From the NCBI GenBank assembly GCA_023245335.1, contig JAHFKK010000001.1, positions 619,282 through 683,281 on the forward strand: a stretch of 64,000 nucleotides of DNA, given 5' to 3'. A program made the position numbers and the translations under genes. Origin of the DNA: Candidatus Gottesmanbacteria bacterium (GTDB lineage Bacteria; Patescibacteriota; Microgenomatia; UBA10105; UBA927). Of the stretch, positions 1 through 64,000 are shown piece by piece. Every line of letters begins with the position of its first letter. Position 1 is the first letter of the stretch. The notes below the pieces were generated by a model. That model did no database searches, had not been told where the DNA came from, and worked only from the letters and a program-made list of their open reading frames with translations.

Positions 1-105
1 TTGGTCCGGGGCAGTCCGTCATCGTTATCAAATTTACGGATACGCCGATCCGCACGATCGGGAATCTTGCATCTGTCGCGACACTCGTCTTTATCATACT
101 GACCT

Positions 106-852
106 ATGGCAAAAAAAGAAAAACCAACCGTTAATATCGTCCTGCCGGTGTATAACGAAGAACAGGAGCTCGCGCAAAGCACGGTAGCGCTTGTGGGATT
201 TTTGCGGAAGCACCTCACCGACTTTGTGTGGCGCGTGACTATAGCTGATAACGCATCGACGGATAAGACGCTTATGGTAGCCAAACGTCTTGCGGCAAAG
301 GATTCACGCGTAACGTTCGTTCATCTTCTTCAGAAAGGGAGGGGACGCGCGGTCAAATACGTGTGGATGGGGGGCGATGATGATTATATGGCGTATATGG
401 ATATTGATTTATCGACGGATTTGAAACATCTCCCCCCGCTTCTTCATGCGCTGGAGCGCGGTTTTGATATCGCGATAGGCAGTCGAAATGTACGGGGAGC
501 TCGGGTGTACGGCCGGGGATTACTTCGAAACATTACGTCAAAAGGATATATCACGCTCATCAAATTATTTTTCTGGGTGCATTTTACGGATGCTCAATGC
601 GGATTTAAGGCAGTGACGCGTCGCGTCGTACAAGAGTTGCTCCCTGATATCAAAGACAACGTATGGTTTTTTGACTCCGAGCTTCTCATCGTCGGAGAGA
701 AACGCGGGTGGAGAATTTATGAAGAACCGGTTACATGGGTAGATAACCCCGGTTCGACGGTGAGAGTTATGAGGACCGCTATCGGAGATCTCAAGGGGCT
801 ATGGAAGCTCTGGATGACTCGTCCATGGAAGGGATATCATGCAAGACATTGA
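106..852 (+). CDS. GT2 glycosyltransferase, DPM1/GtrB/ArnC-like polyprenyl-phosphate sugar synthase
   Basis: 248 aa ORF. The N-terminus 'VNIVLPVYNEE' and the 'DNASTDKT' and 'DID' motifs are typical of GT-A fold family 2 dolichyl/undecaprenyl-phosphate glycosyltransferases. Confidence 0.8.
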   Translation: MAKKEKPTVNIVLPVYNEEQELAQSTVALVGFLRKHLTDFVWRVTIADNASTDKTLMVAKRLAAKDSRVTFVHLLQKGRGRAVKYVWMGGDDDYMAYMDIDLSTDLKHLPPLLHALERGFDIAIGSRNVRGARVYGRGLLRNITSKGYITLIKLFFWVHFTDAQCGFKAVTRRVVQELLPDIKDNVWFFDSELLIVGEKRGWRIYEEPVTWVDNPGSTVRVMRTAIGDLKGLWKLWMTRPWKGYHARH

Positions 853-2287
853 TATAGCAACACTAAAAAAGCGGTCGATCGTGGGTATCGTCGCTCTCAC
901 CACGCGAACCTTTCTCCTGCAGGTTATCGCATTTACCGCGACATTTTTGTTGACGTTACTTCTCACGCCGTCAATTTTCGGCGTCTATTATGTGGTGTCT
1001 GCAGTCATCTCCTTTTTGGGATATTTTTCTGATATCGGTCTTGCCGCAGCATTGGTTCAAAAAAAAGAGCCGTTGACCGATGAGGATCTCACGACGACAT
1101 TTACGATCCAACAAAGTCTCGTTGTCGTCCTTGTCATTATCTCGTTTGCGGGAAGCGCATGGGTCGCGCAGTTTTATCACCTCAACGACGCGGGATTATG
1201 GTTATTCCGAGCGCTTATCGTATCGTTTTTTCTGTCATCTCTCAAAACGATTCCCTCTATTCTTATGGAGCGGGAATTGCAGTTTGATAAGCTCGTGATA
1301 CCGACGATAGCAGAAACATTGGGATTTTATATCGTGACCGTCTATCTGGCGTGGCGGGGATTCGGCATCACAAGCTTTACCTGGGGAGTGCTTGCGCGCG
1401 GCGTCATCGGGCTCGTGAGTATCTATATCATCCGTCCATGGAGGATGTCTCTTGGGTTCTCAAAAGACGTACTGCACCGGTTACTGCGGTTCGGCATTCC
1501 GTTCCAGATGAATTCATTTTTGGCGCTTCTGAAAGACGATCTGTTTACTATCTTTTTGGGCAAGGTGTTGCCGTTTGCTCAAGTCGGCTATATCGGGTGG
1601 GCGAAGAAATGGGCGGAGGTGCCGCTGCGGCTTATCATGGATAGCATTATCCGGGTGACATTCCCGGCTTTTGCCCGCATGCAGCATGACGTGAATCTCC
1701 TTCGGAAAGCAATAGAAAAGACGATTTACGGACTTGCGCTTACGATGTTGCCGATTTCTATGGGTTTGATGTTCTTTGTGGGACCGATGGTGGAGATCAT
1801 TCCGAAGTACGCGAAGTGGAATCCTGCGCTCGTGTCATTTTACTTTTTTGTGGTGGCGGCAGCGATGGCCGGCATGACGACGCCATTAACCAATGCATTA
1901 AATGCGGTCGGAAAAATTAAAACAACGCTCTTTTTTATGGTACTTTGGACCGTCCTGACATGGACTCTTGCCGTAACCGGCATCAAACTTTTTGGGTATA
2001 ACGGATTTGCTATCGCGCTTTGTATCATATCGTTTACGATTGTGTGGGTTCTTCGCGAAGTCAAAAAGATCGTATCGTTTTCGTTTTGGGCACAAATTTG
2101 GAGTGCGGTATTGGGTATCGCCGTACAAGGAGCCTGGTATGCTCTGATTGTTCCGCATCTGCCGAAAAACGTACTTCTTCTAGGCGCGACGGGTTTCACC
2201 GGTGTTATACTTTATGGAGTGACGGTATATGTCGCGGATCGCGCACGCATACAGGGATTCATCATGTCACTAAGGAAACTATCATGA
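839..2287 (+). CDS. Polysaccharide biosynthesis protein / Wzx-like MOP-superfamily flippase
   Basis: 482 aa, hydrophobic throughout with about 12-14 predicted TM helices. It overlaps the upstream GT2 by 14 nt. Confidence 0.65.
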   Translation: MQDIDIATLKKRSIVGIVALTTRTFLLQVIAFTATFLLTLLLTPSIFGVYYVVSAVISFLGYFSDIGLAAALVQKKEPLTDEDLTTTFTIQQSLVVVLVIISFAGSAWVAQFYHLNDAGLWLFRALIVSFFLSSLKTIPSILMERELQFDKLVIPTIAETLGFYIVTVYLAWRGFGITSFTWGVLARGVIGLVSIYIIRPWRMSLGFSKDVLHRLLRFGIPFQMNSFLALLKDDLFTIFLGKVLPFAQVGYIGWAKKWAEVPLRLIMDSIIRVTFPAFARMQHDVNLLRKAIEKTIYGLALTMLPISMGLMFFVGPMVEIIPKYAKWNPALVSFYFFVVAAAMAGMTTPLTNALNAVGKIKTTLFFMVLWTVLTWTLAVTGIKLFGYNGFAIALCIISFTIVWVLREVKKIVSFSFWAQIWSAVLGIAVQGAWYALIVPHLPKNVLLLGATGFTGVILYGVTVYVADRARIQGFIMSLRKLS

Positions 2288-3192
2288 CCATAAGCGTTGT
2301 TATCTCAACCCATAACCGGTCAAAAAGCCTCGCGCAGACGTTGAGTTCGGTGAAGATACTTGCTCAAGAGATTATTGTTGTGGATTCGGGCTCGACAGAC
2401 GATACGGTAAAAGTGGCCAAGAAGTTTACCGCTCAGGTGTATACGAGACCCAACAACCTCATGCTGAATGTGAATAAGAATTTCGGGTTTACGAAGGCAA
2501 CTGGAGACTGGATACTCAATCTTGATGATGATGAGGAAGTGCCTCCAGAGCTCGCAAAAGAAATCCGAGAGAGCCTCCGATACGTGCCGTCCAGTGTCGT
2601 CGGATTTTGGATTCCCCGCAAAAATATTATTTTTGGGCGCTGGATCAAACATGGTCTGTGGTGGCCGGACCGGCAGCTACGGTTATTCCGGCGCGGAGAG
2701 GGAGCATTTCCTGAAAAACACGTGCACGAATACCTCGCAGTGACCGGAATCACCAAAACGTTGGATACGCCATATATCCATCACAACTACGATTCTATAG
2801 CGCAATATCTCGGGAAGATGGAGGAGATTTACACGGAAAGCGAAATTCAAAGATATACACTTGCGAATTATCAGGTTACATGGCATGACGCGATTCGATT
2901 TCCTGCGTCTGATTTCCTGAAAATTTACTTTGCGCAGTCAGGATACAAGGATGGCTTGCACGGGTTAGTTTTGGCACTTCTTCAGTCGTTTTATTCGTTT
3001 ATCATATTCGCGAAGCTTTGGGAGAAGAAACAATTTGCGGAGCAGGAGATTACACTTCGTGATGTCCGGCAGGAATTAACCCGGTCAGGTCGCGAACTCT
3101 CATACTGGGTGACCACAGCCCGGATGCACGATGCCTCAAATCCGCTCAAAAGATTTTGGTATAAACTGCTTCGGCGATATGGAAGATCCTAA
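2284..3192 (+). CDS. GT2 glycosyltransferase (WaaE-like C-terminal region)
   Basis: The ORF-track frame 2020..3192 has an internal Met 'MTISVVISTHNRSKSL' at 2284 directly after the upstream stop. It carries 'VVDSGSTDDT' and 'LDDDE' and a C-terminal 'HGLWWPDRQLRLFRR' motif. Confidence 0.75.
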   Translation: MTISVVISTHNRSKSLAQTLSSVKILAQEIIVVDSGSTDDTVKVAKKFTAQVYTRPNNLMLNVNKNFGFTKATGDWILNLDDDEEVPPELAKEIRESLRYVPSSVVGFWIPRKNIIFGRWIKHGLWWPDRQLRLFRRGEGAFPEKHVHEYLAVTGITKTLDTPYIHHNYDSIAQYLGKMEEIYTESEIQRYTLANYQVTWHDAIRFPASDFLKIYFAQSGYKDGLHGLVLALLQSFYSFIIFAKLWEKKQFAEQEITLRDVRQELTRSGRELSYWVTTARMHDASNPLKRFWYKLLRRYGRS

Positions 3193-3227
3193 CGCGTCAG
3201 TCATAAGATGTCCTCGCGGGGTATGAT

Positions 3228-4145
3228 ATGTCAAAAGTAACCATCGTCATAGTGAATTGGAACGGAATACGCGATACGATACGTTGCCTCGAGTCGATTG
3301 AGCGGATAAAAAAACAGGGAATCGATCTCACGACTGTCGTCGTTGATAACGGATCGACGGACGGTTCCGTCGCGACGCTAAAAAAGAAATTTGCCTGGGT
3401 CGTCATACTCGCATTGCCACGGAATTTGGGTTTCACCGGAGGGAATAATGCCGGTATGAGATACGCGATTTCTCATGGGGGTGATTTTGTGTGGCTCCTC
3501 AATAACGATACATTAGTTCATCCGGATGCGCTTCGGATTACTAAAGCGTTTGAGGATGAGGCTGTCGGGATTGCCGGGTCCAAGATCTACTTTGCCCCGG
3601 GGCACGAATATCACAGAGACCGGTATAAAGAGGCAGATAAGGGGAAGGTATTCTGGTATGCCGGGGGCCTCGTTGACTGGGATAATATGTACGCAAGTCA
3701 TAAAGGAGTAGATGAAGTGGATCATGGCCAATATGACGCGGTAGAAAGAACCCCATTTATCAGCGGTTGTTCCATGATGATACGAAGGGCGGTCATAGAA
3801 TCGATTGGATATCTTGATGAGAAGTTTTATCTGTATCTTGAGGACCTAGATTATTGTCTTCGCGCGAAGAAGCGAGGCTATGAGCTTGTATACTATCCGT
3901 CTTCGGTCATTTGGCACGTGAACGCAGGTTCGTCTGGAGGAGCCGGTAATCCTTTGCATGATTACTACATTACAAGAAACAGATTATTGGTGGGTTGGAG
4001 ATATGCGTCTCTCCGCACAAAACTGGCTCTTGTGCGGGAGGGTGCGAGATTTTTACTTGGTGCAAACGCTGTAAAACGGTGGGCGGTTTGGAACGCTCTG
4101 GTAGGAAAATGGGGAAAGCAATATGAGCCCAAAAAAATTACTTAG
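3228..4145 (+). CDS. GT2 glycosyltransferase (rhamnosyltransferase-like)
   Basis: 305 aa with 'VTIVIVNWNG', 'VVDNGSTDGS' and 'LEDLDYCLRA', which are classic GT2 motifs. Confidence 0.75.
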   Translation: MSKVTIVIVNWNGIRDTIRCLESIERIKKQGIDLTTVVVDNGSTDGSVATLKKKFAWVVILALPRNLGFTGGNNAGMRYAISHGGDFVWLLNNDTLVHPDALRITKAFEDEAVGIAGSKIYFAPGHEYHRDRYKEADKGKVFWYAGGLVDWDNMYASHKGVDEVDHGQYDAVERTPFISGCSMMIRRAVIESIGYLDEKFYLYLEDLDYCLRAKKRGYELVYYPSSVIWHVNAGSSGGAGNPLHDYYITRNRLLVGWRYASLRTKLALVREGARFLLGANAVKRWAVWNALVGKWGKQYEPKKIT

Positions 4146-4890
4146 TGCCATTATTATCGCGAAAAACGAATCATTACGTATCAGCACATGTGTTGATGCG
4201 CTTTCTTTCTGTGACGAGATACTCGTTGCGGATAACGGATCTACGGATGAGACCGCATCGGTCGCCCGTGCACACGGCGGTCTGGTCATTACGTTTCACG
4301 CTCAAGATTTCGCAGAACTCCGAAACGACGCGGCGAAGCGCGTGAAGGGCGACTGGATATTGTATGTCGATGCCGATGAGGTCATCGGAGAAACGCTTGC
4401 TCGCGCCATCCGTCACCTTGTCGATTCGTGGCAGCCCGGCGCACCGACGAGTTACCGTTTGGAACGTATTAATTATTATCTAGGTCAGCGGTGGCCGGGT
4501 AGTGAGCGGATGCTTAGGCTTTTTAAATGTACCGCTTTCAAAGGCTGGGAGGGAGAACTCCATGAAACTGCGCGTACTACAGGGCATGTTGGAGATCTTA
4601 CTGGAGAGTTGAGGCATGACACCCATCGGAATCTTGAGGAAATGGTTGAGAAAACAAATGAATGGTCAGAAACGGAAGCTGAACTTCGTTTAGCCGCTCA
4701 CCATCCGCGCATATCGTGGTGGCGGTTACTGAGGGTGACATTGACCGGATTTTGGAATTCATTTGTCGGTCAGGGAGGGTGGCGCGCAGGGACAGTCGGA
4801 TGGATAGAGAGCATATACCAGGGATTCAGTCTGTTCATCACGTACGCGAAGCTGTGGGAGTTACAGAGTCAAAAAAACAGTAAGTCGTAG
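4123..4890 (+). CDS. GT2 glycosyltransferase (WaaE-like); paralogue of 33865..34638
   Basis: 255 aa with 'LSAIIIAKNES', 'VADNGSTDET' and 'VDADE', plus a C-terminal 'RLFK' segment. It overlaps the upstream gene by 23 nt. Confidence 0.7.
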   Translation: MSPKKLLSAIIIAKNESLRISTCVDALSFCDEILVADNGSTDETASVARAHGGLVITFHAQDFAELRNDAAKRVKGDWILYVDADEVIGETLARAIRHLVDSWQPGAPTSYRLERINYYLGQRWPGSERMLRLFKCTAFKGWEGELHETARTTGHVGDLTGELRHDTHRNLEEMVEKTNEWSETEAELRLAAHHPRISWWRLLRVTLTGFWNSFVGQGGWRAGTVGWIESIYQGFSLFITYAKLWELQSQKNSKS

Positions 4891-4899
4891 AAAATAAGT

Positions 4900-7209
4900 A
4901 TGAAGTATCTAGTGCGGCATTGGGGGGTAGGATTTATTATTGCGGCCTGGCTTCTATTTGCTTCGCCGTATTTTGTGAAAGGTCTGGCCCCGTTTCCGTC
5001 CAAATTTCTAGTGACGTTTTTTGCCCCATGGAGCACTACCTACGCTATGCCGGTAAAAAATGGAGCTATGCCGGACGTCATAACCCAAATATATCCGTGG
5101 AAACGCGTTACTATCGCAAGCTGGAAGTCGGGGCAGGTGCCGTTATGGAATCCGTTTAGCTTTGCCGGCACTGCGCAGGCGGGCAATTACCAGAGCGCGG
5201 TATTTTCTCCGGTTAATGCATTGTTCTTTATATTGCCGGAGATCCCCGCGTGGAGCATCATGATACTTCTGCAACCACTTCTTGCGGGGCTTTTCATGTA
5301 TCTATTCCTTCGTAGTATTTCCCGGTCTCCGGAGGGGAGCGTCATGGGGAGCCTTGCGTTTATGTTTTGCGGATTTATCGTCGTTTGGATGGCATACGGG
5401 ACTTTAGGCTACGCAGCGCTATTCCTGCCACTTGCTTTGTATGCGGTAAACGTCTACGAACAAGGAAAACATCCGTGGGCCGGTCCGCTACTCGCCCTGT
5501 CTATTGGCCTGTCGCTCGTTTCCGGGCACTTCCAAATCAGCCTTTATGTGTTGCTGTTTACGGTGTTATATCTTCTGTTTCGTTCGTTCCAGGCAAAGAA
5601 GGGGATCCGGATTTTTTCCGCAGTATGGTATATAGGTCTGGGATTATTGTTTGCCGCACCCCAGATACTGCCGTCGCTTTCGACATATCTTGCCGCAGTG
5701 CGAAGCAGCATCTTTCAGAAGGGTGAGGTTATACCTTGGCAGTATCTCGTGACGATATTTTCTCCTGATTTTTATGGGAATCCTGTGACGAGAAACGACT
5801 GGTTTGGTCATTATGCAGAATGGGCTATGTTTATCGGTGTTGCACCGCTTATAGCAGTTATCGCTCTGTGGTTTCTTCCGCGAAAAGACAACGCCGTAAA
5901 GTTTTTTAGTCTGACTGCAATTATTCTTTTCCTCTTTGCGTTGCCGACACCGCTCACTGATCTCTTATATGCTGCCCGAATTCCCGTCCTGTCCACGAGT
6001 GCCGCATCGCGCATTATCATTCTTGTAAGTTTCGCATTCGCGGCACTTTCAGCGTACGGAATCGATGCGATACGTACGTCCTGGGAAAAGGACTCGTATA
6101 AACGGATCCTGGGGGCTGTCCTGACAGTCTGCTTTTCCATAGTCGCCGTCTGGGGAGCGCTCAAGTTATTGAAGCCGTTTCCTGCGGAAAAGCTTTCGGT
6201 TGCGATGCATAATACACTCCTGCCCACCTTCATCGCGGTTGTTGCTGTTGCCGCTATTGTGTTGGGGTATTTCGTGCCGAAACGATGGCGCCGGATCTTG
6301 CCGTACGCCCTCATTCTCATAGCGCTTGTCGATCTCCTGCGGTTTGCGGGGAAATGGATGCCGTTTGACCCCAAAGAATATGTGTACCCCAACGTGAACG
6401 TATTGCGGTATGTGTCATCGGTAATAGCCCCAACACACGCACGGGTGAATGGAAACATCGGTAATGAGGTAGCCTCAGCCTTTGGTATACCGGTTTTGGA
6501 AGGCTATGACGCCGTTTATCAGGCGCGGTATGGCAAGTTTATAAGCAGCGCGACCGATGGAAAGATCGCAGTTCTCAATCGCTCCGTCGTACAGCTTGAT
6601 AAACAGGGGAAATACACCGAGGATATACTACGGCTTTTAGGGGTACGGTACCTCATGCATAAAGTAAGTGATGGCAGGAATACATGGGCGTATCCGTTTT
6701 GGAATTTTCCGTCGTATCGTTCGATCTGGAAAGACGCGTCCTATGAAGTTTTTGAAAACGATGCCGCCTACCCCCGCGCATATCTGGCATCGAGCTACAC
6801 TGTGGCGACGCAGGAATTCTCGATTCTTACGAAGTTATTTGCGAAGGATATCGATAGACGGGAGACATTGGTATTGGAAGAAGATCCTGTCATAAAGCCG
6901 GCTACTGGTGCCGGCACGGCTACGATTACGACCTACGAGCCGACACGCGTCGCCGTACGGGTCGTAAGCCAAGCGCCAAAGCTTTTGTTTCTTTCCGATG
7001 TATATGACCCGGGTTGGCATGCGGCAGTTGATGGGAAAGCCGCACCTCTCTATCGGGCGGATTATGATTTTCGTGCCGTATCAGTACCTGCCGGCACGCA
7101 TACGGTAACCATGTGGTATTGGCCGATAGAAGAGACAATTGGGTTCATAGCCGCCGGATTTGCTACACTATGGTGTATAGGAGTATTGTTTAGACGAAAA
7201 CGCATATGA
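4900..7209 (+). CDS. YfhO-family GT-C membrane glycosyltransferase (paralogue 1)
   Basis: 769 aa. The N-terminal half is polytopic and is followed by a large extracytoplasmic domain. The C-terminus 'DPGWHAAVDGKAAPLYRADYDFRAVSVPAGTHTVTMWYWP' and a terminal TM anchor are characteristic of YfhO. Confidence 0.75.
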   Translation: MKYLVRHWGVGFIIAAWLLFASPYFVKGLAPFPSKFLVTFFAPWSTTYAMPVKNGAMPDVITQIYPWKRVTIASWKSGQVPLWNPFSFAGTAQAGNYQSAVFSPVNALFFILPEIPAWSIMILLQPLLAGLFMYLFLRSISRSPEGSVMGSLAFMFCGFIVVWMAYGTLGYAALFLPLALYAVNVYEQGKHPWAGPLLALSIGLSLVSGHFQISLYVLLFTVLYLLFRSFQAKKGIRIFSAVWYIGLGLLFAAPQILPSLSTYLAAVRSSIFQKGEVIPWQYLVTIFSPDFYGNPVTRNDWFGHYAEWAMFIGVAPLIAVIALWFLPRKDNAVKFFSLTAIILFLFALPTPLTDLLYAARIPVLSTSAASRIIILVSFAFAALSAYGIDAIRTSWEKDSYKRILGAVLTVCFSIVAVWGALKLLKPFPAEKLSVAMHNTLLPTFIAVVAVAAIVLGYFVPKRWRRILPYALILIALVDLLRFAGKWMPFDPKEYVYPNVNVLRYVSSVIAPTHARVNGNIGNEVASAFGIPVLEGYDAVYQARYGKFISSATDGKIAVLNRSVVQLDKQGKYTEDILRLLGVRYLMHKVSDGRNTWAYPFWNFPSYRSIWKDASYEVFENDAAYPRAYLASSYTVATQEFSILTKLFAKDIDRRETLVLEEDPVIKPATGAGTATITTYEPTRVAVRVVSQAPKLLFLSDVYDPGWHAAVDGKAAPLYRADYDFRAVSVPAGTHTVTMWYWPIEETIGFIAAGFATLWCIGVLFRRKRI

Positions 7210-8252
7210 AGATCGGCTTATATAATCCATATTATGACGGGTTAGGAGGAGGCGAACGGTATACTCTCACGCTCGCAAGCCATTGGTCACGCGTTCATGA
7301 TGTGTCGCTTTTTTGGGACGACCCGAATATTCTCGCCGTTTCGGAATCAAGGTTCGGTCTTGATCTTTCGCGTGTTCGTGTGACACCGAATGTATTTAAA
7401 AACGGGAATATATTTGAAAAACTCTGGGCCTCACGTAAGTACGACCTCATATTTTTCTTGAGCGACGGAAGCATTCCGATGACGCTCGCCCGGCACAACA
7501 TATTGCATTTCCAGGTGCCGTTTCCGTCTATTCTTACCGACCCGTGGAAAATGGGAAGATATGACGCGGTTATATGTAATTCTCAATTCACCAAAAACGC
7601 CATAGATGCGGAGGTAGGGCTTAAGGCAATGGTCATCTACCCGCCCGTGCCGAGCATAGGGCTACCGAAACAGATTAAGAAAAAGAAACGGATACTTTCC
7701 GTAGGAAGATTCACGAATTATTTTCAGGCAAAGAAGCAGGAAGTGCTCATAGAAGCATTTAAGTCTGTGTATCAGCACAGCACGTTTGCCGATTGGGAGC
7801 TTGTGTTTGCCGGGGGTCTCATGAATTCGGATGAAGAATATTTCGCTAAGCTCAAGACACTTGCCGCCGGTATGCCGATACATTTTCTCCCCAACGTAAC
7901 GAACGATGAATTGACGAAACTGTACCAGACGTCCACGATTTTTTGGCACGCGGCAGGATTCGGAGAAACGAACGCCGTACTTCTCGAGCACTTCGGTATT
8001 GCAACAGTCGAAGCCATGAGCGCGGGTGCGGTTCCTTTGGTTTTTGCAGCGGGCGGACAGCCGGAGATCGTTACCGACGGCGTGAGCGGTGAACTATGGG
8101 CAACGATGAAGGAGCTGGTAGATGGTACTATTTCGCTCGTGACTGACCAGGCAAGACTTTTGAGGCTTCGGAAAGCCGCTATGCTGAGGTCGCAGGCGTT
8201 TAGCATTGAGCGATTCACCCGCGCATTTGACGGACTTATCGCCGGTTGGTAA
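7206..8252 (+). CDS. GT4 (group 1) glycosyltransferase
   Basis: 348 aa with the 'EHFGIATVEAMSAGAVPL' E-x7-E-type GT-B motif. It has an ATGA overlap with the upstream YfhO. Confidence 0.75.
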   Translation: MKIGLYNPYYDGLGGGERYTLTLASHWSRVHDVSLFWDDPNILAVSESRFGLDLSRVRVTPNVFKNGNIFEKLWASRKYDLIFFLSDGSIPMTLARHNILHFQVPFPSILTDPWKMGRYDAVICNSQFTKNAIDAEVGLKAMVIYPPVPSIGLPKQIKKKKRILSVGRFTNYFQAKKQEVLIEAFKSVYQHSTFADWELVFAGGLMNSDEEYFAKLKTLAAGMPIHFLPNVTNDELTKLYQTSTIFWHAAGFGETNAVLLEHFGIATVEAMSAGAVPLVFAAGGQPEIVTDGVSGELWATMKELVDGTISLVTDQARLLRLRKAAMLRSQAFSIERFTRAFDGLIAGW

Positions 8253-8262
8253 TACCACCCAT

Positions 8263-10530
8263 ATGAAGCGAATTGGACTCACCGGATGGCCCCTTCTCCT
8301 CATGACTTTTATACTCGTCACCGTAGTCTTTTTTTATCAGACGTTTTCTAAAGGCTATTTACCTATTCCGACGGACGCGCTTATCGGGTTATATCACCCG
8401 TGGCGGGATGTATATGCGAAGGAGTATCCCAGAGGAGTACCGTTTAAGAATTTTCTTATCACCGATCCCATTCGTCAACAGATACCATGGCGTAAGCTCG
8501 TTATAGATACCTGGAAATCCGGACATACTCCGGGATGGAATCCATATACGTTCGTCGGCGTACCGCTGAACGCAAATATACAGGCAGCACCTTTTTACGC
8601 TCTAAATATACTTTTTTTCTTGTTTACTTTCCCTATAGCATGGACACTCCTTGTCATGGCACAGCCTTTACTCGCCGGACTGTTCCTTTTTTTATACCTT
8701 CGTAATCGACGCTTGAGTCACGTAGCTTCGTTTGTCGGAGGTATAGTGTGGGCGTTTAGCGGATTCTCCGTTGCGTGGATGACGTGGGGCACGATTATGC
8801 AGACGGCTCTTTGGGCGCCTCTCATTCTTCTCTCTTTAGATAATCTTTTGCTTCCGAAAGCGCATAAGCCAGAAAAATCACGGATTATCCTTTGGATGAT
8901 CATTCTGGCCGGAGCGATTGCGATGACAGTCACAGCAGGTCACATTCAAGTAGCCTTATATACAATGACGCTTGCAGCCTTTTATGTCTTCTGGAGTGTG
9001 AAGTCGGAAGGTCGTACTATGGGTGCGCGATGGGTGATTGTTGCTGTCGGAGGAGCCATACTTCTTACTGCGGTACAGTGGATTCCACTCCTGCAATTTT
9101 TGCCGCAAACCGGGAGAGCGGGAGCGGCTGATGCCTGGAAGGTAGCAGGCTGGTTCCTGCCGTGGCAGAACCTTGTTCAATTTGTGGCGCCTGACTTTTT
9201 CGGCAATCCGGCGACGTTAAACTACTGGGGTGTGTGGAACTACGGTGAATTTATAGGCTATATAGGTATCTTGCCGTTGGTTTTTGCTCTTTCTGCGGTG
9301 TTTCTTTCCGGGATACCCATATTTTTTTCCGTCGTCCTATGCGTGAGTTTCTTGTTTATGACTCCAAATCCCGTTTCCGGCATTCCGTTTGTGTTGCATA
9401 TACCATTTCTCTCGATATTGCAGCCGACGCGGCTCATGGCAGTCGTTGACCTGAGTCTCGCGGTACTTGCCGCATACGGACTGGAAGCGATGACAAAACA
9501 CAAAAGTCGCGCGTACGGCGCCTTTGCCGTTGTTGGTTTAGTCATTCTCGGATCGTGGGGAGTCGTTTTGGCAGGAAAATTTATCTCGCACGATCCGACG
9601 GTGTCGGGTAATTTACTCATCACCAGGCACAACCTTGTTTTGCCGACGCTTATATTTGCCGTGGGTCTCCTTTGGTATGCCATTCGGAACTATAGGAACG
9701 TCGTACGATGGCGATTGGCTGGAGAAGTGGCGCTTATCCTGATTGTCATTTTTGATCTTTTTCGTTTCGGATGGAAGTTTACGCCGTTTACTCCGCAAGC
9801 GTATTTTTTCCCGACGACACAAACGATTCAGTATCTACAGCACATACCCAAGCCGTTTCGGGTGATGAGTCTGGATGACCGTATCCTTCCTCCGAACGCC
9901 GGGAGCTATTATGGCATCGAGACCATAGAAGGGTACGATCCAATTGCGCCCAGACTCTACGAAGATTTTCTCGTGGCCTCCGAGCGTGGGAAAGCAGACA
10001 CGAGTCGTCCGACAGGCTTTAACCGGATATATACGGCCCACAACATAGACTCGCCGTTATTACCGTATCTTAACGTCCGTTATGTATTGTCGCTTACCGA
10101 CGTATCAAGGCCTTTTCTTACCAAAGTATATGAGGAAGGAGAGGTCAGAGTCTACGAGTATAAAAAAGCGTTGCCGCGTATATATCTTGCAGAAAGTCTT
10201 ATGCCGAGGAAGAATTCGCAAGACGTGCTACAAACGCTTTTTACCGCATCACCGGGAGCGGTAGGGGTATATGATCCGCTTGTGCCGATCCAGTCACTCC
10301 CGCTTGCCGCAGAGGAAGGCGCGAGGATCACATCCTATCAACCAAACGAAATTCATGTGCGCGTGACGGCGGCGTATCCGAGAGTGTTGATTCTTCTCAA
10401 TGAGTTCGACGCGCATTGGGCTGCAACGATTGATAATGGCGGACCGTTTACCGTGTTTCCGGTGAATTACCTGTTTATGGGCGTGAACATTCCCATGGGT
10501 TCTCATACGGTCGTTTTCACGTACCGATAA
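8263..10530 (+). CDS. YfhO-family GT-C membrane glycosyltransferase (paralogue 2)
   Basis: The track ORF starts at 8206. The Met at 8263 ('MKRIGLTGWPLLL') follows the upstream stop and matches the N-terminal layout of the other YfhO paralogues. The C-terminus 'NEFDAHWAATIDNG...GSHTVVFTY' is the YfhO C-terminal module. Confidence 0.72.
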   Translation: MKRIGLTGWPLLLMTFILVTVVFFYQTFSKGYLPIPTDALIGLYHPWRDVYAKEYPRGVPFKNFLITDPIRQQIPWRKLVIDTWKSGHTPGWNPYTFVGVPLNANIQAAPFYALNILFFLFTFPIAWTLLVMAQPLLAGLFLFLYLRNRRLSHVASFVGGIVWAFSGFSVAWMTWGTIMQTALWAPLILLSLDNLLLPKAHKPEKSRIILWMIILAGAIAMTVTAGHIQVALYTMTLAAFYVFWSVKSEGRTMGARWVIVAVGGAILLTAVQWIPLLQFLPQTGRAGAADAWKVAGWFLPWQNLVQFVAPDFFGNPATLNYWGVWNYGEFIGYIGILPLVFALSAVFLSGIPIFFSVVLCVSFLFMTPNPVSGIPFVLHIPFLSILQPTRLMAVVDLSLAVLAAYGLEAMTKHKSRAYGAFAVVGLVILGSWGVVLAGKFISHDPTVSGNLLITRHNLVLPTLIFAVGLLWYAIRNYRNVVRWRLAGEVALILIVIFDLFRFGWKFTPFTPQAYFFPTTQTIQYLQHIPKPFRVMSLDDRILPPNAGSYYGIETIEGYDPIAPRLYEDFLVASERGKADTSRPTGFNRIYTAHNIDSPLLPYLNVRYVLSLTDVSRPFLTKVYEEGEVRVYEYKKALPRIYLAESLMPRKNSQDVLQTLFTASPGAVGVYDPLVPIQSLPLAAEEGARITSYQPNEIHVRVTAAYPRVLILLNEFDAHWAATIDNGGPFTVFPVNYLFMGVNIPMGSHTVVFTYR

Positions 10531-10543
10531 GGAATGAGATACG

Positions 10544-11518
10544 TTGCTAAGACGACGTATCCATGCTATTGTAAAATACGTTTCTATGGCAAATTCGGCA
10601 AAGAAATCATTTACGGTCAGCGTTATCCTTCCCAACTGGAACGGTGAGCATTTGCTCGCCAAAAACTTACCCAGCGTTTTGGAAGCGGCGCCGACGGCTG
10701 AAATTATTGTGGCCGACGACGCCTCCAAAGATGCATCGGTAGAGCTCCTCCGTAAGAAATTTCCTAGCGTCATCGTTATCGAGAATAAAAGACAACGGGG
10801 TTTTGCAGGAAACGTAAATAGCGGTGTCGCTAGAGCGAAAGGTGACATAGTCGTGCTTCTCAATACCGATGTGCGCCCCAACAAAGGTTTTTTGGAACCG
10901 CTCCTTGCCCGTTTTCTGGATCCGCATGTTGCGGCAGTCGGGTGTCTTGAGGAAAGTCATGACCTGGGGGGGGTCATCCTGCGGGGAAGAGGTGTCGCGC
11001 GGTGGATTAAAGGATATTTTATTCATACAAAGGGCGAGGTCACCAAAAGCGATACTGCTTGGGTAGCCGGAGGGAGCAGTGCGTTTAGAAAAAGCGTATG
11101 GAATGAGTTGGGGGGCATGGATACGATATATAATCCGTTTTATTGGGAAGACATAGACCTTTCATACCAGATGCAGAAAGCCGGACTGCGGATCGTATTT
11201 GAGAGGAAAAGCGTCGTTGGTCACTACCACGAGGAGGGGAAAATTAAAACATCCTTTACGCCCTCCGACATAACGCGTATTGCGTACCGGAATCAATTCA
11301 TATTTCTTTGGAAAAACATATCGGATCCCGGATTGTGGGTCGCTCACTGTGTATGGACGCCGATACGTCTGGTGCAGGCCCTCATACAGGGCGACTTTCT
11401 CATGCTGCAGGGGTATTTTGAGGCAATTATGAAACTACCTGCAGTCTGGCCTTCCCGCAAAAGAGCTTCCCGGCATTGGCGGTTGACCGATGCCGCGACT
11501 CTTCCTCAATCCGACTAA
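10544..11518 (+). CDS. GT2 glycosyltransferase
   Basis: 324 aa with 'FTVSVILPNWNGEHLL', 'VADDASKDAS' and 'WEDIDLSYQ'. An alternative start is the Met at 10586. Confidence 0.7.
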   Translation: MLRRRIHAIVKYVSMANSAKKSFTVSVILPNWNGEHLLAKNLPSVLEAAPTAEIIVADDASKDASVELLRKKFPSVIVIENKRQRGFAGNVNSGVARAKGDIVVLLNTDVRPNKGFLEPLLARFLDPHVAAVGCLEESHDLGGVILRGRGVARWIKGYFIHTKGEVTKSDTAWVAGGSSAFRKSVWNELGGMDTIYNPFYWEDIDLSYQMQKAGLRIVFERKSVVGHYHEEGKIKTSFTPSDITRIAYRNQFIFLWKNISDPGLWVAHCVWTPIRLVQALIQGDFLMLQGYFEAIMKLPAVWPSRKRASRHWRLTDAATLPQSD

Positions 11519-11521
11519 CCT

Positions 11522-12385
11522 ATGCAATGCCTTCTTTGTCGCATACCAACTGAGAAATATTTGTACAAAAACGGCTATTGGATCTACCGGTGCCCCCGGT
11601 GCCACTTGGGAGAGACGAACCTCAAAAAAGATTACTCACAGTTCGTGAAGGAATTTTATTCTCAAGGCTACTATGAGGGAGATCCCACACGAAGCGCTTA
11701 CGCGAGCTATGAAGCGGATAAGCCTCTTATTGTCCGGAATATGCATAAGTTTCTTTCTGTAATTCGCGCGAAGAAGTCCACAGGGAAACTACTGGATGTC
11801 GGATGCGCGTTTGGGTACTTCGTGGAGCTTGCATTGTCGAAAGGCTATGATGCATACGGATTTGACGCGTCGCATTTTGCTGCTGGAGAAGCAGGTGCGC
11901 TTGTCGGAAAGTCCCGTATCAAGGAAGGCACAGTCCAGTCAGTATCGTATCCGAAAAATTCGTTTGACATTATCACGCTTTTTGACGTCTTTGAACATTT
12001 ACAAGATCCGCTTGCCGACATGAAAAAATTGGCGGGATTCCTCAAGAAAGATGGGGTCATTCTGATCGCGACGGGAGACACGCGGAGTATCGCCGCCAAG
12101 GTTTTTCAGAGGCGTTGGACATTTTATATACCGCCGCAACATATCTTTTTCTTTCACAGAAAAAATGTCAGGGAACTGTTGAAAGCCGCAGGTCTCAGGC
12201 CCCGCTCGTGGTTTCGGGTGGGGAAATGGTTGAGCTTGGGGTATGTCCTGCATCTTGCCCGCACGACTGGCGAGAGTCCATTCGCACGCTTTCTTTATCA
12301 GGTTATAAAAGACACACCGTTTGCCCGGTTTCCGCTATACGTACCGATGAAAGATAATATGGTGATTGAAGTCAGTAAGATGTAG
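11522..12385 (+). CDS. Class I SAM-dependent methyltransferase with N-terminal Cys4 zinc ribbon
   Basis: 287 aa with 'CLLCR...CPRCHL' (CxxC...CxxC) followed by SAM motif I 'LLDVGCAFGYF'. The domain order resembles the sugar C/O-methyltransferase family. Confidence 0.7.
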   Translation: MQCLLCRIPTEKYLYKNGYWIYRCPRCHLGETNLKKDYSQFVKEFYSQGYYEGDPTRSAYASYEADKPLIVRNMHKFLSVIRAKKSTGKLLDVGCAFGYFVELALSKGYDAYGFDASHFAAGEAGALVGKSRIKEGTVQSVSYPKNSFDIITLFDVFEHLQDPLADMKKLAGFLKKDGVILIATGDTRSIAAKVFQRRWTFYIPPQHIFFFHRKNVRELLKAAGLRPRSWFRVGKWLSLGYVLHLARTTGESPFARFLYQVIKDTPFARFPLYVPMKDNMVIEVSKM

Positions 12386-12400
12386 TATAAGGGAGATCGT

Positions 12401-14131
12401 ATGAAATTATTCTTCAAACGTCACTGGAAGACGATTCTCATTTTCGGCTGCTTATTTGTACTTTTTTTCCTCAATGCATTTCATGAGAAGTATCCGGACG
12501 AATTCGACAGTATCGTCGGAGGCAGATATATAGACATGGGGCTTTTACAGTACCGCGATTGGTTTCAGCATCATCAGCCCGGTGCGTACGTGATGGCTTC
12601 ACTTATCCTGCCGTTTACGGGTATATCCTTTGTGAGGTTCCGGGTGGGTTGGGCTTTGGCGATTTTTGTCATTAACGCACTCGGGTATGCCATGCTAAGT
12701 AAGCGTTTTCCGGCGAAGAACCTGACGTTTTACCTCGTCATGCTTTTTACCATAGCTCTTGCCGGTACCTATTTCTGGTGGCAGATGTTACTCGCCGATT
12801 CTCTCGCGGCATATCTTCTGCTCCCCGCGTTCGCGCTACTTTTCATGAAAGATTATTACGAGGAGAAGTTTGATCGGGTCGATCTTATGTTGGTAGGCGG
12901 ATTTGCGTTTCTTTCCTGGTTCACTTCCATGACATATATCTATATTGTGGCCGCGATTTCGGCATATGCGATTTTCCTTTATGCAAGCCGCCGCGCCCGT
13001 CGGACTTCCTTTTGGAAAACTGCATTGACCGGCACCGGAATTCTCGCGGTTCCTTATGTCCTATTCGCCTTGTGGTTACTCGTAACAGGGAGCCTCAAGG
13101 ATTGGTATTTTGCCTCCGTGTACTACAACTCGGCATATTATATCTATAACTACCCGCATGCACCCGGACAAATGGTCAATCCCATACGTTACGCAGTCGT
13201 TATATTTAATGAGTTTGTGAATAATTATATGCTCGCTCTCGGCGGGGTCACGGGGTTGCCGATTACCAATCCCGGTCAGGTGACATTTGCGTTTTCAAGC
13301 TTTGCCGCAATTCTTTTGGTCATATTCACGGGCCGCTGGACATTCCTGTTTCCGCTTCTTATTACACTCGTCTATTCCAATGCACGGAGCAACCCGCAGT
13401 CCATCCGGGAAACGGATTATCAGTCCGCGGTCTACGTGATGACGTCCATGTTCAACGGGCTATTTACCCTTTCGGTGCTCAAAGAATTGGTCGATAGCAA
13501 GAAGCTAAAGGTAAGCGGGACGATCCTTGCGTCGGCTCTTATGTTGCTTCTCACGATCTATTGGATCGCCACTCCTATGTTTTATGCGCAGCGCATGATG
13601 CAGAAATATTATGACAAATATATGGGGAAGGCGCCTCTTATCTATGACCGTCCGCAGGTCACCAACTATGTCAATGCCATAATCGATAAAGGAGACATGG
13701 CGTGGGTCGGACCATTTGCATTTGAGGAGCTTTTCTATCTCAAAACGACGAGGATTCCGTCCAAGTATCATTGGTTTCTGCAGTTTGCGCAGGACACGAA
13801 GATCGGACCGGGATTAGTCGCCGACATGACGAAAAACCTCCCGAAAGTAATTGTTTTCCAAAGGAATTATGCCCCATGGGGAGGAGACGCTTCTACGTTT
13901 AACAGTTTTTTCCGGAAGTTTTTGGATCAGTATTATTTCCGCGTTTTCACGTATAATGAAACCTTGCCGGACATAAACTACAAATGGAAGATCGGGAATA
14001 CGATAAATTATGATCTGGATGGAGACTTTAACTTCGACAAACGATATCAGAAACAGATTATTGATAAGCTTCTCTCCCTGGGTTACATCGAAGCCGTGCC
14101 AAAGCACAAAGAGATTACGAACAAGAAGTAA
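12401..14131 (+). CDS. Integral membrane protein, putative GT-C-like glycosyltransferase (family unassigned)
   Basis: 576 aa. 'YPDEFDS' lies in the first loop after TM1. About 11 TM helices are followed by a roughly 200 aa soluble C-terminal domain. A Shine-Dalgarno-like 'aagggag' precedes the start. Confidence 0.5.
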   Translation: MKLFFKRHWKTILIFGCLFVLFFLNAFHEKYPDEFDSIVGGRYIDMGLLQYRDWFQHHQPGAYVMASLILPFTGISFVRFRVGWALAIFVINALGYAMLSKRFPAKNLTFYLVMLFTIALAGTYFWWQMLLADSLAAYLLLPAFALLFMKDYYEEKFDRVDLMLVGGFAFLSWFTSMTYIYIVAAISAYAIFLYASRRARRTSFWKTALTGTGILAVPYVLFALWLLVTGSLKDWYFASVYYNSAYYIYNYPHAPGQMVNPIRYAVVIFNEFVNNYMLALGGVTGLPITNPGQVTFAFSSFAAILLVIFTGRWTFLFPLLITLVYSNARSNPQSIRETDYQSAVYVMTSMFNGLFTLSVLKELVDSKKLKVSGTILASALMLLLTIYWIATPMFYAQRMMQKYYDKYMGKAPLIYDRPQVTNYVNAIIDKGDMAWVGPFAFEELFYLKTTRIPSKYHWFLQFAQDTKIGPGLVADMTKNLPKVIVFQRNYAPWGGDASTFNSFFRKFLDQYYFRVFTYNETLPDINYKWKIGNTINYDLDGDFNFDKRYQKQIIDKLLSLGYIEAVPKHKEITNKK

Positions 14132-14300
14132 GGATACGCCGGCTGTCACCGTCTCTTTCCATGCATTCTAGGTTTTGGCTGAAATCCCTTCCACGTCAAC
14201 GCGATTTTGTTCGTCCCTTGCTCACCAAAAGTTCCGAATAAGGATGCAGTTACGATAAATTTTCGATCAATTTCGTCCTGTGTTAACCCTCGTTTTTGAG

Positions 14301-14534
14301 CTACCGTGAGAAAATGGGCGTACTGGGGATCAGCCGGCGATAGATTTCGGCTGTCCCGGTATCGACGACCTCATCCAAATGTTCTAGGCTGCCGCGCTCT
14401 CTATTCAGCAAGTCAATTGCTTTTAGTGAAGCCTGGTTCAGGCTTTCGTGCGCATATTTTCGGGTTTCGTTTTCTTCGACCATATCGTCGCAGTATATCG
14501 CTGTAGTGTCAATTATATAATTTCGCTGAGACAA
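14301..14534 (-). pseudogene. PIN-domain (VapC-like) toxin relic, apparently frameshifted
   Basis: 77 aa ORF 'MSQRNYIIDTTAIY...' resembles a PIN N-terminus ('x-I-I-D-T-x-A-I'). About 50 further codons ('AQKRGLTQDEIDRKF...') continue in another frame down to about 14150, which would restore a typical roughly 130 aa PIN length. No antitoxin ORF is present. Confidence 0.3.
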
Positions 14535-16203
14535 ATACTTCCTTTACCGTGCTTCCGTTTATATCATCCAATTTCTGGAATTCTTTCTTGTGTTGCATAT
14601 ATTCGGGAGAAGCGAGAATGAATAGCGTGTTTCCGCCATGAGGAAGGCCTTTGAAATCAAATGACGGATCCATAAGCTTCATTCCGTTGGTATCCCAACT
14701 GGCTGACGTGAAGTAATATTTGCCGAAGTGCTCCCGGTTGCCCCCGCTTTGATAAACCGCCGGATCAATTCCACCCCAGTATAGTAGGAAGATATACGGC
14801 CTCCAGTAATAGCCGGAGATGTAGATACGGTCGTACTTATGTTCGTTTGCCCGGACATACGCGACCATCTGTTTGTTGCCGTCTCCAAATGAGAGAGCGT
14901 TATTCGTGGGGTTATTTACGAAGTAGGCGTAATGGAATTTTGGAAATGACAGCAGGAACCAGATGACCAAAGCGGTAAGAAGAACGGCAACAACCGGTTT
15001 GACGCGGGATTTTTTGGGAAGATACTCAAGTAAATATATAATTCCGAATCCGGACAGTACGGCAAATACGGGAGCGGCGATGAGCGTGCGGAGCGTATTC
15101 GGCTGATTCAGGCTGAAAGCGCCGGGGAAGAATCCGGTCACGAGCCATACAAGCAATACATACATAGAAAAAGGTGATAACGAGAACAGAAGGAGTAATC
15201 CGAGCGGCAACAACATCATGTCAAACGGATATAATGCGCCATAGGTGCCGGTGCCGGTCACAAATAGATTGTGAGGGTCGATATTCTTCCAATAATTTTC
15301 TAGGATCGTCTCAAGAAGTGCGATTCTTCTGTTGTAAATAATTTTATTGATGATGGTCGGGTGCACGGCCATGATATTTGTGTACGCTTCTTTTCGGTTA
15401 ATAAAGTTTTGATCGTTGACTACGCTTACGGTATTTATCCTCTGCCAACCGCCCGGCGAGAGCATCTCGCGTCCCATGGGAAAAAATACCGTGAGACATA
15501 TAGCTAGGGTAACGACTGATGTTTTCCACTCCTTTGTTACCGTTTTCCACTGAGTCACAAGGTAGAGAAGCGCCATAAACGGTATCACTAGTCTGACGGA
15601 GTAGTAGAAATATAATGAGGTGACATAAAAAAGTCCGGCGAGGAGGATTTCCCGGTAGTTTCTGCGGCTCCGGAGTAAAAAGTATGTACCCAGCATGAAC
15701 CAGAACACAGCGCCGTTACTTTCAAATAGCTGGCGTGAGAAGTTTATATGCCATGGCTGCAGAGCAAACATAAGGGTCGGGATAAGTGCGGCGTCGAATT
15801 CGCCAAGCTTGAGATGTCGTCTGTCACCCAAGAGTTCGGCCGCTAAGACGTACATAACGATAATTGCAAGAATGCCAAAGAGCGCGGATGGGAGGCGGGC
15901 GGCTAACTCGGTTCGGCCGAACAATGCGACGAAAGGGACGGTAGTGTAGACCATACCCGGCAATTTGTAATCGTCAAACGAACGGAACAGCAAAGGATAC
16001 GGTGCGCCGTACTCATCCTTGCCGGTTTTGAGTATTGAATACGCGTTGTACGCGATTGCCGTTTCGTCATGGGAGAGGGATGGCGGTATGGTTGTCAGCC
16101 GGTCAAAACGGAGATAGATGCCGATAATAAGAATCAGAGCAAACAAAATTATGGTAAAAGTCCTTTGAGAAGCGCCACTTAGGGGTTTACTCGTGTGTTT
16201 CAT
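14509..16203 (-). CDS. GT39/PMT-like (COG1807) GT-C glycosyltransferase, paralogue A
   Basis: 564 aa with the first-loop motif 'SHDETAIAYNAYSILKTGKDEYG...DDYKLPGMVYTTVPF' and 'RLPSALFGIL'. A conserved C-terminal soluble domain follows. Confidence 0.75.
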   Translation of the reverse strand: MKHTSKPLSGASQRTFTIILFALILIIGIYLRFDRLTTIPPSLSHDETAIAYNAYSILKTGKDEYGAPYPLLFRSFDDYKLPGMVYTTVPFVALFGRTELAARLPSALFGILAIIVMYVLAAELLGDRRHLKLGEFDAALIPTLMFALQPWHINFSRQLFESNGAVFWFMLGTYFLLRSRRNYREILLAGLFYVTSLYFYYSVRLVIPFMALLYLVTQWKTVTKEWKTSVVTLAICLTVFFPMGREMLSPGGWQRINTVSVVNDQNFINRKEAYTNIMAVHPTIINKIIYNRRIALLETILENYWKNIDPHNLFVTGTGTYGALYPFDMMLLPLGLLLLFSLSPFSMYVLLVWLVTGFFPGAFSLNQPNTLRTLIAAPVFAVLSGFGIIYLLEYLPKKSRVKPVVAVLLTALVIWFLLSFPKFHYAYFVNNPTNNALSFGDGNKQMVAYVRANEHKYDRIYISGYYWRPYIFLLYWGGIDPAVYQSGGNREHFGKYYFTSASWDTNGMKLMDPSFDFKGLPHGGNTLFILASPEYMQHKKEFQKLDDINGSTVKEVFVSAKLYN

Positions 16204-16206
16204 AAG

Positions 16207-17844
16207 TTATTTGTCGGTATCTACGACTACAAACTGCTCCGTATTGTCCGGCAGGAGAATGGTTGCGATGATTTTGGGGGAAAGTGCCCTGGGTACCTCA
16301 TCGGGTTTAGTGACCAGAAGCGTATGCTTCCTTGACGGATCCTTAGTCCAGTCAATGGCGCGGAACGAGAATCGTCCGAATCCGGAAACATCGGTGAATC
16401 CATCCGAAGAAGTGGAATATCGTCTGGCTTCCGTTTGATAGGATCGAGGTGAATAGCCGCTGTAAAAGAGAATATATATGTACGGGGACGTTTCCGGATG
16501 CGTCATGATGACCTGTTTATGTATGTTTTCGGGAGAGAAGAGAACGGGAGTAAGTTTTTTGTATCCGTAGCCCCAGCTCGCCGCTTCTGTTTTTGCGAAA
16601 TGGACGTAATACTGGTTGAGATACATTGCCATAGAGGCAAGATAACTACCAATGAGAATGATGGCAAGACCCGCCCGCCACCTTTTTGGTGTTTCGGTAA
16701 GTAACCACAAGATGCCGGAAGCAACCGCTACAGCAAATCCCGGCACGACAGCAAACATCCGGTTGCTGTGCGGGGCATCCTTGGTGATGGCGGCCGCCAC
16801 GGCTCCGATTGCGATCCACCAGAGGATGAGCTGGGCTGATTTTTTCTTTCGGTTGACGATAAGCCACGTAATACCCAGAAGGAGAAGCGGTGCTTCGATA
16901 GGATGTAGGTTCCCAAATCCCTGTATGTTATGAGCACTGTTTCCGCCTCCTTTGATAAACAGGAACTCGGGCCCGTAGGATCTAAGGTAGTTCTGGTAGA
17001 CCGTCGATATGCCGTAGGTTACACGGTTATAGATGAGACGGACAGGAGGTGCGTTTGGGTTAGGATAGAGAAGCCTCGGTAACTCGATGTTGTTGTGAAC
17101 AGTCGTCGGGTCCCCGAAAATACTGATCCCGGAAATTTTTGTGCGATCCGCACCCAAGAGTGTCGCCGATAATATGATTGCCGTTACCACTGTGCCTATT
17201 GCTACTGCGATCCACCATCGGGAGATCTTTGCCGCATCTTTGCCGTAGATACCGAAGAGTCCCATGAGAAGCAACGTAGTGAAGATGTGGTTGCCGTGAT
17301 ATGTATAGTAGGTGGAGGCAAAGAGTAAGGAAGAAAAAACGAGTTTCCTGAGAGATCTTTTCCGTATCGCGGAGAGAAAAAGGATGGAACCCACGATAGT
17401 CATAAAGACGGCGGCATTTGATTCCGACTCTACCCTCGAGATGTGGATGTGCCACGGCATAAGTGCAAGGACTGCGGCAGCAAGGAGTGCGAGCGGTTCA
17501 GAGCCGAAGAGAGAAAGGGCCAGTACGTAGAGCCCGGCAACTCCCAGGATGCCGGCAAGCGCTGACGGTAGGCGGACTGCGAGTTCCGATTCCCCGAATA
17601 GGTGAATAAACGGGATGTCGGCATATATGTAGAGAGGCATCTTCCAGTCCCCGAATGACTCAAACGATAACGGTAATATTTTGCCATACTCATCCCGTCC
17701 GGTGGTCGCAAGAGAGTGTGCGGTGAAACCGATGGCCGCTTCATCGCGGTTCACCCCCGGCGGTACGCTATCTAAACGATAGAGCCGCAGGAATGAAGCG
17801 ACAAGTATGATGCCTATCAGAGCTATTTTTCCGAATTTACTCAT
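16207..17844 (-). CDS. GT39/PMT-like (COG1807) GT-C glycosyltransferase, paralogue B
   Basis: 545 aa with 'NRDEAAIGFTAHSLATTGRDEYG' and 'RLPSALAGIL'. It sits in tandem with paralogue A. Confidence 0.75.
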   Translation of the reverse strand: MSKFGKIALIGIILVASFLRLYRLDSVPPGVNRDEAAIGFTAHSLATTGRDEYGKILPLSFESFGDWKMPLYIYADIPFIHLFGESELAVRLPSALAGILGVAGLYVLALSLFGSEPLALLAAAVLALMPWHIHISRVESESNAAVFMTIVGSILFLSAIRKRSLRKLVFSSLLFASTYYTYHGNHIFTTLLLMGLFGIYGKDAAKISRWWIAVAIGTVVTAIILSATLLGADRTKISGISIFGDPTTVHNNIELPRLLYPNPNAPPVRLIYNRVTYGISTVYQNYLRSYGPEFLFIKGGGNSAHNIQGFGNLHPIEAPLLLLGITWLIVNRKKKSAQLILWWIAIGAVAAAITKDAPHSNRMFAVVPGFAVAVASGILWLLTETPKRWRAGLAIILIGSYLASMAMYLNQYYVHFAKTEAASWGYGYKKLTPVLFSPENIHKQVIMTHPETSPYIYILFYSGYSPRSYQTEARRYSTSSDGFTDVSGFGRFSFRAIDWTKDPSRKHTLLVTKPDEVPRALSPKIIATILLPDNTEQFVVVDTDK

Positions 17845-20191
17845 GATAATTTTTTTTGACGATGAAAAGTGCCGCTGCTGTCGCCATAATACTTATGATA
17901 CTCAAAACTTCGCCCACAGCAACACTTACAGGCGCGTAGGTCATGATGACCGTGTGCGTGCCGGGAGGTACGGTGACTGCGCGAAAGGTCCAATCAGCGC
18001 GTAGGATATCTCCCGGTTTGCCGTCTATTGTGGCATGCCAGCCGGGATAGTAGGTGTCCGTAAGTACTAAGACCGAAGCGACCGGTCGTTCCGTCTGTAT
18101 AGTCAATGATTCCGGCTTGTAGTCTGTGATAGCGGCGGATCCCTCTTCTGCTGACTTCTCTATACCCGAGGGAACGGCGGGCAGAAGGACCGTCTCTGCC
18201 GGATCAAACGACGGAGAAAAGAGTTGTTTACCGAAGTCATCCGCGTTTTGATACGTCAGGATGTTTTTAGCAAGAAATGCCCGGGGTGCGGCTTTGAGAT
18301 TGGTAAATATATGCCAGTCTCCGGCGCTCATGGCCATAGCATACCGGCTGGGAGGGAACGTTTCCTGCGTACTGCCGTTTTCCAGACGATCGAGGATGTA
18401 TCGCACACTCAAAAGGTCCAGCATCCGTAAAGTATATGGGTCGTCGAATCCGTTTTTGCCGAATCCCGAGGAAATTGCGGCATCGGAGCGGGTCGCATTC
18501 GTAAATTGTGTCATCAATTTGCCGGTCCGATAGCCGTAGAGGAACTCGCCGTACCATTTAGGATACAAAGGATCATATCCTTCAGGAGAAAACATGCCGT
18601 ACTGCGTCGCGAAGTTCGCAGCTATCCCTGCCGTGCCGTATCCCCAATACCGGTCAGGACCGTGATGGGTAAGATAGGAGAGTATTTCATGATCAGGGAA
18701 TACGAGTGCTTGAGGCACAAATGGGTTGAATCGGTTAAAAAAGATAAAAAGGTCAAGCATGTGGACGATGAGTAAGAGGACAATCGCGTGCCGCCGCAGT
18801 GTCGGAATGGCTATAGCGATCCAAAAGAGCACGATCGTTGCCCCCGCAATAAGTCCGCCGTACAGAATTGCACGGAGCGCAACAGCCGCGTGCGCATGGA
18901 AGTCGGTAAAGAAAGGAAGCTTGGCGCAAAGGATGAGAAGAACAAATACAAGTGCTACCTCAAGCGTTCGTATAACCAGTTTTTTGACTGAATGTTTTTC
19001 CGTCATCCAATGATCGAGTCCCAGTCCGCCCAGGACCGATAAGCAAAACGCGAAAAGAAAAGCCATGAGCGTCGGACTACTTGCACTGAAGATGGGGATA
19101 GGTACGCGGTAGAGAAGATACGTTGCCGGATTGGCAGTTATGAGAATGCCGATAATAGCAAATGACCAGACATACCATTTGGTGATAGCATCTTTTCGCC
19201 GCATGGCGGAAAGCAAAAAGAAAAGAGGTACCAAGCCCACGGTCGTTACCTTGCCGACGAATGTATCCGCCGGCCAGTAGGTGCGCGTAGCCGGATTACC
19301 GAACATGTTCGGGAAAGCGGTTGCGAGAAGCTGCCAAGGCTGGATCAGAATTTTCGTAAATAGATTGGTGAATTCGTGAGGACTACGGGCCGCGAGTTGG
19401 ATAAGTTCGATACCGGGTATAAGCTGAAGTCCCGCGATTCCTATCCCCAGACTCATGAATATGCCCGAGGGGATCCATACTCTCCGTGGCAGCCGGAATG
19501 CGGCGTAGATGACGCTAAAGAGAATAAGATACCCGTATACCTGCGGATGACCGGCAAGGAGTGCCGAAGCGTTGCCGAGTGCAAGTACAGCAAACCACCG
19601 GGCTTTAGGTTTCTCCCGCAGAGACTCGATCGCAAGAAGGAGAAGTGGAAGCCAAAGAATGACGTGGCCTACCGTATTGTACTCGAGCCACACCGCCATA
19701 AACCCCGAGAACCCGTAGGAGAGTGCGGCAAGGAGCGATCCATAGGTCTTGCCTCCGATCTTTCGTATATACCAGTAGGTGAATATACCGGCAAGTAACG
19801 GTTGGAGGAGTGTCAGGATAGTCCATGCGGATACCTCGCTAAGGAAAAGGTACAAAATGGCGAGAGGGTATAATACTGCCGACTGAAAGTTTCCAAGAAG
19901 CGGTGAGCCCGAGAAGTTATACGGATTCCAGAGTGGTAATTTCCCCTGTTTAAGCTCATTTACCGCAAGCGTTTTCCAAGGATACATTTGGCGATATGTG
20001 TCCGGATACTGTGCCTTATTGGGGATGCCGCCAGCGGCATACCCGAGATATGCGGCAGAGCGCCAGGGTTGGAAGTCGCTTGCCAGGCCGTCACCGGGAA
20101 ACGGCACTTTCCCGAAGAGAACTGTTTGGTAAAAAAATATCGCGGTAACGGCGATAAGGATCCCGGTAACCCAGACGAATTCTTTTCTCAT
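17837..20191 (-). CDS. YfhO-family GT-C membrane glycosyltransferase (paralogue 3)
   Basis: 784 aa. The C-terminus 'YYPGWHATIDGKPGDILRADWTFRAVTVPPGTHTVIMTYAP' is followed by a TM anchor. Confidence 0.75.
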   Translation of the reverse strand: MRKEFVWVTGILIAVTAIFFYQTVLFGKVPFPGDGLASDFQPWRSAAYLGYAAGGIPNKAQYPDTYRQMYPWKTLAVNELKQGKLPLWNPYNFSGSPLLGNFQSAVLYPLAILYLFLSEVSAWTILTLLQPLLAGIFTYWYIRKIGGKTYGSLLAALSYGFSGFMAVWLEYNTVGHVILWLPLLLLAIESLREKPKARWFAVLALGNASALLAGHPQVYGYLILFSVIYAAFRLPRRVWIPSGIFMSLGIGIAGLQLIPGIELIQLAARSPHEFTNLFTKILIQPWQLLATAFPNMFGNPATRTYWPADTFVGKVTTVGLVPLFFLLSAMRRKDAITKWYVWSFAIIGILITANPATYLLYRVPIPIFSASSPTLMAFLFAFCLSVLGGLGLDHWMTEKHSVKKLVIRTLEVALVFVLLILCAKLPFFTDFHAHAAVALRAILYGGLIAGATIVLFWIAIAIPTLRRHAIVLLLIVHMLDLFIFFNRFNPFVPQALVFPDHEILSYLTHHGPDRYWGYGTAGIAANFATQYGMFSPEGYDPLYPKWYGEFLYGYRTGKLMTQFTNATRSDAAISSGFGKNGFDDPYTLRMLDLLSVRYILDRLENGSTQETFPPSRYAMAMSAGDWHIFTNLKAAPRAFLAKNILTYQNADDFGKQLFSPSFDPAETVLLPAVPSGIEKSAEEGSAAITDYKPESLTIQTERPVASVLVLTDTYYPGWHATIDGKPGDILRADWTFRAVTVPPGTHTVIMTYAPVSVAVGEVLSIISIMATAAALFIVKKNYHE

Positions 20192-20194
20192 ACG

Positions 20195-21823
20195 TCAGCG
20201 TTTTTTCTTTTGAGGCCAAAGAAAAGAAAAAGCAATAATGATAAGCGTCGAGACGGTCGTGATGTCGGCAGCCGTCCGTAACGGAGTCTCTCCGAAGGAT
20301 ACGGTGACATGATGTGTGCCGGGAGTCAAATGAAAGGTGATGTTGCCGCGATGATTTTGGTCCTGAAACTCTATAGGGATTTTGGTCGTATCGCTATAGA
20401 CTCTCCAGCCCGGATAATATTGCGTATTGTCGAGTATTTGGACTTCAGATTCTGCGATGACGGTGTATGTGTGTACGGTTTCTTTTTTGATCACATCAAG
20501 GATTTTACCTTTGCCGGCGATGAGCTCAACCGGTGCCTTAGGGAAGCTTCCTGCCGGTCCCGCTGACCACACGAGATTGGTTTCCCCGAAAAATGTCGAA
20601 TCCAGAGGATAATTCCAGTAATAGTTTTCATCTATCTTGTCGAACCCCAGCGGCGGGCGAAAGTATACGAGCGAAGATAATACTGTCACGACGATGATAC
20701 TTACGATGAGAATTTTCGAGGTAGATTTGTGTATGAGAACAGTTCCCCCCAGGATCGCGAGCGAAAATACGGTGATATTTAAGAATCGCCAAGGGAACTG
20801 GAATGCGCGAAGGATGGAAATGTGTTCCCAAAGAAATGTTGAAGGCGCAATCATGACAAATAGCGCACAGGCGGTAAGGATAAGAGCAAACCAGACGATG
20901 AGCCTTGTATCTTTCTTCAACTTGTTTTTTATAAGTAGCCATATGCTTAGGAGAAGCGTCACGGTCTGCATGAGTCCAAACGATACGTCAACTCCTCCGT
21001 TTTGAAGTGCCGCGGTATTGGTAAGGTTTGGGATGAAAAAATTCCATATCGGCGCAAGGTGCGTTTTGTACATATCTTTCATGAAAAAGTCTCCATAGGT
21101 ATATTTGCGTTCAAACGCGACGGGGATCCAGAAGAAGGCCGTGAGAAGGAGTCCGACGCCGAGTCCGGAGAATCCGGCCAATCGCTTCGTGTTGTTTGGA
21201 GCGAACAGAAGAACAAAAAGTACGGCGACGGCAAAGTATATGAGTCCGATGGCGCTATGGGAAAGGATCAAAAGTGCGGTCGCAATACCGGTTGCGATAC
21301 TGTACCTGCGCACGTCAATTCCCTCAAATACCTTTACCAGAAAATACAGAACGAGCGGCAGAAACGTCATGGCGAGCGATTCCCCTATATCGCCTCGTAC
21401 CACCATGTCGACCAGGTGAAACGGCGCGAACTGGTAGAGAAACGTCGCCACAAGGGCCTTGTTGCGGTCTTTGAAAAATGCATAGGCGAAAAGATACATA
21501 AAAGTTCCCGAAAGGAGGAAGCTTATAAGAAGCATAATTTTGAATGACCAGGCCAGATTCAATCCGAGTGCGACTAACCCTGATCCGAAAAGATATGGCA
21601 CGTGGTAATAGAAGTTAAAAAGAGGCATGCCGTAACCATAGTTGAGTCCGCCTGCCCATCGGGGGAGTATCTGCCCGCCGGTCAAAGCCTTGAAGTAGGC
21701 GGGAATACGTGCGATATGCATCGGACCGTCATGCGTGTGGATCATAAGGGGCGTCGCAAAAATCGTGATAAACGGGAGCGCTGAAATTGCGAAGATAAGA
21801 AGATAGTGTTTAAATGATTTCAT
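20195..21823 (-). CDS. Membrane protein with PTPS-related (PF10131-like) domain and YfhO-type C-terminal module
   Basis: The track ORF extends to 21922. The Met at 21823 ('MKSFKHYLLIFAI') mirrors the start of the paralogue at 32246. It carries 'PRWAGGLNYGYGMPLFNFYY' and the C-terminus 'YYPGWRVYSD...LTPGTHHVTVSF' followed by a TM. Confidence 0.62.
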   Translation of the reverse strand: MKSFKHYLLIFAISALPFITIFATPLMIHTHDGPMHIARIPAYFKALTGGQILPRWAGGLNYGYGMPLFNFYYHVPYLFGSGLVALGLNLAWSFKIMLLISFLLSGTFMYLFAYAFFKDRNKALVATFLYQFAPFHLVDMVVRGDIGESLAMTFLPLVLYFLVKVFEGIDVRRYSIATGIATALLILSHSAIGLIYFAVAVLFVLLFAPNNTKRLAGFSGLGVGLLLTAFFWIPVAFERKYTYGDFFMKDMYKTHLAPIWNFFIPNLTNTAALQNGGVDVSFGLMQTVTLLLSIWLLIKNKLKKDTRLIVWFALILTACALFVMIAPSTFLWEHISILRAFQFPWRFLNITVFSLAILGGTVLIHKSTSKILIVSIIVVTVLSSLVYFRPPLGFDKIDENYYWNYPLDSTFFGETNLVWSAGPAGSFPKAPVELIAGKGKILDVIKKETVHTYTVIAESEVQILDNTQYYPGWRVYSDTTKIPIEFQDQNHRGNITFHLTPGTHHVTVSFGETPLRTAADITTVSTLIIIAFSFLWPQKKKR

Positions 21824-23333
21824 GGCAAGAGCACGCCTTAAGGGAATTATAGCAAACTCATGGGTGGTCGGCATTCTAAGCATCGCAACCTTTCTTCGGC
21901 TGTATCGGATTAATGTCCTCACCGAGTTTCTGGGAGATCAGGGGCGAACCATGTTGGTTATGTATGATTGGGTACGCCGTGGCATCGTGCCGCTCTCCGG
22001 TCCGACGACTTTGACCGGGCAACCGCTCGGCCCGTTTTTCTATTATCTATTGTTGCCCGGATACCTTCTATCTCAAGGTCCGGTCGGCGTAGCAGTGTGG
22101 GTGGCACTTTTGGGGGTGGCGTCCGTTGCCGTTCTGTACATTGCGGTCCGGCGCATGTTTGGAGTCGTGCCGGCAAGAGCCGTATCGCTTCTGTGGGCAG
22201 TGTCGCCGCTTATCGTGGGCGCTGACCGTGACATTTGGGAACCCAACCTGGTACCCCTTTTTGCGACACTATTTGTCTACCTATTGTATAGGGCGCATAG
22301 GGAATGGTCGCTCCTCGTGTGGGGAATGACCGGCGTCATCCTCGGCATACTCATGCAGCTTCACTATCCCAATGTCATTTTCGTCGGTATGACCGGTTTG
22401 TACTTTTTAGTCTCTCCGTTTCTTTATAGACGGAAGCTTATCGAGGTATTGAAGGCGGGTGGATGCGTGTTTGCGGGATTTCTTATTACGCTCCTCCCGT
22501 TTCTTTGGTACGAGAGTTCCGTCGGTTTTCGCGATATCACGGGTATAGCGTCCGTTTTTGTGCAGTCCGGGGCCACTCACGTGGGGAAGCGTGTGATGGT
22601 CATGAATGTCTCGGACTATGCGTTTCGTGTGTTTTCCGTGTTTTTGCCGTATATGTCAGAGAGGATTACTGCATTTCTTATAGCGGCTTGGATGGTGTTT
22701 GTGGCGGCAAGGCGGTCAAAGAAGAATATATTTATCACGGTGTGGCTTCTGGGAGGGCTCACGGGTATGGCCGCATATCCCGGTGTCGTGCATAATCATT
22801 ATTTGTATTTTCTCGTACCGGTACCGTTTTTTATGACGGCATCAGTCTTATCGAGTCTCAAACGAAAAACGATTCAATTCGTGGGTGTTATCGTTCTTTT
22901 GATTTGTTGTATTTTGCAGGCGGCGAAGACTGACATATTTATCCCGGGCCCTCATGATGTTGATCGGGTATCCGCGGCTGTCGAACAAATCATCCTGCGT
23001 GCCAATGATGTGCCGTTTTCGTTGACGCTCGTCAATAGCCTCTCGTTTTCGGATCTCCATTATCAGTATTATTTCCATATTTCCGGACACGAACCGGCCG
23101 CAGTGACCTCTACAGCATATCCACTCCTTTTTCTTGTATGCGACAGTACATCATGTCCGCAAACCGGAGATCTCACTTCACAAAAAAGTCTTCCGGTCAT
23201 CTGTTATGATGCGCATTGTTCTGAATTCTATCCCACGCTTAACCTCGCAAAAGATTGGAGATTCGTAGAAGAAGAGCCACTACTGAAAAATGGGATACCA
23301 TTGGGGCATCTATATGAATTCCGTCGAATGTAG
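21822..23333 (+). CDS. Divergent ArnT/COG1807-like GT-C membrane glycosyltransferase (DQG variant)
   Basis: 503 aa. TM1 is followed by 'LGDQGRTML' and 'QPLGPFFYYLLLPGY', which parallels the ArnT 'KPPLYYW' region. About 11 TM helices. Confidence 0.55.
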   Translation: MARARLKGIIANSWVVGILSIATFLRLYRINVLTEFLGDQGRTMLVMYDWVRRGIVPLSGPTTLTGQPLGPFFYYLLLPGYLLSQGPVGVAVWVALLGVASVAVLYIAVRRMFGVVPARAVSLLWAVSPLIVGADRDIWEPNLVPLFATLFVYLLYRAHREWSLLVWGMTGVILGILMQLHYPNVIFVGMTGLYFLVSPFLYRRKLIEVLKAGGCVFAGFLITLLPFLWYESSVGFRDITGIASVFVQSGATHVGKRVMVMNVSDYAFRVFSVFLPYMSERITAFLIAAWMVFVAARRSKKNIFITVWLLGGLTGMAAYPGVVHNHYLYFLVPVPFFMTASVLSSLKRKTIQFVGVIVLLICCILQAAKTDIFIPGPHDVDRVSAAVEQIILRANDVPFSLTLVNSLSFSDLHYQYYFHISGHEPAAVTSTAYPLLFLVCDSTSCPQTGDLTSQKSLPVICYDAHCSEFYPTLNLAKDWRFVEEEPLLKNGIPLGHLYEFRRM

Positions 23334-23382
23334 GATGACTCAGGTTTGGTGATCTTAGGCCGCTTTTAGTACAATACCTCGT

Positions 23383-24645
23383 ATGGCACTTGAAATCATA
23401 AATGCGGTTCTTCTGTTTGCGTTTAGCATTCCCATAGTCATGAAATACAGGATACTTCCCGTGGACGGCACGCCCTACTGGCTATTCGGGGTCCTTTTCC
23501 TCATGCTGACCGTCAACTGTGTCACATCGTTTGTTCCGTCGGTACTCGGTGCGTTTCGCCGCCATGCGGATAAGGTGAAGAATACACTCCTCGTCGTAGT
23601 CCTTATCATCGTATTGGGAGGCGTCAGTATCACGGCGATGTTTGATCGGGCAAAGACCGCCCCTTTGTACGGCGTCCACGACATCATTCTGCAGCAGGAA
23701 GCCGCCATGCGGTATGTCATAACCGGCAAAAATCCGTATAAAGAGACGTACTTCGGCACGCCCATGGAAGCATTCCATTATGCCGAGATTGATAACGATA
23801 AGGCCGTGAATCCCGCGCTCTATCATTTTGTCATGCCGCCGTGGTATCTCGTATTTCCGTTTGCATTTTATTATACGGTTCGGCCCGTCGTTGGCTTTTT
23901 CGACGGACGTATGGCGCTCCTTTTCACCATGGGATTACTTCTTATCGCGCTCTGGCATTGGTTCAAGGATAAAGAAGTGGCCAGGCTTGCCGTCATACTT
24001 ACTGCGCTGTCTCCGGCTGTCATCGACTATTTTGTCGAAGGCAGAAGTGATGTATTTGCATTGTCATGGCTTATCGTGTCGTTAGTTTTCTTAGAAAAGA
24101 AACGGTTCATCTGGTCAGCCGTCATGATGATGCTCGCGATACTCAGTAAACAAACAGTATGGGTCATGGTGCCGTTTTATGGCATGATTCTGTGGCAGAG
24201 AACGATGAAGCGGTCTGCCGTTTTTTGGTCTAGTGTCGGTGTCTCGCTATTCGCGGGCGCGATGATCACGCTGCCATTTTTTCTTTGGGACCCCCGTGCG
24301 TTTTTGGACAGCGTCATTTTTTATTTGAACGGAAGTTCTCTCCATAGTTACCCCGTGTCCGGTTATGGACTGAGTATGGTATTGTACTCCGCCGGAATTA
24401 TCCGGGACATCCATGCGTATTATCCATTCATCATCTGGCAGGTGCTTGTCTGCGGTCCTCTATTTGTGTTCCTCGCCCGGTCGCTTTGGGCGAAATCGAC
24501 ACAGTCACGCCTCATGCTGACGTACTCGGTGTTTCTCATCGTATTCTGGTATATGAGCAGGTACTTCAACAACAGTCATCTCGGGTATCTGTCTATGCTT
24601 TTTGTATTGGCGGGGCTTAAAGGAATGGACGAGGGAAACATATGA
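23383..24645 (+). CDS. Polytopic membrane protein, GT87/DUF2029-like putative mannosyltransferase
   Basis: 420 aa, entirely hydrophobic. The 'LAILSKQTVWVMVPFY' segment resembles the GT87 core. This is a weak call made by eye. Confidence 0.4.
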   Translation: MALEIINAVLLFAFSIPIVMKYRILPVDGTPYWLFGVLFLMLTVNCVTSFVPSVLGAFRRHADKVKNTLLVVVLIIVLGGVSITAMFDRAKTAPLYGVHDIILQQEAAMRYVITGKNPYKETYFGTPMEAFHYAEIDNDKAVNPALYHFVMPPWYLVFPFAFYYTVRPVVGFFDGRMALLFTMGLLLIALWHWFKDKEVARLAVILTALSPAVIDYFVEGRSDVFALSWLIVSLVFLEKKRFIWSAVMMMLAILSKQTVWVMVPFYGMILWQRTMKRSAVFWSSVGVSLFAGAMITLPFFLWDPRAFLDSVIFYLNGSSLHSYPVSGYGLSMVLYSAGIIRDIHAYYPFIIWQVLVCGPLFVFLARSLWAKSTQSRLMLTYSVFLIVFWYMSRYFNNSHLGYLSMLFVLAGLKGMDEGNI

Positions 24646-26306
24646 AGCATACGGCGATAGGCACCGTTCTTTTTCTTATCGTCATCCTTTCGGGAATACT
24701 TCGGATTACGAACATAGGCACCAACCCGCCGTCCATTTCTTGGGATGAAGCATCGATAGGGTATAACGCATATTCCATACTGAAAACCGGCCGCGATGAA
24801 CACGGCAGGGTATTGCCTGTGGATACGTTTGCGGCATTCGGTGATTACAAACCGCCGATGCCTGTCTATCTCACCGTGCCGTTTGTCGCCATATTCGGCT
24901 TAAACGAACTGGCAGTTCGTTTGCCTTCGGCTATTGCAGGAACACTCACGGTATTGGCTTTATATTTTCTGGTGAACGAGCTGCTTTCTCATTCACTACA
25001 AGGGAAAAAACGTTTTACCGTCTATGGGTTAGGGGATGTAGCATATTCCGAAGCCATCGCCATTTCTGCTGCGGCACTTCTCTCAATCACTCCCTGGCAC
25101 ATCATGCTCTCACGGGCAGGGTTTGAGGCGAACATCGCGCTTCTCTTTATTACCGTAGGCGTATTGTGGGTGCTTGCAGCACGTCATAATGATCGTTTCC
25201 TCTACGTGTGCTGGTTGCCTTTTGTTGCGGGCGTCTATACGTTCAACAGTGCACGCTATGCCGGTCCGATGATTGCCGCTGGAAGCGTTTTATTTATCTG
25301 GAACCCTATACGGACGGCCCGGAAGCAGTTCGTGATCGGCGTCATTATCGCGGCGTTGGCGCTTCTTCCGATCATTCCGCACTTAGTCTCGAAGCAGTCG
25401 CGGTTACGGTTTGATGAAGTGAGCATATTTACGGATTTGAATGTCGTTTTGACCGCCAACGCCCGTCGGAAATATGACGGGAATACCTGGTGGTCGGGAA
25501 TTCTCGATAACCGCAGATTGAGCTACGCGCATTCATATCTTGTCCATTTTTTTGACAATGTCGAGCCGAGATTTCTTTTCATGCGGGGAGACGGCAACCC
25601 TAAATTTTCGATTCAGGATACCGGCGAATTACTTTTAGTCAGTGCACCCTTTGTAGCGTACGGCATTCTCCGGCTGTTTCAGGATGCGCCCGGGGTGGCG
25701 TGGTTTCTGGTGTGGTGGCTCGCGGTTTCCATAGCGCCCGCTGCGGTAGCTCGCGAAACCCCTCATGCATTGCGCGTGGAAAACGGTTTACCGGTCTACA
25801 TGATTGTCACGGCATACGGATTTGTGATGAGCCTGGTAACTATCCATAAACGTCGGCTTCAGGCAATACTTCTTTTAATTTTCAGCTTACTCTTTGCATT
25901 CAACTTCGCATATTTTTGGCACAACCTGACGTCGCATTATCCGACCGAGTTCTCCGGTGAATGGCAATACGGATATAAGCAAGCCATCCAGTATGTCGAC
26001 ACGGTGAAAAACAATTATGATACCGTTGTCCTCACGGAAAGTATCGGTCGACCCTATATTTATGTACTCTTTTATGACCGGGTGGACCCGAAAGTATTTT
26101 GGGCACAAAAGGATGCATCGTTTGACGCGGCAGGATTTTATAACGTCTATGGGTTCGGCAAATACCGCTTCGTCAATGACAGCATAGGTGAGCCTCGCGG
26201 CCGGACGCTGTATATCCTGGATCCGCAGCGGGTGCCCACAAGCGCACATGTCCTTAAAACGATACGGGTATTAAACGGGGCGCCGGTACTGGTGATATTT
26301 GATTAA
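24642..26306 (+). CDS. GT39/PMT-like (COG1807) GT-C glycosyltransferase, paralogue C
   Basis: 554 aa with 'SWDEASIGYNAYSILKTGRDEHG...DYKPPMPVYLTVPFVAIFG' and the C-terminus 'EWQYGYKQAIQYV...PYIYVLFYDRVDP'. Confidence 0.75.
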   Translation: MKHTAIGTVLFLIVILSGILRITNIGTNPPSISWDEASIGYNAYSILKTGRDEHGRVLPVDTFAAFGDYKPPMPVYLTVPFVAIFGLNELAVRLPSAIAGTLTVLALYFLVNELLSHSLQGKKRFTVYGLGDVAYSEAIAISAAALLSITPWHIMLSRAGFEANIALLFITVGVLWVLAARHNDRFLYVCWLPFVAGVYTFNSARYAGPMIAAGSVLFIWNPIRTARKQFVIGVIIAALALLPIIPHLVSKQSRLRFDEVSIFTDLNVVLTANARRKYDGNTWWSGILDNRRLSYAHSYLVHFFDNVEPRFLFMRGDGNPKFSIQDTGELLLVSAPFVAYGILRLFQDAPGVAWFLVWWLAVSIAPAAVARETPHALRVENGLPVYMIVTAYGFVMSLVTIHKRRLQAILLLIFSLLFAFNFAYFWHNLTSHYPTEFSGEWQYGYKQAIQYVDTVKNNYDTVVLTESIGRPYIYVLFYDRVDPKVFWAQKDASFDAAGFYNVYGFGKYRFVNDSIGEPRGRTLYILDPQRVPTSAHVLKTIRVLNGAPVLVIFD

Positions 26307-26308
26307 CT

Positions 26309-27988
26309 ATGCAGAAAGCGCGACCATATTTCATACTGATAGGCATCATTGTCCTCGCCGTTTTTTTGCGGTTTTGGCAATTGGGGAAGGTGCCGATTTC
26401 GCCGGATTGGGATGAGGCGGCGCTGGGGTATAACGCATATTCCATACTGAAAACCGGGCGGGACGAGTACGGTATCTTTTTGCCGAGAGAGTTGCGGTCG
26501 TATGACGACTACAAGCCGCCGCTCTATGCGTATCTCACCATTCCGTCTATTGCTGCGTTTGGGTTGAACGTGTGGTCGGTGCGTTTGCCGTCGGCGGTCA
26601 TGGGTACACTTGCCGTCATCGGCACGTATTTCTTGGTTCTCAAGCTTTTTGAGGATGAGAAAGAAAAGGAGAAAAGCAAGATATTGGGGATACGAGTGAC
26701 TTCTCTAGCGCTTCTTACTACGTTTTTTCTTGCCATCTCTCCGTGGCATCTGCAATTTTCGCGTATAGCATTTGAAGCGAATTCAGGTTTGACACTGAAT
26801 ATTCTTGGTATCGTAGCGTTTCTGTACGGGATCACGTCGCTTCCCTGGATGGCTGTGAGTGCGTTTCTTTTCGGCCTTTCGTTATATGCGTATCACAGTG
26901 AACGTGTGTTTGTTCCGCTTCTTCTCCTTTCGCTTGTCATCCTTTGGCGCAAAGAACTTTTCCGTGACTGGCGAAAGGTGCTCGTTGCCGTGGTTATCGG
27001 GCTTATGACCGTAGCGCCTCTTCTTCCTGTGGTGACGGATAAAACCGCCATGACCAGGCTCCAGGGAACGAGTCCGCTTTCTGATACGACAGGACTTCTC
27101 ATGCGTACGGTGAAAAAAATAGAAGAAGATCAAAAATCGGGGAATAAGTTCGGAGTGATTTTTGACAATCGCCGTATCGTGTACGTAAAAACTCTTATAG
27201 ACGGATATATCAGCCACTTTTCATTTAATTGGTTATTTCTGACAGGAGATAATGACCGGCATCATGCTCCAGACAACGGGATTCTGTACCTGTGGGAATT
27301 GCCGTTTGTCTTATGGGGCATACTTGCGGTGTATAGAAGGGGCGGACGCACGTCTAAGCTTCTTTTCACTTGGGTTTTGATAGCTCCGATCGCAGCTTCC
27401 CCAACCGGCGGGACACCACATGCCATTAGGACACTCGTTTTTCTCCCGACATTTCAGATATTTTCTGCGTTCGGGCTGTTACTCGCGGTTTCGCGTCTCC
27501 GCGGGCTTCTTTCGCGGGGACCAACGTGGAAACGTGTCGCATTCGCGGCAGTCGGTTCCGGCATAGTCATATTTGCGATGTTTGATATCGTCTTTTATTT
27601 CCATATGTATTATCACCAGATGAATAGGGAATACTCCCAAAACTGGCAATACGGATACGCACAAGCCGTACAGTATGCAGAAGTTCATAAAGGGAAGTAC
27701 GAGAAGATCGTCGTGTCGACCGCGCTTGAGCAGCCCCATATGTTTTTCCTTTTTTATACCAAATATGACCCGGCCAAGTATCTCGCTCAGGGAGGGACGG
27801 CATCAGGCGGGTTTAAGGAAATACGTAATCATTTCGATAAATATGAGTTCCGGCCGATCGGTAATTGGGCGAAAGAAAATCATAACGGAGAAACTCTGTA
27901 TATCGGCACACCAAAAGAAATTCCGACCGGTGCGCAGTATTCCATATATTATTTAGACGGGCAGGAAGCGATGCGTATAGCAGAATAA
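26309..27988 (+). CDS. GT39/PMT-like (COG1807) GT-C glycosyltransferase, paralogue D
   Basis: 559 aa with 'DWDEAALGYNAYSILKTGRDEYG...DYKPPLYAYLTIP' and the C-terminus 'NWQYGYAQAVQYA'. It contains an 'EDEKEKEKSK' insert. Confidence 0.75.
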   Translation: MQKARPYFILIGIIVLAVFLRFWQLGKVPISPDWDEAALGYNAYSILKTGRDEYGIFLPRELRSYDDYKPPLYAYLTIPSIAAFGLNVWSVRLPSAVMGTLAVIGTYFLVLKLFEDEKEKEKSKILGIRVTSLALLTTFFLAISPWHLQFSRIAFEANSGLTLNILGIVAFLYGITSLPWMAVSAFLFGLSLYAYHSERVFVPLLLLSLVILWRKELFRDWRKVLVAVVIGLMTVAPLLPVVTDKTAMTRLQGTSPLSDTTGLLMRTVKKIEEDQKSGNKFGVIFDNRRIVYVKTLIDGYISHFSFNWLFLTGDNDRHHAPDNGILYLWELPFVLWGILAVYRRGGRTSKLLFTWVLIAPIAASPTGGTPHAIRTLVFLPTFQIFSAFGLLLAVSRLRGLLSRGPTWKRVAFAAVGSGIVIFAMFDIVFYFHMYYHQMNREYSQNWQYGYAQAVQYAEVHKGKYEKIVVSTALEQPHMFFLFYTKYDPAKYLAQGGTASGGFKEIRNHFDKYEFRPIGNWAKENHNGETLYIGTPKEIPTGAQYSIYYLDGQEAMRIAE

Positions 27989-27996
27989 GGAATGCA

Positions 27997-29058
27997 ATGA
28001 ACAGCAAAAAAGTACTTATTACGGGTGGCAATGGATTCCTGGGCCAGCATCTCGTCCCGTATCTCTTAGACAAAGGCGGCGTGTCGCTTGTGATCTTTGA
28101 CAAACTGGACTCCCAGGAACGTAACACCCGAAAAGACGTCAGATACGCAAAAGGCGATATACGAAGAGAAGGCGATGTCACAAGAGTATTTCAAGAATAT
28201 GGACCGTTCGATACGGTGTATCACCTAGCTTCAGCCATGCCGGACCGCTCTCTCACCGATAGAGACACGTGGGAAACAAATGTCACAGGAACCGTCAACA
28301 TGATATCTGCCGCCCGGAAGAATAACGTGAGATCATTTCTATTTACGTCTAGTAACGTCACCTACGGACTCGTCAAAGATCTCCCCGTGACGGAAGACAC
28401 CCCCCTGCGGCCCATTGAGGTATACGGGAAAAGTAAGGTCCGCGCGGAAGAGGAGCTGGAAAAATATAAAAATCAAATCAACATACAGATATTCCGGTGT
28501 CCGGTCATTACCGGCGTCGGCAGACTAGGGTTACAGGCAATTTTATTTGATTTTATTTCCGAAAACCGAAACGTGTACGTCCTGGGAAACGGTGCAAACA
28601 TATATCAGTTCGTTGACGCGACCGATGTCTCGCAGGCATTGGAACGGGGTAGCCGCATGAAAGGCTTCGATATATACACCATAGGAGGGGACGGTGCCAT
28701 GCCGCTTAGAGATTTGTACCGGGAGGTCATCGAGTTTGCGCACAGTACATCACGTATCGTCTCATTGCCCCAATCCCCGGCACTAGGTATGCTTTCCTTC
28801 CTTAACGCGTTGAAAATTTCTCCGCTCGGAGTCTATCAGTATTCAATGATCGGACAATCCATGTATGCGGATACCACGAAGATCAAAAAGAAGCTCGGTT
28901 GGATCCCTCAAAAAACCATAGAAGAGTCGTTCATAGAAAATTATATATGGTACACGAAACACAAAGGGAATTTCGTGGAATTGGGCTCGGGTATATCGTC
29001 CTCAAACAGAAGCGTGCCGAAAATGGGAATTTTTAAGTTATTGAAAATGATTTCCTAA
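27997..29058 (+). CDS. NAD-dependent epimerase/dehydratase (SDR family), specificity unknown
   Basis: 353 aa with the Rossmann motif 'VLITGGNGFLGQHLV' and the YxxxK motif 'YGKSK'. Confidence 0.75.
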   Translation: MNSKKVLITGGNGFLGQHLVPYLLDKGGVSLVIFDKLDSQERNTRKDVRYAKGDIRREGDVTRVFQEYGPFDTVYHLASAMPDRSLTDRDTWETNVTGTVNMISAARKNNVRSFLFTSSNVTYGLVKDLPVTEDTPLRPIEVYGKSKVRAEEELEKYKNQINIQIFRCPVITGVGRLGLQAILFDFISENRNVYVLGNGANIYQFVDATDVSQALERGSRMKGFDIYTIGGDGAMPLRDLYREVIEFAHSTSRIVSLPQSPALGMLSFLNALKISPLGVYQYSMIGQSMYADTTKIKKKLGWIPQKTIEESFIENYIWYTKHKGNFVELGSGISSSNRSVPKMGIFKLLKMIS

Positions 29059-29084
29059 GATACCATTTTTCACTATTCGTTCGT

Positions 29085-30749
29085 ATGCGGAAGTTTTTAG
29101 ATACCGTCATCTCGAAAAAAATAATCCTCGTCCTCATTATGTTGCTCGCCGCAACCTTGCGGTTGTGGCAACTTGGGAGCGTACCGCCAAACACGTCAAA
29201 TGATGAAGCCTCTATAGGGTATAATGCCTACTCGGTTTCAAAAATCGGTGTGGATGAGTACGGTAAATTCCCTCTTATTTCACAGCGAGCCTATGATGAC
29301 TGGCGGCGGTCTACATATCTCCTGCTTGTGGTGCCGTTTGTTTCAACGCTGGGTTTATACAATATCCCCATCCGGCTGCCCGCTGTTCTATTGGGGTTAT
29401 TCACTATCCTCGCGACCTATTATCTTGTGCGTGCGCTGTTTCGAAAGCGATCCCTTATTTCTGAAATTACCGCCCTTCTTGCAGCTCTTTTTCTGGCTAT
29501 TTCGCCCTGGCATGTCTACATATCGCGCTTAGGGCACGAGTCGAACGCATATATGTCATTTTTTGTCTTCGGCCTTCTGTTTTTTCTCTGGGGCGTCCGG
29601 GACGCGAAGAACATGTTTCTCTCTTTTCTTTTTTTTACCCTCTCGATGATAAGCTATTATGCAGGCCAGGTCATCGTGCCCCTCATAGCGTTGGGGCTTC
29701 TCTTTGTCTATTGGAAAGATCTTACCCGCCTGGTCATATCGGATAAGCGGGTGCTTTTCGGGTTTTTGGCGTTTGTAGTACTCCTTGTGCCTATCCTATG
29801 GTCCATATTTTCTCCGGAAGCGCTCATACGTTTTCATGGGACGAGCACATTTGATCCCTCGGCACATCCCGCAGAGTATGCACAGCTTGTTCTTCGCCGA
29901 AACCAATCCGCCGCCGCCCACGACGTCATCGGCATGATTCTCTACAACAGGAGAATTTTTCCAATCCGAGTATTTGTCGAAGGGTATCTTTCTCATTTCA
30001 GCCCCGGATGGCTCTTTACCAATTCCGGCAAGGAATCGTTCAAAATTCCCAACATGGGCCTTATAAATATATGGGAAATTCCGCTCATACTGATCGGTAT
30101 GCTTGCATTTCTTTTTCACAAGGATGTCGATACCAAGTCAAAGAAGCTTATCGTTCTCTGGTTTTTCCTTGCCGCAGTCCCGGCCGCAATCGCGACCCAA
30201 GCGCCGCACGCGATGCGGGCATACGCGTTTCTTCCGACGTGGGAGATTTTTTCGGCGTTTGGGCTTGCCTATATTTTTTCGCATGCGAAAAAAATACAGA
30301 TAGCTATCCTGGTGCTTTTCCTGGCGGTCGCGGTCTATGATACCCGCGCTTTGTACACGAATTACTTTGTGGTATTTCCGCGCGAACAGTCGGAATCGTT
30401 TTACTACGCCATGTCAAAAGCGGTTCCCTACGTGTTGTCGAAATCCGCGGGCTATGAGTCTGTCGTTTTTTCTAACAAGGACAGTCTATACCAGTCCTAC
30501 ATGGGATTTTTGTACTACAGCCGTTATGACCCGTCACTCTATCAAACGGAGGGCGGGACAAAATCAGGCGGGTTTGCGGAAACGCACCGTTTTGGCAAGT
30601 ATGAGTTCCGTCCGATCCATTGGGAGACCGAAAAAAATGTTGAAAAGACACTGTATGTAGGGAATGTCGCTGACTTTCCTGCGGGCTCCCAATTCATGAC
30701 CTTCACATCTCTGGATGGAAAACCGACCATACTTGCCGTGAGTAAGTAA
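29085..30749 (+). CDS. GT39/PMT-like (COG1807) GT-C glycosyltransferase, paralogue E
   Basis: 554 aa with 'SNDEASIGYNAYSVSKIGVDEYG', 'RLPAVLLGLF' and a C-terminal 'YDPSLYQ' domain. Confidence 0.7.
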   Translation: MRKFLDTVISKKIILVLIMLLAATLRLWQLGSVPPNTSNDEASIGYNAYSVSKIGVDEYGKFPLISQRAYDDWRRSTYLLLVVPFVSTLGLYNIPIRLPAVLLGLFTILATYYLVRALFRKRSLISEITALLAALFLAISPWHVYISRLGHESNAYMSFFVFGLLFFLWGVRDAKNMFLSFLFFTLSMISYYAGQVIVPLIALGLLFVYWKDLTRLVISDKRVLFGFLAFVVLLVPILWSIFSPEALIRFHGTSTFDPSAHPAEYAQLVLRRNQSAAAHDVIGMILYNRRIFPIRVFVEGYLSHFSPGWLFTNSGKESFKIPNMGLINIWEIPLILIGMLAFLFHKDVDTKSKKLIVLWFFLAAVPAAIATQAPHAMRAYAFLPTWEIFSAFGLAYIFSHAKKIQIAILVLFLAVAVYDTRALYTNYFVVFPREQSESFYYAMSKAVPYVLSKSAGYESVVFSNKDSLYQSYMGFLYYSRYDPSLYQTEGGTKSGGFAETHRFGKYEFRPIHWETEKNVEKTLYVGNVADFPAGSQFMTFTSLDGKPTILAVSK

Positions 30750-30762
30750 TAATTATATTGAC

Positions 30763-32241
30763 ATGAAATATCTCATCCTTTGCCTCGTTGCGGTCGCCGC
30801 AGTATTGGGAATAGCCCTTCGATCTGTTGAAGTCCTGAATCATAACTACGTATTCGTATACGACCAGGGTCTCGACATGTTGGCGGCCCGAAGTATCGCA
30901 GTTGATCACAAGCTGACACTCATAGGAAGCGAAGCGGGTGGGGGATTTGCAGGACTACCGGGCATTTTTCACGGTCCGGGTTATCATTATATATTGGCCG
31001 GGATTTCCGTTTTAACCCGGGGTGATCCGTACGGAGAAATATTTGCTCTTTGGGTTGCCAGCTTGTTGAGCGTTTGGTTTCTTTATCTCATCGGCAAAAG
31101 GCTTTTCGGATTCTGGGGCGGAGTGGCGACGGCTGTCATAGCGCTTGTCTCGCCTGCGTTTATCGGCATGAGCCGGATGATATGGGCGCCAAACTTCGCA
31201 GGGTTATTTGTTGTAGCGTACATTGCCGCACTCCTGGTACGAAAGCACAAAAACTTTTCGGATGGTTTGCTTCTCGGGTTGTCTGCGGCATTCCTGTACA
31301 ATTTTGAAATACCGCTTGCGGCCGCAGCGTGCTTGGGTGCGCTAGCATACCTCATCTTCGTAGACAGGATAAAAGTCTTCCGCGTTTGGGGGGGATTTAT
31401 CCTGGGCTGTGCCGTCGCATTTCTTCCGATGGCAGCTTTTGACGCACGGCACGGCTGGCTTACAACGCGGGGGCTTGTCGGCTTTTTCCTGCATCCTGCC
31501 GTAGTTACAAAGACTGCACCGTTTGATGTCGCTGGGCATCTTTCCGTATTTCTCTACCATGCCAGCGGAATTTTTCCGTTCATCACAGGACTTCCGTTCT
31601 GGTTCTGGTTTGTGCTCCTTGCCCTAGGTGTGTGGTTTTTCCGTCCTGGCGTTAAGGAACGAGAGGCCAGGAACGGAATGTCAGGACTCGTCCTTTTGGT
31701 TTTAGCACATATCGTTCTCTTTCTGCCGTACCGGAATCCTATTTATGGTCATTATCTGACCATATTGTCGTATGTGTACGTTTTGGTCGCGGGAGGAATT
31801 ATAGCTCGTATCATAGCGACGCGCCGGTGGGTCATATTGACGGTCTCCGCCATTTTGTTCATTGTGCCTAGTATCCTTTCGTATCCCAAAACCATCAGTA
31901 CTGATTATCACGACTACGGGGGCACTGCAAAAATCCGCGGTAAGAAAGACGCCGTTGATTTTATTTACCGCGATGCCAAGGGCGCTCCTTTCGGGCTTTT
32001 GGTGTTTTCGCCTCCGGTATACACCTATCCATATGAATATGTACTACAATGGTATGCGAAATCGCGATACGGCTATTTGCCGACGGCGGGAAAAGATAAA
32101 ATCTTTTATCTATTGATCGAACCCGACCCGGAGAAGCCGTGGAGTTACCGTGGTTGGCTTGAAACGGTCATAAAGTCGGGAACGACGATAGCTTCGTGGA
32201 CATTGCCGAGCGGATTTATGATAGAAAAGAGGATGGAGTAG
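30763..32241 (+). CDS. Divergent ArnT/COG1807-like GT-C membrane glycosyltransferase (DQG variant), paralogue of 21822..23333
   Basis: 492 aa with 'VFVYDQGLDMLAARS' and 'HGPGYHYILAGI'. Its topology is the same as 21822..23333. Confidence 0.55.
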   Translation: MKYLILCLVAVAAVLGIALRSVEVLNHNYVFVYDQGLDMLAARSIAVDHKLTLIGSEAGGGFAGLPGIFHGPGYHYILAGISVLTRGDPYGEIFALWVASLLSVWFLYLIGKRLFGFWGGVATAVIALVSPAFIGMSRMIWAPNFAGLFVVAYIAALLVRKHKNFSDGLLLGLSAAFLYNFEIPLAAAACLGALAYLIFVDRIKVFRVWGGFILGCAVAFLPMAAFDARHGWLTTRGLVGFFLHPAVVTKTAPFDVAGHLSVFLYHASGIFPFITGLPFWFWFVLLALGVWFFRPGVKEREARNGMSGLVLLVLAHIVLFLPYRNPIYGHYLTILSYVYVLVAGGIIARIIATRRWVILTVSAILFIVPSILSYPKTISTDYHDYGGTAKIRGKKDAVDFIYRDAKGAPFGLLVFSPPVYTYPYEYVLQWYAKSRYGYLPTAGKDKIFYLLIEPDPEKPWSYRGWLETVIKSGTTIASWTLPSGFMIEKRME

Positions 32242-32245
32242 TTAT

Positions 32246-33883
32246 ATGAATAAAACACCAAGGCATGGATGGTGGTGGCTTGTCGTTTTCGTTCTTTCAC
32301 TTCTGCCTCTTTTGGACCTTTTGCACCCCGGCCTCCCGGTGACGCATGACGGACAGGATCATGTCGCGCGCATCGCGAATTTTTATCAAAGCATTTCGGA
32401 GGGGAATCCCGTTCCCCGATGGGCGGCAAACCTCAATTGGGGATATGGGCATCCGGTTGTCATGTTTTTATACCCGTTGCCGTCCTATGTCGCATCTTTC
32501 TTCCATACTGCGGGATTCTCGTTTGTGGACAGTACGAAGCTCGTATTCGCGGCAGCATTTGCCGCTAGCATGCTCGCTATGTTTCTTTGGTTGAGTGCGG
32601 TTTGGGGGGTGATACCGGGCGTTGTCGGAGCGGTGTTGTACGGATTTGCACCCTATCGGTTTGTGGATCTGTACGTGCGGGGGGCGATCGGGGAGCATGT
32701 GGCGTTTGTGTTTTTGCCGGTGGTTTTATGGGGGATTTCGATACTCAAAAAGAAACGAATGTCTCGGACGGGGATAGCGGCTGTTACCTTAGGGACTACT
32801 GCGCTCATCCTTTCCCATAATGCGCTAAGTATTATGTTTTTGCCGATCATTCTCTTCTATGTTCTGTATGTATCCTTCGATCATGAAGATAATCCGTTGA
32901 GTCTTTTGGTGATCTCGGCGATCTCAATCGGTACAGGATTTGTGCTGTCGGCGTTTTTTTGGGTGCCGGCCTTTCTGGAAGGGAAGTATACGCTCCGGGA
33001 CATAGTGACTGCCGGGCAGTTCAATGAAAGGTTCGTTCCCTGGCTATGGTTTATCTATTCCCAGTGGAATTATGGAGGCGGAGATACGCTCTCTAAATCT
33101 TTAGGGTGGGCGCAACTTGTCGCAATCGTCATGTCCGTTGTAGCGCTTGCGAAACGCAAAAAGGATCGTGTGCTCCTCGGAGGCGCTCTTTGTATTCTTT
33201 TTGTGTCGCTTATCGTCATGACGTCGCTTTCCGGCCCTCTTTGGATTCATGTGAGCTTGCTGCAGAAATTCCAGTTTCCCTGGAGGTTTCTCTCCTTGAG
33301 CGTTTTTGCGACCGCGTTTCTCGGCGCCCTTTTTGTCGCATCGATCGAGAAAAAGCAAAAGGTGATCGCGCTGGGTCTTTGTTCCCTCGCAATACTCGGT
33401 ACGGCCAACATGTGGCGCGCACGGGTCTACAAGACGTATCCCGAGTCGTTTTTTACCGGCATATATCACGGGACGACGGATACCGGGGAAAGCAGTCCCA
33501 TCTGGTCGATCCGGTTTATGGAGCACGAAGCCACGTCCTCGATGTCCCTGGTATCCGGAGCGGCAGTGATAAGTCCTCAATCGCGGACGACTACCAGACA
33601 TACGTACGAGGTGACCGCAAGCGCCCAATCACGATTGGTAGAAAATACGCTGTATTTTCCGGGCTGGAATGTCTTGGTGGATAGAACGCCCGCCGCACTT
33701 CAGTTTCAGGATCCCTCATATCGCGGGCTTATGACGTTTATGGTGTCACCCGGCTCACATACGGTTGACGTGGTTTTTACCGATACAAAACTGAGGAAAT
33801 TAAGTAATGCCGCGAGCCTTGGAAGCTTCGTGCTGTTTACCCTCGTTCTTGGTACAATGCCCCTATGGCGGCGAAAAAAATGA
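32246..33883 (+). CDS. Membrane protein with PTPS-related (PF10131-like) domain and YfhO-type C-terminal module (paralogue 2)
   Basis: 545 aa with 'HDGQDHVARIANFY...PRWAANLNWGYGHPVVMFLY' and the C-terminus 'LYFPGWNVLVD...VSPGSHTVDVVF' followed by a TM. Confidence 0.65.
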   Translation: MNKTPRHGWWWLVVFVLSLLPLLDLLHPGLPVTHDGQDHVARIANFYQSISEGNPVPRWAANLNWGYGHPVVMFLYPLPSYVASFFHTAGFSFVDSTKLVFAAAFAASMLAMFLWLSAVWGVIPGVVGAVLYGFAPYRFVDLYVRGAIGEHVAFVFLPVVLWGISILKKKRMSRTGIAAVTLGTTALILSHNALSIMFLPIILFYVLYVSFDHEDNPLSLLVISAISIGTGFVLSAFFWVPAFLEGKYTLRDIVTAGQFNERFVPWLWFIYSQWNYGGGDTLSKSLGWAQLVAIVMSVVALAKRKKDRVLLGGALCILFVSLIVMTSLSGPLWIHVSLLQKFQFPWRFLSLSVFATAFLGALFVASIEKKQKVIALGLCSLAILGTANMWRARVYKTYPESFFTGIYHGTTDTGESSPIWSIRFMEHEATSSMSLVSGAAVISPQSRTTTRHTYEVTASAQSRLVENTLYFPGWNVLVDRTPAALQFQDPSYRGLMTFMVSPGSHTVDVVFTDTKLRKLSNAASLGSFVLFTLVLGTMPLWRRKK

Positions 33884-34638
33884 AGATGTCCGTCGCGATG
33901 GCGACGTTCAACGAAGAAAAGAATCTCGATGCATGTCTCGGAACGGTGAGCGCGTGGGTCGATGAAACGGTCATTGTCGATGGGGGATCAAAGGATAGGA
34001 CTGTCGCAATCGCGAGGAAGTACGGCGCAACCGTCATCGAAACGGACAATCCGCCGATATTCCATATCAATAAGCAAAAGGCTCTGGATGCGTGTCACGG
34101 GGACTGGATACTGCAGTTGGACGCCGACGAAGTGGTAGACGGTGCGCTCCGTGATGAGATACTCGCGGTCATACATAATCCCGATGCCAAAGACGCATAC
34201 TACCTGCCCCGAAAGAATTTCTTCATAGGACACTGGTTGTCCAAGGGGGGACAATATCCCGACTACCTTATCCGTCTCTTCCGAAATGGCAAAGGGAAAT
34301 TCCCGAATAGAAGCGTTCATGAACAGATTGCAGTATCGGGATCGGTCGGGTATCTTACCAAACCACTTTTGCACTATACAAACCGGACATTTGCCGATTA
34401 TTGGCGAAAAGCGGGCACCTATACGACGCTCACCTCGGATGAGCTTCTAGCCTGTCACACAGGTAAAGACCCTCTAACATTTGTGCGCTTCATGGTCCTA
34501 AAGCCTCTATGGACTTTTCTAAGGCTGTATATCCGTCACAAAGGCTTTGTTGACGGCATGTGGGGATTTCTATTTGCGCTTTTTTCCGGACTTCATTACC
34601 CGATCGCGTATTGGAAATATCTGACCCGCGCGGCATAA
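33865..34638 (+). CDS. GT2 glycosyltransferase (WaaE-like); paralogue of 4123..4890
   Basis: 257 aa with 'MSVAMATFNEEKNL', 'VDGGSKDRT', 'LDADE' and 'YLIRLFRNG'. The start may be the Met at 33880 or 33886. Confidence 0.7.
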   Translation: MAAKKMKMSVAMATFNEEKNLDACLGTVSAWVDETVIVDGGSKDRTVAIARKYGATVIETDNPPIFHINKQKALDACHGDWILQLDADEVVDGALRDEILAVIHNPDAKDAYYLPRKNFFIGHWLSKGGQYPDYLIRLFRNGKGKFPNRSVHEQIAVSGSVGYLTKPLLHYTNRTFADYWRKAGTYTTLTSDELLACHTGKDPLTFVRFMVLKPLWTFLRLYIRHKGFVDGMWGFLFALFSGLHYPIAYWKYLTRAA

Positions 34639-34655
34639 GCTAAGGGAGAAATTAT

Positions 34656-35822
34656 ATGGTCAAACGCCGTTACACAGTATTCCGATTCCGTCATATAGTA
34701 CCTTTATTACTTTTCGTCGCGGTCCTTGTAACTCCGCTCTCCATCGTCATTCCCCGATGGGCTTATTACTTAAGTCCATATTATGGAGAAGCTATTTTCA
34801 AGGGATTAGAGCGTGCATTTAATACGTCTCAATACCGTGTAAAAAATAGCCCCTCAATAATGCCGGATGAAACGCTATTTTCCTATGTTTCGGGCGCATA
34901 TCTCCGCGGTATGGATCCGATACTCGCTAATTCCGAGCACACGCCTTTGGGGAAATATATGATCGCCGTATCCATATATTTTCTCCATAATGACCGTTTT
35001 CCCACACTCGTCTTTGGAGTGCTATCCGGAGTGAGCATATGGCTCGTGGGATCTATGGCGTTAGGGAGCAGTACGCTGGCCCTCATTCCCGTACTTATAA
35101 TCACTCTTGACCGGTTGTTTACGAACCAACTCATTATTGCGCCGCTTTTGGATATCATCCAGCTGCCGTTTATCTTTTTTGCTCTCGCGGCATTCATACA
35201 TGAGCGTCAGAGCGGGAAGTATATCTTCACTGCCGTAAGTATCGGGACAGTCATAGCGACAAAAACGGTAGTGCCTGGCATACTTTTGGTAGGGTGTATG
35301 GGCCTGTTTCTTTTGTTGAGGAAAGATATCCGCGGAGCAGTGACGTTTAGCCTTTGGTTGCCGATCGCATTTCTTGTGTTGCTACTCTCGTACACACGGA
35401 CATTTATGAGCGGATATACTTTTTGGGATTTTCTCAAATTTCAGAAATGGATATTTTTGTATCAGGGCAGTAAGCTCATATATCCGTTTTCTTCTCTGCG
35501 GCTTCTCCTTTTTAACCAGTGGCAGACCTGGTGGGCAGGAAACAAGATCGTGTCAGCTGTCGACTGGAGCATACTTTGGCCCATAAGCACGGTGAGCTCG
35601 GTTGGCGTGGGAATATGGATGGCCGTCCGTAAGACCTGGGCCAACAAGATGTTGTCGTTACTCCTGCTTTGGATAGTCGTGTACCAACTTTTCTTATGTC
35701 TCGGCGTCGTGTCCTCCCGCTTTTTTCTGCCTCTACTTCCGGCACAATACATTCTCCTTACCTATGGTGCTATGGTTATTTGGAACCATCTGCGGGCCCG
35801 AAATGCCACACGAGCCCGGTGA
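34656..35822 (+). CDS. Small polytopic membrane protein, putative minimal GT-C-like glycosyltransferase
   Basis: 388 aa. A first-loop 'MPDETLFSYVSGAYLRGMDP' (DE motif after TM1) is followed by about 10 TM helices. Confidence 0.45.
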   Translation: MVKRRYTVFRFRHIVPLLLFVAVLVTPLSIVIPRWAYYLSPYYGEAIFKGLERAFNTSQYRVKNSPSIMPDETLFSYVSGAYLRGMDPILANSEHTPLGKYMIAVSIYFLHNDRFPTLVFGVLSGVSIWLVGSMALGSSTLALIPVLIITLDRLFTNQLIIAPLLDIIQLPFIFFALAAFIHERQSGKYIFTAVSIGTVIATKTVVPGILLVGCMGLFLLLRKDIRGAVTFSLWLPIAFLVLLLSYTRTFMSGYTFWDFLKFQKWIFLYQGSKLIYPFSSLRLLLFNQWQTWWAGNKIVSAVDWSILWPISTVSSVGVGIWMAVRKTWANKMLSLLLLWIVVYQLFLCLGVVSSRFFLPLLPAQYILLTYGAMVIWNHLRARNATRAR

Positions 35823-35867
35823 TTTGTATTCACCCGTTGTATCCGTTATACTCATCCGCAAGCCTTT

Positions 35868-36932
35868 ATGCGTATCGCCATAAGCACACTTCCGCTTACG
35901 ACCGGTCACAAAGACAGGGGCATCGGGACATATACGCGTGAGCTTGTTGAAGCCCTCAAATCCGTAAAGTCCAAGCACTCTTTTTCGTTTTTTTCTAAGG
36001 ATTCTGAAATTCCCAAAAATGCGGACGTCGTTCATTATCCGTTTTTTGACCCTTTCTTCTTGACGCTTCCGGTATTTCGCGGGAAGCCTACGGTCGTCAC
36101 CGTACATGATCTTATTCCGATTGTGTTTCCGGAGCATTTCCCCCGCGGAATCCGAGGCGAAGTGAAATGGCAGGTGCAGAGGAAAAACCTCACCGGGGTG
36201 ACGCACGTCATCACTGACTCCGAATGCTCAAAGCGGGATATCGTTCGTTTTGTCGGGCTGGATGACGCTAAGATTACGGTCGTACCGCTCGCGCCGCCTG
36301 CCAGTATGACCCCCATGCGTGATCCTACCAAACTCGCAGCGATTATGGAGCGCTATCATTTGCCTCATCATTTTGCCATGTATGTGGGAGACGTGAATTG
36401 GAATAAAAATATTATCGGATTACTTCATGCATGGCAGCGTGTTACGGCGAGGAGAAATTTGCCGGAAGGAGCCAAACTCATACTTGTCGGTAAAGCGTTT
36501 AAACAGGAAGGGTTGCTGGAGGCCGAGGCGATAGAGCGGACCATCCAGGAACTTCGGATAGGAGACTCTGTTCATCGTGTCGGGTACGTACCGGACGAGG
36601 ACCTGCGCGGGCTCTACATGCTTTCCCATGCATGTGTATTTCCATCACTTTATGAGGGATTCGGTTTGCCCATTCTCGAAGCCATGTCCTGTGGCGGTAT
36701 AGTCGTATCTTCTTCAGCTGCCAGCCTTTCCGAAGTGGCAGGACCCGCTGTTATCGTAAATCCCGAAGATCCCAAAGATATCGCATCGGGTATACTGAAA
36801 GCATGTCAGCTTCCTACGCAAAAACGCGAGGAGCTTGTGGACGAGGGTATCGCTTGGGCAAAGCGGTTTACCTGGCCACGTGTTGCGAGGGCTACGATAG
36901 CGGTGTATGAACACATGGCGGAAAGACCTTAA
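35868..36932 (+). CDS. GT4 (group 1) glycosyltransferase
   Basis: 354 aa with the 'EGFGLPILEAMSCGGIVVSS' GT-B C-terminal domain motif. Confidence 0.75.
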   Translation: MRIAISTLPLTTGHKDRGIGTYTRELVEALKSVKSKHSFSFFSKDSEIPKNADVVHYPFFDPFFLTLPVFRGKPTVVTVHDLIPIVFPEHFPRGIRGEVKWQVQRKNLTGVTHVITDSECSKRDIVRFVGLDDAKITVVPLAPPASMTPMRDPTKLAAIMERYHLPHHFAMYVGDVNWNKNIIGLLHAWQRVTARRNLPEGAKLILVGKAFKQEGLLEAEAIERTIQELRIGDSVHRVGYVPDEDLRGLYMLSHACVFPSLYEGFGLPILEAMSCGGIVVSSSAASLSEVAGPAVIVNPEDPKDIASGILKACQLPTQKREELVDEGIAWAKRFTWPRVARATIAVYEHMAERP

Positions 36933-37989
36933 ATTCATTCTCCCCGCGTTTCTCATCTGGCGCATAAGCTTATACGGAATAGAGCTTGTCAGCCGAGGGT
37001 GGTGGCAGCCACAGTTTCTTTTCCTCATGAGTCATTGGGCGAATTTCGACGGATTGCAGTATATCGTGATCGCGACGCAAGGATATCTGCAGTACCAACA
37101 AGCGTATTTTCCGCTCTATCCCATCTTAATCGCGCTGGTTCATATACTTAATCCCGGATTCCCGCCTGTTACGACGGCACTTATCATCTCGCATCTAGCA
37201 TTTTTTGCGGGCTTACTCTGCTTTTATCGGTTCGCGAGACAGTATGGTGAGGACGTTGCCCGTTGGGCAACGCTTCTGCTCCTTACGTTTCCGATGAGTT
37301 ATTACTTCGCAAGCGCGTACACGGAAAGTCTATTTTTTTGTTTGGTCGCAGCTTTTTTACTTTTGTGCCGAAATAAATATTTTCTGTGGGCCGCAGTTAT
37401 CGGGATGTTTGCCTCAGCGACACGGTTAGTCGGCATACTTCTTCTCCCGTATCTCGTTTGGGAAATGTGGCGCGATGGGCGGAAATGGGGTATGAGTGTC
37501 GCACTTTTGGCGCCTTTGGGCCTTGCGGCATATATGGTATTTCTTCTCTATACCACGGGAGATCCTCTGGCATTTATCCACGTGCAGCCGTATTTCGGCG
37601 CGCACAGGACCGGCGGAACGATCGTACTCCTTCCTCAAGTGCTGTGGCGATACTTCAAAATTCTCACAAGTGTTTCTCCGCGGACATTTTCATATTGGGT
37701 GGCCGTTTCCGAGTTAGCAGCATTATTTTACGGTGCATATGTTATTCTCCGGGCGCTTTTGAAACGGGAGTTTGTCGCATTGAGCATCTACTGTGCGGCC
37801 GTACTTCTGTTGCCGACACTGACGGGTACACTGTCATCTCTCCCGCGATATATTCTTTCTGCATTCCCGCTTTTCATTGTCACGGCAAAGTTGCATAATG
37901 ATCGGATAAAGATAGCGATGTTCGCGATCGGAGCGGTCGGATTGACCGTCGCGACGTCGTTTTACCTTTCCGGATATTTTATTTCATAA
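36907..37989 (+). CDS. PIG-V/GT76-like membrane mannosyltransferase homologue
   Basis: 360 aa with 'WANFDGLQYIVIATQGYLQYQQAYFPLYP' and 'YTESLFFCL', matching the GPI mannosyltransferase 2 (PIG-V) signature region. Polytopic. Confidence 0.5.
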   Translation: MNTWRKDLKFILPAFLIWRISLYGIELVSRGWWQPQFLFLMSHWANFDGLQYIVIATQGYLQYQQAYFPLYPILIALVHILNPGFPPVTTALIISHLAFFAGLLCFYRFARQYGEDVARWATLLLLTFPMSYYFASAYTESLFFCLVAAFLLLCRNKYFLWAAVIGMFASATRLVGILLLPYLVWEMWRDGRKWGMSVALLAPLGLAAYMVFLLYTTGDPLAFIHVQPYFGAHRTGGTIVLLPQVLWRYFKILTSVSPRTFSYWVAVSELAALFYGAYVILRALLKREFVALSIYCAAVLLLPTLTGTLSSLPRYILSAFPLFIVTAKLHNDRIKIAMFAIGAVGLTVATSFYLSGYFIS

Positions 37990-37993
37990 CTTT

Positions 37994-38710
37994 ATGCCGA
38001 CAGTATCCATACTTATCCCGGTTTTTAACGAGGAAAATACGATCGTTTCCACTTTGGAGCGCGTGTCGGGGGCGGTAACGCCGGGATGGAAGAAGCAGAT
38101 GATAGTCGTGGATGACGGGTCAACCGATGGTACGTGGTCTGAGCTTAGCGGGTGGAAAAAGCGCTGCACCGTGGTCCGGTCCCCAAAAAACGGAGGCAAA
38201 GGAACAGCTTTGTCACTGGGGTTTGCCAAGGCAGTAGGAGACCTCATACTTATCCAGGATGCGGATTTGGAATATAGCCCTGATGATTACCCTGTGCTCC
38301 TCAAACCGTTTGATGACCCCCGCGTCCAGGTAGTCTACGGGTCTCGCTTTTTGGGGTCCCACCTTTCCACCATGTTTATTTATGCATTGGGAAACAAATT
38401 CGTCACACTGATAACGAACATTCTCTTCAACACCAATATAAGCGACATGGAAACCGGTTATAAAGTATTCCGGAAAAATGTGCTTACGGATGTCATGCCC
38501 ATCACGGCTCATAGATTTGATTTCGAACCCGAATTTACAGCAAAGGCGCTTCGTGCCGGGTACCAGATCTACGAAGTGCCGATTTCGTATTTCGGACGCA
38601 AATTTTCCGAAGGCAAGAAGTTGACGTGGCGAGACGGAATAGCCGCGTTAGGAACGCTTCTTAGACTCCGTTGGTGGCGACCGGAGAGTCTCACAAAGGA
38701 GAGCGCGTGA
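37994..38710 (+). CDS. GT2 glycosyltransferase, DPM1/GtrB-like polyprenyl-phosphate sugar synthase
   Basis: 238 aa with 'VSILIPVFNEENTI', 'VVDDGSTDGT' and 'QDADLEYSP'. The short DPM1-like length includes a C-terminal amphipathic region. Confidence 0.8.
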   Translation: MPTVSILIPVFNEENTIVSTLERVSGAVTPGWKKQMIVVDDGSTDGTWSELSGWKKRCTVVRSPKNGGKGTALSLGFAKAVGDLILIQDADLEYSPDDYPVLLKPFDDPRVQVVYGSRFLGSHLSTMFIYALGNKFVTLITNILFNTNISDMETGYKVFRKNVLTDVMPITAHRFDFEPEFTAKALRAGYQIYEVPISYFGRKFSEGKKLTWRDGIAALGTLLRLRWWRPESLTKESA

Positions 38711-39966
38711 GGCGCATAATTTCTCACTTCAGAAAAGCCGCGTCTCATCCTCTCGCGAAAGGAAGCGCCATAGTTTTCGCCGGAACGATGGTCGCAAACG
38801 CAGGAGCGTATCTCTACCATCTCGTCGTCGGGCGGATATTGGGTCCTGCTCAATACGGGGAACTAGCGGCTCTTCTCTCGCTGTCGTATATATTAAATGT
38901 CCCCTCTATTGTATTACAGACCGTTGTCACGAGATTTGTCGCAGAACACGCGGCAAAAAAATCGTATGGCGATATCCGTGCGTTGGTGCTGAGACTGACG
39001 GCTTTCTTGTTGGTCGCGGGCGCCTTGTGTTTGCTCGGATTGATTTTCGCTGCGCCATATATCGCCAGTTTCCTTCACATAAAAGACACGCTTGTCATTT
39101 TTTTCCTTGTCACCGGTATTGTCGTCAGCATGGTAGGCATAGTATTTTCCAGCGTTCTTCAGGGTACTCAGCGGTTTACTGCAAGCGTCGTGATAACCAA
39201 CATGAATTCATTATTACGTCTGGCGGCAGGCGCTATAGCAGCTTGGTACGGAGTGGCGGCGACATTGGGAGCGAATATGGCGGCAGCTGTTGTCGGTACG
39301 CTCATGACTCTTTGGATCATCCGATTGGTTATCCGAAATACGGAAAAAGCTAAAATGACTTCGCTTAAGCCTCTTTTCCGGTCGAGTGTCACGACGTTTT
39401 TGGCAATCCTGGGAATAAGCATCCTCAATAGTCAGGATGTCGTCGTGGTAAAGCACTTTTTGCCCGCGTTGCAGTCGGGATGGTATGGCGCTCTCGCCAC
39501 GATGGGCAAAATAATCTTTTTTGCATGCTATTCTTTTATGTTTGTGCTGTTGCCGATTGTATCTGACCGATCTGCACGCGGGGCGAAGTCCGGAAGACTG
39601 GTGTATGTATCTGTTGCCGTCGTCGCGGTTCTTTCGGCCGGAATTACCTTGGGATTTTTTCTGCTTCCCAAACTCGCGCTTGGCTTGTTATACGGGTCAG
39701 CATTTATAGCTGCCGCTCCTTATTTGGGCTTATTCGGACTTTTTAGCTCACTCTATACAATTTCCTATACGATCGTGATTGCGCTTTTGGGACTCGGGAA
39801 ATTTTCGGTGTGGATGATCCTTATCGCGGCAGCAATAATACAAGATGTGTTGTTATCCTATTTCCATGCCGGTATCTCTTCAGTCATATGGGTGAATATC
39901 ATGGTGACTGCAACACTCGTCGTTGCACTTTTGTTATACTATCGCCATGCAGTCAAAGAACATTAA
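38671..39966 (+). CDS. Polysaccharide biosynthesis protein / Wzx-like flippase
   Basis: 431 aa with about 12 TM helices. The start is uncertain. A GTG at 38707 that overlaps the upstream stop as 'GTGA' is an alternative. Confidence 0.62.
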   Translation: MVATGESHKGERVRRIISHFRKAASHPLAKGSAIVFAGTMVANAGAYLYHLVVGRILGPAQYGELAALLSLSYILNVPSIVLQTVVTRFVAEHAAKKSYGDIRALVLRLTAFLLVAGALCLLGLIFAAPYIASFLHIKDTLVIFFLVTGIVVSMVGIVFSSVLQGTQRFTASVVITNMNSLLRLAAGAIAAWYGVAATLGANMAAAVVGTLMTLWIIRLVIRNTEKAKMTSLKPLFRSSVTTFLAILGISILNSQDVVVVKHFLPALQSGWYGALATMGKIIFFACYSFMFVLLPIVSDRSARGAKSGRLVYVSVAVVAVLSAGITLGFFLLPKLALGLLYGSAFIAAAPYLGLFGLFSSLYTISYTIVIALLGLGKFSVWMILIAAAIIQDVLLSYFHAGISSVIWVNIMVTATLVVALLLYYRHAVKEH

Positions 39967-40750
39967 ACTTCTGTCGCTTATAATTCCCGTCCATCATCAG
40001 GAGCGGACGATCCGGCGCCAGCTCCAGAATATTCTCGGTGAGCTTGAATTATTGCCGACACCATGTGAATTGATCGTTGTCGTCGATGGTATGGATGATC
40101 GCAGCTTCACTGAAGCAAATAAAATAAAATCTTCGCACCTTCTTGTTACCGGGTATCACACGAATCATGGAAAAGGGTATGCGGTCCGGTTCGGAATGGC
40201 AAAAAGTCACGGTGATGTCATCGGATTTATTGACGCGGGAGGGGACGTAAGCGAATTAGGCCTATCCATGATGCTGGAGCACTTCAAATGGTATAACGCG
40301 GACATCATTGTCGGAAGCAAGCGACACCCCGTATCGAAAGTACAATATCCGGTGGCGAGAAAGATTCTCTCGTGGGGATATCAACAACTTACGCGCGTTC
40401 TCTTCGGTCTGAATGTGCGGGACACGCAGGCCGGTATGAAGCTATACCGACGGTATGTTCTGGAAGATGTCTTGCCGCGCCTCGTGGTGAAAGAATTTGC
40501 ATTTGATATCGAGATACTGGCTGTCGCATACCATTTGGGATATACACGCATTTATGAGGCGCCTATTATGCTTGACTTCAGCGGCGCCTCAAGCATCACG
40601 TCACTATCCGTTTGGAAGATAATATGGAATATGCTGTGGGATACATTCGCGGTCTTTTATCGGCTCCGGATCCTCCGTTATTATGACAACCTAAACAAAC
40701 GTAAATGGCGCTTTGATAAAGAACTCAATTTCAGCATTCCTGTTCCCTGA
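39923..40750 (+). CDS. GT2 glycosyltransferase
   Basis: 275 aa with 'LSLIIPVHHQERTI', 'VVVDGMDD' and 'FIDAGGD'. An alternative start is the Met at 39947. Confidence 0.65.
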   Translation: MHFCYTIAMQSKNIKLLSLIIPVHHQERTIRRQLQNILGELELLPTPCELIVVVDGMDDRSFTEANKIKSSHLLVTGYHTNHGKGYAVRFGMAKSHGDVIGFIDAGGDVSELGLSMMLEHFKWYNADIIVGSKRHPVSKVQYPVARKILSWGYQQLTRVLFGLNVRDTQAGMKLYRRYVLEDVLPRLVVKEFAFDIEILAVAYHLGYTRIYEAPIMLDFSGASSITSLSVWKIIWNMLWDTFAVFYRLRILRYYDNLNKRKWRFDKELNFSIPVP

Positions 40751-40797
40751 ATTCTTTCTTTTCCGATCGGACTAATTGGGGTATACTCATACGTTAT

Positions 40798-41823
40798 ATG
40801 AAGATCGTCATAACGGGGGGCGCAGGGTTTATCGGTAGCAATACCGCTTCATATTATCTTTCCCGAAAGGCAGATGTGGTGGTGTTTGATAATCTTGTTC
40901 GCCGCGGGACGGATAAAAACCTTTCCTGGTTAAAAAGCCTTGGCGGTAATTTGACGTTTGTGCGCGGTGATATTACGGACGTAAAGGACATGGGGAAACT
41001 CATACCTTTTTTCAGCAATGCTGATGCTGTCATCCACCTTGCCGCACAAGTCGCCGTTACGACGTCAGTTACTGATCCGCGTACTGATTTTGAGATCAAT
41101 GCACTCGGCACTTTTAACGCACTAGAAGCGATGCGGGCATCAGAGAGTAAGGCCAAATTCATTTATTCTTCTACCAACAAGGTCTATGGAGGGATGGATG
41201 ACATAAAGGTTGTCGAAAGAAAAAATCGGTATGCTTATGCGTCACTCCCGTACGGCGCAAGTGAATTGCAACCATTAGATTTCCATTCACCATATGGATG
41301 TTCGAAAGGGGCCGCTGATCAGTATGTTCACGATTACGGTCGGATATATGATCTGGATACGGTTGTCTTGCGGCAGTCCTGTATTTACGGGCCGAGGCAA
41401 TTCGGCGTGGAAGATCAAGGATGGGTAGCGTGGTTTATCATAGCAACGGCGCTCGGCAAGAAATTGACGATCTACGGCGATGGCAAGCAGGTACGTGATC
41501 TTTTATATGTTGAAGATTTGGTTCGAGCATATGATATGGCAATCCATGCGGGTGAGAACACGCGCGGAAAGATCTACAATATCGGTGGGGGAAACGATAA
41601 TACGTTGTCCGTATGGACGGAATTCGGTCCCTTACTGGAAAAATTATTCAAGAAAAAGCTTCAGGTTTCTTTTAGAGACTGGAGGCCGGGGGATCAGAAA
41701 ATATTTGTCGCCGATATCCGTAAGGCAAAGAAGGAATTCGGATGGTTTCCCCGAACGACTGTTCCCGAAGGCGTCTCCAAGCTCTTCTATTGGGTTACCG
41801 CCAACAAGCATCTTTTTGGTTAA
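40798..41823 (+). CDS. NAD-dependent epimerase, CDP-paratose 2-epimerase-like
   Basis: 341 aa with 'KIVITGGAGFIGSN', 'YSSTNKVYG' and the YxxxK motif 'YGCSKGAADQY'. Confidence 0.7.
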   Translation: MKIVITGGAGFIGSNTASYYLSRKADVVVFDNLVRRGTDKNLSWLKSLGGNLTFVRGDITDVKDMGKLIPFFSNADAVIHLAAQVAVTTSVTDPRTDFEINALGTFNALEAMRASESKAKFIYSSTNKVYGGMDDIKVVERKNRYAYASLPYGASELQPLDFHSPYGCSKGAADQYVHDYGRIYDLDTVVLRQSCIYGPRQFGVEDQGWVAWFIIATALGKKLTIYGDGKQVRDLLYVEDLVRAYDMAIHAGENTRGKIYNIGGGNDNTLSVWTEFGPLLEKLFKKKLQVSFRDWRPGDQKIFVADIRKAKKEFGWFPRTTVPEGVSKLFYWVTANKHLFG

Positions 41824-41826
41824 TTT

Positions 41827-42930
41827 ATGAATATTCTCATCCTCAACTGGAAGGATATAAAAAATCCTGATGTAGGCGGAGCTGAGATTATTTTGTACGA
41901 GTTGGCCAAGCGCCTCGTCAGAGAGGGTCACACTGTCACATGGTTTTGTCGGAGATTCGGTTTCGGGAAAAATACAGACATAATTGACGGTATACATATT
42001 ATCCGTCGGGGAAACAGGTTCACAGTCTATTGGGAAGCGTATCGGTATTATCAATCGCTCAAAAAGAAACCGGATAAGGTTCTGGACTGCATCAATACTA
42101 TTTGCTGGCAGACACCGCTTTACGTGCCAAACGAGAAACGGGTCGCGTATGTAAATCAGCTTGCGAAAGAAGTTTTTTTTTATGAGCTCCCGCCGGTTAT
42201 TTCTCATCTTGCATACTTCCTGGAACCTTTGGAATATCTCTTGTACCGCGGGACGCAATTCCTTTGTTACTCTGAAAGTGTCAAACGCGATATTGCTGGC
42301 ATCGGTATTCCGTCAGAGCACATTTCGACGTTTCCCATAGGCATTGATCACGCGAGGTATACGCCGGGGGTAAAGTCTAAAGATCCGCTATTCCTATTTG
42401 TCGCACGGCTCGCACGAATGAAGCGGCCGGACCTATGCATACGTGCGATGCGGCTGGTCGTAGATCATTATCCGAGTGCCAAACTAGCGATCGTTGGTTA
42501 CGGACCGATGGAAAGGGAACTGGATCGCTTGATACATTCCTGCAATTTGGAAAAGAACGTTACGTTGGTTAAAAAAGATGCACTTTTTTTTGATAAGCAC
42601 CCGAGTGATCAAAAAGTGAAACTTATGCAGCAGGCGTGGGCGCTTCTTTTGCCGTCAGTGAAAGAAGGATGGGGGATGGTGGTGACGGAAGCAGCGGCCT
42701 GTGGAACACTCTCTATTGTTACTCACGTAACTGGCCTTGTAGATTCGGTTATACATGATACAACTGGCATTGTGCTTTCTTCATCTCCAGATACACAAGA
42801 ATTAGCAGATGCAATGATTGACGTTATACAGTCTACGTCGCACAGAGGGACTTTGGCCCGCAACGCAGTTCGTCAGAGTCATATGTTTACCTGGGATAGA
42901 TCATACGATCTTTTTATGAAGTCGTTATGA
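41827..42930 (+). CDS. GT4 (group 1) glycosyltransferase
   Basis: 367 aa with 'MNILILNWKDIKNPDVGGAE' and 'EGWGMVVTEAAACG'. Confidence 0.7.
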   Translation: MNILILNWKDIKNPDVGGAEIILYELAKRLVREGHTVTWFCRRFGFGKNTDIIDGIHIIRRGNRFTVYWEAYRYYQSLKKKPDKVLDCINTICWQTPLYVPNEKRVAYVNQLAKEVFFYELPPVISHLAYFLEPLEYLLYRGTQFLCYSESVKRDIAGIGIPSEHISTFPIGIDHARYTPGVKSKDPLFLFVARLARMKRPDLCIRAMRLVVDHYPSAKLAIVGYGPMERELDRLIHSCNLEKNVTLVKKDALFFDKHPSDQKVKLMQQAWALLLPSVKEGWGMVVTEAAACGTLSIVTHVTGLVDSVIHDTTGIVLSSSPDTQELADAMIDVIQSTSHRGTLARNAVRQSHMFTWDRSYDLFMKSL

Positions 42931-43760
42931 AACAATCGCGCGTTTCGATTATCATTCCTGCTAAGAATTCGGCTACGATGCTTTCCGCATGTCTACAAAG
43001 TATTGCGGGGCAATCATACGAGGACATTGAAATTATTATCGTTGACAGTAATTCCGCTGATGGGACCAAAGCGTTGGCAAAAAAATACGGTGCGATTCTC
43101 ATGCAATATGTCCCGAAGGTACCGAAAGGAACATTTGATGCTCCCTATAAGCGAAATTATGGAGTTGCTCATGCGCACGGAACATATGTGTACATCGTGG
43201 ATGCAGATATGGAATTGCCCAAAGGACTCATAGCTGAAGCTGTGAAATTGTGTGAAAAAGGAGCAGATGCGGTGATTCTCCCTGAAGATTCATTCGGTAT
43301 CGGACCTTGGGCTCGCGCAAAGAATCTGGAACGACAATGTTACTGGGGGGACGATACGATAGAGGCTCCACGTTTTTTCAAGAAATCCGTTTGGCACGAT
43401 TTTGGCGGATTAGATGAGTCACTGGGCGGCGGCGGGGATGATTGGGATATGTATGAGAAACTGAAGTATGAAGGGTACCACGTTATGCGGACAAAACTCA
43501 AAGTCGCTCATAATGAAGGGAAATTACACCTATGGGCCCTGATGAGGAAGCGATTTATGTACGGTAGAGATTCCGTACAATACATTCGTAAGAGACCAAT
43601 CGCCGGATTTGTCAGTTACTTCCCGGTACGGAAAGCTTATATTAAAAACTGGAGATTATTTATAAGTAGACCGAAGGACTCTGTTTACTTTATAATCATG
43701 AGATCCGCAGAGTATTTGGCTGGTCTAAGTGGAATTATATTTTCGTATATTATTAAATGA
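42927..43760 (+). CDS. GT2 glycosyltransferase
   Basis: 277 aa with 'VSIIIPAKNSATML', 'IVDSNSADGT' and 'VDADMEL'. ATGA overlap with the upstream GT4. Confidence 0.7.
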   Translation: MKQSRVSIIIPAKNSATMLSACLQSIAGQSYEDIEIIIVDSNSADGTKALAKKYGAILMQYVPKVPKGTFDAPYKRNYGVAHAHGTYVYIVDADMELPKGLIAEAVKLCEKGADAVILPEDSFGIGPWARAKNLERQCYWGDDTIEAPRFFKKSVWHDFGGLDESLGGGGDDWDMYEKLKYEGYHVMRTKLKVAHNEGKLHLWALMRKRFMYGRDSVQYIRKRPIAGFVSYFPVRKAYIKNWRLFISRPKDSVYFIIMRSAEYLAGLSGIIFSYIIK

Positions 43761-44734
43761 ATATTTTTTGGAAAAACAAACGAGTATTAGTAACTGGCGG
43801 AGCCGGATTTATTGGCTCACATGTTGTCAAAGAATTGGTAAAAAGAGAATCTAAAGTAACGATTGTCATATCTCCAAAAACTTCGATTGTTCATCTAAAG
43901 CTTTTATATGGTCCGATATTAGACTTGATAAGTGTTAAGAAAGCCGATTTATTGGTTTTTACTCAATTTCTAAAGGTGACGAAAACACAGGAAATCGTAC
44001 TAAATTTTGCTGCGCTGGATGGAGGAGCCGAATTTAAGCAAATTAACGAAACTGAAATTTTTAGGATAAATACTCAGTTAATATTAAATCTACTTGAGAG
44101 CAGTAGAATAAATAAGATCGACAGAGTTTTGATCATGAGTTCTATAGACATATATCCTAATGACCTTAAATTTCCCATTAAAGAAGAACATGCACATCTA
44201 AATGATTTCGTCGAAAATATTAGTGGTTACAGGTGGTCAAAACGAATAGCAGAAATTGCGGCCAATCTTTACTATCGCAAGTACGGTTTGAAAATAGCTA
44301 TCGTTAGGGCGGGAAACGTTTACGGTGAAGATGATTATACGGGTATAGCTAAAAAAAGAATTATTCCAACCTTTATCAATGCTGCATTAGAGGATAAGGA
44401 CATAATAATTTGGGGAAATACGGATCTAAAAAAATCTTATCTGTACATTTCGGATTTGTCTAAAGCGCTACTTGATGCGATTGAGAAATATCCAGTCGGC
44501 GAACCCATCAATATTGCAAGTTCAGAATATGTTTCGTTAATAGATCTCGTAAAATTAATACTTAAACTTACACACGGAAAGAGCAAAATTATTCATAAAA
44601 TTAGCACTGTCCCAATTAAGGGCCTATTTAAACAATCTATATCATCAAATAAAGCACTACGCGTTTTGGGATGGAAACCAAAAATCTCATTAGCAAAGGG
44701 CTTACAAAAGACGATCGAAAGTTTTCGTTCATAG
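43757..44734 (+). CDS. Divergent SDR-family NAD(P)-dependent sugar epimerase/reductase (low-GC island)
   Basis: 325 aa with 'VLVTGGAGFIGSHVV' and the YxxxK motif 'YRWSK'. Codon usage is AT-rich. Confidence 0.55.
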   Translation: MNIFWKNKRVLVTGGAGFIGSHVVKELVKRESKVTIVISPKTSIVHLKLLYGPILDLISVKKADLLVFTQFLKVTKTQEIVLNFAALDGGAEFKQINETEIFRINTQLILNLLESSRINKIDRVLIMSSIDIYPNDLKFPIKEEHAHLNDFVENISGYRWSKRIAEIAANLYYRKYGLKIAIVRAGNVYGEDDYTGIAKKRIIPTFINAALEDKDIIIWGNTDLKKSYLYISDLSKALLDAIEKYPVGEPINIASSEYVSLIDLVKLILKLTHGKSKIIHKISTVPIKGLFKQSISSNKALRVLGWKPKISLAKGLQKTIESFRS

Positions 44735-44793
44735 TTGCGTACTCGTTATATTCGTAATCATACGTATAAATGTATTTGTTATAATGCGATGTT

Positions 44794-45738
44794 ATGAGAA
44801 GCTATTTTAAAAATAAACGTATATTAGTTACAGGTGGCATGGGATTTCTCGGTACGAACGTAGTAAACAAATTACTACAAAAGGGTGTAAACAGAGATAA
44901 CATTATTATTCCTAGATCATCTGACTACGATTTGCGAAATGCCACCAATGTCAAAAAAGTTGTTAAAAATATTGATGTAATTATCCACTTAGCTGCAAAA
45001 GTCGGTGGAATAGGCTTTAACAAAGAGCATCCAGCTGAAATGTTCTATGACAACTTAATTATGGGTATAGAACTGATGCATCAGGCGTATCTGGCGCACG
45101 TCCAAAAATTTGTTGCGGTAGGAACAATATGTTGTTATCCCAAATACACTAAAGTGCCTTTTAAAGAGGAGAATTTATGGGACGGGTATCCAGAAGAAAC
45201 AAACGCGCCATATGGTCTTGCTAAAAAAATGCTTCTGGTCCAATCTCAGGCGTACAGGCAGCAATACGGATTTAACGCGATTTTTCTCTTGCCAGTAAAT
45301 TTGTACGGATGCGGTGATAACTTCAACCCGGATTCTTCACACGTCATCCCGGCATTAGTTAAAAAGTTTTTTGATGCTAAGACGAAGGGACTTGCGAAAG
45401 TAGACGTTTGGGGCACAGGAAGGGCAACAAGAGAGTTTCTCTATGTCGAGGATGCAGCGAAAGCAATAATAATGGCAACTGAAAAATATAATAAGCCTGC
45501 ACCAATTAATATTGGAGCGGGTTTCGAGATATCGATCAAAGAATTAGCATATACGATCGCGAAAATTATTGGTTATAAAGGAAAGATAGTTTGGGATACG
45601 ACGAAGCCGGATGGGCAGCCCAGAAGAATGTTAGATACCGCCAAGGCACAAAAAGAGTTCGGTTTCAAAGCAACAACATCATTTGCTGAGGGGTTGAGGA
45701 AAACCATTACCTATTATGAAAAAGAATTTATTAGTTAA
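44794..45738 (+). CDS. fcl: GDP-L-fucose synthase (GDP-4-keto-6-deoxy-D-mannose 3,5-epimerase/4-reductase)
   Basis: 314 aa with 'RILVTGGMGFLGTNV', 'APYGLAKKMLLVQSQAYRQQYGFNAIFLLPVNLYG' and 'NPDSSHVIPALVKKF', which are hallmark Fcl segments. Confidence 0.85.
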   Translation: MRSYFKNKRILVTGGMGFLGTNVVNKLLQKGVNRDNIIIPRSSDYDLRNATNVKKVVKNIDVIIHLAAKVGGIGFNKEHPAEMFYDNLIMGIELMHQAYLAHVQKFVAVGTICCYPKYTKVPFKEENLWDGYPEETNAPYGLAKKMLLVQSQAYRQQYGFNAIFLLPVNLYGCGDNFNPDSSHVIPALVKKFFDAKTKGLAKVDVWGTGRATREFLYVEDAAKAIIMATEKYNKPAPINIGAGFEISIKELAYTIAKIIGYKGKIVWDTTKPDGQPRRMLDTAKAQKEFGFKATTSFAEGLRKTITYYEKEFIS

Positions 45739-46348
45739 GTTCGGACAATATAAATGTGATATTTTCCATAAGTTGAACTTTTCGTTCAAAAGAGGCAATA
45801 GTATTCTTGATGTCGGATGCGGCGACGGCGTTGATGCTGAAATATTCATCAAAGTGTACGGTCTGAAAGTGTATGCCCTCGATGTTTTCAAGCACGAAAA
45901 CATACGAAATATTAAAAGTCTCAAATTTACGAAGGGGAGCATATTCAAATTGCCGTTTGAGGACAAGAGATTTGATTATGTTTTTATACATGACGTCCTG
46001 CATCATATCGACGAAAAGACTCAAAGCACGAGTAAACACCTGAAAGCACTTGCTGAGTTAGAAAGGGTTTGTAAAAAGGGAGGGACCGTTATCATCATTG
46101 AGGCCAACAGGTTTAATCCTCTTACATACCCTCATATGGTTTTGATGATGGGGCACAACCATTTTCGGCAGAGTTATTTCGTTTACCTGTTAAATAAAGC
46201 ATTTGTACGATGTAGGTTTAAATACTTTGAAGCACATTTTTATCCACAAAGCTTTCTTGGACTATTCAAAGTGTATGAAAAATTTATGGAATTGCAGCCC
46301 TTTAAAGGGATTTTAAATTATAATACCGCATTCATTGAGGCTCGATAA
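45716..46348 (+). CDS. Class I SAM-dependent methyltransferase
   Basis: 210 aa with motif I 'ILDVGCGDGVDA' and motif 'FIHDVLHHI'. Confidence 0.6.
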   Translation: MKKNLLVKFGQYKCDIFHKLNFSFKRGNSILDVGCGDGVDAEIFIKVYGLKVYALDVFKHENIRNIKSLKFTKGSIFKLPFEDKRFDYVFIHDVLHHIDEKTQSTSKHLKALAELERVCKKGGTVIIIEANRFNPLTYPHMVLMMGHNHFRQSYFVYLLNKAFVRCRFKYFEAHFYPQSFLGLFKVYEKFMELQPFKGILNYNTAFIEAR

Positions 46349-46403
46349 ACTTTTTTACCCTGAATAAGAAGGTTCCAATAATTCGTAAACAAATCAACAT
46401 AAA

Positions 46404-47558
46404 ATGTATTTACAGAATAAGAGAATTGTTATCGTGTCGCATGAATATGCTACTGGACCTTCACATTCCTTAGAGGACTATCTTAGTTCTAAAGTAAAAA
46501 ACCTTCTTTTTATCGGCCATCCTTTTGTTTTTGCGCATGACACTAGGTCACATTATCGATTATATACGCATGGGGTTACGACACCGGTACGTAACCGATT
46601 CATATCGTTCAGCCAGAACCAAATAATCAGCATAATGAAGGATATCGTGCTGACCGTTATTTGGGTTCTAAACAACGGCAAATTCGATATATATGTTGGA
46701 GTTGATAATGTAAATACATTTGTAGGCATTTTTCTGAGAAAGATCGGGGTTGTTAAAAAGGTCGTATTTTATACAATTGACTATGTACCATTTAGGTTTA
46801 CCAACAAATTGCTAAATAGACTTTATCATAACCTCGACGTGTACGGAGTAAGACACAGCAATATCGTTTGGAACCTGTCGTCGTCAATGGTTGATGGCAG
46901 AGAAAAAGCCGGTCTTGAAAAAGCATTCAGATATAAACAAATCGTAGTTCCCGTCGGCACAGAAAGCAATGTCAAAGACGTCCCCCGGAAAAAAATTAAA
47001 AGATTTCATGTCGTACATATGGGGCATCTGATTAAAAAACAGGGGATTCAGCTGGTTATTGAGGCTATTCCGCTTATTATCAAGAAAATTCCGGAATTTC
47101 ACTTTGATATTATCGGCGGAGGTGACTACGAGGACTATTTGAAGGCATTAGCTCAAAAGTTAGGGGTGTCAAAGTACATTACATTTTACGGGTACATACA
47201 GAGTCATCAGGAAATAGAAAGAATGCTTTCTTATTGCGCTGTCGGGATAGCGCCGTACGTAGATAGCCCGGACAGTTACGTGAGATATGCAGACCCAGGC
47301 AAGGTAAAAGCCTATCTCGCAGCAAGTTTGCCTATAATAATAACCCGGGTCACCCCAATGGCGCATGAGATAGAAAGAAATAGATGTGGTATTTCTATAC
47401 CTTATGACAAAAAAATACTGGTAAAAGCCATCACTACATTGTTATCGGATGATAAGTTATTGTCGGAATTTAGACGCAATTCAAAGGCTATGGCAAAAGA
47501 GTATAGCTGGAACAAAGTTTTTGATCGGGCGATGGAAATTACTCTGCGCGCGGTCTAA
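46404..47558 (+). CDS. GT4-like glycosyltransferase (paralogue of 49419..50699)
   Basis: 384 aa. The GT-B C-terminal domain carries 'HVVHMGHL...GIQLVIEA' and 'AVGIAPYVDS'. The N-domain resembles the downstream paralogue. Confidence 0.65.
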   Translation: MYLQNKRIVIVSHEYATGPSHSLEDYLSSKVKNLLFIGHPFVFAHDTRSHYRLYTHGVTTPVRNRFISFSQNQIISIMKDIVLTVIWVLNNGKFDIYVGVDNVNTFVGIFLRKIGVVKKVVFYTIDYVPFRFTNKLLNRLYHNLDVYGVRHSNIVWNLSSSMVDGREKAGLEKAFRYKQIVVPVGTESNVKDVPRKKIKRFHVVHMGHLIKKQGIQLVIEAIPLIIKKIPEFHFDIIGGGDYEDYLKALAQKLGVSKYITFYGYIQSHQEIERMLSYCAVGIAPYVDSPDSYVRYADPGKVKAYLAASLPIIITRVTPMAHEIERNRCGISIPYDKKILVKAITTLLSDDKLLSEFRRNSKAMAKEYSWNKVFDRAMEITLRAV

Positions 47559-47565
47559 TTTTGTA

Positions 47566-47574
47566 TGCTATAAT
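47566..47574 (+). promoter_or_regulatory. Candidate extended -10 promoter element (TGcTATAAT) in a 128 nt intergenic gap
   Basis: The sequence 'tgctataat' lies about 112 nt upstream of the 47687 start. A Shine-Dalgarno 'aaggag' at 47676..47681 sits 5 nt before the ATG. Confidence 0.25.
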
Positions 47575-47686
47575 AATTTTCGTTCACAATCTCAAAATCT
47601 ATTTACGATAACGAGGTATATTCGTTTATCCCTACCCTATAGTTTAGATATTTAGACCTTTTGTGTTATCAATTTAAGGAGAATAT

Positions 47687-48349
47687 ATGTTTCAGAAAAT
47701 AAAGAATTACATTATAGAACATAGAGCTCAGGATCTATATTACTTGTGGACCTTATCCAAAGAGCTTTCCGGAGCAAAATCGGTCCTGGATGTAGGATGC
47801 GGTTATGATTCACCTCTGGCTAAGCTACGCAAATCGTTTACCAGCGAAGGAATCGATATTTTTAGGAGCAACATAATTCTAAGCAGGAAAAATCATATGC
47901 ATGACAGACATAAACTTGGAGATATTCGGAAGTTATCCCAAATTTATAAGTCGAATAGTTTTGACGCGGTAATAGCGCTTGACGTAATTGAACACGTGAC
48001 AAAAAAGGAAGCAATCAAACTGATTAAAAGTTGTGAGCAAATCGCCAGAAAGAAAGTTATATTGGTGACTCCAAACGGTTATTATGAACAGGGAGAATTA
48101 TTTCATAATCCTTATCAGGCTCATCATTCTGGTTGGGATAAGGAGACCTTAAGAAAATTGGGTTATCGAGTAAACGGTTTACGAGGTTTTAAATATTTAT
48201 GGGGTAAGAACGCGGATATAAAATATAAACCATGGTTATTTTGGGGATTTGTGACATTTATGTCACAATTTTTGTTTTATTATATTCCGGCCTTGTCATT
48301 TGATCTTTTGGCTACTAAGAATATCGTTAAAAGCGAGATCAGAGAGTGA
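47687..48349 (+). CDS. Class I SAM-dependent methyltransferase
   Basis: 220 aa with motif I '[13 protein letters not shown]' and '[11 protein letters not shown]'. Confidence 0.6.
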
Positions 48350-49413
48350 TACAAATAATGAAAAAGATTCTCATAACCGGTTCCGCGGGTCTAATTGGAT
48401 CTGAAGCCGTCAGATTTTTTTGCAACAAAGGATACGAAGTCATTGGCGTAGATAACAACATGAGACAATTTTATTTCGGCAAGGAAGCGAGCACCAAATG
48501 GAATGAACAATTACTAGAGGCGAAGTATCCTAAACAGTATCGAAATTATAGCGTCGATATCCGTGATGAAAAGCGAATTGCAAAAATATTTCAAAAAAAC
48601 GCCATTGATATGATTATTCACACCGCTGCACAGCCTTCTCACGATTGGGCGGCCAAGGAACCGATAACAGATTTTACCGTAAATGCACTTGGCACCTTGG
48701 TGCTATTAGAAAATTATAGAAAATATTGCCCAGAAGCAGTATTTATTTTCACCTCCACGAACAAAGTATATGGGGATATGCCAAACTTATTGCCATTGAT
48801 AGAGCAGGATTCTCGTTTTGAACTTCCTCGGACTCATCATTTCTATAAGGGTATAAACGAAACGATGAGCATAGATAATTCTAAGCATAGTATTTTTGGC
48901 GTATCAAAAGCATCGGCAGATTTATTAGTACAGGAGTATGGAAGATATTTTGGTTTAAAGACGGGCGTCTTCCGCTGTGGTTGTTTAACAGGCCCGGCGC
49001 ATTCAGGCACGCAACTCCATGGATTTTTAGCATATTTGGTTAAATGTATTAAAACGGGCAAAACATATACAATTTATGGTTATAAAGGTAAGCAAGTTCG
49101 AGATAATATTCATTCATATGATCTAGTTAATGCATTTTACTATTTTTATAAAAACCCATCATCCGGCGCCGTTTATAATATGGGAGGCTCAAGGCACTCG
49201 AACGTGTCTATACTCGAAGCCATAAAGAAAATCGAGAGAGGGCTTGATAAAAAAGGCAAGTTTCATTATTCGAATACCAACAGATCGGGGGATCATATCT
49301 GGTATATATCAGATGTTTCCAAGTTTCAAAAAAAATACCCCAAATGGAAATATAAATACGGCATTGACGAAATAATCGATGAACTTTGTATTGGCGTACA
49401 TACAGGGGAATAA
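48346..49413 (+). CDS. NAD-dependent epimerase/dehydratase, CDP-paratose 2-epimerase-like
   Basis: 355 aa with '[14 protein letters not shown]', '[10 protein letters not shown]' and the YxxxK motif '[10 protein letters not shown]'. Confidence 0.7.
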
Positions 49414-49418
49414 CGCTC

Positions 49419-50699
49419 ATGATTATGCGAGCAAAAAGACCTCATATTGGCAATCGAAATGATAAAATAAACCAGCCCCGACCTCTAAATAAAAATACTT
49501 CAGTCGTATTCGCAACATTCTCACTTCATATTCGAGGGAGAAGATTATCTAATAACGGCAACGTAGAGCCGTTACGAGATTTTCTCATCTCAAGGATTAA
49601 AAGGTTTGTGTTAATAGAACAACCTCTTCCTGGAAGCGATTACGTCATGCCCAAAATAGCAGTTTATGAGCACAACAGACTTGCAAAATTAACACGTTCT
49701 TCTTGGTGGCTATACATTCTCTATCCCTTATTGTCTTTGACTAATGCGAATGGAACCCAAGTCAGCTTTAAGATAAGGGATTTTTTAGCGGTACTTGATT
49801 GGTGCCTGCGAGAAAAATCTAAGATTGATTATATGATCGGAATGGAGTCTATCAATACGCTCGCAGGGATTATTTTACGGAAATTCAACATTGTCCGTAA
49901 AGTAGTCTATTATGAATTTGACTACTCCCCGAAGCGATATACACAGTCCTGGTTTAATTGGATTTATTTACAACTTGATAAATTTTGCGCTACTCACGCT
50001 GATTATATCTGGGAAGTATCGAAAGCAATGCATACCGCTCGAATAGACGCGGGATTTACTCCTCATAAGTCCGCATCAGTGATACATGTTCCTATCGGCC
50101 TTTACCCGCAGCAAATAAAAAACGTTCCAGAGCATATGAATAGGATGTTTAAGTTAGTATATATGGGAACGTTGGGGACCGATAACGGCCCTGAACTGGC
50201 GATAGAATCAATCCCAATTATCGCAAGGAAATTTCCTTCAGTTTGTCTCTACATCATAGGGGACGATAACAACAATCTAGTGAGGCTTACGGCTATAGTA
50301 CGAAGTCTGAAGATTGAACGAAATGTCAAATTTATGGGCCTCATGACTAATAGAGAAGAAATAGCAACTTTGATGAGTCGTATGTATATAGCGTTGGCCC
50401 CGTATAGGGCAATTTCTGGGTCGCCAAGATACTATGCCGACTCAAGTAAAATTCGTGCTTATTTTGGTGCAGGTTTACCCGTGATCACAACTGCAGTTCC
50501 GCCGTTGGGGATAGAGGCAGCTAAAAAGGGTGCGGCCCTCATAGTGAAAGACGACGCCCAAGATATCGCCCAAGCCGTAATAAAGCTTTTTACTAACCAT
50601 AAGAGATATTCCGACATGAGAAATAAAGCAGTTGAATTTGCCAAAGACAATACGTTCGAAAAAGGGTTTACACGCGCATTTTCCCAAATGACATTGTAA
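49419..50699 (+). CDS. GT4-like glycosyltransferase (paralogue of 46404..47558)
   Basis: The track ORF begins at 49386. The Met at 49419 is preceded by 'agggga' and clears the upstream stop. The C-terminal domain carries 'YMGTLGTDNGPELAIES' and 'ALAPYRA'. Confidence 0.65.
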   Translation: MIMRAKRPHIGNRNDKINQPRPLNKNTSVVFATFSLHIRGRRLSNNGNVEPLRDFLISRIKRFVLIEQPLPGSDYVMPKIAVYEHNRLAKLTRSSWWLYILYPLLSLTNANGTQVSFKIRDFLAVLDWCLREKSKIDYMIGMESINTLAGIILRKFNIVRKVVYYEFDYSPKRYTQSWFNWIYLQLDKFCATHADYIWEVSKAMHTARIDAGFTPHKSASVIHVPIGLYPQQIKNVPEHMNRMFKLVYMGTLGTDNGPELAIESIPIIARKFPSVCLYIIGDDNNNLVRLTAIVRSLKIERNVKFMGLMTNREEIATLMSRMYIALAPYRAISGSPRYYADSSKIRAYFGAGLPVITTAVPPLGIEAAKKGAALIVKDDAQDIAQAVIKLFTNHKRYSDMRNKAVEFAKDNTFEKGFTRAFSQMTL

Positions 50700-50711
50700 A
50701 ATAACAAATAT

Positions 50712-51599
50712 ATGAAGAAAGTTTTTGATTACGAAGAAACATTTATGGGGCTCACACCCGACAGATCCCCAGGTTTGGACAGAAGAATATATCAATACGA
50801 TCATAGGTTTAGGAAATTTGTTGACACCGTAAAATTAGCAAAAGGCAGAATAATCGATGTGGGTTGTGGGGGAGGCTCATTTATAGAAAGTCTGGCTAAT
50901 TATTATCCAAACGTACACATGTACGGCTGTGATATAAGTAAAAAAGCTATTTTTTACGCAAAAAAAACCGGCAGCGGGAAGGTTAACTATGGTGTGATTC
51001 GCAATGGTAAATTTCCTTATAAAGACGATTTTTTTGATGTGTTGATATGCGTAGATGTCTTGGAACATGTTCCGGACGTACATTTTTTTCTTAATGAAGT
51101 CCGGCGAGTGCTTAAGAAGAAAGGATTATTCTACCTGGCGGTTCCTTGTGAAGGAGAACCTCTGACTTATACGTGGTTCTTGCAAAAGATCGGTATCGGA
51201 GACAAACTAACGTTTAAACATTTTGGGCATATTCATCCGGAATTTACGCACCGATTTGTACGTAAACTACTTAACCAGCATAAGCTAAAGATAGTGGATA
51301 CTTCTTACGATATGCACTTTTTATCCCAAGTATTTATGCTGTTGCAATATTTTCTACCTAAGGAATTGCTTAATGTTGTATTGGGCAACAATAGGGCTGC
51401 TAAATACTATGATAAGTCGGTAGTGATAGCTGAAAATCAAAAAAAGCTGCAAAAGGATCCAATTTATATCTTTAGAGAAGTCTGGTTTGGAATTTGGAGG
51501 ATGTTGAGCCCGGTCAGCTTATTTGAATTCATTTTATTTAATAAAGTAAGTATCACAAGCTGGAGATTGCTTGCTCTCTCTCAAAAGCTTGAGAAATAA
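50712..51599 (+). CDS. Class I SAM-dependent methyltransferase
   Basis: 295 aa with motif I 'IIDVGCGGGSFIESL' and 'ICVDVLEHV'. Confidence 0.65.
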   Translation: MKKVFDYEETFMGLTPDRSPGLDRRIYQYDHRFRKFVDTVKLAKGRIIDVGCGGGSFIESLANYYPNVHMYGCDISKKAIFYAKKTGSGKVNYGVIRNGKFPYKDDFFDVLICVDVLEHVPDVHFFLNEVRRVLKKKGLFYLAVPCEGEPLTYTWFLQKIGIGDKLTFKHFGHIHPEFTHRFVRKLLNQHKLKIVDTSYDMHFLSQVFMLLQYFLPKELLNVVLGNNRAAKYYDKSVVIAENQKKLQKDPIYIFREVWFGIWRMLSPVSLFEFILFNKVSITSWRLLALSQKLEK

Positions 51600-51613
51600 T
51601 ACCAAGTGGGAAA

Positions 51614-54600
51614 ATGATTAAATATTGGACCAAATATAAAGAAATTTTCTTCCTTCTACTGATAAGTTTAATTCCCCTTTTGTGGTATGGGACCGGATCC
51701 CACCAGCTCATATTTAGTAATGACGTCGGTTATAATTTAAACCCGGTCGGATTATTCAAATCTAAATTGTTCGCGTGGGAAAGCACATTGAATTTCGGCT
51801 CCACCCAGGCGGAATTAACTGGTTTCATTCCCAATTTCAGTATAGAGGCTCTTCTGACGTTATTAAGTCATTCCGTTTTTAACGCTCAAAAAATATACGT
51901 CGTAAGTTGGTTTTTCACAATTATGATTGTCATGTATTGGTTTGTGAAAAAGATTCCGGTGTTTGCCAACAAACCCTATATGGCGTTTATGGCGGCTGTG
52001 CTCTTCGGTATAAATCATTTTCAGCTTTACGCCTGGAGAATATTTTGGAGAGGCTTATTTTCAACCTATGTGACCCTGCCGATATTTTTTATTTTATTGA
52101 CTGAATATTTTGAGGAGAGAAGAAGTCTTATACGGACGTCAATTTTTATTTCGCTTACATTATTTTTATTTAACGGCGGTGGATCTCCTCCGACATTTGG
52201 TGCCCTTATTTTATTGGTGCTGACTCTAGTTTTGTACTATTTCCTTTCCGGATTATTGCATAAGAGTGCTATACATTTCCTGAAGAAATGTACACTTCTT
52301 TTCATTGTCGCCGGGCTGTTCACGTTTTTAATTTCCTCATATTGGTTACTTCCATACATTTATTACGCGAAAAATTCTTATTCAACGATTGTTAGCGGGA
52401 TCGGGGGCGTGTTGCAGACACTGGCCTGGACTGACGTTGTGAGCGCTAACACGAGCATTTTAAATCTATTGAGAGCGAGCGGTACTGCTTTATGGGGTGC
52501 GGATGTGGCAGGATATGCACAGGTTTATTCTCAGAACCCGTTTTTCATTATTCTAAGCTATCTGGCGCCGGTATTAGCGCTGTCAGCAATTATCGTAGCC
52601 AAAAAAAGCAGCGAGAGGAAATACATTTATATATTTTCCGTATTTGTAGTCATTGCTGTGCTTTTTTCCGCCGGAACGCATGCTCCGTTGAGAGGATTTT
52701 ATGTGTTTTTACTGAAAACAATACCTGGGTATGTTATTTTTCGGTCTCCGATTTGGAAATTCGGCGGGTTATTATGGTTTTCATATGCAGTTTTAATCTC
52801 ATTTACTATTAGCACCTTCAAAGAACGGATATACGCGTATTCTGATCGAATGAAGGAGGTGAAAAAATTGATTTCACATCTCATTCCCGTAATGTTTCTA
52901 GTAATAGTTTTTGGCTACAATTTTCCATTTTTCAATGGAAATTTTTATAAGTGGAATGTGGGATTAGATATTATGGAGGAAATCCCCCAGTATGTTTTGG
53001 ATTTTGGAAAGTGGGTAGATACAAATCTAAATGACGACTCAAGAACATTACTTTTGCCCGATTTGAATACTAATTGGAGAGCTGAGGCGTATAAGTGGGG
53101 TTATTGGAGTTTAGGTCCTGCGACTTATTACGTAACAACGAAGAATACTCTCACAAACGAATCTAGCCTGATTAATAAAGAACCGCCAATAGTAGATAGT
53201 TTATATGCTGCGTTACGAAACAATGACCCCATCTGGCTAAATTTGGCTAAATTACTGAATGTCCGGTACCTGCTTTTACAAAACGATTTTTTTTACAATT
53301 TAAGTTGGCAACCTACCACACCCCCGTCGGTTTATAAGAGTATTCTCACAAACAGTAAGGACGTAGCACCGCTACAGACATTTGCCGAATGGGAATTATA
53401 TAAAGTAACGGGTAATACAACGCCGATTATATATACACCGACGGTACTAAATTTCGCCGGAACGGACGGGACTGCAATAAAAGACATATTGGAAATTAAT
53501 AGCAATAGGAGCCTTAGCGCAAGGCCGCTTATCGTATTCTTGGATGACTCCATAACAGACAAAGTGAAAAACAATCTTCCTGAGGGAAATAATGTAATAA
53601 TTCAGGCCAAGTGCGTATTGTGTAAACCTGAAGAAATTACTAGCGTGACAAATAGCATCTTTTCAGAAATACCCTATGCAAGTTTACTTCCCGATTCAGT
53701 CTTTTATTTTTATATTTCATGGAAGGAAGATAGGATGCTCAAAAATACCAGTAACTTTGCCGACCAAAGAATCGATGTCGACTTAGCCCTTGCGGACAAG
53801 CGTCTGTCAGAAATAAATCAGTTAATAAGCAGGAAGGATAGATCAGGATCGAACGATTTAATTAAACTTACCGCTCAGAGATATAGTAATTTACTTGCAG
53901 ATATTATGCGTCAGCAAACGAACCTTTCAGAAAGTGCAAGAAATGACTATCTTGTTCGTATTTTGGAATACCTAGAAGCGCAAAGAAGATATATACGTGA
54001 GATTAGTGATCAAAACATGATTTCTAAATTGATACCGGATCTATCATATTCTATTTTAAGGGCGACACAGGAAATTAAAACAAATGTATGGATGACAAAT
54101 GAGGAGAATGACCAAAAGTTTACCGTTAACTTAGACAAGGCTGATAATTATTCCTTAACTATCTCGAACAATAAGGGCAAGCAGACAAGCGTTTTTATCG
54201 ACGGCAATCGACAAACCGCCGAAGATACTGTTTTTTTAACGCAGGGTGTTCATCAGGTGGAATTAAGGAGTCCCAATGATAATCTGGTTGATAGTCAGCA
54301 CGCAACATCTAGCGGTCAATATGATCTCAACTATGGGGAAAAAGTAAGTTTCCCCGTTTCGGGATTCTCCGGTCAAAATACTTATCAAATCAAGTTTAAT
54401 TATAGAATCATTCAGGGAAAAGCTCCGAGTGTCATTCTTCACCAGGACAATGATGAGAAAAGTATCGGGACGGATTTGTCATCCGATAACAGTCTGAAAG
54501 ATGATGGAAAGTGGAATAATTTTACAAAGGTTTTTTCATCTAATGTAGATGCAAAATCTGGCGTTATAGATATTATAAAAATGGGTTTTGATAACAGCGA

Positions 54601-55141
54601 AAGTATATTTGAAATTAGTAATCTGACCGTTAATGAAATGGTAACGCCGCAATTGCTTTTCGTTCGAAAATCAGGTGGGTCTAGTCTTTATGCTCCACGA
54701 ATCACTTTCCAAAAACTTAGCCCAATCAGATATAGAGTCCATGTCGAAAACGCCACAGCTCCATATTTCTTAAATTTTGGCGAGCAGTTTGACAGGTCTT
54801 GGGAGATATATATGAAGAACTCTCAACCCCTCTCTCTGAGGGACGGTCATTTTACCTCGTATTTTAATGGTGATGTTAAAGAAATACGTCCGCAAAATAT
54901 TTTTCTTGACAGAGAACTTTTTACCGATGTGATGTCGAAAGCATCAGGCGGAAATTTTCATTTCCAGACCAACGGATTTGGTAACGGTTGGTACATTACT
55001 AAAATAGGAACCTATGACATAAGTATTGTGTATTGGCCTCAAGTATTTTATTATTTTGGCATTATTATTTCCGGAATAATACTTTTAATAAGTCTCGCGA
55101 TTTTATTTAAACTAAACAAATTAAATGATAAACAAAATTAA
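51614..55141 (+). CDS. Giant integral membrane protein (1175 aa): polytopic N-terminal domain, about 700 aa extracytoplasmic region, C-terminal TM anchor; putative GT-C-like enzyme of unassigned family
   Basis: Long uninterrupted ORF. About 12 N-terminal TM helices are followed by a large hydrophilic region. The C-terminal 'GTYDISIVYWPQ' plus the TM 'YYFGIIISGIILLISLAILF' echoes the YfhO C-terminal module. Confidence 0.6.
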   Translation: MIKYWTKYKEIFFLLLISLIPLLWYGTGSHQLIFSNDVGYNLNPVGLFKSKLFAWESTLNFGSTQAELTGFIPNFSIEALLTLLSHSVFNAQKIYVVSWFFTIMIVMYWFVKKIPVFANKPYMAFMAAVLFGINHFQLYAWRIFWRGLFSTYVTLPIFFILLTEYFEERRSLIRTSIFISLTLFLFNGGGSPPTFGALILLVLTLVLYYFLSGLLHKSAIHFLKKCTLLFIVAGLFTFLISSYWLLPYIYYAKNSYSTIVSGIGGVLQTLAWTDVVSANTSILNLLRASGTALWGADVAGYAQVYSQNPFFIILSYLAPVLALSAIIVAKKSSERKYIYIFSVFVVIAVLFSAGTHAPLRGFYVFLLKTIPGYVIFRSPIWKFGGLLWFSYAVLISFTISTFKERIYAYSDRMKEVKKLISHLIPVMFLVIVFGYNFPFFNGNFYKWNVGLDIMEEIPQYVLDFGKWVDTNLNDDSRTLLLPDLNTNWRAEAYKWGYWSLGPATYYVTTKNTLTNESSLINKEPPIVDSLYAALRNNDPIWLNLAKLLNVRYLLLQNDFFYNLSWQPTTPPSVYKSILTNSKDVAPLQTFAEWELYKVTGNTTPIIYTPTVLNFAGTDGTAIKDILEINSNRSLSARPLIVFLDDSITDKVKNNLPEGNNVIIQAKCVLCKPEEITSVTNSIFSEIPYASLLPDSVFYFYISWKEDRMLKNTSNFADQRIDVDLALADKRLSEINQLISRKDRSGSNDLIKLTAQRYSNLLADIMRQQTNLSESARNDYLVRILEYLEAQRRYIREISDQNMISKLIPDLSYSILRATQEIKTNVWMTNEENDQKFTVNLDKADNYSLTISNNKGKQTSVFIDGNRQTAEDTVFLTQGVHQVELRSPNDNLVDSQHATSSGQYDLNYGEKVSFPVSGFSGQNTYQIKFNYRIIQGKAPSVILHQDNDEKSIGTDLSSDNSLKDDGKWNNFTKVFSSNVDAKSGVIDIIKMGFDNSESIFEISNLTVNEMVTPQLLFVRKSGGSSLYAPRITFQKLSPIRYRVHVENATAPYFLNFGEQFDRSWEIYMKNSQPLSLRDGHFTSYFNGDVKEIRPQNIFLDRELFTDVMSKASGGNFHFQTNGFGNGWYITKIGTYDISIVYWPQVFYYFGIIISGIILLISLAILFKLNKLNDKQN

Positions 55142-55493
55142 TACATCATATAAACACGTCCTAGCGTATCTTGATACGTATCATGTTAAGTTTATATTTA
55201 TTATATTGAGCGTGTTAATGTTGGACGCGGTATATAAAATACCATACATTAATATTTTTTTCTCTCAGGAGCTGTTTTTTTTGCTCGAGTGGATCATTAT
55301 CATTAATGTATTAGAATTTTCTCATAATGTCTCGTTCTATATGGCTCTATTACTATTGGGTTTTGCCATGTTACTTATGATTACAAAAAGTGATCAGACC
55401 GCCGAAAAAATGGGGAATTTTGCTTTTATCGTATTTACGGTCGGCCTCGGGCAGGCTATTTGGTCTAATTTAAGAAAGGCTCCGGTGCTGTAA
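55125..55493 (+). CDS. Small hypothetical membrane protein (about 3 TM)
   Basis: 122 aa, hydrophobic. It overlaps the stop of the giant protein by 17 nt. No recognisable motif. Confidence 0.35.
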   Translation: MINKINTSYKHVLAYLDTYHVKFIFIILSVLMLDAVYKIPYINIFFSQELFFLLEWIIIINVLEFSHNVSFYMALLLLGFAMLLMITKSDQTAEKMGNFAFIVFTVGLGQAIWSNLRKAPVL

Positions 55494-55690
55494 TTTTCTC
55501 TTTTGTTTCTGTTCCTTTTAGTATCCTACTTCCTGATATGCATCCAGAACGAAGTTTTAAGTAGGCGGTCATCAGCTTGTTCGACTCGTACTTCTTCATT
55601 TTCGAAATGAATATAATATCGCAGATAATTGCATTATGTCATATACTTTATCGTATCAATTGTCTCGACACGAACATTTAGGGTAATCAT

Positions 55691-57751
55691 ATGAATCTGG
55701 TTATGAAAAAATTGTTATTAGTTTCAATATTTATTTTAGGTTTTCTTTTCCTGTTTTCTGGGATGGGCGTACACACGTCAGGAGATTGGCTATACCTGTA
55801 TCCGGAAACGGCAAAACAATTTTTGTTGACTCCAACGGTTTGGACATCACACTCCGGTCTGCTCGGAGGAGCGAACCTTTTTGTTACCGGGTTAGATTGG
55901 CTTTATAGTGCCTCCTCGAAAATTTTCCTCGTAGACCTTCATTTATCATGGTCTTTAATTGAACGATTACTTTGGTTTCTTCCGTTGTGGCTAATTGGGG
56001 CTGTCGGATCTGTCCGGTTCAGTAATAGGTTCAGTTCATCAGTCTTTGTATATCTTAGTTTACTATTTGTGTTTAACACGTATTTTCTTATGATTACCGG
56101 GGGAGGTCAGATGGGTGTGGCCTGGGGTTATGCGCTCGTACCGTGGGTATTAGACGGATTCTTTAATTTGTTCGATGCGCTTCGGATCAATTTGAAACAT
56201 TTATGGCACAAAACATATTTGGTGGCGATCGTATTTGGTATACAATTATTTTTTGATGCACGGATGGCGTACCTGACGCTGTTCGTAGTCGGTCTATATC
56301 TCATCTGGTTATTTGTAATTCGGGAGGCAGATAGATCTTTTCTCCTGCGTTGCTTGATAAGTTCTTTTATATTTGCGATTTCTGTTATCGGATTACATGC
56401 TTTTTGGCTGCTCCCGTTTATAAAATTTCCGGTTTCAATATCAGAATCGCTGGGTTCTGTATATACTTCTATAGATGCAGTTAAATTCTTCAGTTTTGCG
56501 GACTTTTCTCATGCGCTATCTCTCTTACATCCAAATTGGCCGGAAGATATTTTTGGAAAAACGTACTTTCTGCAGCCCGAGTTTCTTCTTCTTCCAATAA
56601 TTGCGTTTTCAGCTCTTTTATTTATTCGTGATAATTCCAAGGATAAGTGGCAGGAAATACAGATTCGTTTCTTCGCGATTCTCGCTATAGTCGGAGCCTT
56701 TTTGGCAAAAGGTACAAATCCACCGTTTGGCGGCCTATATGTATGGCTCTTTAACAGTATCCCGGGATTTGTCATGTTTCGAGACCCGACGAAGTTTTAT
56801 CTATTTATAGCCTTATCCTACTCAGTATTAATACCGTATGCATGTGCGCATATAAGTCAGGTAGTTTACACAGCCCTGAAACGCTCTGGTACACACATTC
56901 CGTTGCGAGTTCTGGCGGTTGGCGTTTTCGCCTTCTTTATCATAGGTTGGTCATATTTGCATAGAGAGTTATTACTTGGACGGCTTGGAGGTACGTTTAG
57001 ATCACAGGTTGTTCCGGTGGAATATATCCAACTGAAAGATTTTTTGACAGCAGATCTATCATACAAGCGTGTATTATGGGTGCCCTCAAAAAGCAGATTT
57101 GGGTTTTATTCTGATGATAAACCGGGTATATCGCTTCAAGCTATCAACGTAGCGAGCTCATCGTCGTTTATTTCCTGGATATCCGATCAGAAGCATGATG
57201 AAGAGCTTGCAAGGTATTCGGTTGCGTATATCGTTGTGCCGACGGATCCGCAGTCGGAATTATTTGTTAGTGATCGGAAATATGATCGTCAACTTCGGTT
57301 GTCAGTAATAAAGGCAATAGACGCGACCGGGAGATTCACACGCGTTACTTCGATACCTGACATTGCGGTTTACAAATCGAATAAATATTATGGGCACGCG
57401 TTTTGGGCTAATGATCCCAACATACCTGTCGTAATCAATCGTATAGAACCGACACATTACACGGTATCCATACCAAATCACAAGTCCTTAGAAGATTTAA
57501 TATTTTCCGAGTCGTTCGATCCTTACTGGGAGTTAATTATCAATGGTACTCGGATACGCCCGGTAAAAACAGTAGATGGTCTTCAGCAATATCGCCTTCA
57601 GGGCGGTGTGTATGGCCAGGCGATTATATATTACCGACCGCAGGGTTTTGAGTCCGTCGGGTTATGGATTTCAGGCATCACTCTTTTGACCATTGTCGTA
57701 TGGATTGGGTATGATAGTGTTATCTTATGGCACAAAAAGCGTGCGTCGTGA
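55691..57751 (+). CDS. Large integral membrane protein (686 aa) with C-terminal extracytoplasmic domain and terminal TM anchor; putative GT-C-like
   Basis: The N-terminal loop is loosely similar to that of the 1175 aa protein. The C-terminus 'GGVYGQAIIYYRPQ' is followed by the TM 'LWISGITLLTIVVWIG'. A roughly 200 nt AT-rich gap lies upstream. Confidence 0.55.
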   Translation: MNLVMKKLLLVSIFILGFLFLFSGMGVHTSGDWLYLYPETAKQFLLTPTVWTSHSGLLGGANLFVTGLDWLYSASSKIFLVDLHLSWSLIERLLWFLPLWLIGAVGSVRFSNRFSSSVFVYLSLLFVFNTYFLMITGGGQMGVAWGYALVPWVLDGFFNLFDALRINLKHLWHKTYLVAIVFGIQLFFDARMAYLTLFVVGLYLIWLFVIREADRSFLLRCLISSFIFAISVIGLHAFWLLPFIKFPVSISESLGSVYTSIDAVKFFSFADFSHALSLLHPNWPEDIFGKTYFLQPEFLLLPIIAFSALLFIRDNSKDKWQEIQIRFFAILAIVGAFLAKGTNPPFGGLYVWLFNSIPGFVMFRDPTKFYLFIALSYSVLIPYACAHISQVVYTALKRSGTHIPLRVLAVGVFAFFIIGWSYLHRELLLGRLGGTFRSQVVPVEYIQLKDFLTADLSYKRVLWVPSKSRFGFYSDDKPGISLQAINVASSSSFISWISDQKHDEELARYSVAYIVVPTDPQSELFVSDRKYDRQLRLSVIKAIDATGRFTRVTSIPDIAVYKSNKYYGHAFWANDPNIPVVINRIEPTHYTVSIPNHKSLEDLIFSESFDPYWELIINGTRIRPVKTVDGLQQYRLQGGVYGQAIIYYRPQGFESVGLWISGITLLTIVVWIGYDSVILWHKKRAS

Positions 57752-58668
57752 CGGGAGGGGCGGGATTTATCGGAAGTCATTTAGTCGATGCCTTACTTGA
57801 GAAAGGGTATCGTGTTATCGTCCTTGATAATCTCCTCACAGGGAAAGAAGACAATCTTTCCGAGGCCAAAAAGAATCCTCAGTTTACCTTCATCCGACAT
57901 GATGTAACTCAGACGCTTCCGGATATGGGAACCGTCGATTATATATATCATTTGGCCTCTCCTGCTTCGGTCGTCGATTATCAAAAGTTTGCGGAGGAAA
58001 CGGCATTAGTCAACTCGGTCGGCACACGTCTCATGCTGGAATATGCAAAAAATCATCATGCCCGTTTCTTATTTACGTCAACCAGCGAAGTCTACGGGGA
58101 TCCCAAAGAGCACCCTCAAAGTGAGTCGTACTGGGGCAACGTCAATCCCAACGGCGTCAGGAGCTGTTATGACGAGTCCAAACGGTACGGTGAGATGATG
58201 ACGATGCTCTACTATCGGAAATACAAGACAGATGTCCGGATTATTCGTATTTTTAACACCTACGGGCCAAGACTCAAGAAAGACGATGGTCGCGTCGTAT
58301 CCAATTTTATCAATCAGGCGTTGACGGGGGAGCCTCTCACCATCTACGGAAACGGGTCGCAGACGCGGTCGCCGTGCTACGTCAGTGATATGGTCTCCGG
58401 TCTTATCGCCGCGATGGAGAACGATGCCGCAACAGGCGAGGTAATCAATATCGGTAATCCCGAAGAATACACCATGATAGATCTTGCGAATAAAGTGAAG
58501 GCGATGACCGGCTCACAATCGGAAATAGTATACCTTGAATTGCCTGTTGATGACCCGACCAGGAGACGGCCTGATATAGCTAAGGCCATGAGAATTTTGG
58601 GTTGGAAGCCGACGGTTACCTTCGATGAAGGCCTCAAAAAGACGGTCGAGTATTATAAAAGTACATGA
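57727..58668 (+). CDS. uxs: UDP-glucuronate decarboxylase (UDP-xylose synthase)
   Basis: 313 aa with 'VVTGGAGFIGSHLVD', 'TSTSEVYGDPKEHPQSESYWGNVNPNGVRSCYDESKRYGE' and 'RIIRIFNTYGPR', which are highly characteristic of UXS. Confidence 0.85.
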   Translation: MAQKACVVTGGAGFIGSHLVDALLEKGYRVIVLDNLLTGKEDNLSEAKKNPQFTFIRHDVTQTLPDMGTVDYIYHLASPASVVDYQKFAEETALVNSVGTRLMLEYAKNHHARFLFTSTSEVYGDPKEHPQSESYWGNVNPNGVRSCYDESKRYGEMMTMLYYRKYKTDVRIIRIFNTYGPRLKKDDGRVVSNFINQALTGEPLTIYGNGSQTRSPCYVSDMVSGLIAAMENDAATGEVINIGNPEEYTMIDLANKVKAMTGSQSEIVYLELPVDDPTRRRPDIAKAMRILGWKPTVTFDEGLKKTVEYYKST

Positions 58669-58886
58669 AACTTCAGGATGTCCTCTTTTTGGTCACACTC
58701 GCGGTGCTTTTGTGGGTCAGGAAGCCCCGGTTGATGGCCTGGGCGGGAATCGGAAGTCTCGTTTTGGCGATTCCGCTTTTTGCACTCCGCATATTTTTCA
58801 CGGCAGAGCGGCTGACCTGGTACGCCGCCGCATTTTTTGGCTTTTTCATCCTTATTTCATACTTCAGGCCCCATACGGTACAATAA
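58665..58886 (+). CDS. Small hypothetical membrane protein (2 TM)
   Basis: 73 aa. ATGA overlap with the uxs stop. Two hydrophobic helices. It ends 4 nt before the galE start. Confidence 0.35.
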   Translation: MKLQDVLFLVTLAVLLWVRKPRLMAWAGIGSLVLAIPLFALRIFFTAERLTWYAAAFFGFFILISYFRPHTVQ

Positions 58887-58890
58887 CAGC

Positions 58891-59886
58891 ATGAAGATTT
58901 TGGTGACGGGTGGCGCAGGCTACATCGGCAGCCACATGACCCGCATGCTTGTGTCACGAGGATACGATGTCGTTGTCCTTGATACCATGGAGTTCGGTCA
59001 CAAGGAAGCCCTGCCGGATAAAGCTACACTTGTCGTCGGAAATGTAGCTGATGAGAACGTCGTCCGGAAGCTATTTTCAGACCATACTATAGACGGCGTC
59101 CTGCATTTTGCTGGCTACATCTCCGTCGAGGAATCCGTGAAAGACCCTATCAAATACATGAAAAATAATACGATAGGTCCGGTCAACCTTCTCGAGTGTA
59201 TGCGGGGAGCCGGTGTCAAATATATTATTTTTTCTTCTACCGCAGCTGTGTACGGCAATCCTATGACGGTGCCTATCCCGGAGGATCACCGTAAAGAACC
59301 TATCTCGCCGTATGGCCTGTCCAAATGGGTATTTGAGGAGCTTTTGCGGGTTTATGACCGTTCATATGGCTTACGAAGCATCGCATTTCGGTACTTTAAT
59401 GCGGCAGGCGCGAGCTTAGACGCTTTGCATGGAGAATTGCACCGGCCGGAAACCCACCTCATACCTCTGGCGTGCGCTGCAGCCTTGGGGATGAGAGACG
59501 GATTTTCGGTATATGGCACGGATTATGATACCCCGGACGGGTCAGCACTTCGGGACTATATCCATGTTGAAGATTTATGTGCAGCTCATATTCTCGGTCT
59601 GGAAGCATTGGGAAACGGTCACGAAACTCAGGTTTATAATGTGGGAACAGGAGTCGGCATCAGCGTAAAAGAGGTTATTAGAGCCGTCCGAAAGATATCG
59701 GGGCGCGATTTTTCCATAAAGGAGTCCGGCAGAAGGTCCGGAGACGCGTCGGTTCTCGTGTCTGATCCCGCTCGAATTATGAAGGAGTTTGGATGGAAGC
59801 CGAAATACTCCGATATTGATGCTGTCGTAAAAACCGCACTTGCCTGGCACACGTCACATCCCGAAGGCTATGAGAATCGCCATTGA
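58891..59886 (+). CDS. galE: UDP-glucose 4-epimerase
   Basis: 'MKILVTGGAGYIGSH', 'YGLSKWVFEE' (YxxxK) and 'FRYFNAAGA' are classic GalE segments. The start is chosen at the Met at 58891 within the longer track ORF. Confidence 0.8.
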   Translation: MKILVTGGAGYIGSHMTRMLVSRGYDVVVLDTMEFGHKEALPDKATLVVGNVADENVVRKLFSDHTIDGVLHFAGYISVEESVKDPIKYMKNNTIGPVNLLECMRGAGVKYIIFSSTAAVYGNPMTVPIPEDHRKEPISPYGLSKWVFEELLRVYDRSYGLRSIAFRYFNAAGASLDALHGELHRPETHLIPLACAAALGMRDGFSVYGTDYDTPDGSALRDYIHVEDLCAAHILGLEALGNGHETQVYNVGTGVGISVKEVIRAVRKISGRDFSIKESGRRSGDASVLVSDPARIMKEFGWKPKYSDIDAVVKTALAWHTSHPEGYENRH

Positions 59887-60454
59887 TATCAGTCAAATCG
59901 TCTACGAAGGAACCGGTGTGTCTCGGTACGTCCGCAATCTCGTCTTCTCACTGCTTCGGCATGATACGAAGAACGAGTATGTTCTTTTTGGGGCTTCATT
60001 ACGGAAGCGTGAGGTGTTTCTTGCTTTCGCGTCTTCTTTGAAGCAGTATGGCTCGCGTGTCCGGCTGGTTGCTGTACCCATCCCACCTACACTTATGGAC
60101 CTCATGTGGAATGTGTGGCACGTAATACCTGCAGAATGGTTTGTCGGACCGGTTGATGTTTTTTGGTCAAGCGACTGGACACAGCCTCCTCTAGCGATTG
60201 CTCATGGCATCACGACGGTTCATGATTTGAGCCCGTATTATTTCCCGAAGGAATCGCATGACAGAACGGAATTGGATGTATCCCGCGCACACATATCGCC
60301 GAATATTGTAGGAGTGCAGGCACGGCGTTTGGCATATGTGGCCAAGGAGTGCGGCATGATATTTTGTGATTCTGAGGCGACGAAAACGGATTTCATGAAG
60401 CTCTTTCAGGTTCCAGACAGCCGGTTAGTGGTAGTCTACCCGGGATTTACATAA
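59870..60454 (+). CDS. GT4 glycosyltransferase N-terminal domain only (truncated paralogue of the downstream gene)
   Basis: It ends at '...VVVYPGFT*', the N/C-domain junction of GT-B enzymes. No C-terminal nucleotide-binding domain is present. The N-terminus 'MRIAIDISQIVYEGTGVSRYV' parallels 'MILAIDGYEANAANRVGVGRYS' of the next gene. Confidence 0.5.
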   Translation: MRIAIDISQIVYEGTGVSRYVRNLVFSLLRHDTKNEYVLFGASLRKREVFLAFASSLKQYGSRVRLVAVPIPPTLMDLMWNVWHVIPAEWFVGPVDVFWSSDWTQPPLAIAHGITTVHDLSPYYFPKESHDRTELDVSRAHISPNIVGVQARRLAYVAKECGMIFCDSEATKTDFMKLFQVPDSRLVVVYPGFT

Positions 60455-60457
60455 TCT

Positions 60458-61588
60458 ATGATTTTAGCAATAGACGGTTATGAAGCAAATGCGGCCAATC
60501 GCGTCGGAGTCGGCAGGTATTCCCTGGAACTTCTGACGCATATGCACGCGCGTATAGGAAACGGCGCTTCCCCTCTTAGCGCTGTGCGTGTGTACCTTCC
60601 GGATCGCCCGGCTAGCCATATGCCCAAAAGCGCAGATTACTGGAAATATTCTGTCCGTTCGCCGAAAACACTGTGGACGTTTTGGGCTTTCCCGATGGCT
60701 TTGCGCAGAGACAGACCACCGGCTGATGTCGTTTTTTCACCGACCCATTACCTGCCCCGCTTTGTCGCCGTCCCCAAAGTAATGGCAATTATGGACGTTT
60801 CGTATCTTAAGTATCCGGAACTGTTTCGGCCTCAAGATCTCCACAAACTTGTGCATTGGACGGCATATTCCGTCCGTCATGCTGCTGCGATCATCACGAT
60901 CAGCGAATTCAGCAAAAATGCTATAATAGAAGCCTACAATGTGCCGGACAGTCGGATCACCGTTGCCTATCCGGCTTTATCGGACTCGGTAGGGGAAAAA
61001 AGAAATATGCTGAAAACCGCGTCGCATCCAAAAGTACCAAAACGATATATTCTTTCCGTCGGGACACTCCAACCCCGCAAAAATTTCTCACGTCTCATCG
61101 AAGCATTCTCGCGTCTGTCTGACCACGAAATCGCACTGGTGATCGTCGGGAAAAAAGGATGGATGTACGAGGATATCCTGTCTGCTCCTGCACGCTTTGG
61201 TGTCAGTGACCGGGTGCATTTTTTGGATTTTGTCGCCGACTCCGATCTGCCGTCACTCTACCGCAACGCTCAGCTTTTTGCGCTTCCGAGCCTCTACGAG
61301 GGATTCGGGCTGCCGGTTCTTGAAGCGATGGTACATGGCGTACCCGTCGTAGTAAGTAATACCTCAAGCTTACCCGAAATCGCAGGTAAGGCAGGTATGT
61401 ACGTAGATCCTTCCGATACGGCAAGCATCGTCGAGGGTATGAGTCAGGCTATCCGGGAAAAAGGGACGGATGAGGAAAAATCTCGGATCGCTCTCGGCAA
61501 AAAGCTCGCAAAGCGTTTTACCTGGGACCGTTCGGCAGAAGTGGTACTCGACGTCCTTGCCCGTGTAGCAAAGGAGAGCAGACCATGA
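60458..61588 (+). CDS. GT4 (group 1) glycosyltransferase
   Basis: 376 aa, complete GT-B fold with 'EGFGLPVLEAMVHGVPVVVSNTSSLPE'. Confidence 0.75.
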   Translation: MILAIDGYEANAANRVGVGRYSLELLTHMHARIGNGASPLSAVRVYLPDRPASHMPKSADYWKYSVRSPKTLWTFWAFPMALRRDRPPADVVFSPTHYLPRFVAVPKVMAIMDVSYLKYPELFRPQDLHKLVHWTAYSVRHAAAIITISEFSKNAIIEAYNVPDSRITVAYPALSDSVGEKRNMLKTASHPKVPKRYILSVGTLQPRKNFSRLIEAFSRLSDHEIALVIVGKKGWMYEDILSAPARFGVSDRVHFLDFVADSDLPSLYRNAQLFALPSLYEGFGLPVLEAMVHGVPVVVSNTSSLPEIAGKAGMYVDPSDTASIVEGMSQAIREKGTDEEKSRIALGKKLAKRFTWDRSAEVVLDVLARVAKESRP

Positions 61589-62184
61589 GGATACTCATCG
61601 ATTTTTGGGTCTATTTGGCGACTCTCGTGGGATACATACCCAGCCATACCATACGCCTATTCTTCTACCGGTATCTTTTTGGTGTGCGTATAGGCGCCGA
61701 TTCTTCGATCCATTGGCGTGCCGAGTTTAACAATCCGGCGGGAATCGCGATCGGTCACAATACTATCATCGGCAATGACGCGTTTTTGGACGGACGGTAC
61801 AAGCGTACAAACGTCAAAGGGGCGGGAATAGCCACAAGTTACTTCAAACAATTGTTTGGAAAAGGAGTTCGTCCTCTCACGATCGGTAATAACGTATCGA
61901 TCGCCGGGGAAGTGCGGATATACACGATGGAGCACGATATAGATAGCCCGGACTTTTCGGAAACCGGTGCTCCCGTGACCATCGAGGATTATGCGGTCAT
62001 AGGCACCAGGGTCACGATACTCCCGGGGGTGACCGTGGGTCGTGGAGCGGTGGTTGCGTCAGGCGCGGTCGTCACAAAAGACGTTCCTTCGTTTACTGTC
62101 GTCGGAGGGGTCCCTGCACAATTTATCAAAAACCGCAATAAAGATGTACACTATACGCTCAAGTTCGCCCGGCTCTTCCAATAA
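61585..62184 (+). CDS. Hexapeptide-repeat (LbH) sugar O-acetyltransferase, WcaF/WbbJ-like, with N-terminal hydrophobic segment
   Basis: 199 aa with repeated [LIV]-G-x-x-x-x hexads ('IGHNTIIGNDAFL', 'TIGNNVSIAGEVRI', 'AVIGTRVTILPGVTVGRGAVVASGAVV'). Confidence 0.75.
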   Translation: MRILIDFWVYLATLVGYIPSHTIRLFFYRYLFGVRIGADSSIHWRAEFNNPAGIAIGHNTIIGNDAFLDGRYKRTNVKGAGIATSYFKQLFGKGVRPLTIGNNVSIAGEVRIYTMEHDIDSPDFSETGAPVTIEDYAVIGTRVTILPGVTVGRGAVVASGAVVTKDVPSFTVVGGVPAQFIKNRNKDVHYTLKFARLFQ

Positions 62185-62209
62185 GGTGCGGTATTCATAC
62201 CATTAAGTC

Positions 62210-63076
62210 ATGGACCTATCCGTTATTATCATTAGTTTCAATACCAAAAAGCTTACAGAGGATTGTTTGACGTCGACCATAAAGAGTCTCAAACAAGCCA
62301 AACTGACGTGGGAGATTATTGTCGTCGACAACGTATCTACAGACGGAACGCGGGAGATGCTCAAGAAGAAATTTCCCGAAGTCCGGACGATCCTCAATCA
62401 GGAAAATGTCGGTTTTGGCAGGGGAAATAACCAGGGGATCAAGGCGGCCAAAGGAGAATATATCCTCCTTCTCAACTCCGATACGGTCGTCCTCAATACG
62501 GCGATAGGGAAGCTTCTTTCGTTTGCCAAGCAGCATCCGAATGCGTTTGTCGGGCCGAAACTTTTGAACCTCGACCGCAGCCCCCAAACGTCCTGCGGAC
62601 CGTTTTTTTCGCTGCCGGTCGTTTTTATAGCGCTGTTTCTGAAAGGTGACCGGTTGGGCATCACCCGTTGGTCTCCCAATCATGTACGCAAAGTGGATTG
62701 GGTTTCGGGAGCCTGCATACTCGCGGCCAAACGGCTATTTATGAACGATCTATTGTTTGATGAGAAAATATTTATGTATATGGAAGAAATAGATCTTTTG
62801 TATCGGGCGAAAAAGAAAGGATATGCCACCTACTTTTACCCCAGGAGCCTTATCGTACACGTAGGGAGCGGCAGCTCGACGGATAAGCGAAAAGGACCGG
62901 TATTGAACATATACCGCGGATATGTGTATGTATACACAAAGCATTATTCCGGGCTCTCGCTGTCGATACTTCGTGGTATGCTAAAAACGAAAGCTATGAT
63001 TTCGTGGCTTATAGGAGTACTCACGGGGAGCGCGTATCTTAAAGAAACTTATGCAGAAGCTTATCAATTGGTGTAA
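62210..63076 (+). CDS. GT2 glycosyltransferase
   Basis: 288 aa with 'LSVIIISFNTKKL', 'VVDNVSTDGT', 'LNSD' and 'MEEIDLLYRA'. Confidence 0.75.
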   Translation: MDLSVIIISFNTKKLTEDCLTSTIKSLKQAKLTWEIIVVDNVSTDGTREMLKKKFPEVRTILNQENVGFGRGNNQGIKAAKGEYILLLNSDTVVLNTAIGKLLSFAKQHPNAFVGPKLLNLDRSPQTSCGPFFSLPVVFIALFLKGDRLGITRWSPNHVRKVDWVSGACILAAKRLFMNDLLFDEKIFMYMEEIDLLYRAKKKGYATYFYPRSLIVHVGSGSSTDKRKGPVLNIYRGYVYVYTKHYSGLSLSILRGMLKTKAMISWLIGVLTGSAYLKETYAEAYQLV

Positions 63077-64000
63077 GGACCATTGGTTGTTTTTGGCAAC
63101 CTGTTTTTTGTTGGCGTTTATCCCGCTTTATCCGAAGCTGCCGCTTATAAATGTCATCCGGACGTGGGTATACGTACGATTGGAAGATTTTTTCATCGGT
63201 GTCACCATAGTGGGATTTCTCATATACCTCGTCCGTCGGAGAGAGATCCCGAATACGCCCCTCACCACGCCCATAGTGGTCTATTGGGTCGTCGGATTTA
63301 TATCCATGGTCTGGGCTATTATTTTTTTGCGGAATGTCATCCCAGGATTTTTTCCTCACCTGGCGATCCTTCACTTCGGGAGACGGATCGAATACATGGG
63401 CTTATTTTTCATCGGTTTCTATGCCATACGGAAACGCACGAAATTATTGCCGGCAGTGGTATGGACGCTCGCTCTGACCCTTATCGGCATCATTATCTAT
63501 GGAGTAGGACAGAAGTTTTTGGGATGGCCCGCGTACCTTACCATGAATGAGGAATTCGCCAAGGGCGTGCCGCTTCGCCTTCCTCCCACCGCGAGAATCG
63601 CTTCGACTTTTGGCGGCCATTATGACCTCGCGGCGTATCTTGTTTTTATCGTGCCGCTTTTCGGGAGTCTCGCGTTTGGAATGAAAAAAATATGGCAACG
63701 GCTCCTTATGATCCTTCTTGCTGCCGGAGGCTTAGTCATGCTTCTTTTTACGGCATCCCGGATATCGTTTGGCGTTTACCTTGTCGCGATTACGACCATG
63801 CTCATATGGAAACGGAAATACTGGTATATTCTTCCGGTTATTGTCGTGAGTTTCCTGCTTCTCAATTCCGTTTCCACCGCATCGGACCGGTTCTATAAGA
63901 CGCTTAGGTTTTCGGACGTCGTTATAGACCTTTCGACAGGACAGCCGATAGGCACGCTGGATCAGTTGGAAAACGGCAAAGCCATAGTCAACAAAAAAGA
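63051..64000 (+). CDS. O-antigen ligase/polymerase-like (Wzy_C-type) polytopic membrane protein, 3' partial at the window edge
   Basis: Open frame from the ATG at 63051 to the window end with no stop. It is absent from the ORF track, presumably because it is open-ended. It is hydrophobic throughout, and 'LLFTASRISFGVYLVAIT' resembles the O-antigen ligase 'T-x-SR' region. Confidence 0.5.
   Translation, partial: MQKLINWCKDHWLFLATCFLLAFIPLYPKLPLINVIRTWVYVRLEDFFIGVTIVGFLIYLVRRREIPNTPLTTPIVVYWVVGFISMVWAIIFLRNVIPGFFPHLAILHFGRRIEYMGLFFIGFYAIRKRTKLLPAVVWTLALTLIGIIIYGVGQKFLGWPAYLTMNEEFAKGVPLRLPPTARIASTFGGHYDLAAYLVFIVPLFGSLAFGMKKIWQRLLMILLAAGGLVMLLFTASRISFGVYLVAITTMLIWKRKYWYILPVIVVSFLLLNSVSTASDRFYKTLRFSDVVIDLSTGQPIGTLDQLENGKAIVNKK

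Follow-up and report, generated by a model that had tools for sequence, protein, structure and literature searches.

Gene organization of the YfhO operon

The window analyzed here, a stretch of 64,000 nucleotides, derives from a member of the ultra-small Patescibacteria (Microgenomates, near Gottesmanbacteria) and not from a Firmicute. According to the ORF list and Pfam, eight genes lie on the forward strand near its 5' end, exactly where the initial annotation had placed them. The first, g01 (106–852; Pfam GT2), encodes a DPM1-like GT2 of 248 aa and candidate polyprenyl-phosphate sugar synthase, followed by g02 (839–2287), a MOP-family (Wzx-like) flippase of 482 aa (Pfam Polysacc_synt_3, 8e-54). 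Three further GT2 genes come next, namely g03 (2284–3192), a g05 and g24 paralogue whose product has one C-terminal hydrophobic segment, g04 (3228–4145), whose nearest solved relatives are GlfT2-type galactofuranosyltransferases, and g05 (4123–4890). YfhO-1 (g06, 4900–7209; Pfam YfhO PF09586, 8e-26), a GT-C glycosyltransferase, and YfhO-2 (g08, 8263–10530; Pfam YfhO, 5e-18, 65 bits) enclose the cytoplasmic GT4 g07 (7206–8252; Pfam Glycos_transf_1 and Glyco_transf_4), and the proposed YfhO duplication around a GT4 is thus borne out. All module genes overlap or are at most 35 nt apart: g01 and g02 share 14 nt, the start of g07 overlaps the stop of g06 by 4 nt, and the called start of g03, an ATG at 2284, overlaps the flippase stop as ATGA (the longest ORF runs from 2020). 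The public gene call places the start of g06 at 4912, the ORF list at 4900.

The unit extends beyond positions 106–10530. Its first two genes, both PTPS-related GT-C genes, start before the window, and the second (PF10131, 555 aa; L083:8362–10029, with window position 1 at L083:9896) reaches into the window with its 3' end (1–134, forward strand; the reading frame stops at 134) and overlaps g01. Downstream of YfhO-2, the co-directional run continues with a GT2 that also scores above the Glyco_transf_21 cut-off (g09, 10544–11518), a SAM-dependent methyltransferase (g10, 11522–12385), and a Pfam-orphan polytopic protein of predicted GT-C fold (g11, 12401–14131), the last gene, which sets the end of the unit at 14131. 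Judged by spacing and synteny, the module and its flanks most likely form one operon.

The operon resides in a GT-C-rich island

The operon is part of an island that spans 74 kb or more and comprises ~57 genes, among them ~20 for GT-C-fold enzymes, five for DPM1-like GT2s, and two for MOP flippases. Within the window, 14 GT-C enzymes are recognized by sequence family and g11 by fold, while five more lie upstream; the operon itself carries four or five GT-C genes along with five conserved cytoplasmic glycosyltransferases. A third paralogue, YfhO-3 (g14, 17837–20191, reverse strand; Pfam YfhO, 87 bits), shares a divergent block with a pair of PMT_2 genes and a single PTPS-like GT-C gene, and GT87/MptA_B-family genes also occur in the island. 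The two MOP flippases are mutually unrelated, and each is directly preceded by a DPM1-like GT2; the second belongs to the trio of g28 (DPM1-like GT2), g29 (MOP flippase), and g30 (DPM1-like GT2) at 37994–40750 on the forward strand. Moreover, a GtrA-type domain is fused to a different GT2 9.6 kb upstream of the module. The additional glycosyltransferases, the GT-C wealth of operon and island, and the upstream GtrA-GT2 fusion had been missed in the initial annotation.

Gene order is conserved across Microgenomates

In 80 species-level loci from other genomes, the order of two PTPS-like genes, DPM1-like GT2, MOP flippase, three GT2s, YfhO-1, GT4, YfhO-2, and GT2 is kept at 40–87% identity, so that the module consists of real genes rather than chance ORFs. 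YfhO-1, GT4, and YfhO-2 follow each other in 65/65 evaluable loci, the PTPS-like pair is found upstream of the module in 64 of 65 evaluable loci, and the five genes upstream of YfhO-1 are present in 61 of 68. The class-wide core ends with g09. Downstream of it, the genes vary among the 80 loci: g10 is kept mainly within a Gottesmanbacteria-like subset, and g11 homologues were found in Patescibacteria only. A YfhO-1 with 100% identity is encoded by a public contig of 1.218 Mb, and the next relatives come from Gottesman-, Woese-, and Levybacteria.

YfhO-1 and YfhO-2 are ancient paralogues by sequence

YfhO-1 matches Pfam PF09586 with 91 bits (cut-off 28.5) and comprises a polytopic N-terminal domain, an extracytoplasmic β-rich C-terminal domain, and a last TM helix. 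Its AlphaFold2 model (pLDDT 87.6, pTM 0.89) finds AftD as the best Foldseek match (1e-8), followed by ArnT, AglB, STT3, Emb, and PglB. Pfam assignment and model together support the classification of the YfhO proteins as GT-C enzymes. YfhO-2 aligns with YfhO-1 over the full length at 31% identity, and the two fall into separate pure clades, that of YfhO-2 with 65 orthologues, which identifies them as ancient paralogues. YfhO-3 forms another separate clade (phmmer to YfhO-1, 1e-110). The loop-1 aspartate D59, or its equivalent, is 100% conserved in both the YfhO-1 and the YfhO-2 clade, while clade-specific differences occur at D300, E523, Y166, and R298. Both proteins are predicted to be active and non-redundant, and may work sequentially or as a heteromer. 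Phylogenetic placement, which had been suggested as a check, resolves the three paralogues from each other but leaves them remote from YfhO proteins outside the CPR, with only 16–23% identity.

Although g11 has no Pfam match, its AlphaFold2 model (pLDDT 93.3) displays a GT-C fold, with STT3A, PglB, ArnT, and DPY19 as best Foldseek matches. An invariant cluster in loop 1 is formed by H28, Y31, D33, E34, and D36.

Cytoplasmic enzymes and flippase

In a search of the PDB, the profile of g01 orthologues recovers PfDPMS (5.6e-25), then ArnC and GtrB, ahead of any generic GT2, and these enzymes account for the top seven sequences. PfDPMS (5mlz) is also the best PDB match of g01 itself, whose DXD motif MDIDLS aligns with MDADLQ. 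The protein has 0 TM segments and a GSR motif, which is confined to the DPM1-like GT2s; g28 and g30, with which g01 clusters by sequence, carry GSR/GSK. In NCBIfam, g01 scores highest against PgfS, Dol-P-hexose transferase, ArnC, PpgS, and AglJ, in each case falling far short of the cut-off. These comparisons support a place of g01 among the polyprenyl-phosphate sugar synthases as its candidate function.

The flippase g02 contains 12 hydrophobic segments and matches, always below cut-off, the MOP flippase model PRK10459 (1e-37), an O-glycosylation flippase, TuaB, and MurJ. For g04, similarity to 9dtp (4e-11) is GlfT2-type, and its NCBIfam matches (rhamnosyltransferase, GlfT1, and MftF models) are weak. 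With every NCBIfam match far below cut-off, sugar specificity is not readable from the sequences.

Teichoic acid is an improbable acceptor

Like CsbB-GtcA-YfhO of B. subtilis and S. aureus and Lmo2550-GtcA-Lmo1079 of L. monocytogenes, the module pairs a YfhO-family GT-C with a DPM1/GtrB-class GT2. The initial annotation had accordingly read it as a CsbB-GtcA-YfhO-type system that adds single sugars to wall or lipoteichoic acid, the best-known YfhO role (PMC8035078). The likeness stands as far as enzyme classes go (a GT-A polyprenyl-phosphate sugar synthase of DPM1-like GT2 type, a flippase candidate, and a YfhO GT-C), but the teichoic-acid framing is not supported. The host is a CPR bacterium, the kinship to non-CPR YfhO sequences is remote, as described above, and the enzymes of the operon far exceed the needs of a decoration system. 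Further, and unlike CsbB-GtcA-YfhO, g01 lacks a membrane anchor, YfhO is an ancient pair, and a GtrA-type flippase gene is absent from the module. Teichoic-acid genes were found neither among the ~57 island genes, with no tagB/F, tarI/J/L, ltaS, tagO, tagGH, or LCP genes in 74 kb, nor among the ten largest recurrent unclassified flanking-gene clusters scanned from the 80 related loci. Patescibacteria have been proposed, by inference, to use a rhamnose wall polysaccharide in place of teichoic acids (PMC11809585). Decoration of teichoic acid by this operon is thus very improbable.

The operon may assemble a conserved envelope glycan

We favor, with moderate confidence, a role of this almost unchanged Microgenomates (CPR/Patescibacteria) operon in assembling a conserved envelope glycan other than teichoic acid. 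In the following scheme, we infer the donor, the direction of each step, the lipid-linked species flipped by the MOP protein, and the acceptor. At the cytoplasmic face, the soluble DPM1-like GT2 g01 would load a sugar onto polyprenyl phosphate, while the five other cytoplasmic glycosyltransferases, i.e., the three GT2s, the GT4, and g09, would assemble a lipid-linked glycan. The MOP/Wzx-like protein may then carry lipid-linked material across the membrane. Outside, the two PTPS-related proteins, YfhO-1, and YfhO-2, here also g11, would add sugars from polyprenyl-phosphate sugars to the glycan. Neither the 74-kb island nor the ten scanned flanking-gene clusters of the 80 loci contain a priming phosphoglycosyltransferase, a Wzy-type polymerase, or an LCP ligase; consequently, the proposed lipid-linked glycan has neither an initiator nor an attachment enzyme at the locus.

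In its logic, the scheme is close to the way streptococcal rhamnose polysaccharide is glycosylated by a multi-component system. As originally noted, the flippase is Wzx-type rather than GtrA-type, since g02 is a Polysacc_synt_3/MOP protein and the module is devoid of a GtrA-type gene. This is less unusual than it had been taken to be, as a Wzx-type flippase acting with a cytoplasmic GT-A has been proposed for GacI/GacJ/GacK/GacL of S. pyogenes, which attach the GlcNAc side chain of the group A rhamnose polysaccharide (PMC8035078). This system shares with the module a polyprenyl-phosphate sugar made by a GT-A without its own membrane anchor, the type of flippase, a GT-C transferring the sugar outside, and a position within a polysaccharide cluster where several cytoplasmic glycosyltransferases are also encoded (PMC8035078). 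In contrast, the module lacks a GacJ-like small membrane partner, has four to five GT-C enzymes (YfhO/PTPS-related) instead of one, belongs to another phylum, and shows no ABC exporter or rhamnan genes in its context.

Two YfhO genes flanking a cytoplasmic enzyme, an arrangement previously regarded as undescribed, have a precedent as well: in S. mutans pgfS-pgfM1-pgfE-pgfM2, which like S. pyogenes GtrB/PgtC2 serves protein O-glycosylation, the GT-A gene is followed by paralogues around a cytoplasmic-enzyme gene (PMC5856776, PMC12041528), and the YfhO domain of the pgfM1 and pgfM2 products is stated in PMC12041528. The pgf GT-C pair is non-redundant and apparently sequential (PMC5856776, PMC12041528), with pgfM2 deletion yielding a product of intermediate size (PMC5856776). 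By analogy, g01 could make a polyprenyl-phosphate sugar for YfhO-1 to place on Ser/Thr-rich regions of surface, S-layer, or pilus proteins, with YfhO-2 then lengthening the glycan. Streptococcal PgtC2, PgfM1, and PgfM2 indeed modify Ser/Thr-rich disordered regions (PMC12041528), so that membership in the YfhO family does not favor a glycan as acceptor. The g11 fold is nearest to the oligosaccharyltransferases STT3 and PglB, and the top NCBIfam match of g01 is PgfS and the sole one of YfhO-1 PgfM2 (24 bits), both very weak, with scores of 24–49 bits against cut-offs of 500–1500. However, the pgf operon has an epimerase in place of the GT4, contains no MOP flippase or additional GT2s, and encodes its acceptor proteins alongside, whereas no gene linked to the module encodes a candidate acceptor and 0 window proteins have a Ser/Thr-rich stretch. 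Moreover, decorating proteins with single sugars could do without a Wzx-like flippase and without the five conserved cytoplasmic glycosyltransferases. We therefore regard protein O-glycosylation as conceivable but rather unlikely.

In Haloferax N-glycosylation (AglJ, AglG/I/E, AglB, AglS), AglJ starts a dolichyl-phosphate-linked glycan, which other cytoplasmic enzymes extend before GT-C transfer outside. Correspondingly, a DPM1-like GT2 could prime polyprenyl monophosphate, the GT2s and the GT4 extend the glycan, the MOP protein flip it, and YfhO or g11 transfer or polymerize it en bloc. This would agree with the DPM1-like GT2 gene always directly preceding the MOP gene, with g28 scoring best against the AglJ model (5e-27), with oligosaccharyltransferases appearing in the fold matches to YfhO-1 and topping those to g11, and with the consistent lack of phosphoglycosyltransferase and Wzy-type genes beside the module in the searches described above. 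Yet the donor of all characterized YfhO enzymes is believed to be a polyprenyl-phosphate monosaccharide (PMC8035078, PMC12041528), AftD, to which YfhO-1 is closest in fold, is a single-sugar transferase, and a priming enzyme may be encoded elsewhere in the genome. Unlike the archaeal pathway, this bacterial system has no AglB/STT3 sequence homologue, g11 being oligosaccharyltransferase-like in fold only. Transfer en bloc hence appears unlikely, more so than protein modification.

Stepwise assembly of an envelope glycan, the reading we prefer, has a further parallel in mycobacterial arabinogalactan and LAM, where Ppm1 or DPA donors serve PimE, MptA/B, AftA-D, and EmbA-C, and where cytoplasmic GT2/GT4 steps are followed by extension of the glycan outside the membrane by many GT-Cs that draw on polyprenyl-phosphate sugars. 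The likeness, which includes AftD as closest fold to YfhO-1, the GT87/MptA_B-family genes, and the GlfT2-like g04, is one of logic only, and DPA pathway genes were not seen here. Lineage-specific elaboration would be the task of the many other GT-C and DPM1-like genes in the island.

Gene content of the module and the surrounding island

The eight-gene order read from the DNA in the initial annotation is confirmed by the ORF list and a Pfam scan, as is the presence of a third YfhO gene. The module opens with a DPM1-like GT2 gene (g01; 106-852, 248 aa), followed by g02 (839-2287), which encodes a 482-aa MOP/Polysacc_synt_3 protein with 12 hydrophobic segments, and by the three GT2 genes g03 (2284-3192), g04 (3228-4145), and g05 (4123-4890). 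YfhO-1 (g06; 4900-7209), the GT4 gene g07 (7206-8252), and YfhO-2 (g08; 8263-10530) complete the series. All eight genes lie on the plus strand; YfhO-3 (g14; 17837-20191) is encoded on the minus strand. YfhO-1, YfhO-2, and YfhO-3 match the Pfam family YfhO (PF09586) with 91, 65, and 87 bits, respectively, against a cut-off of 28.5. Module genes overlap or are separated by at most 35 nt: g03 starts at the ATG at 2284, overlapping the flippase stop, and not at the TTG at 2020 of the longest ORF. Public gene calls place the YfhO-1 start at 4912, four codons inside the 769-aa ORF.

The unit is larger than the segment 106-10530 originally delimited. On its 5' side, positions 1-134 of the window form the 3' tail of a PTPS_related GT-C gene that overlaps g01, and further upstream lie a second PTPS-like GT-C gene and a PMT_2 gene. 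Past YfhO-2, the co-directional run continues with a GT2 gene (g09; 10544-11518), a methyltransferase gene (g10; 11522-12385), and a gene for a 576-aa Pfam orphan (g11; 12401-14131). Fewer promoter and terminator sites are predicted in window positions 1-15000 than in shuffled sequence.

By sequence family, 14 GT-C proteins are encoded in the 64-kb window (three YfhO, seven PMT_2, two GT87, and two PTPS-related), to which g11, by its fold, and three further polytopic candidates can be added. The orphan membrane proteins gave no usable match to Pfam at relaxed thresholds. Together with many GT2, GT4, epimerase, and methyltransferase genes, these families mark the entire window as predicted glycan machinery. 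The 9.9 kb upstream of the window hold five more GT-C genes and two DPM1-like GT2 genes, one of which is fused to a GtrA_DPMS_TM domain and lies immediately 5' of a PMT_2 gene.

Conservation of the gene order across genomes

A public contig of 1.218 Mb and an ENA metagenome contig of 311 kb each encode a YfhO-1 with 100% identity. The host is a CPR bacterium and not a Firmicute, and named YfhO-1 homologues fall into Candidatus Gottesmanbacteria, Woesebacteria, Levybacteria, and the Patescibacteria and Microgenomates groups. Across 80 loci from a scan of one genome per species, in which ORFs were classed against the window proteins, the same order recurs at 40-87% identity: two PTPS-like genes, the DPM1-like GT2, MOP, three GT2s, YfhO-1, GT4, YfhO-2, and a GT2. 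The genes 3' of this order differ between loci. Among the loci whose contigs reach far enough to be evaluated, YfhO-1 is followed by GT4 and YfhO-2 in 65 out of 65, the PTPS-like pair is present in 64 of 65, and the five genes upstream of YfhO-1 are found in 61/68.

Many module-bearing records (within L004-L079) are titled "uncultured Gammaproteobacteria bacterium" and one "Pacearchaeota archaeon"; on records carrying a Microgenomates module, these titles look like placeholders or mis-binning. A 388-aa protein with eight TM segments and without Pfam match is encoded at 34656-35822, and its homologue is inserted beside YfhO-1 within the conserved module in several Levybacteria-type genomes (L054, L068, L074, L077, L079, L080, and L082).

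Predicted lipid-sugar synthase and MOP flippase

The best solved relative of g01 in a single-sequence search is the Pyrococcus Dol-P-Man synthase (PfDPMS, 1e-13), with the DXD segment MDIDLS aligned to MDADLQ and AIGSRNV aligned to AIGSRYV. A profile of 45 g01 orthologues retrieves DPMS at 5.6e-25 and next, across the entire catalytic domain, three sequences each of ArnC and GtrB; a four-log gap separates this DPMS/ArnC/GtrB group from generic GT2s. The GSR motif is restricted to the five DPM1-like GT2s of the island. Like DPM1 and GacI, and in contrast to CsbB, g01 has no TM segment. These similarities suggest that g01 is a GT-A making a polyprenyl-phosphate sugar, the role that opens the three-component scheme. 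In that scheme, the C55-P-sugar produced by the GT-A is moved by a flippase, and the sugar is then transferred by a GT-C whose DxD-type motif sits in an extracellular loop (PMC8035078).

The second position is occupied differently. No window gene matches the GtrA-family flippase (PF04138), and the 482-aa MOP protein stands in its place. The g02 protein matches Polysacc_synt_3 at 8e-54, as befits the Wzx flippase of a Wzx/Wzy pathway, and the models of the MOP flippase PRK10459 (1e-37), an O-glycosylation flippase, TuaB, and MurJ are hit below their cut-offs; it thus resembles Wzx-type exporters in sequence. The proposed likeness to the CsbB-GtcA-YfhO system is partly supported: the GT-A class and the YfhO GT-C are present, and the small GtrA flippase is replaced by a MOP protein. 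The use of a Wzx-type instead of a GtrA-type flippase, pointed out in the initial annotation, is not new, since the multi-component definition permits a Wzx-type flippase to work with a GT-A that is cytoplasmic, a combination put forward for S. pyogenes GacI/J/K/L (PMC8035078).

A second trio at 37994-40750 consists of a DPM1-like GT2 (best model AglJ, 5e-27), a MOP flippase, and a third DPM1-like GT2. Because this second DPM1-like GT2 directly precedes a MOP flippase that has no sequence relationship to g02, the island holds two independent instances of a predicted polyprenyl-phosphate sugar synthase next to a MOP flippase.

Among the cytoplasmic glycosyltransferases, g04 is nearest to GlfT2-type galactofuranosyltransferases; the relatives of the remaining ones gave no informative assignment.

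YfhO paralogues and a comparison with Pgf-type protein glycosylation

The proposed phylogenetic placement of the three YfhO paralogues resolves them into three CPR-only clades, in a comparison set of CPR proteins and two non-CPR outgroups (Bacteroidota and Alphaproteobacteria). In this neighbor-joining tree of 165 CPR YfhO proteins, the outgroups came from a plasmid tblastn, which returned only Bacteroidota and Microvirga YfhO proteins. YfhO-2 orthologues form a pure clade of 65, YfhO-1 a pure clade (81/84), and YfhO-3 a third clade, so that the duplication is older than the split of these lineages. YfhO-1 and YfhO-2 share 31% identity over their full length, and the three clades show 16-23% identity to the Bacteroidota and Alphaproteobacteria YfhO proteins. 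No orthology to the characterized YfhO proteins (B. subtilis YfhO, Lmo1079, PgtC2, and PgfM1/2) is indicated: the PgfM2 equivalog model reaches 24 bits where 1500 are required, and in the tree of CPR proteins and two outgroups the clades hold CPR proteins alone. On a Parabacteroides distasonis plasmid (L085:467-3756), a Bacteroidota YfhO-family gene lies immediately 3' of a GT2 gene and precedes a glycosyltransferase gene on the opposite strand, a GT2-YfhO pairing outside Firmicutes.

The predicted model of YfhO-1 (pLDDT 87.6, pTM 0.89) adopts a GT-C fold. Foldseek matches it best to mycobacterial AftD (1e-8) and next to ArnT, AglB, STT3, EmbA/B/C, and PglB; our search found no solved YfhO structure. 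D59, which follows TM1 and lies in the first loop on the extracytoplasmic side, shows no variation among 55 homologues and is 100% conserved in the YfhO-1 and YfhO-2 clades. Pfam family, fold, and D59 together give the polytopic GT-C with an acidic loop residue of the three-component scheme. Other positions, among them D300, E523, Y166, and R298, consistently set one clade apart from the other. Since D59 is conserved while clade-specific positions diverge, YfhO-1 and YfhO-2 each look catalytically competent and specialized.

The 576-aa protein g11 belongs to no Pfam family and is confined to Patescibacteria. Its predicted model (pLDDT 93.3) is a GT-C fold nearest to STT3A, PglB, ArnT, and DPY19, that is, closest to oligosaccharyltransferases, and its first loop carries an invariant H28/Y31/D33/E34/D36 cluster. 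Because its modelled GT-C fold comes nearest to STT3, PglB, and ArnT, we rejected g11 as a missing Wzy polymerase or ligase.

The arrangement of two YfhO genes around a GT4 gene had been called undescribed. The literature searched yielded neither the exact YfhO-GT4-YfhO set together with a MOP flippase and four additional GT2s nor any paper combining YfhO with Patescibacteria. The general pattern does have a counterpart: S. mutans pgfS-pgfM1-pgfE-pgfM2 places a pair of YfhO-type paralogues with non-redundant roles around the gene of a cytoplasmic enzyme (PMC5856776). Pgf-like protein O-glycosylation is a rival worth weighing, though an unlikely one. Its operon resembles the module in combining a GT-A with two YfhO-type GT-C genes, and PgtC2, PgfM1, and PgfM2, which belong to the YfhO family, attach sugars to membrane and wall proteins at regions rich in Ser/Thr (PMC12041528). 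On g01, the PgfS model reaches 49 bits where the cut-off is 500, and the Ser/Thr-rich segment that would mark a Pgf-type acceptor is absent from all window proteins.

Partner genes and competing pathways

Pfam detected no teichoic-acid synthesis genes in the ~74-kb island (window and upstream stretch). Decoration of teichoic acids, the role suggested by the Firmicute systems, is very improbable in our estimate. The YfhO family is not confined to these polymers, as members also act on proteins (PgtC2, PgfM1, and PgfM2; PMC12041528). For Patescibacteria, a rhamnose wall polysaccharide has been inferred in place of teichoic acids (PMC11809585).

Partners of a Wzx/Wzy pathway were likewise sought in the window and the upstream stretch, and no priming phosphoglycosyltransferase (PGT), Wzy polymerase, chain-length regulator, or LCP ligase was found there. 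Bac_transf, Glycos_transf_4 (MraY/WecA), Wzy_C, Wzz, and LytR_cpsA_psr gave no match to these genes apart from a Wzy_C trace on a PTPS-like protein (E=0.013). Genes for an initiator, a polymerase, and a regulator or ligase may be located in other parts of the genome. When the unclassified genes flanking the module in the 80 related loci were clustered, the ten largest clusters also lacked Pfam matches to PGT, LCP, Wzy, and teichoic-acid enzymes; they contained further PMT_2 genes, DUF2079, a phosphodiesterase, and a methyltransferase.

A block-transfer or polymerase pathway of the Agl kind, with the DPM1-like GT2 as its priming enzyme, would explain why PGT and Wzy are consistently absent; we consider it improbable overall. 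Equally doubtful is a bolder reading, an undescribed glycopolymer pathway common to the class Microgenomates. Here, the DPM1-like GT2 would prime polyprenyl monophosphate, GT2 and GT4 enzymes would extend it, the tightly coupled MOP protein would export the product, and paired GT-C paralogues (YfhO-1/YfhO-2 and the two PTPS-related proteins) would polymerize or transfer it outside without Wzy, PGT, or LCP, possibly as heterodimers by analogy with EmbA-EmbB or Pmt1-Pmt2. If so, an extracytoplasmic glycan factory would take up about 6% of a 1.2-Mb genome.

Proposed assembly of an envelope glycan

Our preferred reading, held with middling confidence, is that the module is a lineage-wide operon for the assembly of an envelope glycan. 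Its cytoplasmic glycosyltransferases would build a lipid-linked glycan, the MOP protein would export lipid-linked material, and GT-C enzymes outside would add sugars from the polyprenyl-phosphate sugar made by g01, with the rest of the island providing variable elaboration. In this scheme, we infer which sugar is donated, what the MOP protein flips, and which acceptor is used. The combination of a fixed core and variable flanks, the set of five conserved cytoplasmic glycosyltransferases, and the many GT-C and DPM1-like genes are all in keeping with a conserved glycan whose decoration is lineage-specific. The same logic underlies the side-chain system of the streptococcal rhamnose polysaccharide and mycobacterial arabinogalactan/LAM assembly.

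Next to nothing is known of what makes up the cell envelope of CPR/Patescibacteria, which have tiny genomes and are unable to make many building blocks. An operon of at least 11 genes in fixed order, within an island of at least 74 kb (roughly 6% of the 1.2-Mb genome) that encodes about 20 lipid-sugar-dependent membrane glycosyltransferases, points to a conserved surface glycan, which is probably central to wall building or host contact of these epibionts or symbionts. This conserved and so far undescribed operon of an uncultured bacterial class, in a 1.2-Mb genome that invests unusually heavily in GT-C enzymes, names concrete enzymes for the study of the CPR envelope glycan and extends the YfhO family well beyond Firmicutes. 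The ancient, always-paired duplication of YfhO-1 and YfhO-2 raises the question of sequential or heteromeric action and may serve as a model for division of labor among GT-C paralogues.

Further features of the island

The GtrA_DPMS_TM domain occurs only as the GT2 fusion 9.6 kb upstream of window position 1. There, at L083:319-3050 (L083 being the record of the upstream region), the 369-aa fusion, whose GT2 part carries DADLSHDP as in DPM synthases, is followed by a PMT_2 GT-C, making a compact canonical synthase-flippase-GT-C set inside the same island. A pair formed by a DPM1-like GT2 and an MptA_B/GT87 gene lies 3' of this set. Amid the upstream GT-C genes, a minus-strand gene at L083:4921-5142 encodes a 73-aa PQ-loop/MtN3 (SemiSWEET-like) protein (Pfam 1e-5 and 4e-5), which could transport sugars or assist with lipid-linked ones.

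Toward the 3' end of the window, 51614-55141 and 55691-57751 encode two related large proteins (phmmer 1e-13), each of which begins with a polytopic domain, continues with a large extracytoplasmic one, and ends in a TM helix, much as in YfhO or AftD; their sole Pfam match is a weak one to DUF5667. The ORF at 59840-60454 covers the N-terminal half of a GT4 alone (204 aa) immediately 5' of a complete GT4 (60458-61588) and may be a split or truncated gene. Finally, G+C falls to 0.36-0.39 at 44000-57000 compared with about 0.49 elsewhere, and this block, with its genes for epimerases, methyltransferases, GT4s, and a membrane protein of 1175 aa, has the look of a glycan cassette that was acquired or is changing fast.

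Follow-up and report, generated by a model that had tools for sequence, protein, structure and literature searches.

A conserved array of GT-C-type membrane proteins in Candidatus Gottesmanbacteria that probably builds a complex surface glycan

Introduction

GtrABV, CsbB-GtcA-YfhO and ArnC-ArnEF-ArnT are three-component systems for extracytoplasmic glycosylation, in which a synthase, a flippase and a GT-C transferase act together. YfhO proteins are the GT-C components of known systems of this kind. For protein O-glycosylation, the comparison systems are fungal PMT1-7, human TMTC1-4 and S. mutans PgfM1/M2. Here we describe a locus of Candidatus Gottesmanbacteria (CPR/Patescibacteria), a groundwater bacterium with a tiny genome of about 1.2 Mb, in which these three ingredients are all encoded, as a preliminary description of the DNA had indicated. 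The literature that we searched contained no account of this array. Our model is that the GT-Cs of the array probably make a surface sugar polymer of unusual complexity on the outside of the cell membrane.

Results

A dense array of GT-C-type proteins

The window is the whole 64-kb stretch of DNA that was analysed. It contains most of a GT-C locus that spans at least 74 kb, and the longest contig bearing array genes is 1.22 Mb. Five more GT-Cs lie just outside the window in the upstream flank, together with two more DPM1-like synthases, one of which is fused to GtrA_DPMS_TM, and a large polytopic gene is found downstream. The preliminary description had pointed to a high concentration of GT-Cs (about 17) between positions 4900 and 57751. 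This was borne out and proved to be an undercount: 18 of 18 large polytopic ORFs were present in this interval, each with 7-12 TM segments by crude Kyte-Doolittle prediction, and every one had some GT-C evidence. The 18 GT-C genes cover 61% of positions 4900-57751 and 81% of positions 4900-37989. The number of GT-C-like genes around YfhO homologues was 9-12 per 22 kb in Gottesmanbacteria loci, whereas it was 0-2 in non-CPR phyla.

HMM searches of the membrane ORFs indicated GT-C-type proteins rather than transporters. Pfam assignments were made at or above the gathering score, which 12 of the 18 proteins passed (YfhO, three; PMT_2, seven; GT87, one; PTPS_related, one); structure models covered two of the 18. 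The 18 proteins are thus predicted GT-C-type enzymes, with evidence that varies in strength from protein to protein. Those outside the PMT_2-like group, and one small gene lying among them, are as follows.

4900-7209, plus strand: YfhO-family GT-C, 769 aa, about 12 TM segments and a C-terminal TM segment (Pfam YfhO, 91 bits)
8206-10530, plus strand: YfhO-family GT-C, 774 aa (755 aa as called; Pfam YfhO, 65 bits)
12401-14131, plus strand: GT-C, 576 aa, ALG12/ALG3-like fold, from a family without a Pfam model and recovered mostly from CPR
17837-20191, minus strand: YfhO-family GT-C, 784 aa (Pfam YfhO, 86.7 bits)
20195-21922, minus strand: PTPS_related-type GT-C, 542 aa as called (20195-21823), a clear paralogue of 32246-33883
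23383-24645, plus strand: GT87/MptA_B-like GT-C, 420 aa (Pfam GT87, 28.2 bits; precomputed annotation MptA_B_family)
32246-33883, plus strand: PTPS_related GT-C, 545 aa (Pfam PTPS_related, 46.8 bits)
36907-37989, plus strand: PIG-V-like (GT76-type) GT-C, 360 aa, by family membership
51614-55141, plus strand: AftD-like GT-C, 1175 aa, with an N-terminal TM module, a predicted extracytoplasmic region of ~700 aa and a C-terminal TM segment
55125-55493, plus strand: small membrane protein, 122 aa, about 4 TM segments, between the two AftD-like genes
55691-57751, plus strand: AftD-like GT-C, 686 aa

The 4900-7209 protein shares 31-32% identity with each of its two YfhO paralogues in all-vs-all BLAST, and the first-loop motif TDPxRQQIPW is kept in the 8206-10530 protein and eight orthologues. 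The 20195-21922 protein had no Pfam match; in BLAST it was 32% identical to the 32246-33883 protein over 525 aa (E 4e-79), and the D of its "HD" motif is invariant. The 36907-37989 protein scored 23.8 bits against Pfam GT87, under the cut-off of 25, and 15 of its 33 relatives matched PF04188 Mannosyl_trans2 (PIG-V), with a best E of 7e-15; the "NFDG" motif is invariant in this family. For the AftD-like pair, hhalign matched the family profile of the 686-aa protein to residues 20-408 of the 1175-aa protein at 98.3% probability (E 1.4e-14). The latter also has a weak DUF5667 match. In one relative (L071) its orthologue has 1155 aa, and the 122-aa gene has a counterpart in the equivalent position between the AftD-like genes (27% identity, E 8e-7).

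PMT_2-like proteins and the question of protein O-glycosylation

The remaining GT-Cs resemble PMT_2 proteins.

14509-16203, minus strand: PMT_2-like GT-C, group A, 564 aa (Pfam PMT_2, 34 bits)
16207-17844, minus strand: PMT_2-like GT-C, group A, 545 aa (Pfam PMT_2, 39 bits; PMT, 31 bits)
21822-23333, plus strand: PMT_2-like GT-C, group B, "GDQG" loop-1 motif (Pfam PMT_2, 39.5 bits)
24642-26306, plus strand: PMT_2-like GT-C, group A, 554 aa (Pfam PMT_2, 39.4 bits)
26309-27988, plus strand: PMT_2-like GT-C, group A, 559 aa (Pfam PMT_2, 26.9 bits against a cut-off of 26.1, borderline)
29085-30749, plus strand: PMT_2-like GT-C, group A (Pfam PMT_2, 31.3 bits)
30763-32241, plus strand: PMT_2-like GT-C, group B, "DQG" (Pfam PMT_2, 32 bits)
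34656-35822, plus strand: short PMT_2-like GT-C, 388 aa, invariant "PDE" loop-1 motif (transitive homology)

The loop-1 "DE" motif is invariant in the 14509-16203 and 16207-17844 proteins, and FLGDQGRT is invariant in the 21822-23333 protein and 11 orthologues. By BLAST, the group A proteins 24642-26306 and 26309-27988 are 31% identical and the two group B proteins 25%. Placement of the 388-aa protein in the PMT_2-like family is the weakest of the 18 assignments and would follow by transitive homology only: the protein itself had no Pfam match, five of its 26 relatives matched PMT_2 (best E 2.7e-9), D71 is invariant in its family, and hhalign against the group A profile gave a weak match (31% probability). 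The earlier label "GT39/PMT-like" holds at the superfamily level and not beyond it, since PMT_2 scores of 27-40 bits are close to the threshold and a profile of the five group A paralogues and their orthologues did not retrieve any PMT or ArnT of solved structure by sequence.

To attach to hosts, CPR cells depend on surface proteins and pili. One could therefore propose that the locus serves mainly protein O-glycosylation, with PMT_2 and YfhO paralogues of different protein or sequon specificities acting on the S-layer, pilin or adhesin proteins of the epibiont. PMT/PMT_2 matches carrying the canonical loop-1 "DE" motif are consistent with this proposal, as are weak NCBIfam matches, which link the C-terminal parts of YfhO proteins with PgfM1/PgfM2 and the 106-852 GT2 with PgfS. 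However, the PMT scores are marginal, the Pfam search found no PMT_4TMC or MIR domain, and the 84 kb comprising the window and its flanks encode no candidate acceptor protein. In addition, ALG12/ALG3-, PIG-V-, GT87/MptA- and AftD-like members typify elongation of glycans or glycolipids rather than transfer to protein. We consider a primary role in protein O-glycosylation improbable.

Few synthases and flippases accompany the array

The window also encodes DPM1-like GT2 proteins and two flippases.

106-852, plus strand: DPM1-like GT2 (polyprenyl-phosphate-sugar synthase type), 248 aa, soluble
839-2287, plus strand: Wzx/MOP-family flippase, 482 aa, 12 TM segments (Pfam Polysacc_synt_3, 183 bits)
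37994-38710, plus strand: DPM1-like GT2, 238 aa
38671-39966, plus strand: Wzx-like MOP flippase, 431 aa, 10 predicted TM segments (Pfam Polysacc_synt, 52 bits)
39923-40750, plus strand: probable DPM1-like GT2, 275 aa (weaker ArnC/PpgS-like match)

The best PDB match of the 106-852 protein was the P. furiosus Dol-P-Man synthase 5mlz (E 1e-13), followed by ArnC and GtrB, and the DxD ("DIDL") and "IAIGSR" motifs are conserved in the alignment with 5mlz. Its full-length NCBIfam matches (PgfS, Dol-P-hexose transferase, ArnC, PpgS and AglJ) were all under the equivalog cut-offs. For the 37994-38710 protein, 5mlz was again the best PDB match (E 1.6e-16, residues 4-230), with ArnC at E 7e-12, and NCBIfam gave AglJ (95 bits), Dol-P-hexose transferase, PpgS and ArnC. 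The 39923-40750 protein, 32% identical to the previous one by BLAST, matched NCBIfam ArnC and PpgS over its full length and PDB ArnC over the N-terminal half only (E 6e-6). The presence of polyprenyl-phosphate-sugar synthase types was thus confirmed, as were the two Wzx-like flippases. The 839-2287 flippase also matched the NCBIfam MOP flippase (130 bits) and O-glycosylation flippase (93 bits) models, both below cut-off, and the 38671-39966 flippase sits between two DPM1-like genes. There is precedent for a MOP-family protein as the flippase for a polyprenyl-P-monosaccharide (PMC11127046). Interleaving of DPM1-like GT2 genes with the array applies to three of the ten GT2 genes in the window (five DPM1-like genes with the upstream flank) and not to the other seven.

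The preliminary description had proposed that three-component logic is repeated many times in parallel, so that many independent systems would each attach their own sugar to envelope polymers or proteins made beforehand. All of the component types are present, YfhO proteins among them, and the sub-cluster at 37994-40750 (synthase, MOP flippase, synthase), which adjoins GT-C genes, resembles such a unit. The proportions do not fit: the synthase:flippase:GT-C ratio is about 3:2:18 in the window and, with the flank, 5:2 plus one GtrA domain:23, figures that further synthases or flippases encoded in the remaining genome could shift. Moreover, no stand-alone GtrA/GtcA gene was found in the window by Pfam. 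With about three synthases and two flippases for 18 GT-Cs, most GT-Cs would lack a private synthase and flippase, which favours a scheme where a small number of lipid-sugar donors serves a long series of GT-C reactions. We regard parallel decoration as unlikely.

Leloir, sugar-nucleotide and tailoring genes

The GT-Cs occur in tightly packed co-directional runs with 10 GT2s, 6-7 GT4s, 8 SDR sugar enzymes, 5 methyltransferases and 1 acetyltransferase.

2020-4890, plus strand: three ordinary GT2 (GT-A) genes, 2284-3192 (as called), 3228-4145 and 4123-4890 (Pfam Glycos_transf_2)
7206-8252, plus strand: GT4 (GT-B) glycosyltransferase (Pfam Glycos_transf_1, 85.6 bits)
10544-12385, plus strand: GT2 (10544-11518), then SAM methyltransferase (11522-12385; Pfam)
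27997-29058, plus strand: NAD-dependent sugar epimerase/dehydratase (Pfam Epimerase, 138.6 bits)
33865-34638, plus strand: ordinary GT2 (Pfam, NCBIfam)
35868-36932, plus strand: GT4 glycosyltransferase (Pfam Glycos_transf_1, 90.9 bits)
40798-43760, plus strand: sugar 4,6-dehydratase/epimerase, GT4 and GT2 (Pfam)
43400-51599, plus strand: low-GC (0.32-0.44) sugar-nucleotide/tailoring cassette (composition, Pfam, NCBIfam)
57727-63076, plus strand: epimerase, GalE, stand-alone GT4 N-terminal half, full GT4, hexapeptide acetyltransferase and GT2 (Pfam)
63051-64000, plus strand: very large polytopic membrane protein, start only, unassigned

The seven remaining GT2s and the GT4s are predicted to be ordinary cytoplasmic Leloir enzymes; the GT2s at 2020-4890 matched MftF-like, rhamnosyltransferase and SunS-like NCBIfam models and are not DPM1-like. 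The GT2-methyltransferase pair at 10544-12385 keeps its position in relatives at 58-80% identity. The NCBIfam dTDP-glucose dehydratase model gave the dehydratase in 40798-43760 a score below its cut-off (207 bits), and GalE, with 404.8 bits, exceeded its cut-off of 262.3. Gene order in 57727-63076 is kept in L071. The polytopic protein that begins at 63051 had no match in the Pfam search and shares 38% identity with its positional counterpart in L071 over 715 aa; it reaches at least 658 aa in L066 and at least 941 aa with 21 TM segments in another relative. Neither an initiating phosphoglycosyltransferase (WecA/WbaP type) nor a polymerase/ligase was identified in the window by Pfam.

The GT-C set is old and fixed

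The 17837-20191 YfhO protein was used as the query that retrieved syntenic Gottesmanbacteria loci. In at least 10 related Gottesmanbacteria-type MAGs, synteny is kept and the array genes have one-to-one orthologues. All-vs-all BLAST reproduced the sub-grouping of the preliminary description (three YfhO, two PTPS, five PMT-like, two "DQG", GT87 and PIG-V-like), yet its phrase "paralogue expansion" was misleading. GT-C paralogues are 25-34% identical to one another, whereas positional orthologues are mostly 45-83% identical (36-41% for the exception, the orthologue of 29085-30749), pointing to an ancient, fixed and non-redundant enzyme set. This pattern would imply long-standing, distinct and selected functions. 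Strict one-to-one orthology across species also favours a fixed pathway over the interchangeable decorations of many independent systems.

The acidic loop-1 motifs (DE, PDE, DQG, HD, DxxxQxxPW and GDW) are invariant in orthologues. Because the N-terminal tails of the GT-Cs are short and net positive, the positive-inside rule places loop 1 outside; this outcome of the crude topology prediction agrees with the extracytoplasmic position expected earlier, and the GT-C steps would then face outwards.

Parts of the locus do vary. Horizontal acquisition is suggested by a low-GC island of 14 kb (43.4-57.2 kb), where GC is 0.32-0.44 compared with about 0.49. Its cassette at 43400-51599 contains three epimerase/reductases (one GDP-fucose-synthase-like), three methyltransferases and two GT4s, and L071 has other genes in its place; the sugar-nucleotide genes adjoining the AftD-like pair differ among relatives. 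In relatives L070, L068 and L007/L009, the central part of the array includes additional GT-C genes or lacks some. These features would suit a diversity-generating surface-variation locus, in which redundant GT-Cs are gained, lost and exchanged for antigen variation and escape from phage or host recognition. However, the core of at least 12 GT-C genes holds its order and orthology across MAGs at 45-65% protein identity, the catalytic motifs are invariant, and the variability appears confined to one cassette. We therefore find a surface-variation locus very unlikely.

Discussion

On balance, we favour a model in which the locus makes an elaborate envelope glycoconjugate, or a few of them, mostly at the outer surface of the cytoplasmic membrane. 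We infer the donors, acceptor and order of steps as follows. Sugar-nucleotide enzymes (GalE, dehydratases, reductases, methyl- and acetyltransferases) would supply the donors. Cytoplasmic GT2 and GT4 Leloir enzymes would assemble a lipid-linked primer, to be exported via a Wzx-type flippase. The few DPM1-like GT2s would load single sugars onto polyprenyl phosphate; flipping of these lipid-sugars could fall to the second MOP protein, to the GtrA domain of the fusion synthase encoded just upstream, or to both. Drawing on these few donors, the 18 non-redundant GT-Cs (at least 23 with the flank) would each be responsible for one particular residue or linkage, jointly elongating and branching the glycan or passing it to a final acceptor.

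The proposed logic is like that of mycobacterial lipomannan, LAM and arabinogalactan, for which PimE, MptA-C, Emb and AftA-D draw on only PPM and DPA. The sequential use of GT-Cs would likewise resemble the ER-lumenal ALG3/9/12/6/8/10 steps and the PIG-M/V/B steps of GPI.

GT-C proteins of the window

The 64-kb window is coding almost throughout and consists of three runs of tightly packed or overlapping genes:

106-14131, + strand, first run
14509-21922, - strand, second run
21822-64000, + strand, third run

The membrane inventory comprises 18 large polytopic proteins and two Wzx/MOP flippases. Beside these the window encodes ten GT2 and six or seven GT4 glycosyltransferases, eight SDR-type epimerases or dehydratases, five SAM methyltransferases and one hexapeptide acetyltransferase. 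A Pfam scan of about 50 window ORFs revealed no other transporter family, no phage gene and no initiating phosphoglycosyltransferase, and an STT3/PglB oligosaccharyltransferase was not detected in the window. GalE was the sole NCBIfam model passed at its cut-off, and the NCBIfam models gave no identity for the sugars used. The evidence throughout is computational, and the sequences are MAGs or metagenome contigs.

The preliminary description had counted about 17 GT-C-type glycosyltransferases between 4900 and 57751. This count was correct, as we now find 18, all with 7-12 hydrophobic segments according to a crude transmembrane (TM) prediction. Twelve of the 18 were at or above the Pfam gathering thresholds for GT-C families:

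YfhO, three proteins, 65-91 bits
PMT_2, seven proteins, 27-40 bits, near threshold
GT87, one protein, 28 bits
PTPS_related, one protein, 47 bits

The individual scores of the YfhO proteins against PF09586 were 91, 65 and 87 bits, compared with a cut-off of 28.5. All-vs-all BLAST of the set also recovered the subgroups originally proposed. Identities were 30-32% within the YfhO trio, 28-34% among the five PMT_2 proteins of group A, 25% between the two of group B and 32% within the PTPS_related pair. It is this last identity to a PTPS_related paralogue that places the Pfam-negative 20195-21922 (-) among the GT-C proteins. The 1175-aa (51614-55141) and 686-aa (55691-57751) proteins were linked in the same comparison. 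GT-C genes fill 61% of the interval 4900-57751 and 81% of 4900-37989. As polytopic proteins with an N-terminal multi-TM GT-C module, the set belongs to the GT-C superfamily at the level of fold. Transferase activity is predicted, and a polyprenyl-phosphate-linked sugar made by the DPM1-like synthases encoded in the locus is the predicted donor. An identity as transporters or other non-glycosyltransferases was rejected: the only transporter-type families found were those of the two Wzx proteins, and stray matches were trivial (MmpA, 21.7 bits; holin and Sec61beta, E ~0.2).

One label had to be withdrawn. The 'GT39/PMT-like' proteins are not GT39 PMTs in the strict sense: PF02366 (PMT) scored 31 bits in one protein and 20 bits, under the cut-off, in another, the PMT_4TMC module is absent from the PMT_2-like proteins of the window according to Pfam, and a profile of the five group A paralogues with their orthologues retrieved no solved PMT or ArnT from the PDB sequences at E<=0.1. 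The PMT_2 matches themselves reached only 27-40 bits. We filed this set as PMT_2/ArnT-like GT-C proteins.

Proteins with weak or no Pfam matches

In the 1175-aa protein, the first 400 residues aligned with the profile of the 686-aa family (hhalign 98.3%, E 1e-14); an extensive non-membrane region and a TM helix at the C-terminus recall the layout of AftD. Both proteins may be AftD-like in fold and layout, with a GT-C module, an extensive outer domain and a C-terminal TM (reference family PF11847), and structural alignments with the mycobacterial enzymes show 9-14% sequence identity. Structural models cover two of the 18 proteins. In the case of the 576-aa protein (12401-14131), the family profile gave a 3% hhalign probability against the PMT_2 group and no hits in the PDB. 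As these sequence-profile links failed, a fold search was needed, in which the top structural matches of the model were ALG12 and ALG3. At least two families, the 576-aa and the 686/1175-aa, lack a Pfam assignment and have confident GT-C models; both were recovered mostly from CPR bacteria.

The 360-aa protein (36907-37989) scored 23.8 bits with GT87, under the cut-off, and no PF04188 match of its own was reported above cut-off. Among its close relatives (33-45% identical), 15 of 33 match PF04188 (PIG-V/GT76) with a best E of 7e-15, and the profile of this PIG-V-like family retrieved nothing from the PDB sequences. For the 388-aa protein (34656-35822), PMT_2 matches were obtained with five of 26 relatives (best E 3e-9), and hhalign of its family against PMT_2 group A gave a probability of 31%, which is suggestive only. 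A PMT_2-like GT-C is the probable identity of this protein, and the weakest assignment of the set. Its homologues (the window protein and P0004-P0016) fall into two length classes of ~375 aa and ~560 aa, the longer form sometimes carrying a DUF5667 domain. A weak DUF5667 match was also present in the 1175-aa protein, and a separate 148-aa DUF5667 gene lies just upstream in the related contig L068. DUF5667 could recur in these GT-C proteins as an accessory domain on the outer face.

Catalytic motifs and topology

Every GT-C group contains an acidic motif in the first loop, 5-70 residues past TM1, that is invariant among orthologues:

PMT_2 group A, loop 1, 'DE'
388-aa family, loop 1, 'PDE'
PMT_2 group B, loop 1, 'GDQG'
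PTPS_related, loop 1, 'HD'
YfhO, loop 1, 'D..RQ..PW'
576-aa family, loop 1, 'YPDEFDS'
686-aa family, loop 1, 'GDW'

The N-terminal tails are short with a summed net charge of +49, whereas the 25 residues past TM1 sum to -3. Since the tails are net positive, the positive-inside rule would place loop 1 on the extracytoplasmic side, as in solved GT-C structures.

Synthases, flippases and their stoichiometry

DPM1-like GT2 enzymes had been described as interleaved with the GT-C genes. This held for three of the ten window GT2s, the third being a probable case, whereas the other seven are ordinary Leloir GT-A-like enzymes according to NCBIfam. The best PDB match of 106-852 and 37994-38710 was the P. 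furiosus Dol-P-Man synthase 5mlz (E 1e-13 and 2e-16, respectively), followed by ArnC and GtrB. The 5mlz matches span most or all of the catalytic domain, and the DxD and 'IAIGSR' motifs of 106-852 aligned with 5mlz. On this basis both are predicted DPMS/ArnC/GtrB-type synthases, and 39923-40750, a weaker ArnC/PpgS-like paralogue, is probably another.

Both of the proposed Wzx-like flippases scored above the Pfam cut-offs (839-2287, 183 bits and 12 TM; 38671-39966, 52 bits and 10 TM), and the second is flanked on either side by a DPM1-like gene. For a three-component system, experiments have identified a MOP-superfamily protein as the flippase of the polyprenyl-P-monosaccharide (Kelly et al. 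2024, PMC11127046). By analogy with this precedent, it is plausible that the MOP protein between the two synthases flips a polyprenyl-P-monosaccharide. A stand-alone GtrA/GtcA gene was not found in the window.

Inspection of the 10 kb upstream of the window (L063) revealed five further GT-C-like proteins (two PMT_2, one MptA_B/GT87 and two PTPS_related), an epimerase and one more DPM1-like GT2, together with two other genes:

L063:319-1428, + strand, GT2 fused to GtrA_DPMS_TM, 369 aa, the sole GtrA-type module observed in the vicinity of the locus
L063:4921-5142, - strand, PQ-loop protein, 73 aa, two to three TM, weak PF04193 match, ~5 kb upstream of window position 1

The fusion has the classic architecture of a membrane-anchored Dol-P-Man synthase. 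The 73-aa gene sits amid GT-C and DPM1-like genes. MPDU1, the eukaryotic Dol-P-Man utilisation factor, is a PQ-loop protein, and by analogy the 73-aa protein could be a lipid-sugar handling or flipping factor, or merely a SemiSWEET-like sugar transporter.

The preliminary description envisaged the three-component logic of synthase, flippase and GT-C many times in parallel. Many parallel 1:1:1 systems do not fit the ratio in the window, which is 3 synthases to 2 MOP flippases to 18 GT-C proteins. Including the upstream flank raises the totals to 5 synthases and 23 GT-C proteins, with 2 flippases and a single GtrA domain, a stoichiometry that covers window and flank and that genes elsewhere in the genome could shift.

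Extent and conservation of the locus

The window genes are also present on a 311-kb metagenome contig (ENA ERZ27279942), and the same genes lie on a contig of 1,218,111 bp. At the right end of the window, a very large membrane protein begins:

63051-64000, continued in the downstream contig L066:10842-12815, + strand, start of a very large polytopic protein; relative at L071:19108-21932

This protein reaches at least 658 aa here; in the relative it extends to at least 941 aa, for which 21 TM are predicted, and its place at the locus end is conserved. Judged by eye, one region resembles an O-antigen ligase or polymerase, and what resembles a second GT-C-like module ('FIGDDFTW') comes after it. 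We did not adopt the ligase identity, which is a resemblance by eye in a protein that has no Pfam match at E<=5.

Relatives were retrieved with the YfhO protein 17837-20191 (-) as query against GTDB species genomes. The best were 58-63% identical and came from Gottesmanbacteria/Patescibacteria MAGs, and in at least 10 MAGs the 22 kb around the match keeps the gene order of window 7-31 kb. The middle and right parts of the window are likewise syntenic in the related contigs L068, L070 and L071. Every GT-C of the window is matched by a positional orthologue of its own, in most cases 45-83% identical (only 36-41% for 29085-30749), with a few lineage-specific insertions or losses of membrane genes. 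For 36907-37989 the true orthologue in L068 is 16041-17081, and an MptA_B-like gene of that contig was rejected. A looser version of the array occurs in a Levyibacteriota MAG (L021), whereas in non-CPR YfhO loci (Chloroflexota, Planctomycetota, Actinomycetota and others) a stretch of 22 kb contains just 0-2 GT-C-like genes. Counted without reference to homology, large polytopic ORFs have a median density of 4.0 per 10 kb in the CPR loci, compared with 1.3 in the non-CPR loci. This combination of synteny, positional orthologues and low density elsewhere argues that the array is an ancient lineage trait of Gottesmanbacteria-type CPR bacteria in which each member is maintained. Recent tandem duplication, the alternative origin for such an array, is ruled out by the identity of the paralogues, which is merely 25-34%.

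The arrays of some relatives include extra large polytopic genes, at L007:15531-17492 and L009:15383-17449 (653-688 aa) and as insertions of 544, 415 and 519 aa at L070:12791-17232, the 519-aa protein being 32% identical to the PTPS_related 32246-33883. As BLAST matched most of the inserted genes to nothing in the window set, the clade as a whole has a larger GT-C repertoire than any single genome. Several records titled 'uncultured Gammaproteobacteria bacterium' (L002, L006, L010, L013-L016, L020 and L023) contain the same syntenic array, with 35-63% identity to the query; these titles of TPA records are probably placeholder or erroneous labels.

A low-GC cassette and the right-end genes

Between ~43.4 and 57.2 kb the GC content falls to 0.32-0.44, compared with ~0.49 elsewhere, defining a 14-kb island. 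There are no tRNA genes in the window and so no integration-site mark for the island. The cassette contains epimerase/reductases (one GDP-fucose-synthase-like at 302 bits, under the cut-off), three methyltransferases, two GT4 genes and the AftD-like pair, with a small membrane protein between the pair:

55125-55493, + strand, 122-aa membrane protein, ~4 TM, overlapping the end of the 1175-aa gene and preceding the 686-aa gene

L071 has a 122-aa gene at the same position (27% identity, E 8e-7), and the protein may assist the two AftD-like proteins as an accessory subunit. Relatives keep the unit '~1155 aa / 122 aa / ~643 aa / epimerase', whereas the sugar-nucleotide genes ahead of it differ (DegT aminotransferase, FdtA and others). 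As these genes vary while the AftD-like unit stays, the data suggest that the island is a horizontally exchanged, serotype-like module within an otherwise fixed locus.

Two GT4 genes lie further downstream:

59840-60454, + strand, stand-alone GT4 N-terminal half (Glyco_transf_4 only), 204 aa as ORF and 194 aa as called
60458-61588, + strand, complete GT4, directly downstream of the half

The same arrangement is kept in L071 (178 aa and 362 aa), which argues against a fresh pseudogene; the half may be a split or auxiliary GT-B subunit.

A proposed pathway

We propose that a lipid-linked primer would be assembled in the cytoplasm and flipped, after which the GT-C proteins would extend it outside, with few lipid-monosaccharide donors feeding many linkage-specific GT-C proteins in sequence. 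A cytoplasmic primer is suggested because Leloir glycosyltransferases and sugar-nucleotide enzymes share gene runs with the GT-C genes. Few donors and many linkage-specific GT-C proteins acting in sequence are also characteristic of mycobacterial LM, LAM and arabinogalactan synthesis and of the ER-lumenal ALG and GPI pathways, and by analogy the stoichiometry of the locus fits such pathways. Some of the PMT_2 or YfhO members may carry out protein O-glycosylation, which may coexist with the proposed pathway.

A more ambitious version of the sequential pathway, which we regard as unlikely, is a bacterial counterpart of the ER-lumenal and mycobacterial systems in one operon-like super-locus, in which at least 23 linkage-specific GT-C proteins, with new lipid-sugar accessory factors, assemble a lipoglycan or wall glycan of defined, highly branched structure. 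This glycan would serve as the main polymer of the envelope and mediate episymbiosis. The enzymes of the super-locus would be the ALG12/ALG3-like, PIG-V-like, MptA-like, AftD-like and YfhO proteins and the Pfam-less, mostly-CPR family; its accessory factors would be the MOP protein between the synthases, the upstream PQ-loop mini-protein and the 122-aa membrane protein.

The components belong to known superfamilies, and biochemically the locus follows the known logic of extracytoplasmic glycosylation from polyprenyl-phosphate sugars. Three features appear to be new: a single conserved locus gathers at least 23 distinct GT-C genes, its host is a CPR bacterium whose genome measures ~1.2 Mb, and GT-C folds are confidently modelled for two abundant, mostly-CPR families without Pfam assignment. 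We found no description of GT-C arrays in CPR bacteria in the literature searched, the coverage of which is incomplete, so that an earlier mention elsewhere is possible. CPR bacteria have minimal genomes and do not make many basic metabolites; here a single glycan-assembly locus takes at least 74 kb, or ~6% of the genome. This suggests that a surface glycoconjugate of complex structure has gone unrecognised, one that is likely to be central to the integrity of the envelope or to attachment to a host. The locus also supplies candidate lipid-sugar flippase and accessory proteins, and it is a compact, syntenic natural 'parts list' for studying diversification of GT-C specificity.

Comparison with known systems

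Three-component systems (GtrA/GtrB/GtrV; CsbB/GtcA/YfhO; ArnC/ArnEF/ArnT; PPPRS/MATE/GT136, PMC11127046) share their parts with the window, namely a DPM1-like GT2, a flippase and a GT-C, and the flippase of the window is MOP-type as in the GT136 system. However, the window is far from 1:1:1 and has no stand-alone GtrA/GtcA. As it includes a full set of Leloir glycosyltransferases and sugar-nucleotide enzymes, the locus exceeds a decoration add-on. The Pgf cluster of Streptococcus mutans (PgfS, PgfM1, PgfE and PgfM2) unites a GT2 synthase and an epimerase with two GT-C proteins of the YfhO type in a single operon. NCBIfam matches of the window to PgfS, PgfM1 and PgfM2 were weak (24-49 bits, compared with equivalog cut-offs of 500-1500), and the window has 18 or more GT-C proteins to the two of the Pgf cluster.

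The eukaryotic ER-lumenal ALG (ALG3/9/12/6/8/10), GPI (PIG-M/V/B/Z) and PMT enzymes perform sequential GT-C steps with Dol-P-Man or Dol-P-Glc from DPM1/ALG5-type GT2s. The modelled 576-aa protein resembles ALG12/ALG3 structurally, relatives of the 360-aa protein match PF04188, and the locus has a GT-C total similar to that of an entire eukaryotic cell; however, the membrane is a bacterial plasma membrane and the kinship is at the fold or superfamily level only. In mycobacterial and corynebacterial LM-LAM-arabinogalactan synthesis (PimE, MptA/B/C, EmbA/B/C, AftA/B/C/D, Ppm1 and DPA), a glycan outside the membrane is lengthened and branched by many different GT-C proteins that draw on a very small set of polyprenyl-phosphate-sugar donors. 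The window resembles this system in its AftD-like 686-aa and 1175-aa proteins, its GT87/MptA_B-like members and its soluble DPM1-like synthases, which are similar to Ppm1. Genes of the DPA (decaprenyl-phosphoarabinose) pathway were not seen, and the window adds YfhO, PTPS_related, PIG-V-like and Pfam-less proteins. It also belongs to another phylum, and its genes form one syntenic locus whereas those of the mycobacterial system are scattered.

Follow-up and report, generated by a model that had tools for sequence, protein, structure and literature searches.

Five full-length GT-C-type paralogues with a family-specific C-terminal tail and their putative role in surface-glycan assembly in a Candidatus Gottesmanbacteria bacterium

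What do five mutually similar membrane proteins, encoded close together on one contig of an ultra-small member of the CPR/Patescibacteria, a Candidatus Gottesmanbacteria bacterium, contribute to their host, how old is their kinship, and how special is the C-terminal tail that they share? All five open reading frames, here designated A to E, are present within the 64,000-nt stretch that was analysed (the window; Table 1), and they are arranged as a preliminary description had it, namely as two tandem pairs, one per strand, plus a singleton: B-A on the minus strand (spacer 3 nt), C-D on the plus strand (spacer 2 nt), and E following after a single SDR epimerase gene.

In an all-versus-all BLASTP comparison of the window ORFs, the five are linked pairwise over near-full length with 28–34 % identity and E values of 1e-46 to 1e-97 (1e-46 to 1e-66 for A against the other four). 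Judged by these alignments, the identities are far above those of random GT-C pairs, and the proposed five-gene family is thus real; no other window ORF, two further PMT_2 proteins included, was linked to it at E<=1e-3. All members exceed the gathering score of Pfam PMT_2 (for example, A with 34.3 bits against 26.1, and B with 38.7 bits), and one of them, B, also passes that of Pfam PMT (PF02366; 31.3 versus 22.7 bits), while no STT3, MIR, or PMT_4TMC match was obtained in the Pfam search of the five. An NCBIfam search reached no ArnT or Pmt model and gave weak matches to TIGR03663 (Agl23) in three of the five (E 6e-8 to 1e-2, 15–32 bits versus a 126-bit cut-off). Relatives bear the NCBI label 'glycosyltransferase family 39 protein', and the more than 7,100 homologues of D belong, where named, to Patescibacteria or Gottesmanbacteria. 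The initial GT39/PMT-like assignment agrees with the PMT_2 scores and with the structural matches given below; the five genes are full-length paralogues of a PMT_2/ArnT-like GT-C family.

The best-conserved region among the paralogues is the first extracytoplasmic loop (EL1, 49 % identity), the least conserved regions including the long TM7-8 loop (23 %) and the tail (28 %). In the alignment, the loop-1 signature and the RLP[SA] motif, both noted earlier, are found literally in all five (SHDETAIAYNAYS, NRDEAAIGFTAHS, SWDEASIGYNAYS, DWDEAALGYNAYS, and SNDEASIGYNAYS), with TG[KR]DE[YH]G replaced by IGVDEYG and RLPSA[LIV] by RLPAV in the fifth protein in each case. Among 272 family sequences, D35/E36 (numbering of D) are retained in 266 of the 267 that are ungapped at this position, and D52, R92, R152, E156, and R374 in 263, 266, 263, 251, and 271, respectively. 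By eye, the signature seems to be a version of the ArnT motifs (DET, GDW, EKP, LFG..N.FGVR) rather than an innovation of the family. ArnT is the best or second-best PDB sequence match with E values of 0.04–0.43 that are never significant, and the profile alignment to the ArnT chain begins at K69-P-P of D, opposite ArnT KPP.

The AlphaFold2 model of D (pLDDT 87.1, pTM 0.88) comprises 11 TM helices as well as helices within loop 1 and has the GT-C fold known from ArnT, AglB/STT3, and PMT. Foldseek matched the full-length model with probability 1.0 to AglB, ArnT, STT3, ALG9, AftA, and Pmt1/2/4; the lowest E value was obtained for AglB (5e-9), with several STT3 structures next, and the highest TM-score for ArnT 5f15 (0.56/0.58), while Pmt1/2/4 followed with E values of 4e-4 to 3e-3 and TM-scores of 0.29–0.45. 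The density of K+R is 0.31 in predicted inside loops versus 0.04 in short outside loops and, because of the positive-inside rule, the tail is predicted to be extracytoplasmic.

This tail had been described as a shared domain of roughly 150 aa that canonical PMT and ArnT lack. It can indeed be aligned in all five, where it follows the final hydrophobic segment, whose end lies near residue 409–428, but with 125–140 aa it is somewhat shorter, and its motifs are looser: WQYGY is intact in two paralogues and reads WGYGY in a third, whereas the others have FGDGN and FYYAM, and DP occurs in four of the five. The contrast with canonical enzymes is architecturally wrong for ArnT, which has a periplasmic domain (PMC7801869), and the four GT-C families with structures available by 2019 (STT3, AglB, PglB, and ArnT) each contain a soluble periplasmic domain (PMC7801869; bioRxiv 10.1101/2019.12.22.885152). 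As ArnT and oligosaccharyltransferases thus also possess an extracytoplasmic soluble domain, only this particular domain is special. Its model (pLDDT 85) is a small alpha/beta fold for which Foldseek found no PDB match with E<0.2, and the carbohydrate-binding fold that had been envisaged turned up neither in the domain model nor in this search. Pfam gave no credible match for the five tails (a single one of 14 bits, E 0.053, in one tail), the tail profile matched no PDB sequence, those of oligosaccharyltransferases included, and neither HMM nor Foldseek revealed similarity to the ArnT periplasmic domain. The tail is carried by 2,619 clusters at 50 % identity, with proteins of roughly 550 aa, sits at the C-terminal end in all of the 150 best listed of these, and is present in 253 of 267 family ORFs of other genomes. 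As far as can be read from sequence, it is a family-specific soluble domain located outside the cell.

Orthologues of A (45–71 % identity) occur in loci L002–L007 and L053 of other genomes, those of B (54–66 %) in L002, L003, L004, L005, and L053, always adjoining the A orthologue, and those of C in 33 loci that form a separate clade of the neighbor-joining (NJ) tree. Orthologues of E come after that of D in L008, L009, L039, L062, and L074, with an orthologue of the epimerase (64–65 % identity) in between in L062 and L074, so that the order C-D-epimerase-E recurs there. In the NJ tree of paralogues and relatives, each of the five falls into its own clade with orthologues in 5–40 other loci, the lineages being retained at 45–75 % identity. 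Both tandem pairs are conserved across genomes, the family genes occur as 2–6 conserved paralogues per locus, and synteny with related genomes extends over the entire block 2020–35822. Because each paralogue has its own orthologues and a conserved gene order elsewhere in Microgenomatia, the duplications are, by tree and synteny, ancient. The repeated duplication and divergence suggested before therefore stands with regard to divergence, but not as a local expansion.

Calling the locus 'five-member' furthermore understates it, since the same operons hold another nine or more genes of the GT-C type, which brings the total to 14 or more; operons were assigned on account of spacers of −19 to 49 nt. 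The minus-strand genes at 17837..21922 are separated by −8 and 3 nt, and those at 30763..35822 by −19 to 17 nt, the latter in an order conserved in L062 and L074. A tail HMM matched neither 21822-23333 nor 23383-24645, and hhalign aligned the five paralogues to the former in the N-terminal 250 aa only (E 1.5e-4). Many GT2/GT4, SDR, and methyltransferase genes complete the window. The SDR between D and E reached no NCBIfam equivalog cut-off, and among the window SDR proteins no cut-off of ArnA or any other equivalog was reached, GalE excepted. The best NCBIfam matches of the GT2 at 37994..38710 include AglJ (E 5e-27), Dol-P-hexose transferase, PpgS, PgfS, and ArnC, all below the curated cut-offs; owing to this resemblance to polyprenyl-phosphate-sugar synthases, it is a candidate maker of a lipid-linked donor, and BLASTP showed it and the GT2s at 106-852 and 39923-40750 to be mutually paralogous. 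Within the window, neither a GtrA-type small flippase nor a priming phosphoglycosyltransferase nor an Arn-type pathway (ArnA/B/D) was seen.

Table 1. Coordinates of the five paralogues, their subregions, and neighboring genes in the window.
Feature	Position	Strand	Details
GT2	106-852		paralogue of 37994..38710
Second Wzx-like flippase	839-2287		Pfam
Paralogue A	14509..16203	-	564 aa GT-C (PMT_2); DE motif D46-E47; C-terminal domain ~aa 426-564
Tail of A	14512-14928	-	
Paralogue B	16207..17844	-	545 aa GT-C; DE motif D34-E35; directly upstream of A
Tail of B	16210-16614	-	
YfhO family GT-C	17837-20191	-	YfhO E 1.7e-24; co-oriented with B-A pair
PTPS_related paralogue, GT-C	20195-21922	-	32% identical to 32246-33883; co-oriented with B-A
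PMT_2 protein without family tail, GT-C	21822-23333	+	upstream of C
GT87-like protein, GT-C	23383-24645	+	upstream of C
Paralogue C	24642..26306	+	554 aa GT-C; DE motif D35-E36; 4-nt overlap with upstream GT87 gene
Tail of C	25920-26303	+	
Paralogue D	26309..27988	+	559 aa GT-C; DE motif D35-E36; AlphaFold2-modelled; K69-P-P, R92, R152, E156, R374, W446-QYGY
EL1 of D	26375..26569	+	aa 23-87; putative catalytic D35-E36, D52-E53, D67/K69
Tail domain of D	27602..27985	+	aa 432-559; extracytoplasmic alpha/beta (predicted)
NAD-dependent sugar epimerase/dehydratase (SDR)	27997..29058	+	Pfam Epimerase E 3e-40; between D and E
Paralogue E	29085..30749	+	554 aa GT-C; DE motif D40-E41; one epimerase gene between D and E
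Tail of E	30360-30746	+	
PMT_2	30763-32241	+	downstream, operon of E
PTPS_related	32246-33883	+	PTPS_related E 2e-12; operon of E
GT2	33865-34638	+	operon of E
Polytopic protein	34656-35822	+	'PDE' in segment after first hydrophobic helix
GT2, polyprenyl-phosphate-sugar synthase-like	37994..38710	+	paralogues at 106-852 and 39923-40750
Wzx-like polysaccharide flippase	38671..39966	+	Pfam Polysacc_synt, Polysacc_synt_3
GT2	39923-40750		paralogue of 37994..38710

The explanation that we favor, with about an even chance of being correct, is that the five are polyprenyl-phosphate-sugar GT-C transferases performing distinct steps in a surface-glycan assembly line. They would be catalytically competent members of the ArnT/PMT/STT3 structural class with 11 predicted TM helices and a cytoplasmic N-terminus. 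On the outer side of the cytoplasmic membrane would lie loop 1 with its DE motif, the long and flexible loop between TM7 and TM8, and the alpha/beta tail. The polyprenyl-phosphate-sugar donor would be made on the cytoplasmic face by the DPM1/AglJ/ArnC-like GT2s of the same island and flipped, and its sugar passed to the growing cell-surface glycan, with the conserved Asp/Glu of loop 1 acting as putative catalytic base or metal site and the conserved Arg/Lys (K69, R92, R152, R374) presumably holding the phosphate. Each paralogue may serve a different step (another acceptor position, linkage, or sugar) alongside the neighboring YfhO-, GT87-, and PTPS-related and other PMT_2 GT-C enzymes of this extracytoplasmic line. 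It could be the TM7-8 loop and the tail, both divergent, that shape the site on its acceptor side; of the acceptor or sugar diversification proposed earlier, divergence in the acceptor is plausible in view of the higher conservation of loop 1, and the variable soluble domain of GT-C enzymes has been reported to track the acceptor (bioRxiv 10.1101/2019.12.22.885152).

Known systems follow a similar logic. In GtrA/GtrB/GtrC-type three-component systems, a GT2-type or other synthase makes the polyprenyl-P-sugar that a GT-C enzyme adds to a glycan outside the membrane; systems of Und-P-sugar and GT-C enzymes alter glycans there (PMC11127046), and YfhO-type GT-Cs act in teichoic acid and protein glycosylation (PMC12041528). 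The GT136 ribofuranosyltransferase ORF12, whose closest relative in sequence is ArnT, is described as carrying two domains beyond its membrane helices, a periplasmic one that follows TM1 and another after TM11 (PMC11127046); unlike in the GT136/Gtr systems, the window contains neither a UbiA-type phosphoribose synthase nor a GtrA-type flippase, and one locus holds many GT-C genes rather than a single one. In mycobacteria, too, a single complex envelope glycan is assembled outside the membrane by a battery of different GT-Cs (EmbA/B/C, AftA-D, and GT87 mannosyltransferases) that draw on polyprenyl-P-sugars and have soluble domains tailored to glycan acceptors (bioRxiv 10.1101/2019.12.22.885152); AftA is among the Foldseek matches and GT87-like neighbors occur here, but the present proteins are much smaller, lack a carbohydrate-binding module-like beta-sandwich, and stem from an unrelated phylum.

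Another, rather unlikely scenario is that the five are protein O-glycosyltransferases that use polyprenyl-phosphate-sugars to glycosylate Ser/Thr residues in proteins that are secreted or exposed at the surface, for instance pilins, S-layer proteins, or disordered regions rich in Ser/Thr. As with fungal Pmt1-7, the paralogues would then differ in the proteins they modify, and the tandem pairs, which are kept across genomes, could conceivably correspond to Pmt1-Pmt2-like heterodimers. PMT/POMT and bacterial Pmt (protein O-mannosyltransferases, CAZy GT39) share with the family the GT-C fold including the Foldseek matches, a DE motif directly after TM1, an 11-helix topology that leaves the C-terminus outside, the database label, and the existence of several genes that differ in specificity; B also passes the Pfam PMT threshold. 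Moreover, a streptococcal GT-C enzyme together with a GT2 Und-P-sugar synthase and an epimerase glycosylates Ser/Thr-rich regions, and the gene mix of the operon pgfS-pgfM1-pgfE-pgfM2 is similar to that of the present locus (PMC12041528). However, four of the five remain below the PF02366 threshold, the MIR domain of the TM7-8 loop and PMT_4TMC are absent from all, the C-terminal alpha/beta domain is distinct, and the TM-scores to PMTs are below that of ArnT. In addition, the 14 or more GT-C genes, Wzx-like flippases, and many cytoplasmic GTs resemble polysaccharide assembly instead, and no Ser/Thr-rich candidate substrate was obvious among the large window proteins inspected (S+T 0.10–0.15).

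The lowest Foldseek E values, to AglB and STT3, together with the two Wzx-like flippases, might point to an oligosaccharyltransferase- or ligase-like function, that is, en bloc transfer of a glycan preassembled on undecaprenyl diphosphate and flipped by the Wzx-like proteins to a protein or cell-wall acceptor, which we regard as improbable. As in the family, the soluble C-terminal domain of oligosaccharyltransferases directly follows the last TM helix, just after which they carry WWDYG, and W-Q-Y-G-Y would stand in for this motif of STT3/AglB/PglB: W446, Y448, and G449, just past the last TM helix, are kept in 199/272, 184/272, and 217/272 sequences. Yet the Asp position is mostly Gln, Gly, or Asn in the 272 sequences. 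Pfam STT3, a precomputed match in one relative (P0108), matches none of the five, whose sequence affinities lie with PMT_2/ArnT. The family has 11 rather than 13 TM helices and, with about 115 aa, a tail much shorter than the >200 aa of oligosaccharyltransferases, to which neither tail profile nor tail model led in the PDB, and five or more such enzymes per locus would be unusual.

Very improbable is a role as modifiers of membrane lipids or lipid-anchored glycolipids, as ArnT on lipid A, by which these bacteria, unable to make their membrane entirely on their own, would adjust its surface charge or properties. ArnT (CAZy GT83; 4-amino-4-deoxy-L-arabinose transferase; PDB 5EZM/5F15) shares PMT_2, the GT-C fold with the best TM-score, a length of ~550 aa, a presumed polyprenyl-phosphate-monosaccharide donor, a C-terminal soluble domain on the outer side (PMC7801869), and the top PDB sequence ranks, if never significantly; by eye, DE after TM1, G-x-D, (D/E)-x-K-P, and LFG..N...R correspond, K69-P-P, LFG..N, and R92 lining up with ArnT EKP and LFG..N.FGVR. 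On the other hand, ArnT has 13 TM helices versus 11 predicted here (bioRxiv 10.1101/2019.12.22.885152), sequence similarity is marginal, NCBIfam ArnT is not matched, the tails are unrelated by HMM and Foldseek, the Arn genes are missing from this CPR locus, and a single lipid target would hardly explain why a locus keeps five to six paralogues. Finally, that some of the five, or even all, lack catalytic activity, as GT-C-like scaffold or flippase-associated proteins (cf. archaeal Agl23) or as degenerate duplicates, is barely credible, as the TIGR03663 matches lie far under the cut-off, the acidic loop-1 motif and conserved Arg persist in all five and almost all 272 relatives, and orthologous lineages of all five have been retained.

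Summed up, the family represents an uncharacterised variant, apparently typical of CPR bacteria, of enzymes of a known kind, residing in a conserved gene block that is unusually rich in GT-C-fold enzymes.

Paralogues A to E (coordinates in the table) are real ORFs and form a single family. In an all-against-all BLASTP comparison of the 50 non-overlapping ORFs of at least 150 aa in the window, they match each other at 28–34 % identity over nearly their full length (E values of 1e-46 to 1e-97, far beyond chance), and no match at E≤1e-3 connects them to any of the remaining ORFs, including both other PMT_2 proteins. The preliminary description had pointed to a common signature in the first extracytoplasmic loop (loop 1), and its strings [SND]xDE[AT][AS][IL][GA][YF][NT]A[YH]S, [TI]G[KRV]DE[YH]G, and RLP[SA][AV] are literally present in all five sequences of the MAFFT alignment A1, which contains 52 invariant columns. 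The arrangement as two tandem pairs plus a singleton likewise holds and is tight, with spacers of 3 nt (B–A), 2 nt (C–D), 8 nt (D to the SDR epimerase gene that separates it from E), and 26 nt (epimerase–E).

Coordinates of the paralogues and of other glycan-related features in the window
Feature	Position	Strand	Length	Remark
Paralogue A	14509-16203	-	564 aa	
Paralogue B	16207-17844	-	545 aa	
Paralogue C	24642-26306	+	554 aa	
Paralogue D	26309-27988	+	559 aa	
Paralogue E	29085-30749	+	554 aa	
SDR epimerase	27997-29058	+		between D and E
YfhO-family protein	4900-7209			
YfhO-family protein	8206-10530			
YfhO-family protein	17837-20191			
PTPS_related paralogue	20195-21922	-		GTG start
PTPS_related paralogue	32246-33883			
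PMT_2 protein	21822-23333	+		without family tail
PMT_2 protein	30763-32241			without family tail
GT87-like protein	23383-24645			
GT87-like protein	36907-37989			
Polytopic protein	12401-14131			no Pfam match; 'PDE' after first hydrophobic helix
Polytopic protein	34656-35822			no Pfam match; 'PDE' after first hydrophobic helix
Small GT2	106-852			polyprenyl-phosphate-sugar synthases among best matches
Small GT2	37994-38710			polyprenyl-phosphate-sugar synthases among best matches
Small GT2	39923-40750			polyprenyl-phosphate-sugar synthases among best matches
Low-GC stretch	44001-56000			
GDP-fucose-synthase-like SDR	44794-45738			in low-GC stretch
Large polytopic protein	51614-55141		1175 aa	
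Large polytopic protein	55691-57751		686 aa	
GalE	58837-59886			
Partial GT4 ORF	59840-60454		204 aa	N-terminal Glyco_transf_4 domain only
Complete GT4 gene	60458-61588			

The predicted fold and the acidic residues that follow TM1 place all five proteins in the GT-C superfamily, within the ArnT/PMT/STT3-like class. Each exceeds the gathering score of Pfam PMT_2 (PF13231; 34.3, 38.7, 39.4, 26.9, and 31.3 bits for A to E against 26.1), the match spanning only about residues 70–240. A model of the 26309 protein (paralogue D, whose residue numbers are used throughout), built from the 60-sequence alignment A2 of the five and their homologues, reached a pLDDT of 87.1 and a pTM of 0.88 and shows 11 TM helices, a loop 1 (residues 23–87) with two helices (34–49 and 72–84) and a hairpin, a long, low-confidence TM7–TM8 loop (residues 244–327), and a compact α/β domain after a very long last helix (406–446). 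By hydropathy, the last hydrophobic segment falls within residues 391–428, depending on the paralogue, with 125–140 soluble residues remaining. Foldseek searches of the D model against the PDB returned GT-C enzymes at a probability of 1.0 and E values of 5e-9 to 1e-3, namely AglB (5e-9) and ArnT (5e-8 to 9e-8, top TM-scores 0.56/0.58) as well as STT3 subunits, ALG9, AftA, Pmt4, and Pmt1–Pmt2. The K+R density (0.31 in predicted cytoplasmic loops versus 0.04 in short external loops) agrees, by the positive-inside rule, with an N-in topology, so that loop 1, the TM7–8 loop, and the tail would all face outward. Given fold, topology, and motif conservation, A to E are very probably GT-C transferases that draw on a lipid-linked sugar and work on the external side of the membrane.

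The C-terminal soluble domain (the tail) is indeed shared by all five proteins and aligns throughout, while the strings originally quoted for it are less constant: WQYGY is intact in two of the five (WGYGY in a third) and DP is found in four. A tail HMM matches 253 of the 267 family ORFs of other genomes, an independent set, with a median of 5 residues beyond the domain; within the window it matches A to E only, which for these five is partly so by construction. Among 1.84 billion representative proteins, the tail profile retrieved 2,619 clusters at E≤1e-3 and 1,160 at E≤1e-10, and among the 150 best matches listed the tail always ends close to the C-terminus, with apparently full-length proteins (about 500 aa or more) measuring 504–604 aa. 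The tail defines a subfamily of approximately 530–600 aa that combines a PMT_2 N-terminal part with a specific α/β domain at the very end. Modelled alone from the 23-sequence alignment A3, it forms a small α/β unit (pLDDT 85) that starts with a helix and a strand, followed by two helices and then four strands. No credible match was found in Pfam (the sole one being a 14-bit GH3_M match to one of the five tails, E 0.053), among PDB sequences searched with the tail profile, or between the tail HMM and E. coli ArnT, and Foldseek of the tail model against the PDB gave at best an E value of 0.23 and TM-scores of at most 0.32, with no GT-C protein among the 50 best matches listed. The statement that canonical PMT/ArnT proteins lack a soluble C-terminal domain is contradicted by the literature, as ArnT consists of a membrane region and a periplasmic domain (PMC7801869). 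Such a soluble periplasmic domain is described as always present in the GT-C structures then solved (STT3, AglB, PglB, and ArnT), and its variability has been put down to differing acceptors (bioRxiv 10.1101/2019.12.22.885152).

At their own C-termini (aa ~385–492 of 30763-32241 and aa ~370–503 of 21822-23333), the two PMT_2 proteins without the family tail have a helix, a strand, and a 'PY.Y.L' piece that are colinear with the beginning of the family tail and resemble it. The tail HMM matches neither, and profile–profile hhalign with orthologue sets gave a non-significant result (E 0.08, probability <1 %). A broader, older C-terminal module common to several CPR PMT_2 subfamilies is possible.

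With moderate confidence, we favour a reading in which each paralogue would take one sugar off a polyprenyl-phosphate-sugar and attach it at a defined position of a cell-surface glycan under construction. In this reading, each would contribute one step to an assembly line that also includes the adjacent GT-C enzymes, and the TM7–8 loop and the tail would form the acceptor side. Precedents exist for the modification of glycans outside the membrane by Und-P-sugars and GT-C enzymes (PMC11127046). Identity among the paralogues is highest in loop 1 (49 %) and lowest in the TM7–8 loop (23 %), TM8–11 (25 %), and the tail (28 %), a pattern that would fit a shared donor and shared catalytic chemistry combined with acceptor sites that have diverged. 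The main rivals differ from the favoured reading in acceptor or donor; among them, decoration of a lipid in the manner of ArnT is very improbable.

Protein O-glycosylation, either PMT-like or as in the streptococcal Pgf/YfhO systems (PMC12041528), is unlikely in our view. PF02366 (PMT) scores 31.3 bits in one paralogue, stays below its threshold of 22.7 in another (20.3), and is absent in three; MIR, PMT_4TMC, and STT3 Pfam domains are absent from A to E, and none of the NCBIfam Pmt models is matched by them. The combination of PF02366, MIR, and PMT_4TMC that marks eukaryotic GT39/PMT proteins is therefore not found, which excludes the eukaryotic type only. Bacterial Pmt is not known to carry MIR either. 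Relatives are named 'glycosyltransferase family 39 protein' or 'ArnT family glycosyltransferase' at NCBI, and the 'GT39 family' names appear to derive from domain matches.

En bloc transfer by an oligosaccharyltransferase- or ligase-like enzyme is improbable. W-Q-Y-G-Y (W446–Y450, window 27644-27658) lies directly after the last TM helix, presumably the same place as WWDYG of the oligosaccharyltransferases (STT3/AglB/PglB), without the Asp of the latter, and we take this resemblance in sequence and position as a lead only. An STT3 scores E 0.21 in the PDB sequence search. No oligosaccharyltransferase was retrieved from the PDB by the tail profile, searched with the WWDYG likeness in mind, or, among the 50 best matches listed, by the tail model.

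By eye, E. coli MG1655 ArnT runs through the motifs of the family (DE, G-x-DE, D-x-K-P, LFG, R-L-P) in the same order, and the profile match to ArnT starts at K69-P-P, opposite the ArnT KPP, and extends through LFG..N...R. Smith–Waterman alignments of loop 1 to ArnT are individually non-significant (z 0.6–4.4), with DET on DET in one only. This correspondence is drawn from inspection and weak HMM matches; the loop-1 signature is best read as the putative ArnT/PMT_2 catalytic loop. In the PDB sequence search, ArnT scores E 0.43 when A1 serves as the profile and 0.04 when A2 does, over TM2–6 only, the family HMM gives 12.6 bits against E. coli ArnT, and no NCBIfam ArnT model is matched by A to E at E≤0.01. 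A single-sequence hhalign comparison with E. coli ArnT produced an offset, meaningless alignment (probability 0.6 %) and was discarded. Judged by curated models, significant similarity, or an ArnT-type periplasmic domain, A to E would thus not be assigned to GT83/ArnT.

That the proteins are non-catalytic is scarcely credible: D35–E36 after TM1 is invariant among A to E and kept in 266 of 267 ungapped sequences, D52 (263), R92 (266), R152 (263), E156 (251), and R374 (271) are conserved among 272 sequences (267 family ORFs from 76 loci of other genomes plus A to E), and reading loop 1 as the catalytic loop argues that all five are putatively active enzymes. Among the NCBIfam models, Agl23 (TIGR03663, a flippase activity-associated protein) gives 32, 23.4, and 15 bits in three paralogues against a cut-off of 126.25 and leaves the other two unmatched, so that A to E would not qualify as Agl23.

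The 26309 protein, recorded identically on a contig of 1,218,111 bp, has more than 7,100 homologues, which bear the labels Patescibacteria or Gottesmanbacteria where they bear any. When one genome per GTDB species was scanned with a pattern, at least 567 relatives came up. Of these, the best 77 loci mostly bear Microgenomatia-type CPR titles (Gottesman-, Levy-, Woese-, Roizman-, Curtiss-, Chisholm-, Shapiro-, and Blackburnbacteria), about one third generic 'uncultured Gammaproteobacteria/Pseudomonadales' titles, and two the titles Deltaproteobacteria or Bacteroidia. Clear orthologues of the C–D pair (39–59 % identity) are present in L011 (PDZS01000039.1), L047 (JANWKZ010000049.1), and many 'uncultured Gammaproteobacteria' TPA records. 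Titles of these three kinds (Deltaproteobacteria, Bacteroidia, Gammaproteobacteria) probably reflect CPR contigs that were mis-binned or mislabelled, and not an occurrence of the family outside Patescibacteria.

The fetched loci contain one to six family copies within ≤20 kb (mean 3.5). Each paralogue shares 45–75 % identity with its closest relatives elsewhere, compared to ~30 % between paralogues, and in a neighbour-joining tree A to E head five distinct clades, each of which draws its members from 5 to 40 other loci. The B–A pair recurs in L002, L003, L004, L005, and L053, the C–D pair in at least 19 loci, and an E orthologue follows a D orthologue in L008, L009, L039, L062, and L074; in L062 and L074 the order C–D–epimerase–E is kept and continues with the same downstream genes. 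Overall, positions 2020 to ~35822 are syntenic with related genomes at 45–85 % identity. Separate clades and conserved gene order indicate that the duplications are older than the divergence of these lineages and were retained, a pattern that would be expected for non-redundant functions. Recent local expansion is contradicted by the same orthologues, clades, and gene order. The original observation of a five-member family is confirmed, and its interpretation is partly supported.

A to E make up a minority of the GT-C genes in two divergent operons and their continuation, which also contain three YfhO-family, two PTPS_related, two further PMT_2, and two GT87-like genes as well as the two polytopic proteins without a Pfam match. 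The density of such genes between 4900 and 37989 is unusual, and their order is conserved in the CPR genomes L002–L007, L053, L062, and L074. One of the polytopic proteins without a Pfam match (12401-14131) was considered as a family relative and rejected, as hhalign gave no relationship (E 0.23). The surrounding genes include about ten GT2, seven GT4, five methyltransferases, one acetyltransferase, and two Wzx-like flippases, together with seven nearby SDR sugar epimerases/dehydratases, of which only GalE reaches its equivalog cut-off. The best matches of the three small GT2s include AglJ, Dol-P-hexose transferase, PpgS, PgfS, and ArnC, all below cut-offs, and they are plausible makers of lipid-linked donors, which gives contextual support to a polyprenyl-linked sugar donor. 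Neither a priming phosphoglycosyltransferase nor a GtrA-type flippase was seen within the window.

The low-GC stretch (GC 0.36–0.39 versus 0.47–0.51 elsewhere in the window) contains SDRs, three methyltransferases, GT4 genes, and the 1175-aa membrane protein, and may represent a section of the glycan island that is hypervariable or was gained by horizontal transfer; its GDP-fucose-synthase-like SDR scores 302 bits, below the cut-off of 500. The 1175-aa and 686-aa proteins are paralogous (27 % identity over ~200 aa, E 5e-15). Each begins with several TM helices, continues with a large soluble portion, and ends in a TM anchor. They match no Pfam family at threshold (DUF5667, 24 bits versus 27) and look like candidates for further YfhO/AftD-style GT-C enzymes. 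The longest ORFs of the PTPS_related gene 20195-21922 and the adjacent PMT_2 gene overlap by 101 nt (21822-21922) on opposite strands, as do the tblastn matches in L002 and L053 at the equivalent place; at least one start codon is probably over-called here. The partial GT4 ORF directly precedes the complete GT4 gene and may be a split or truncated duplicate.

A wider proposal, which we regard as tentative and doubtful, is that A to E belong to the core of a conserved, Microgenomatia-specific extracytoplasmic glycan factory, in which 14 to 18 GT-Cs of the window, from at least five families, would build a complex envelope polymer stepwise from lipid-phosphate sugars, with B–A and C–D as heterodimers and the tail as a previously undescribed acceptor-recognition fold. 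Such a pathway would be akin in its stepwise logic to mycobacterial arabinogalactan/LAM assembly and to the ER-lumenal ALG pathway. The fold, the kind of chemistry, and generic automatic labels are already known, and a set of ArnT/PMT-like paralogues alone would hardly surprise a glycobiologist. In the literature searched on GT-C, GT39, or PMT_2 in CPR, Microgenomates, or Gottesmanbacteria, we found no description of these arrays, nor any account of the subfamily, of its tail domain, or of a conserved multi-GT-C block in Microgenomatia.

CPR/Patescibacteria have tiny genomes, the contig here measuring about 1.2 Mb, and are thought to live attached to other cells, which makes surface chemistry central to their biology. 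As the window shows, a Microgenomatia lineage gives a conserved block of at least 35 kb to membrane glycosyltransferases of the GT-C fold, including a subfamily of ~2,600 clusters at 50 % identity whose tail lies outside Pfam and matches no solved structure. If each paralogue does carry out a separate step of an extracytoplasmic glycan pathway, the subfamily would merit consideration as a Pfam domain or CAZy subfamily of its own, and it would help to predict the envelope glycans of uncultured bacteria and perhaps their host recognition.
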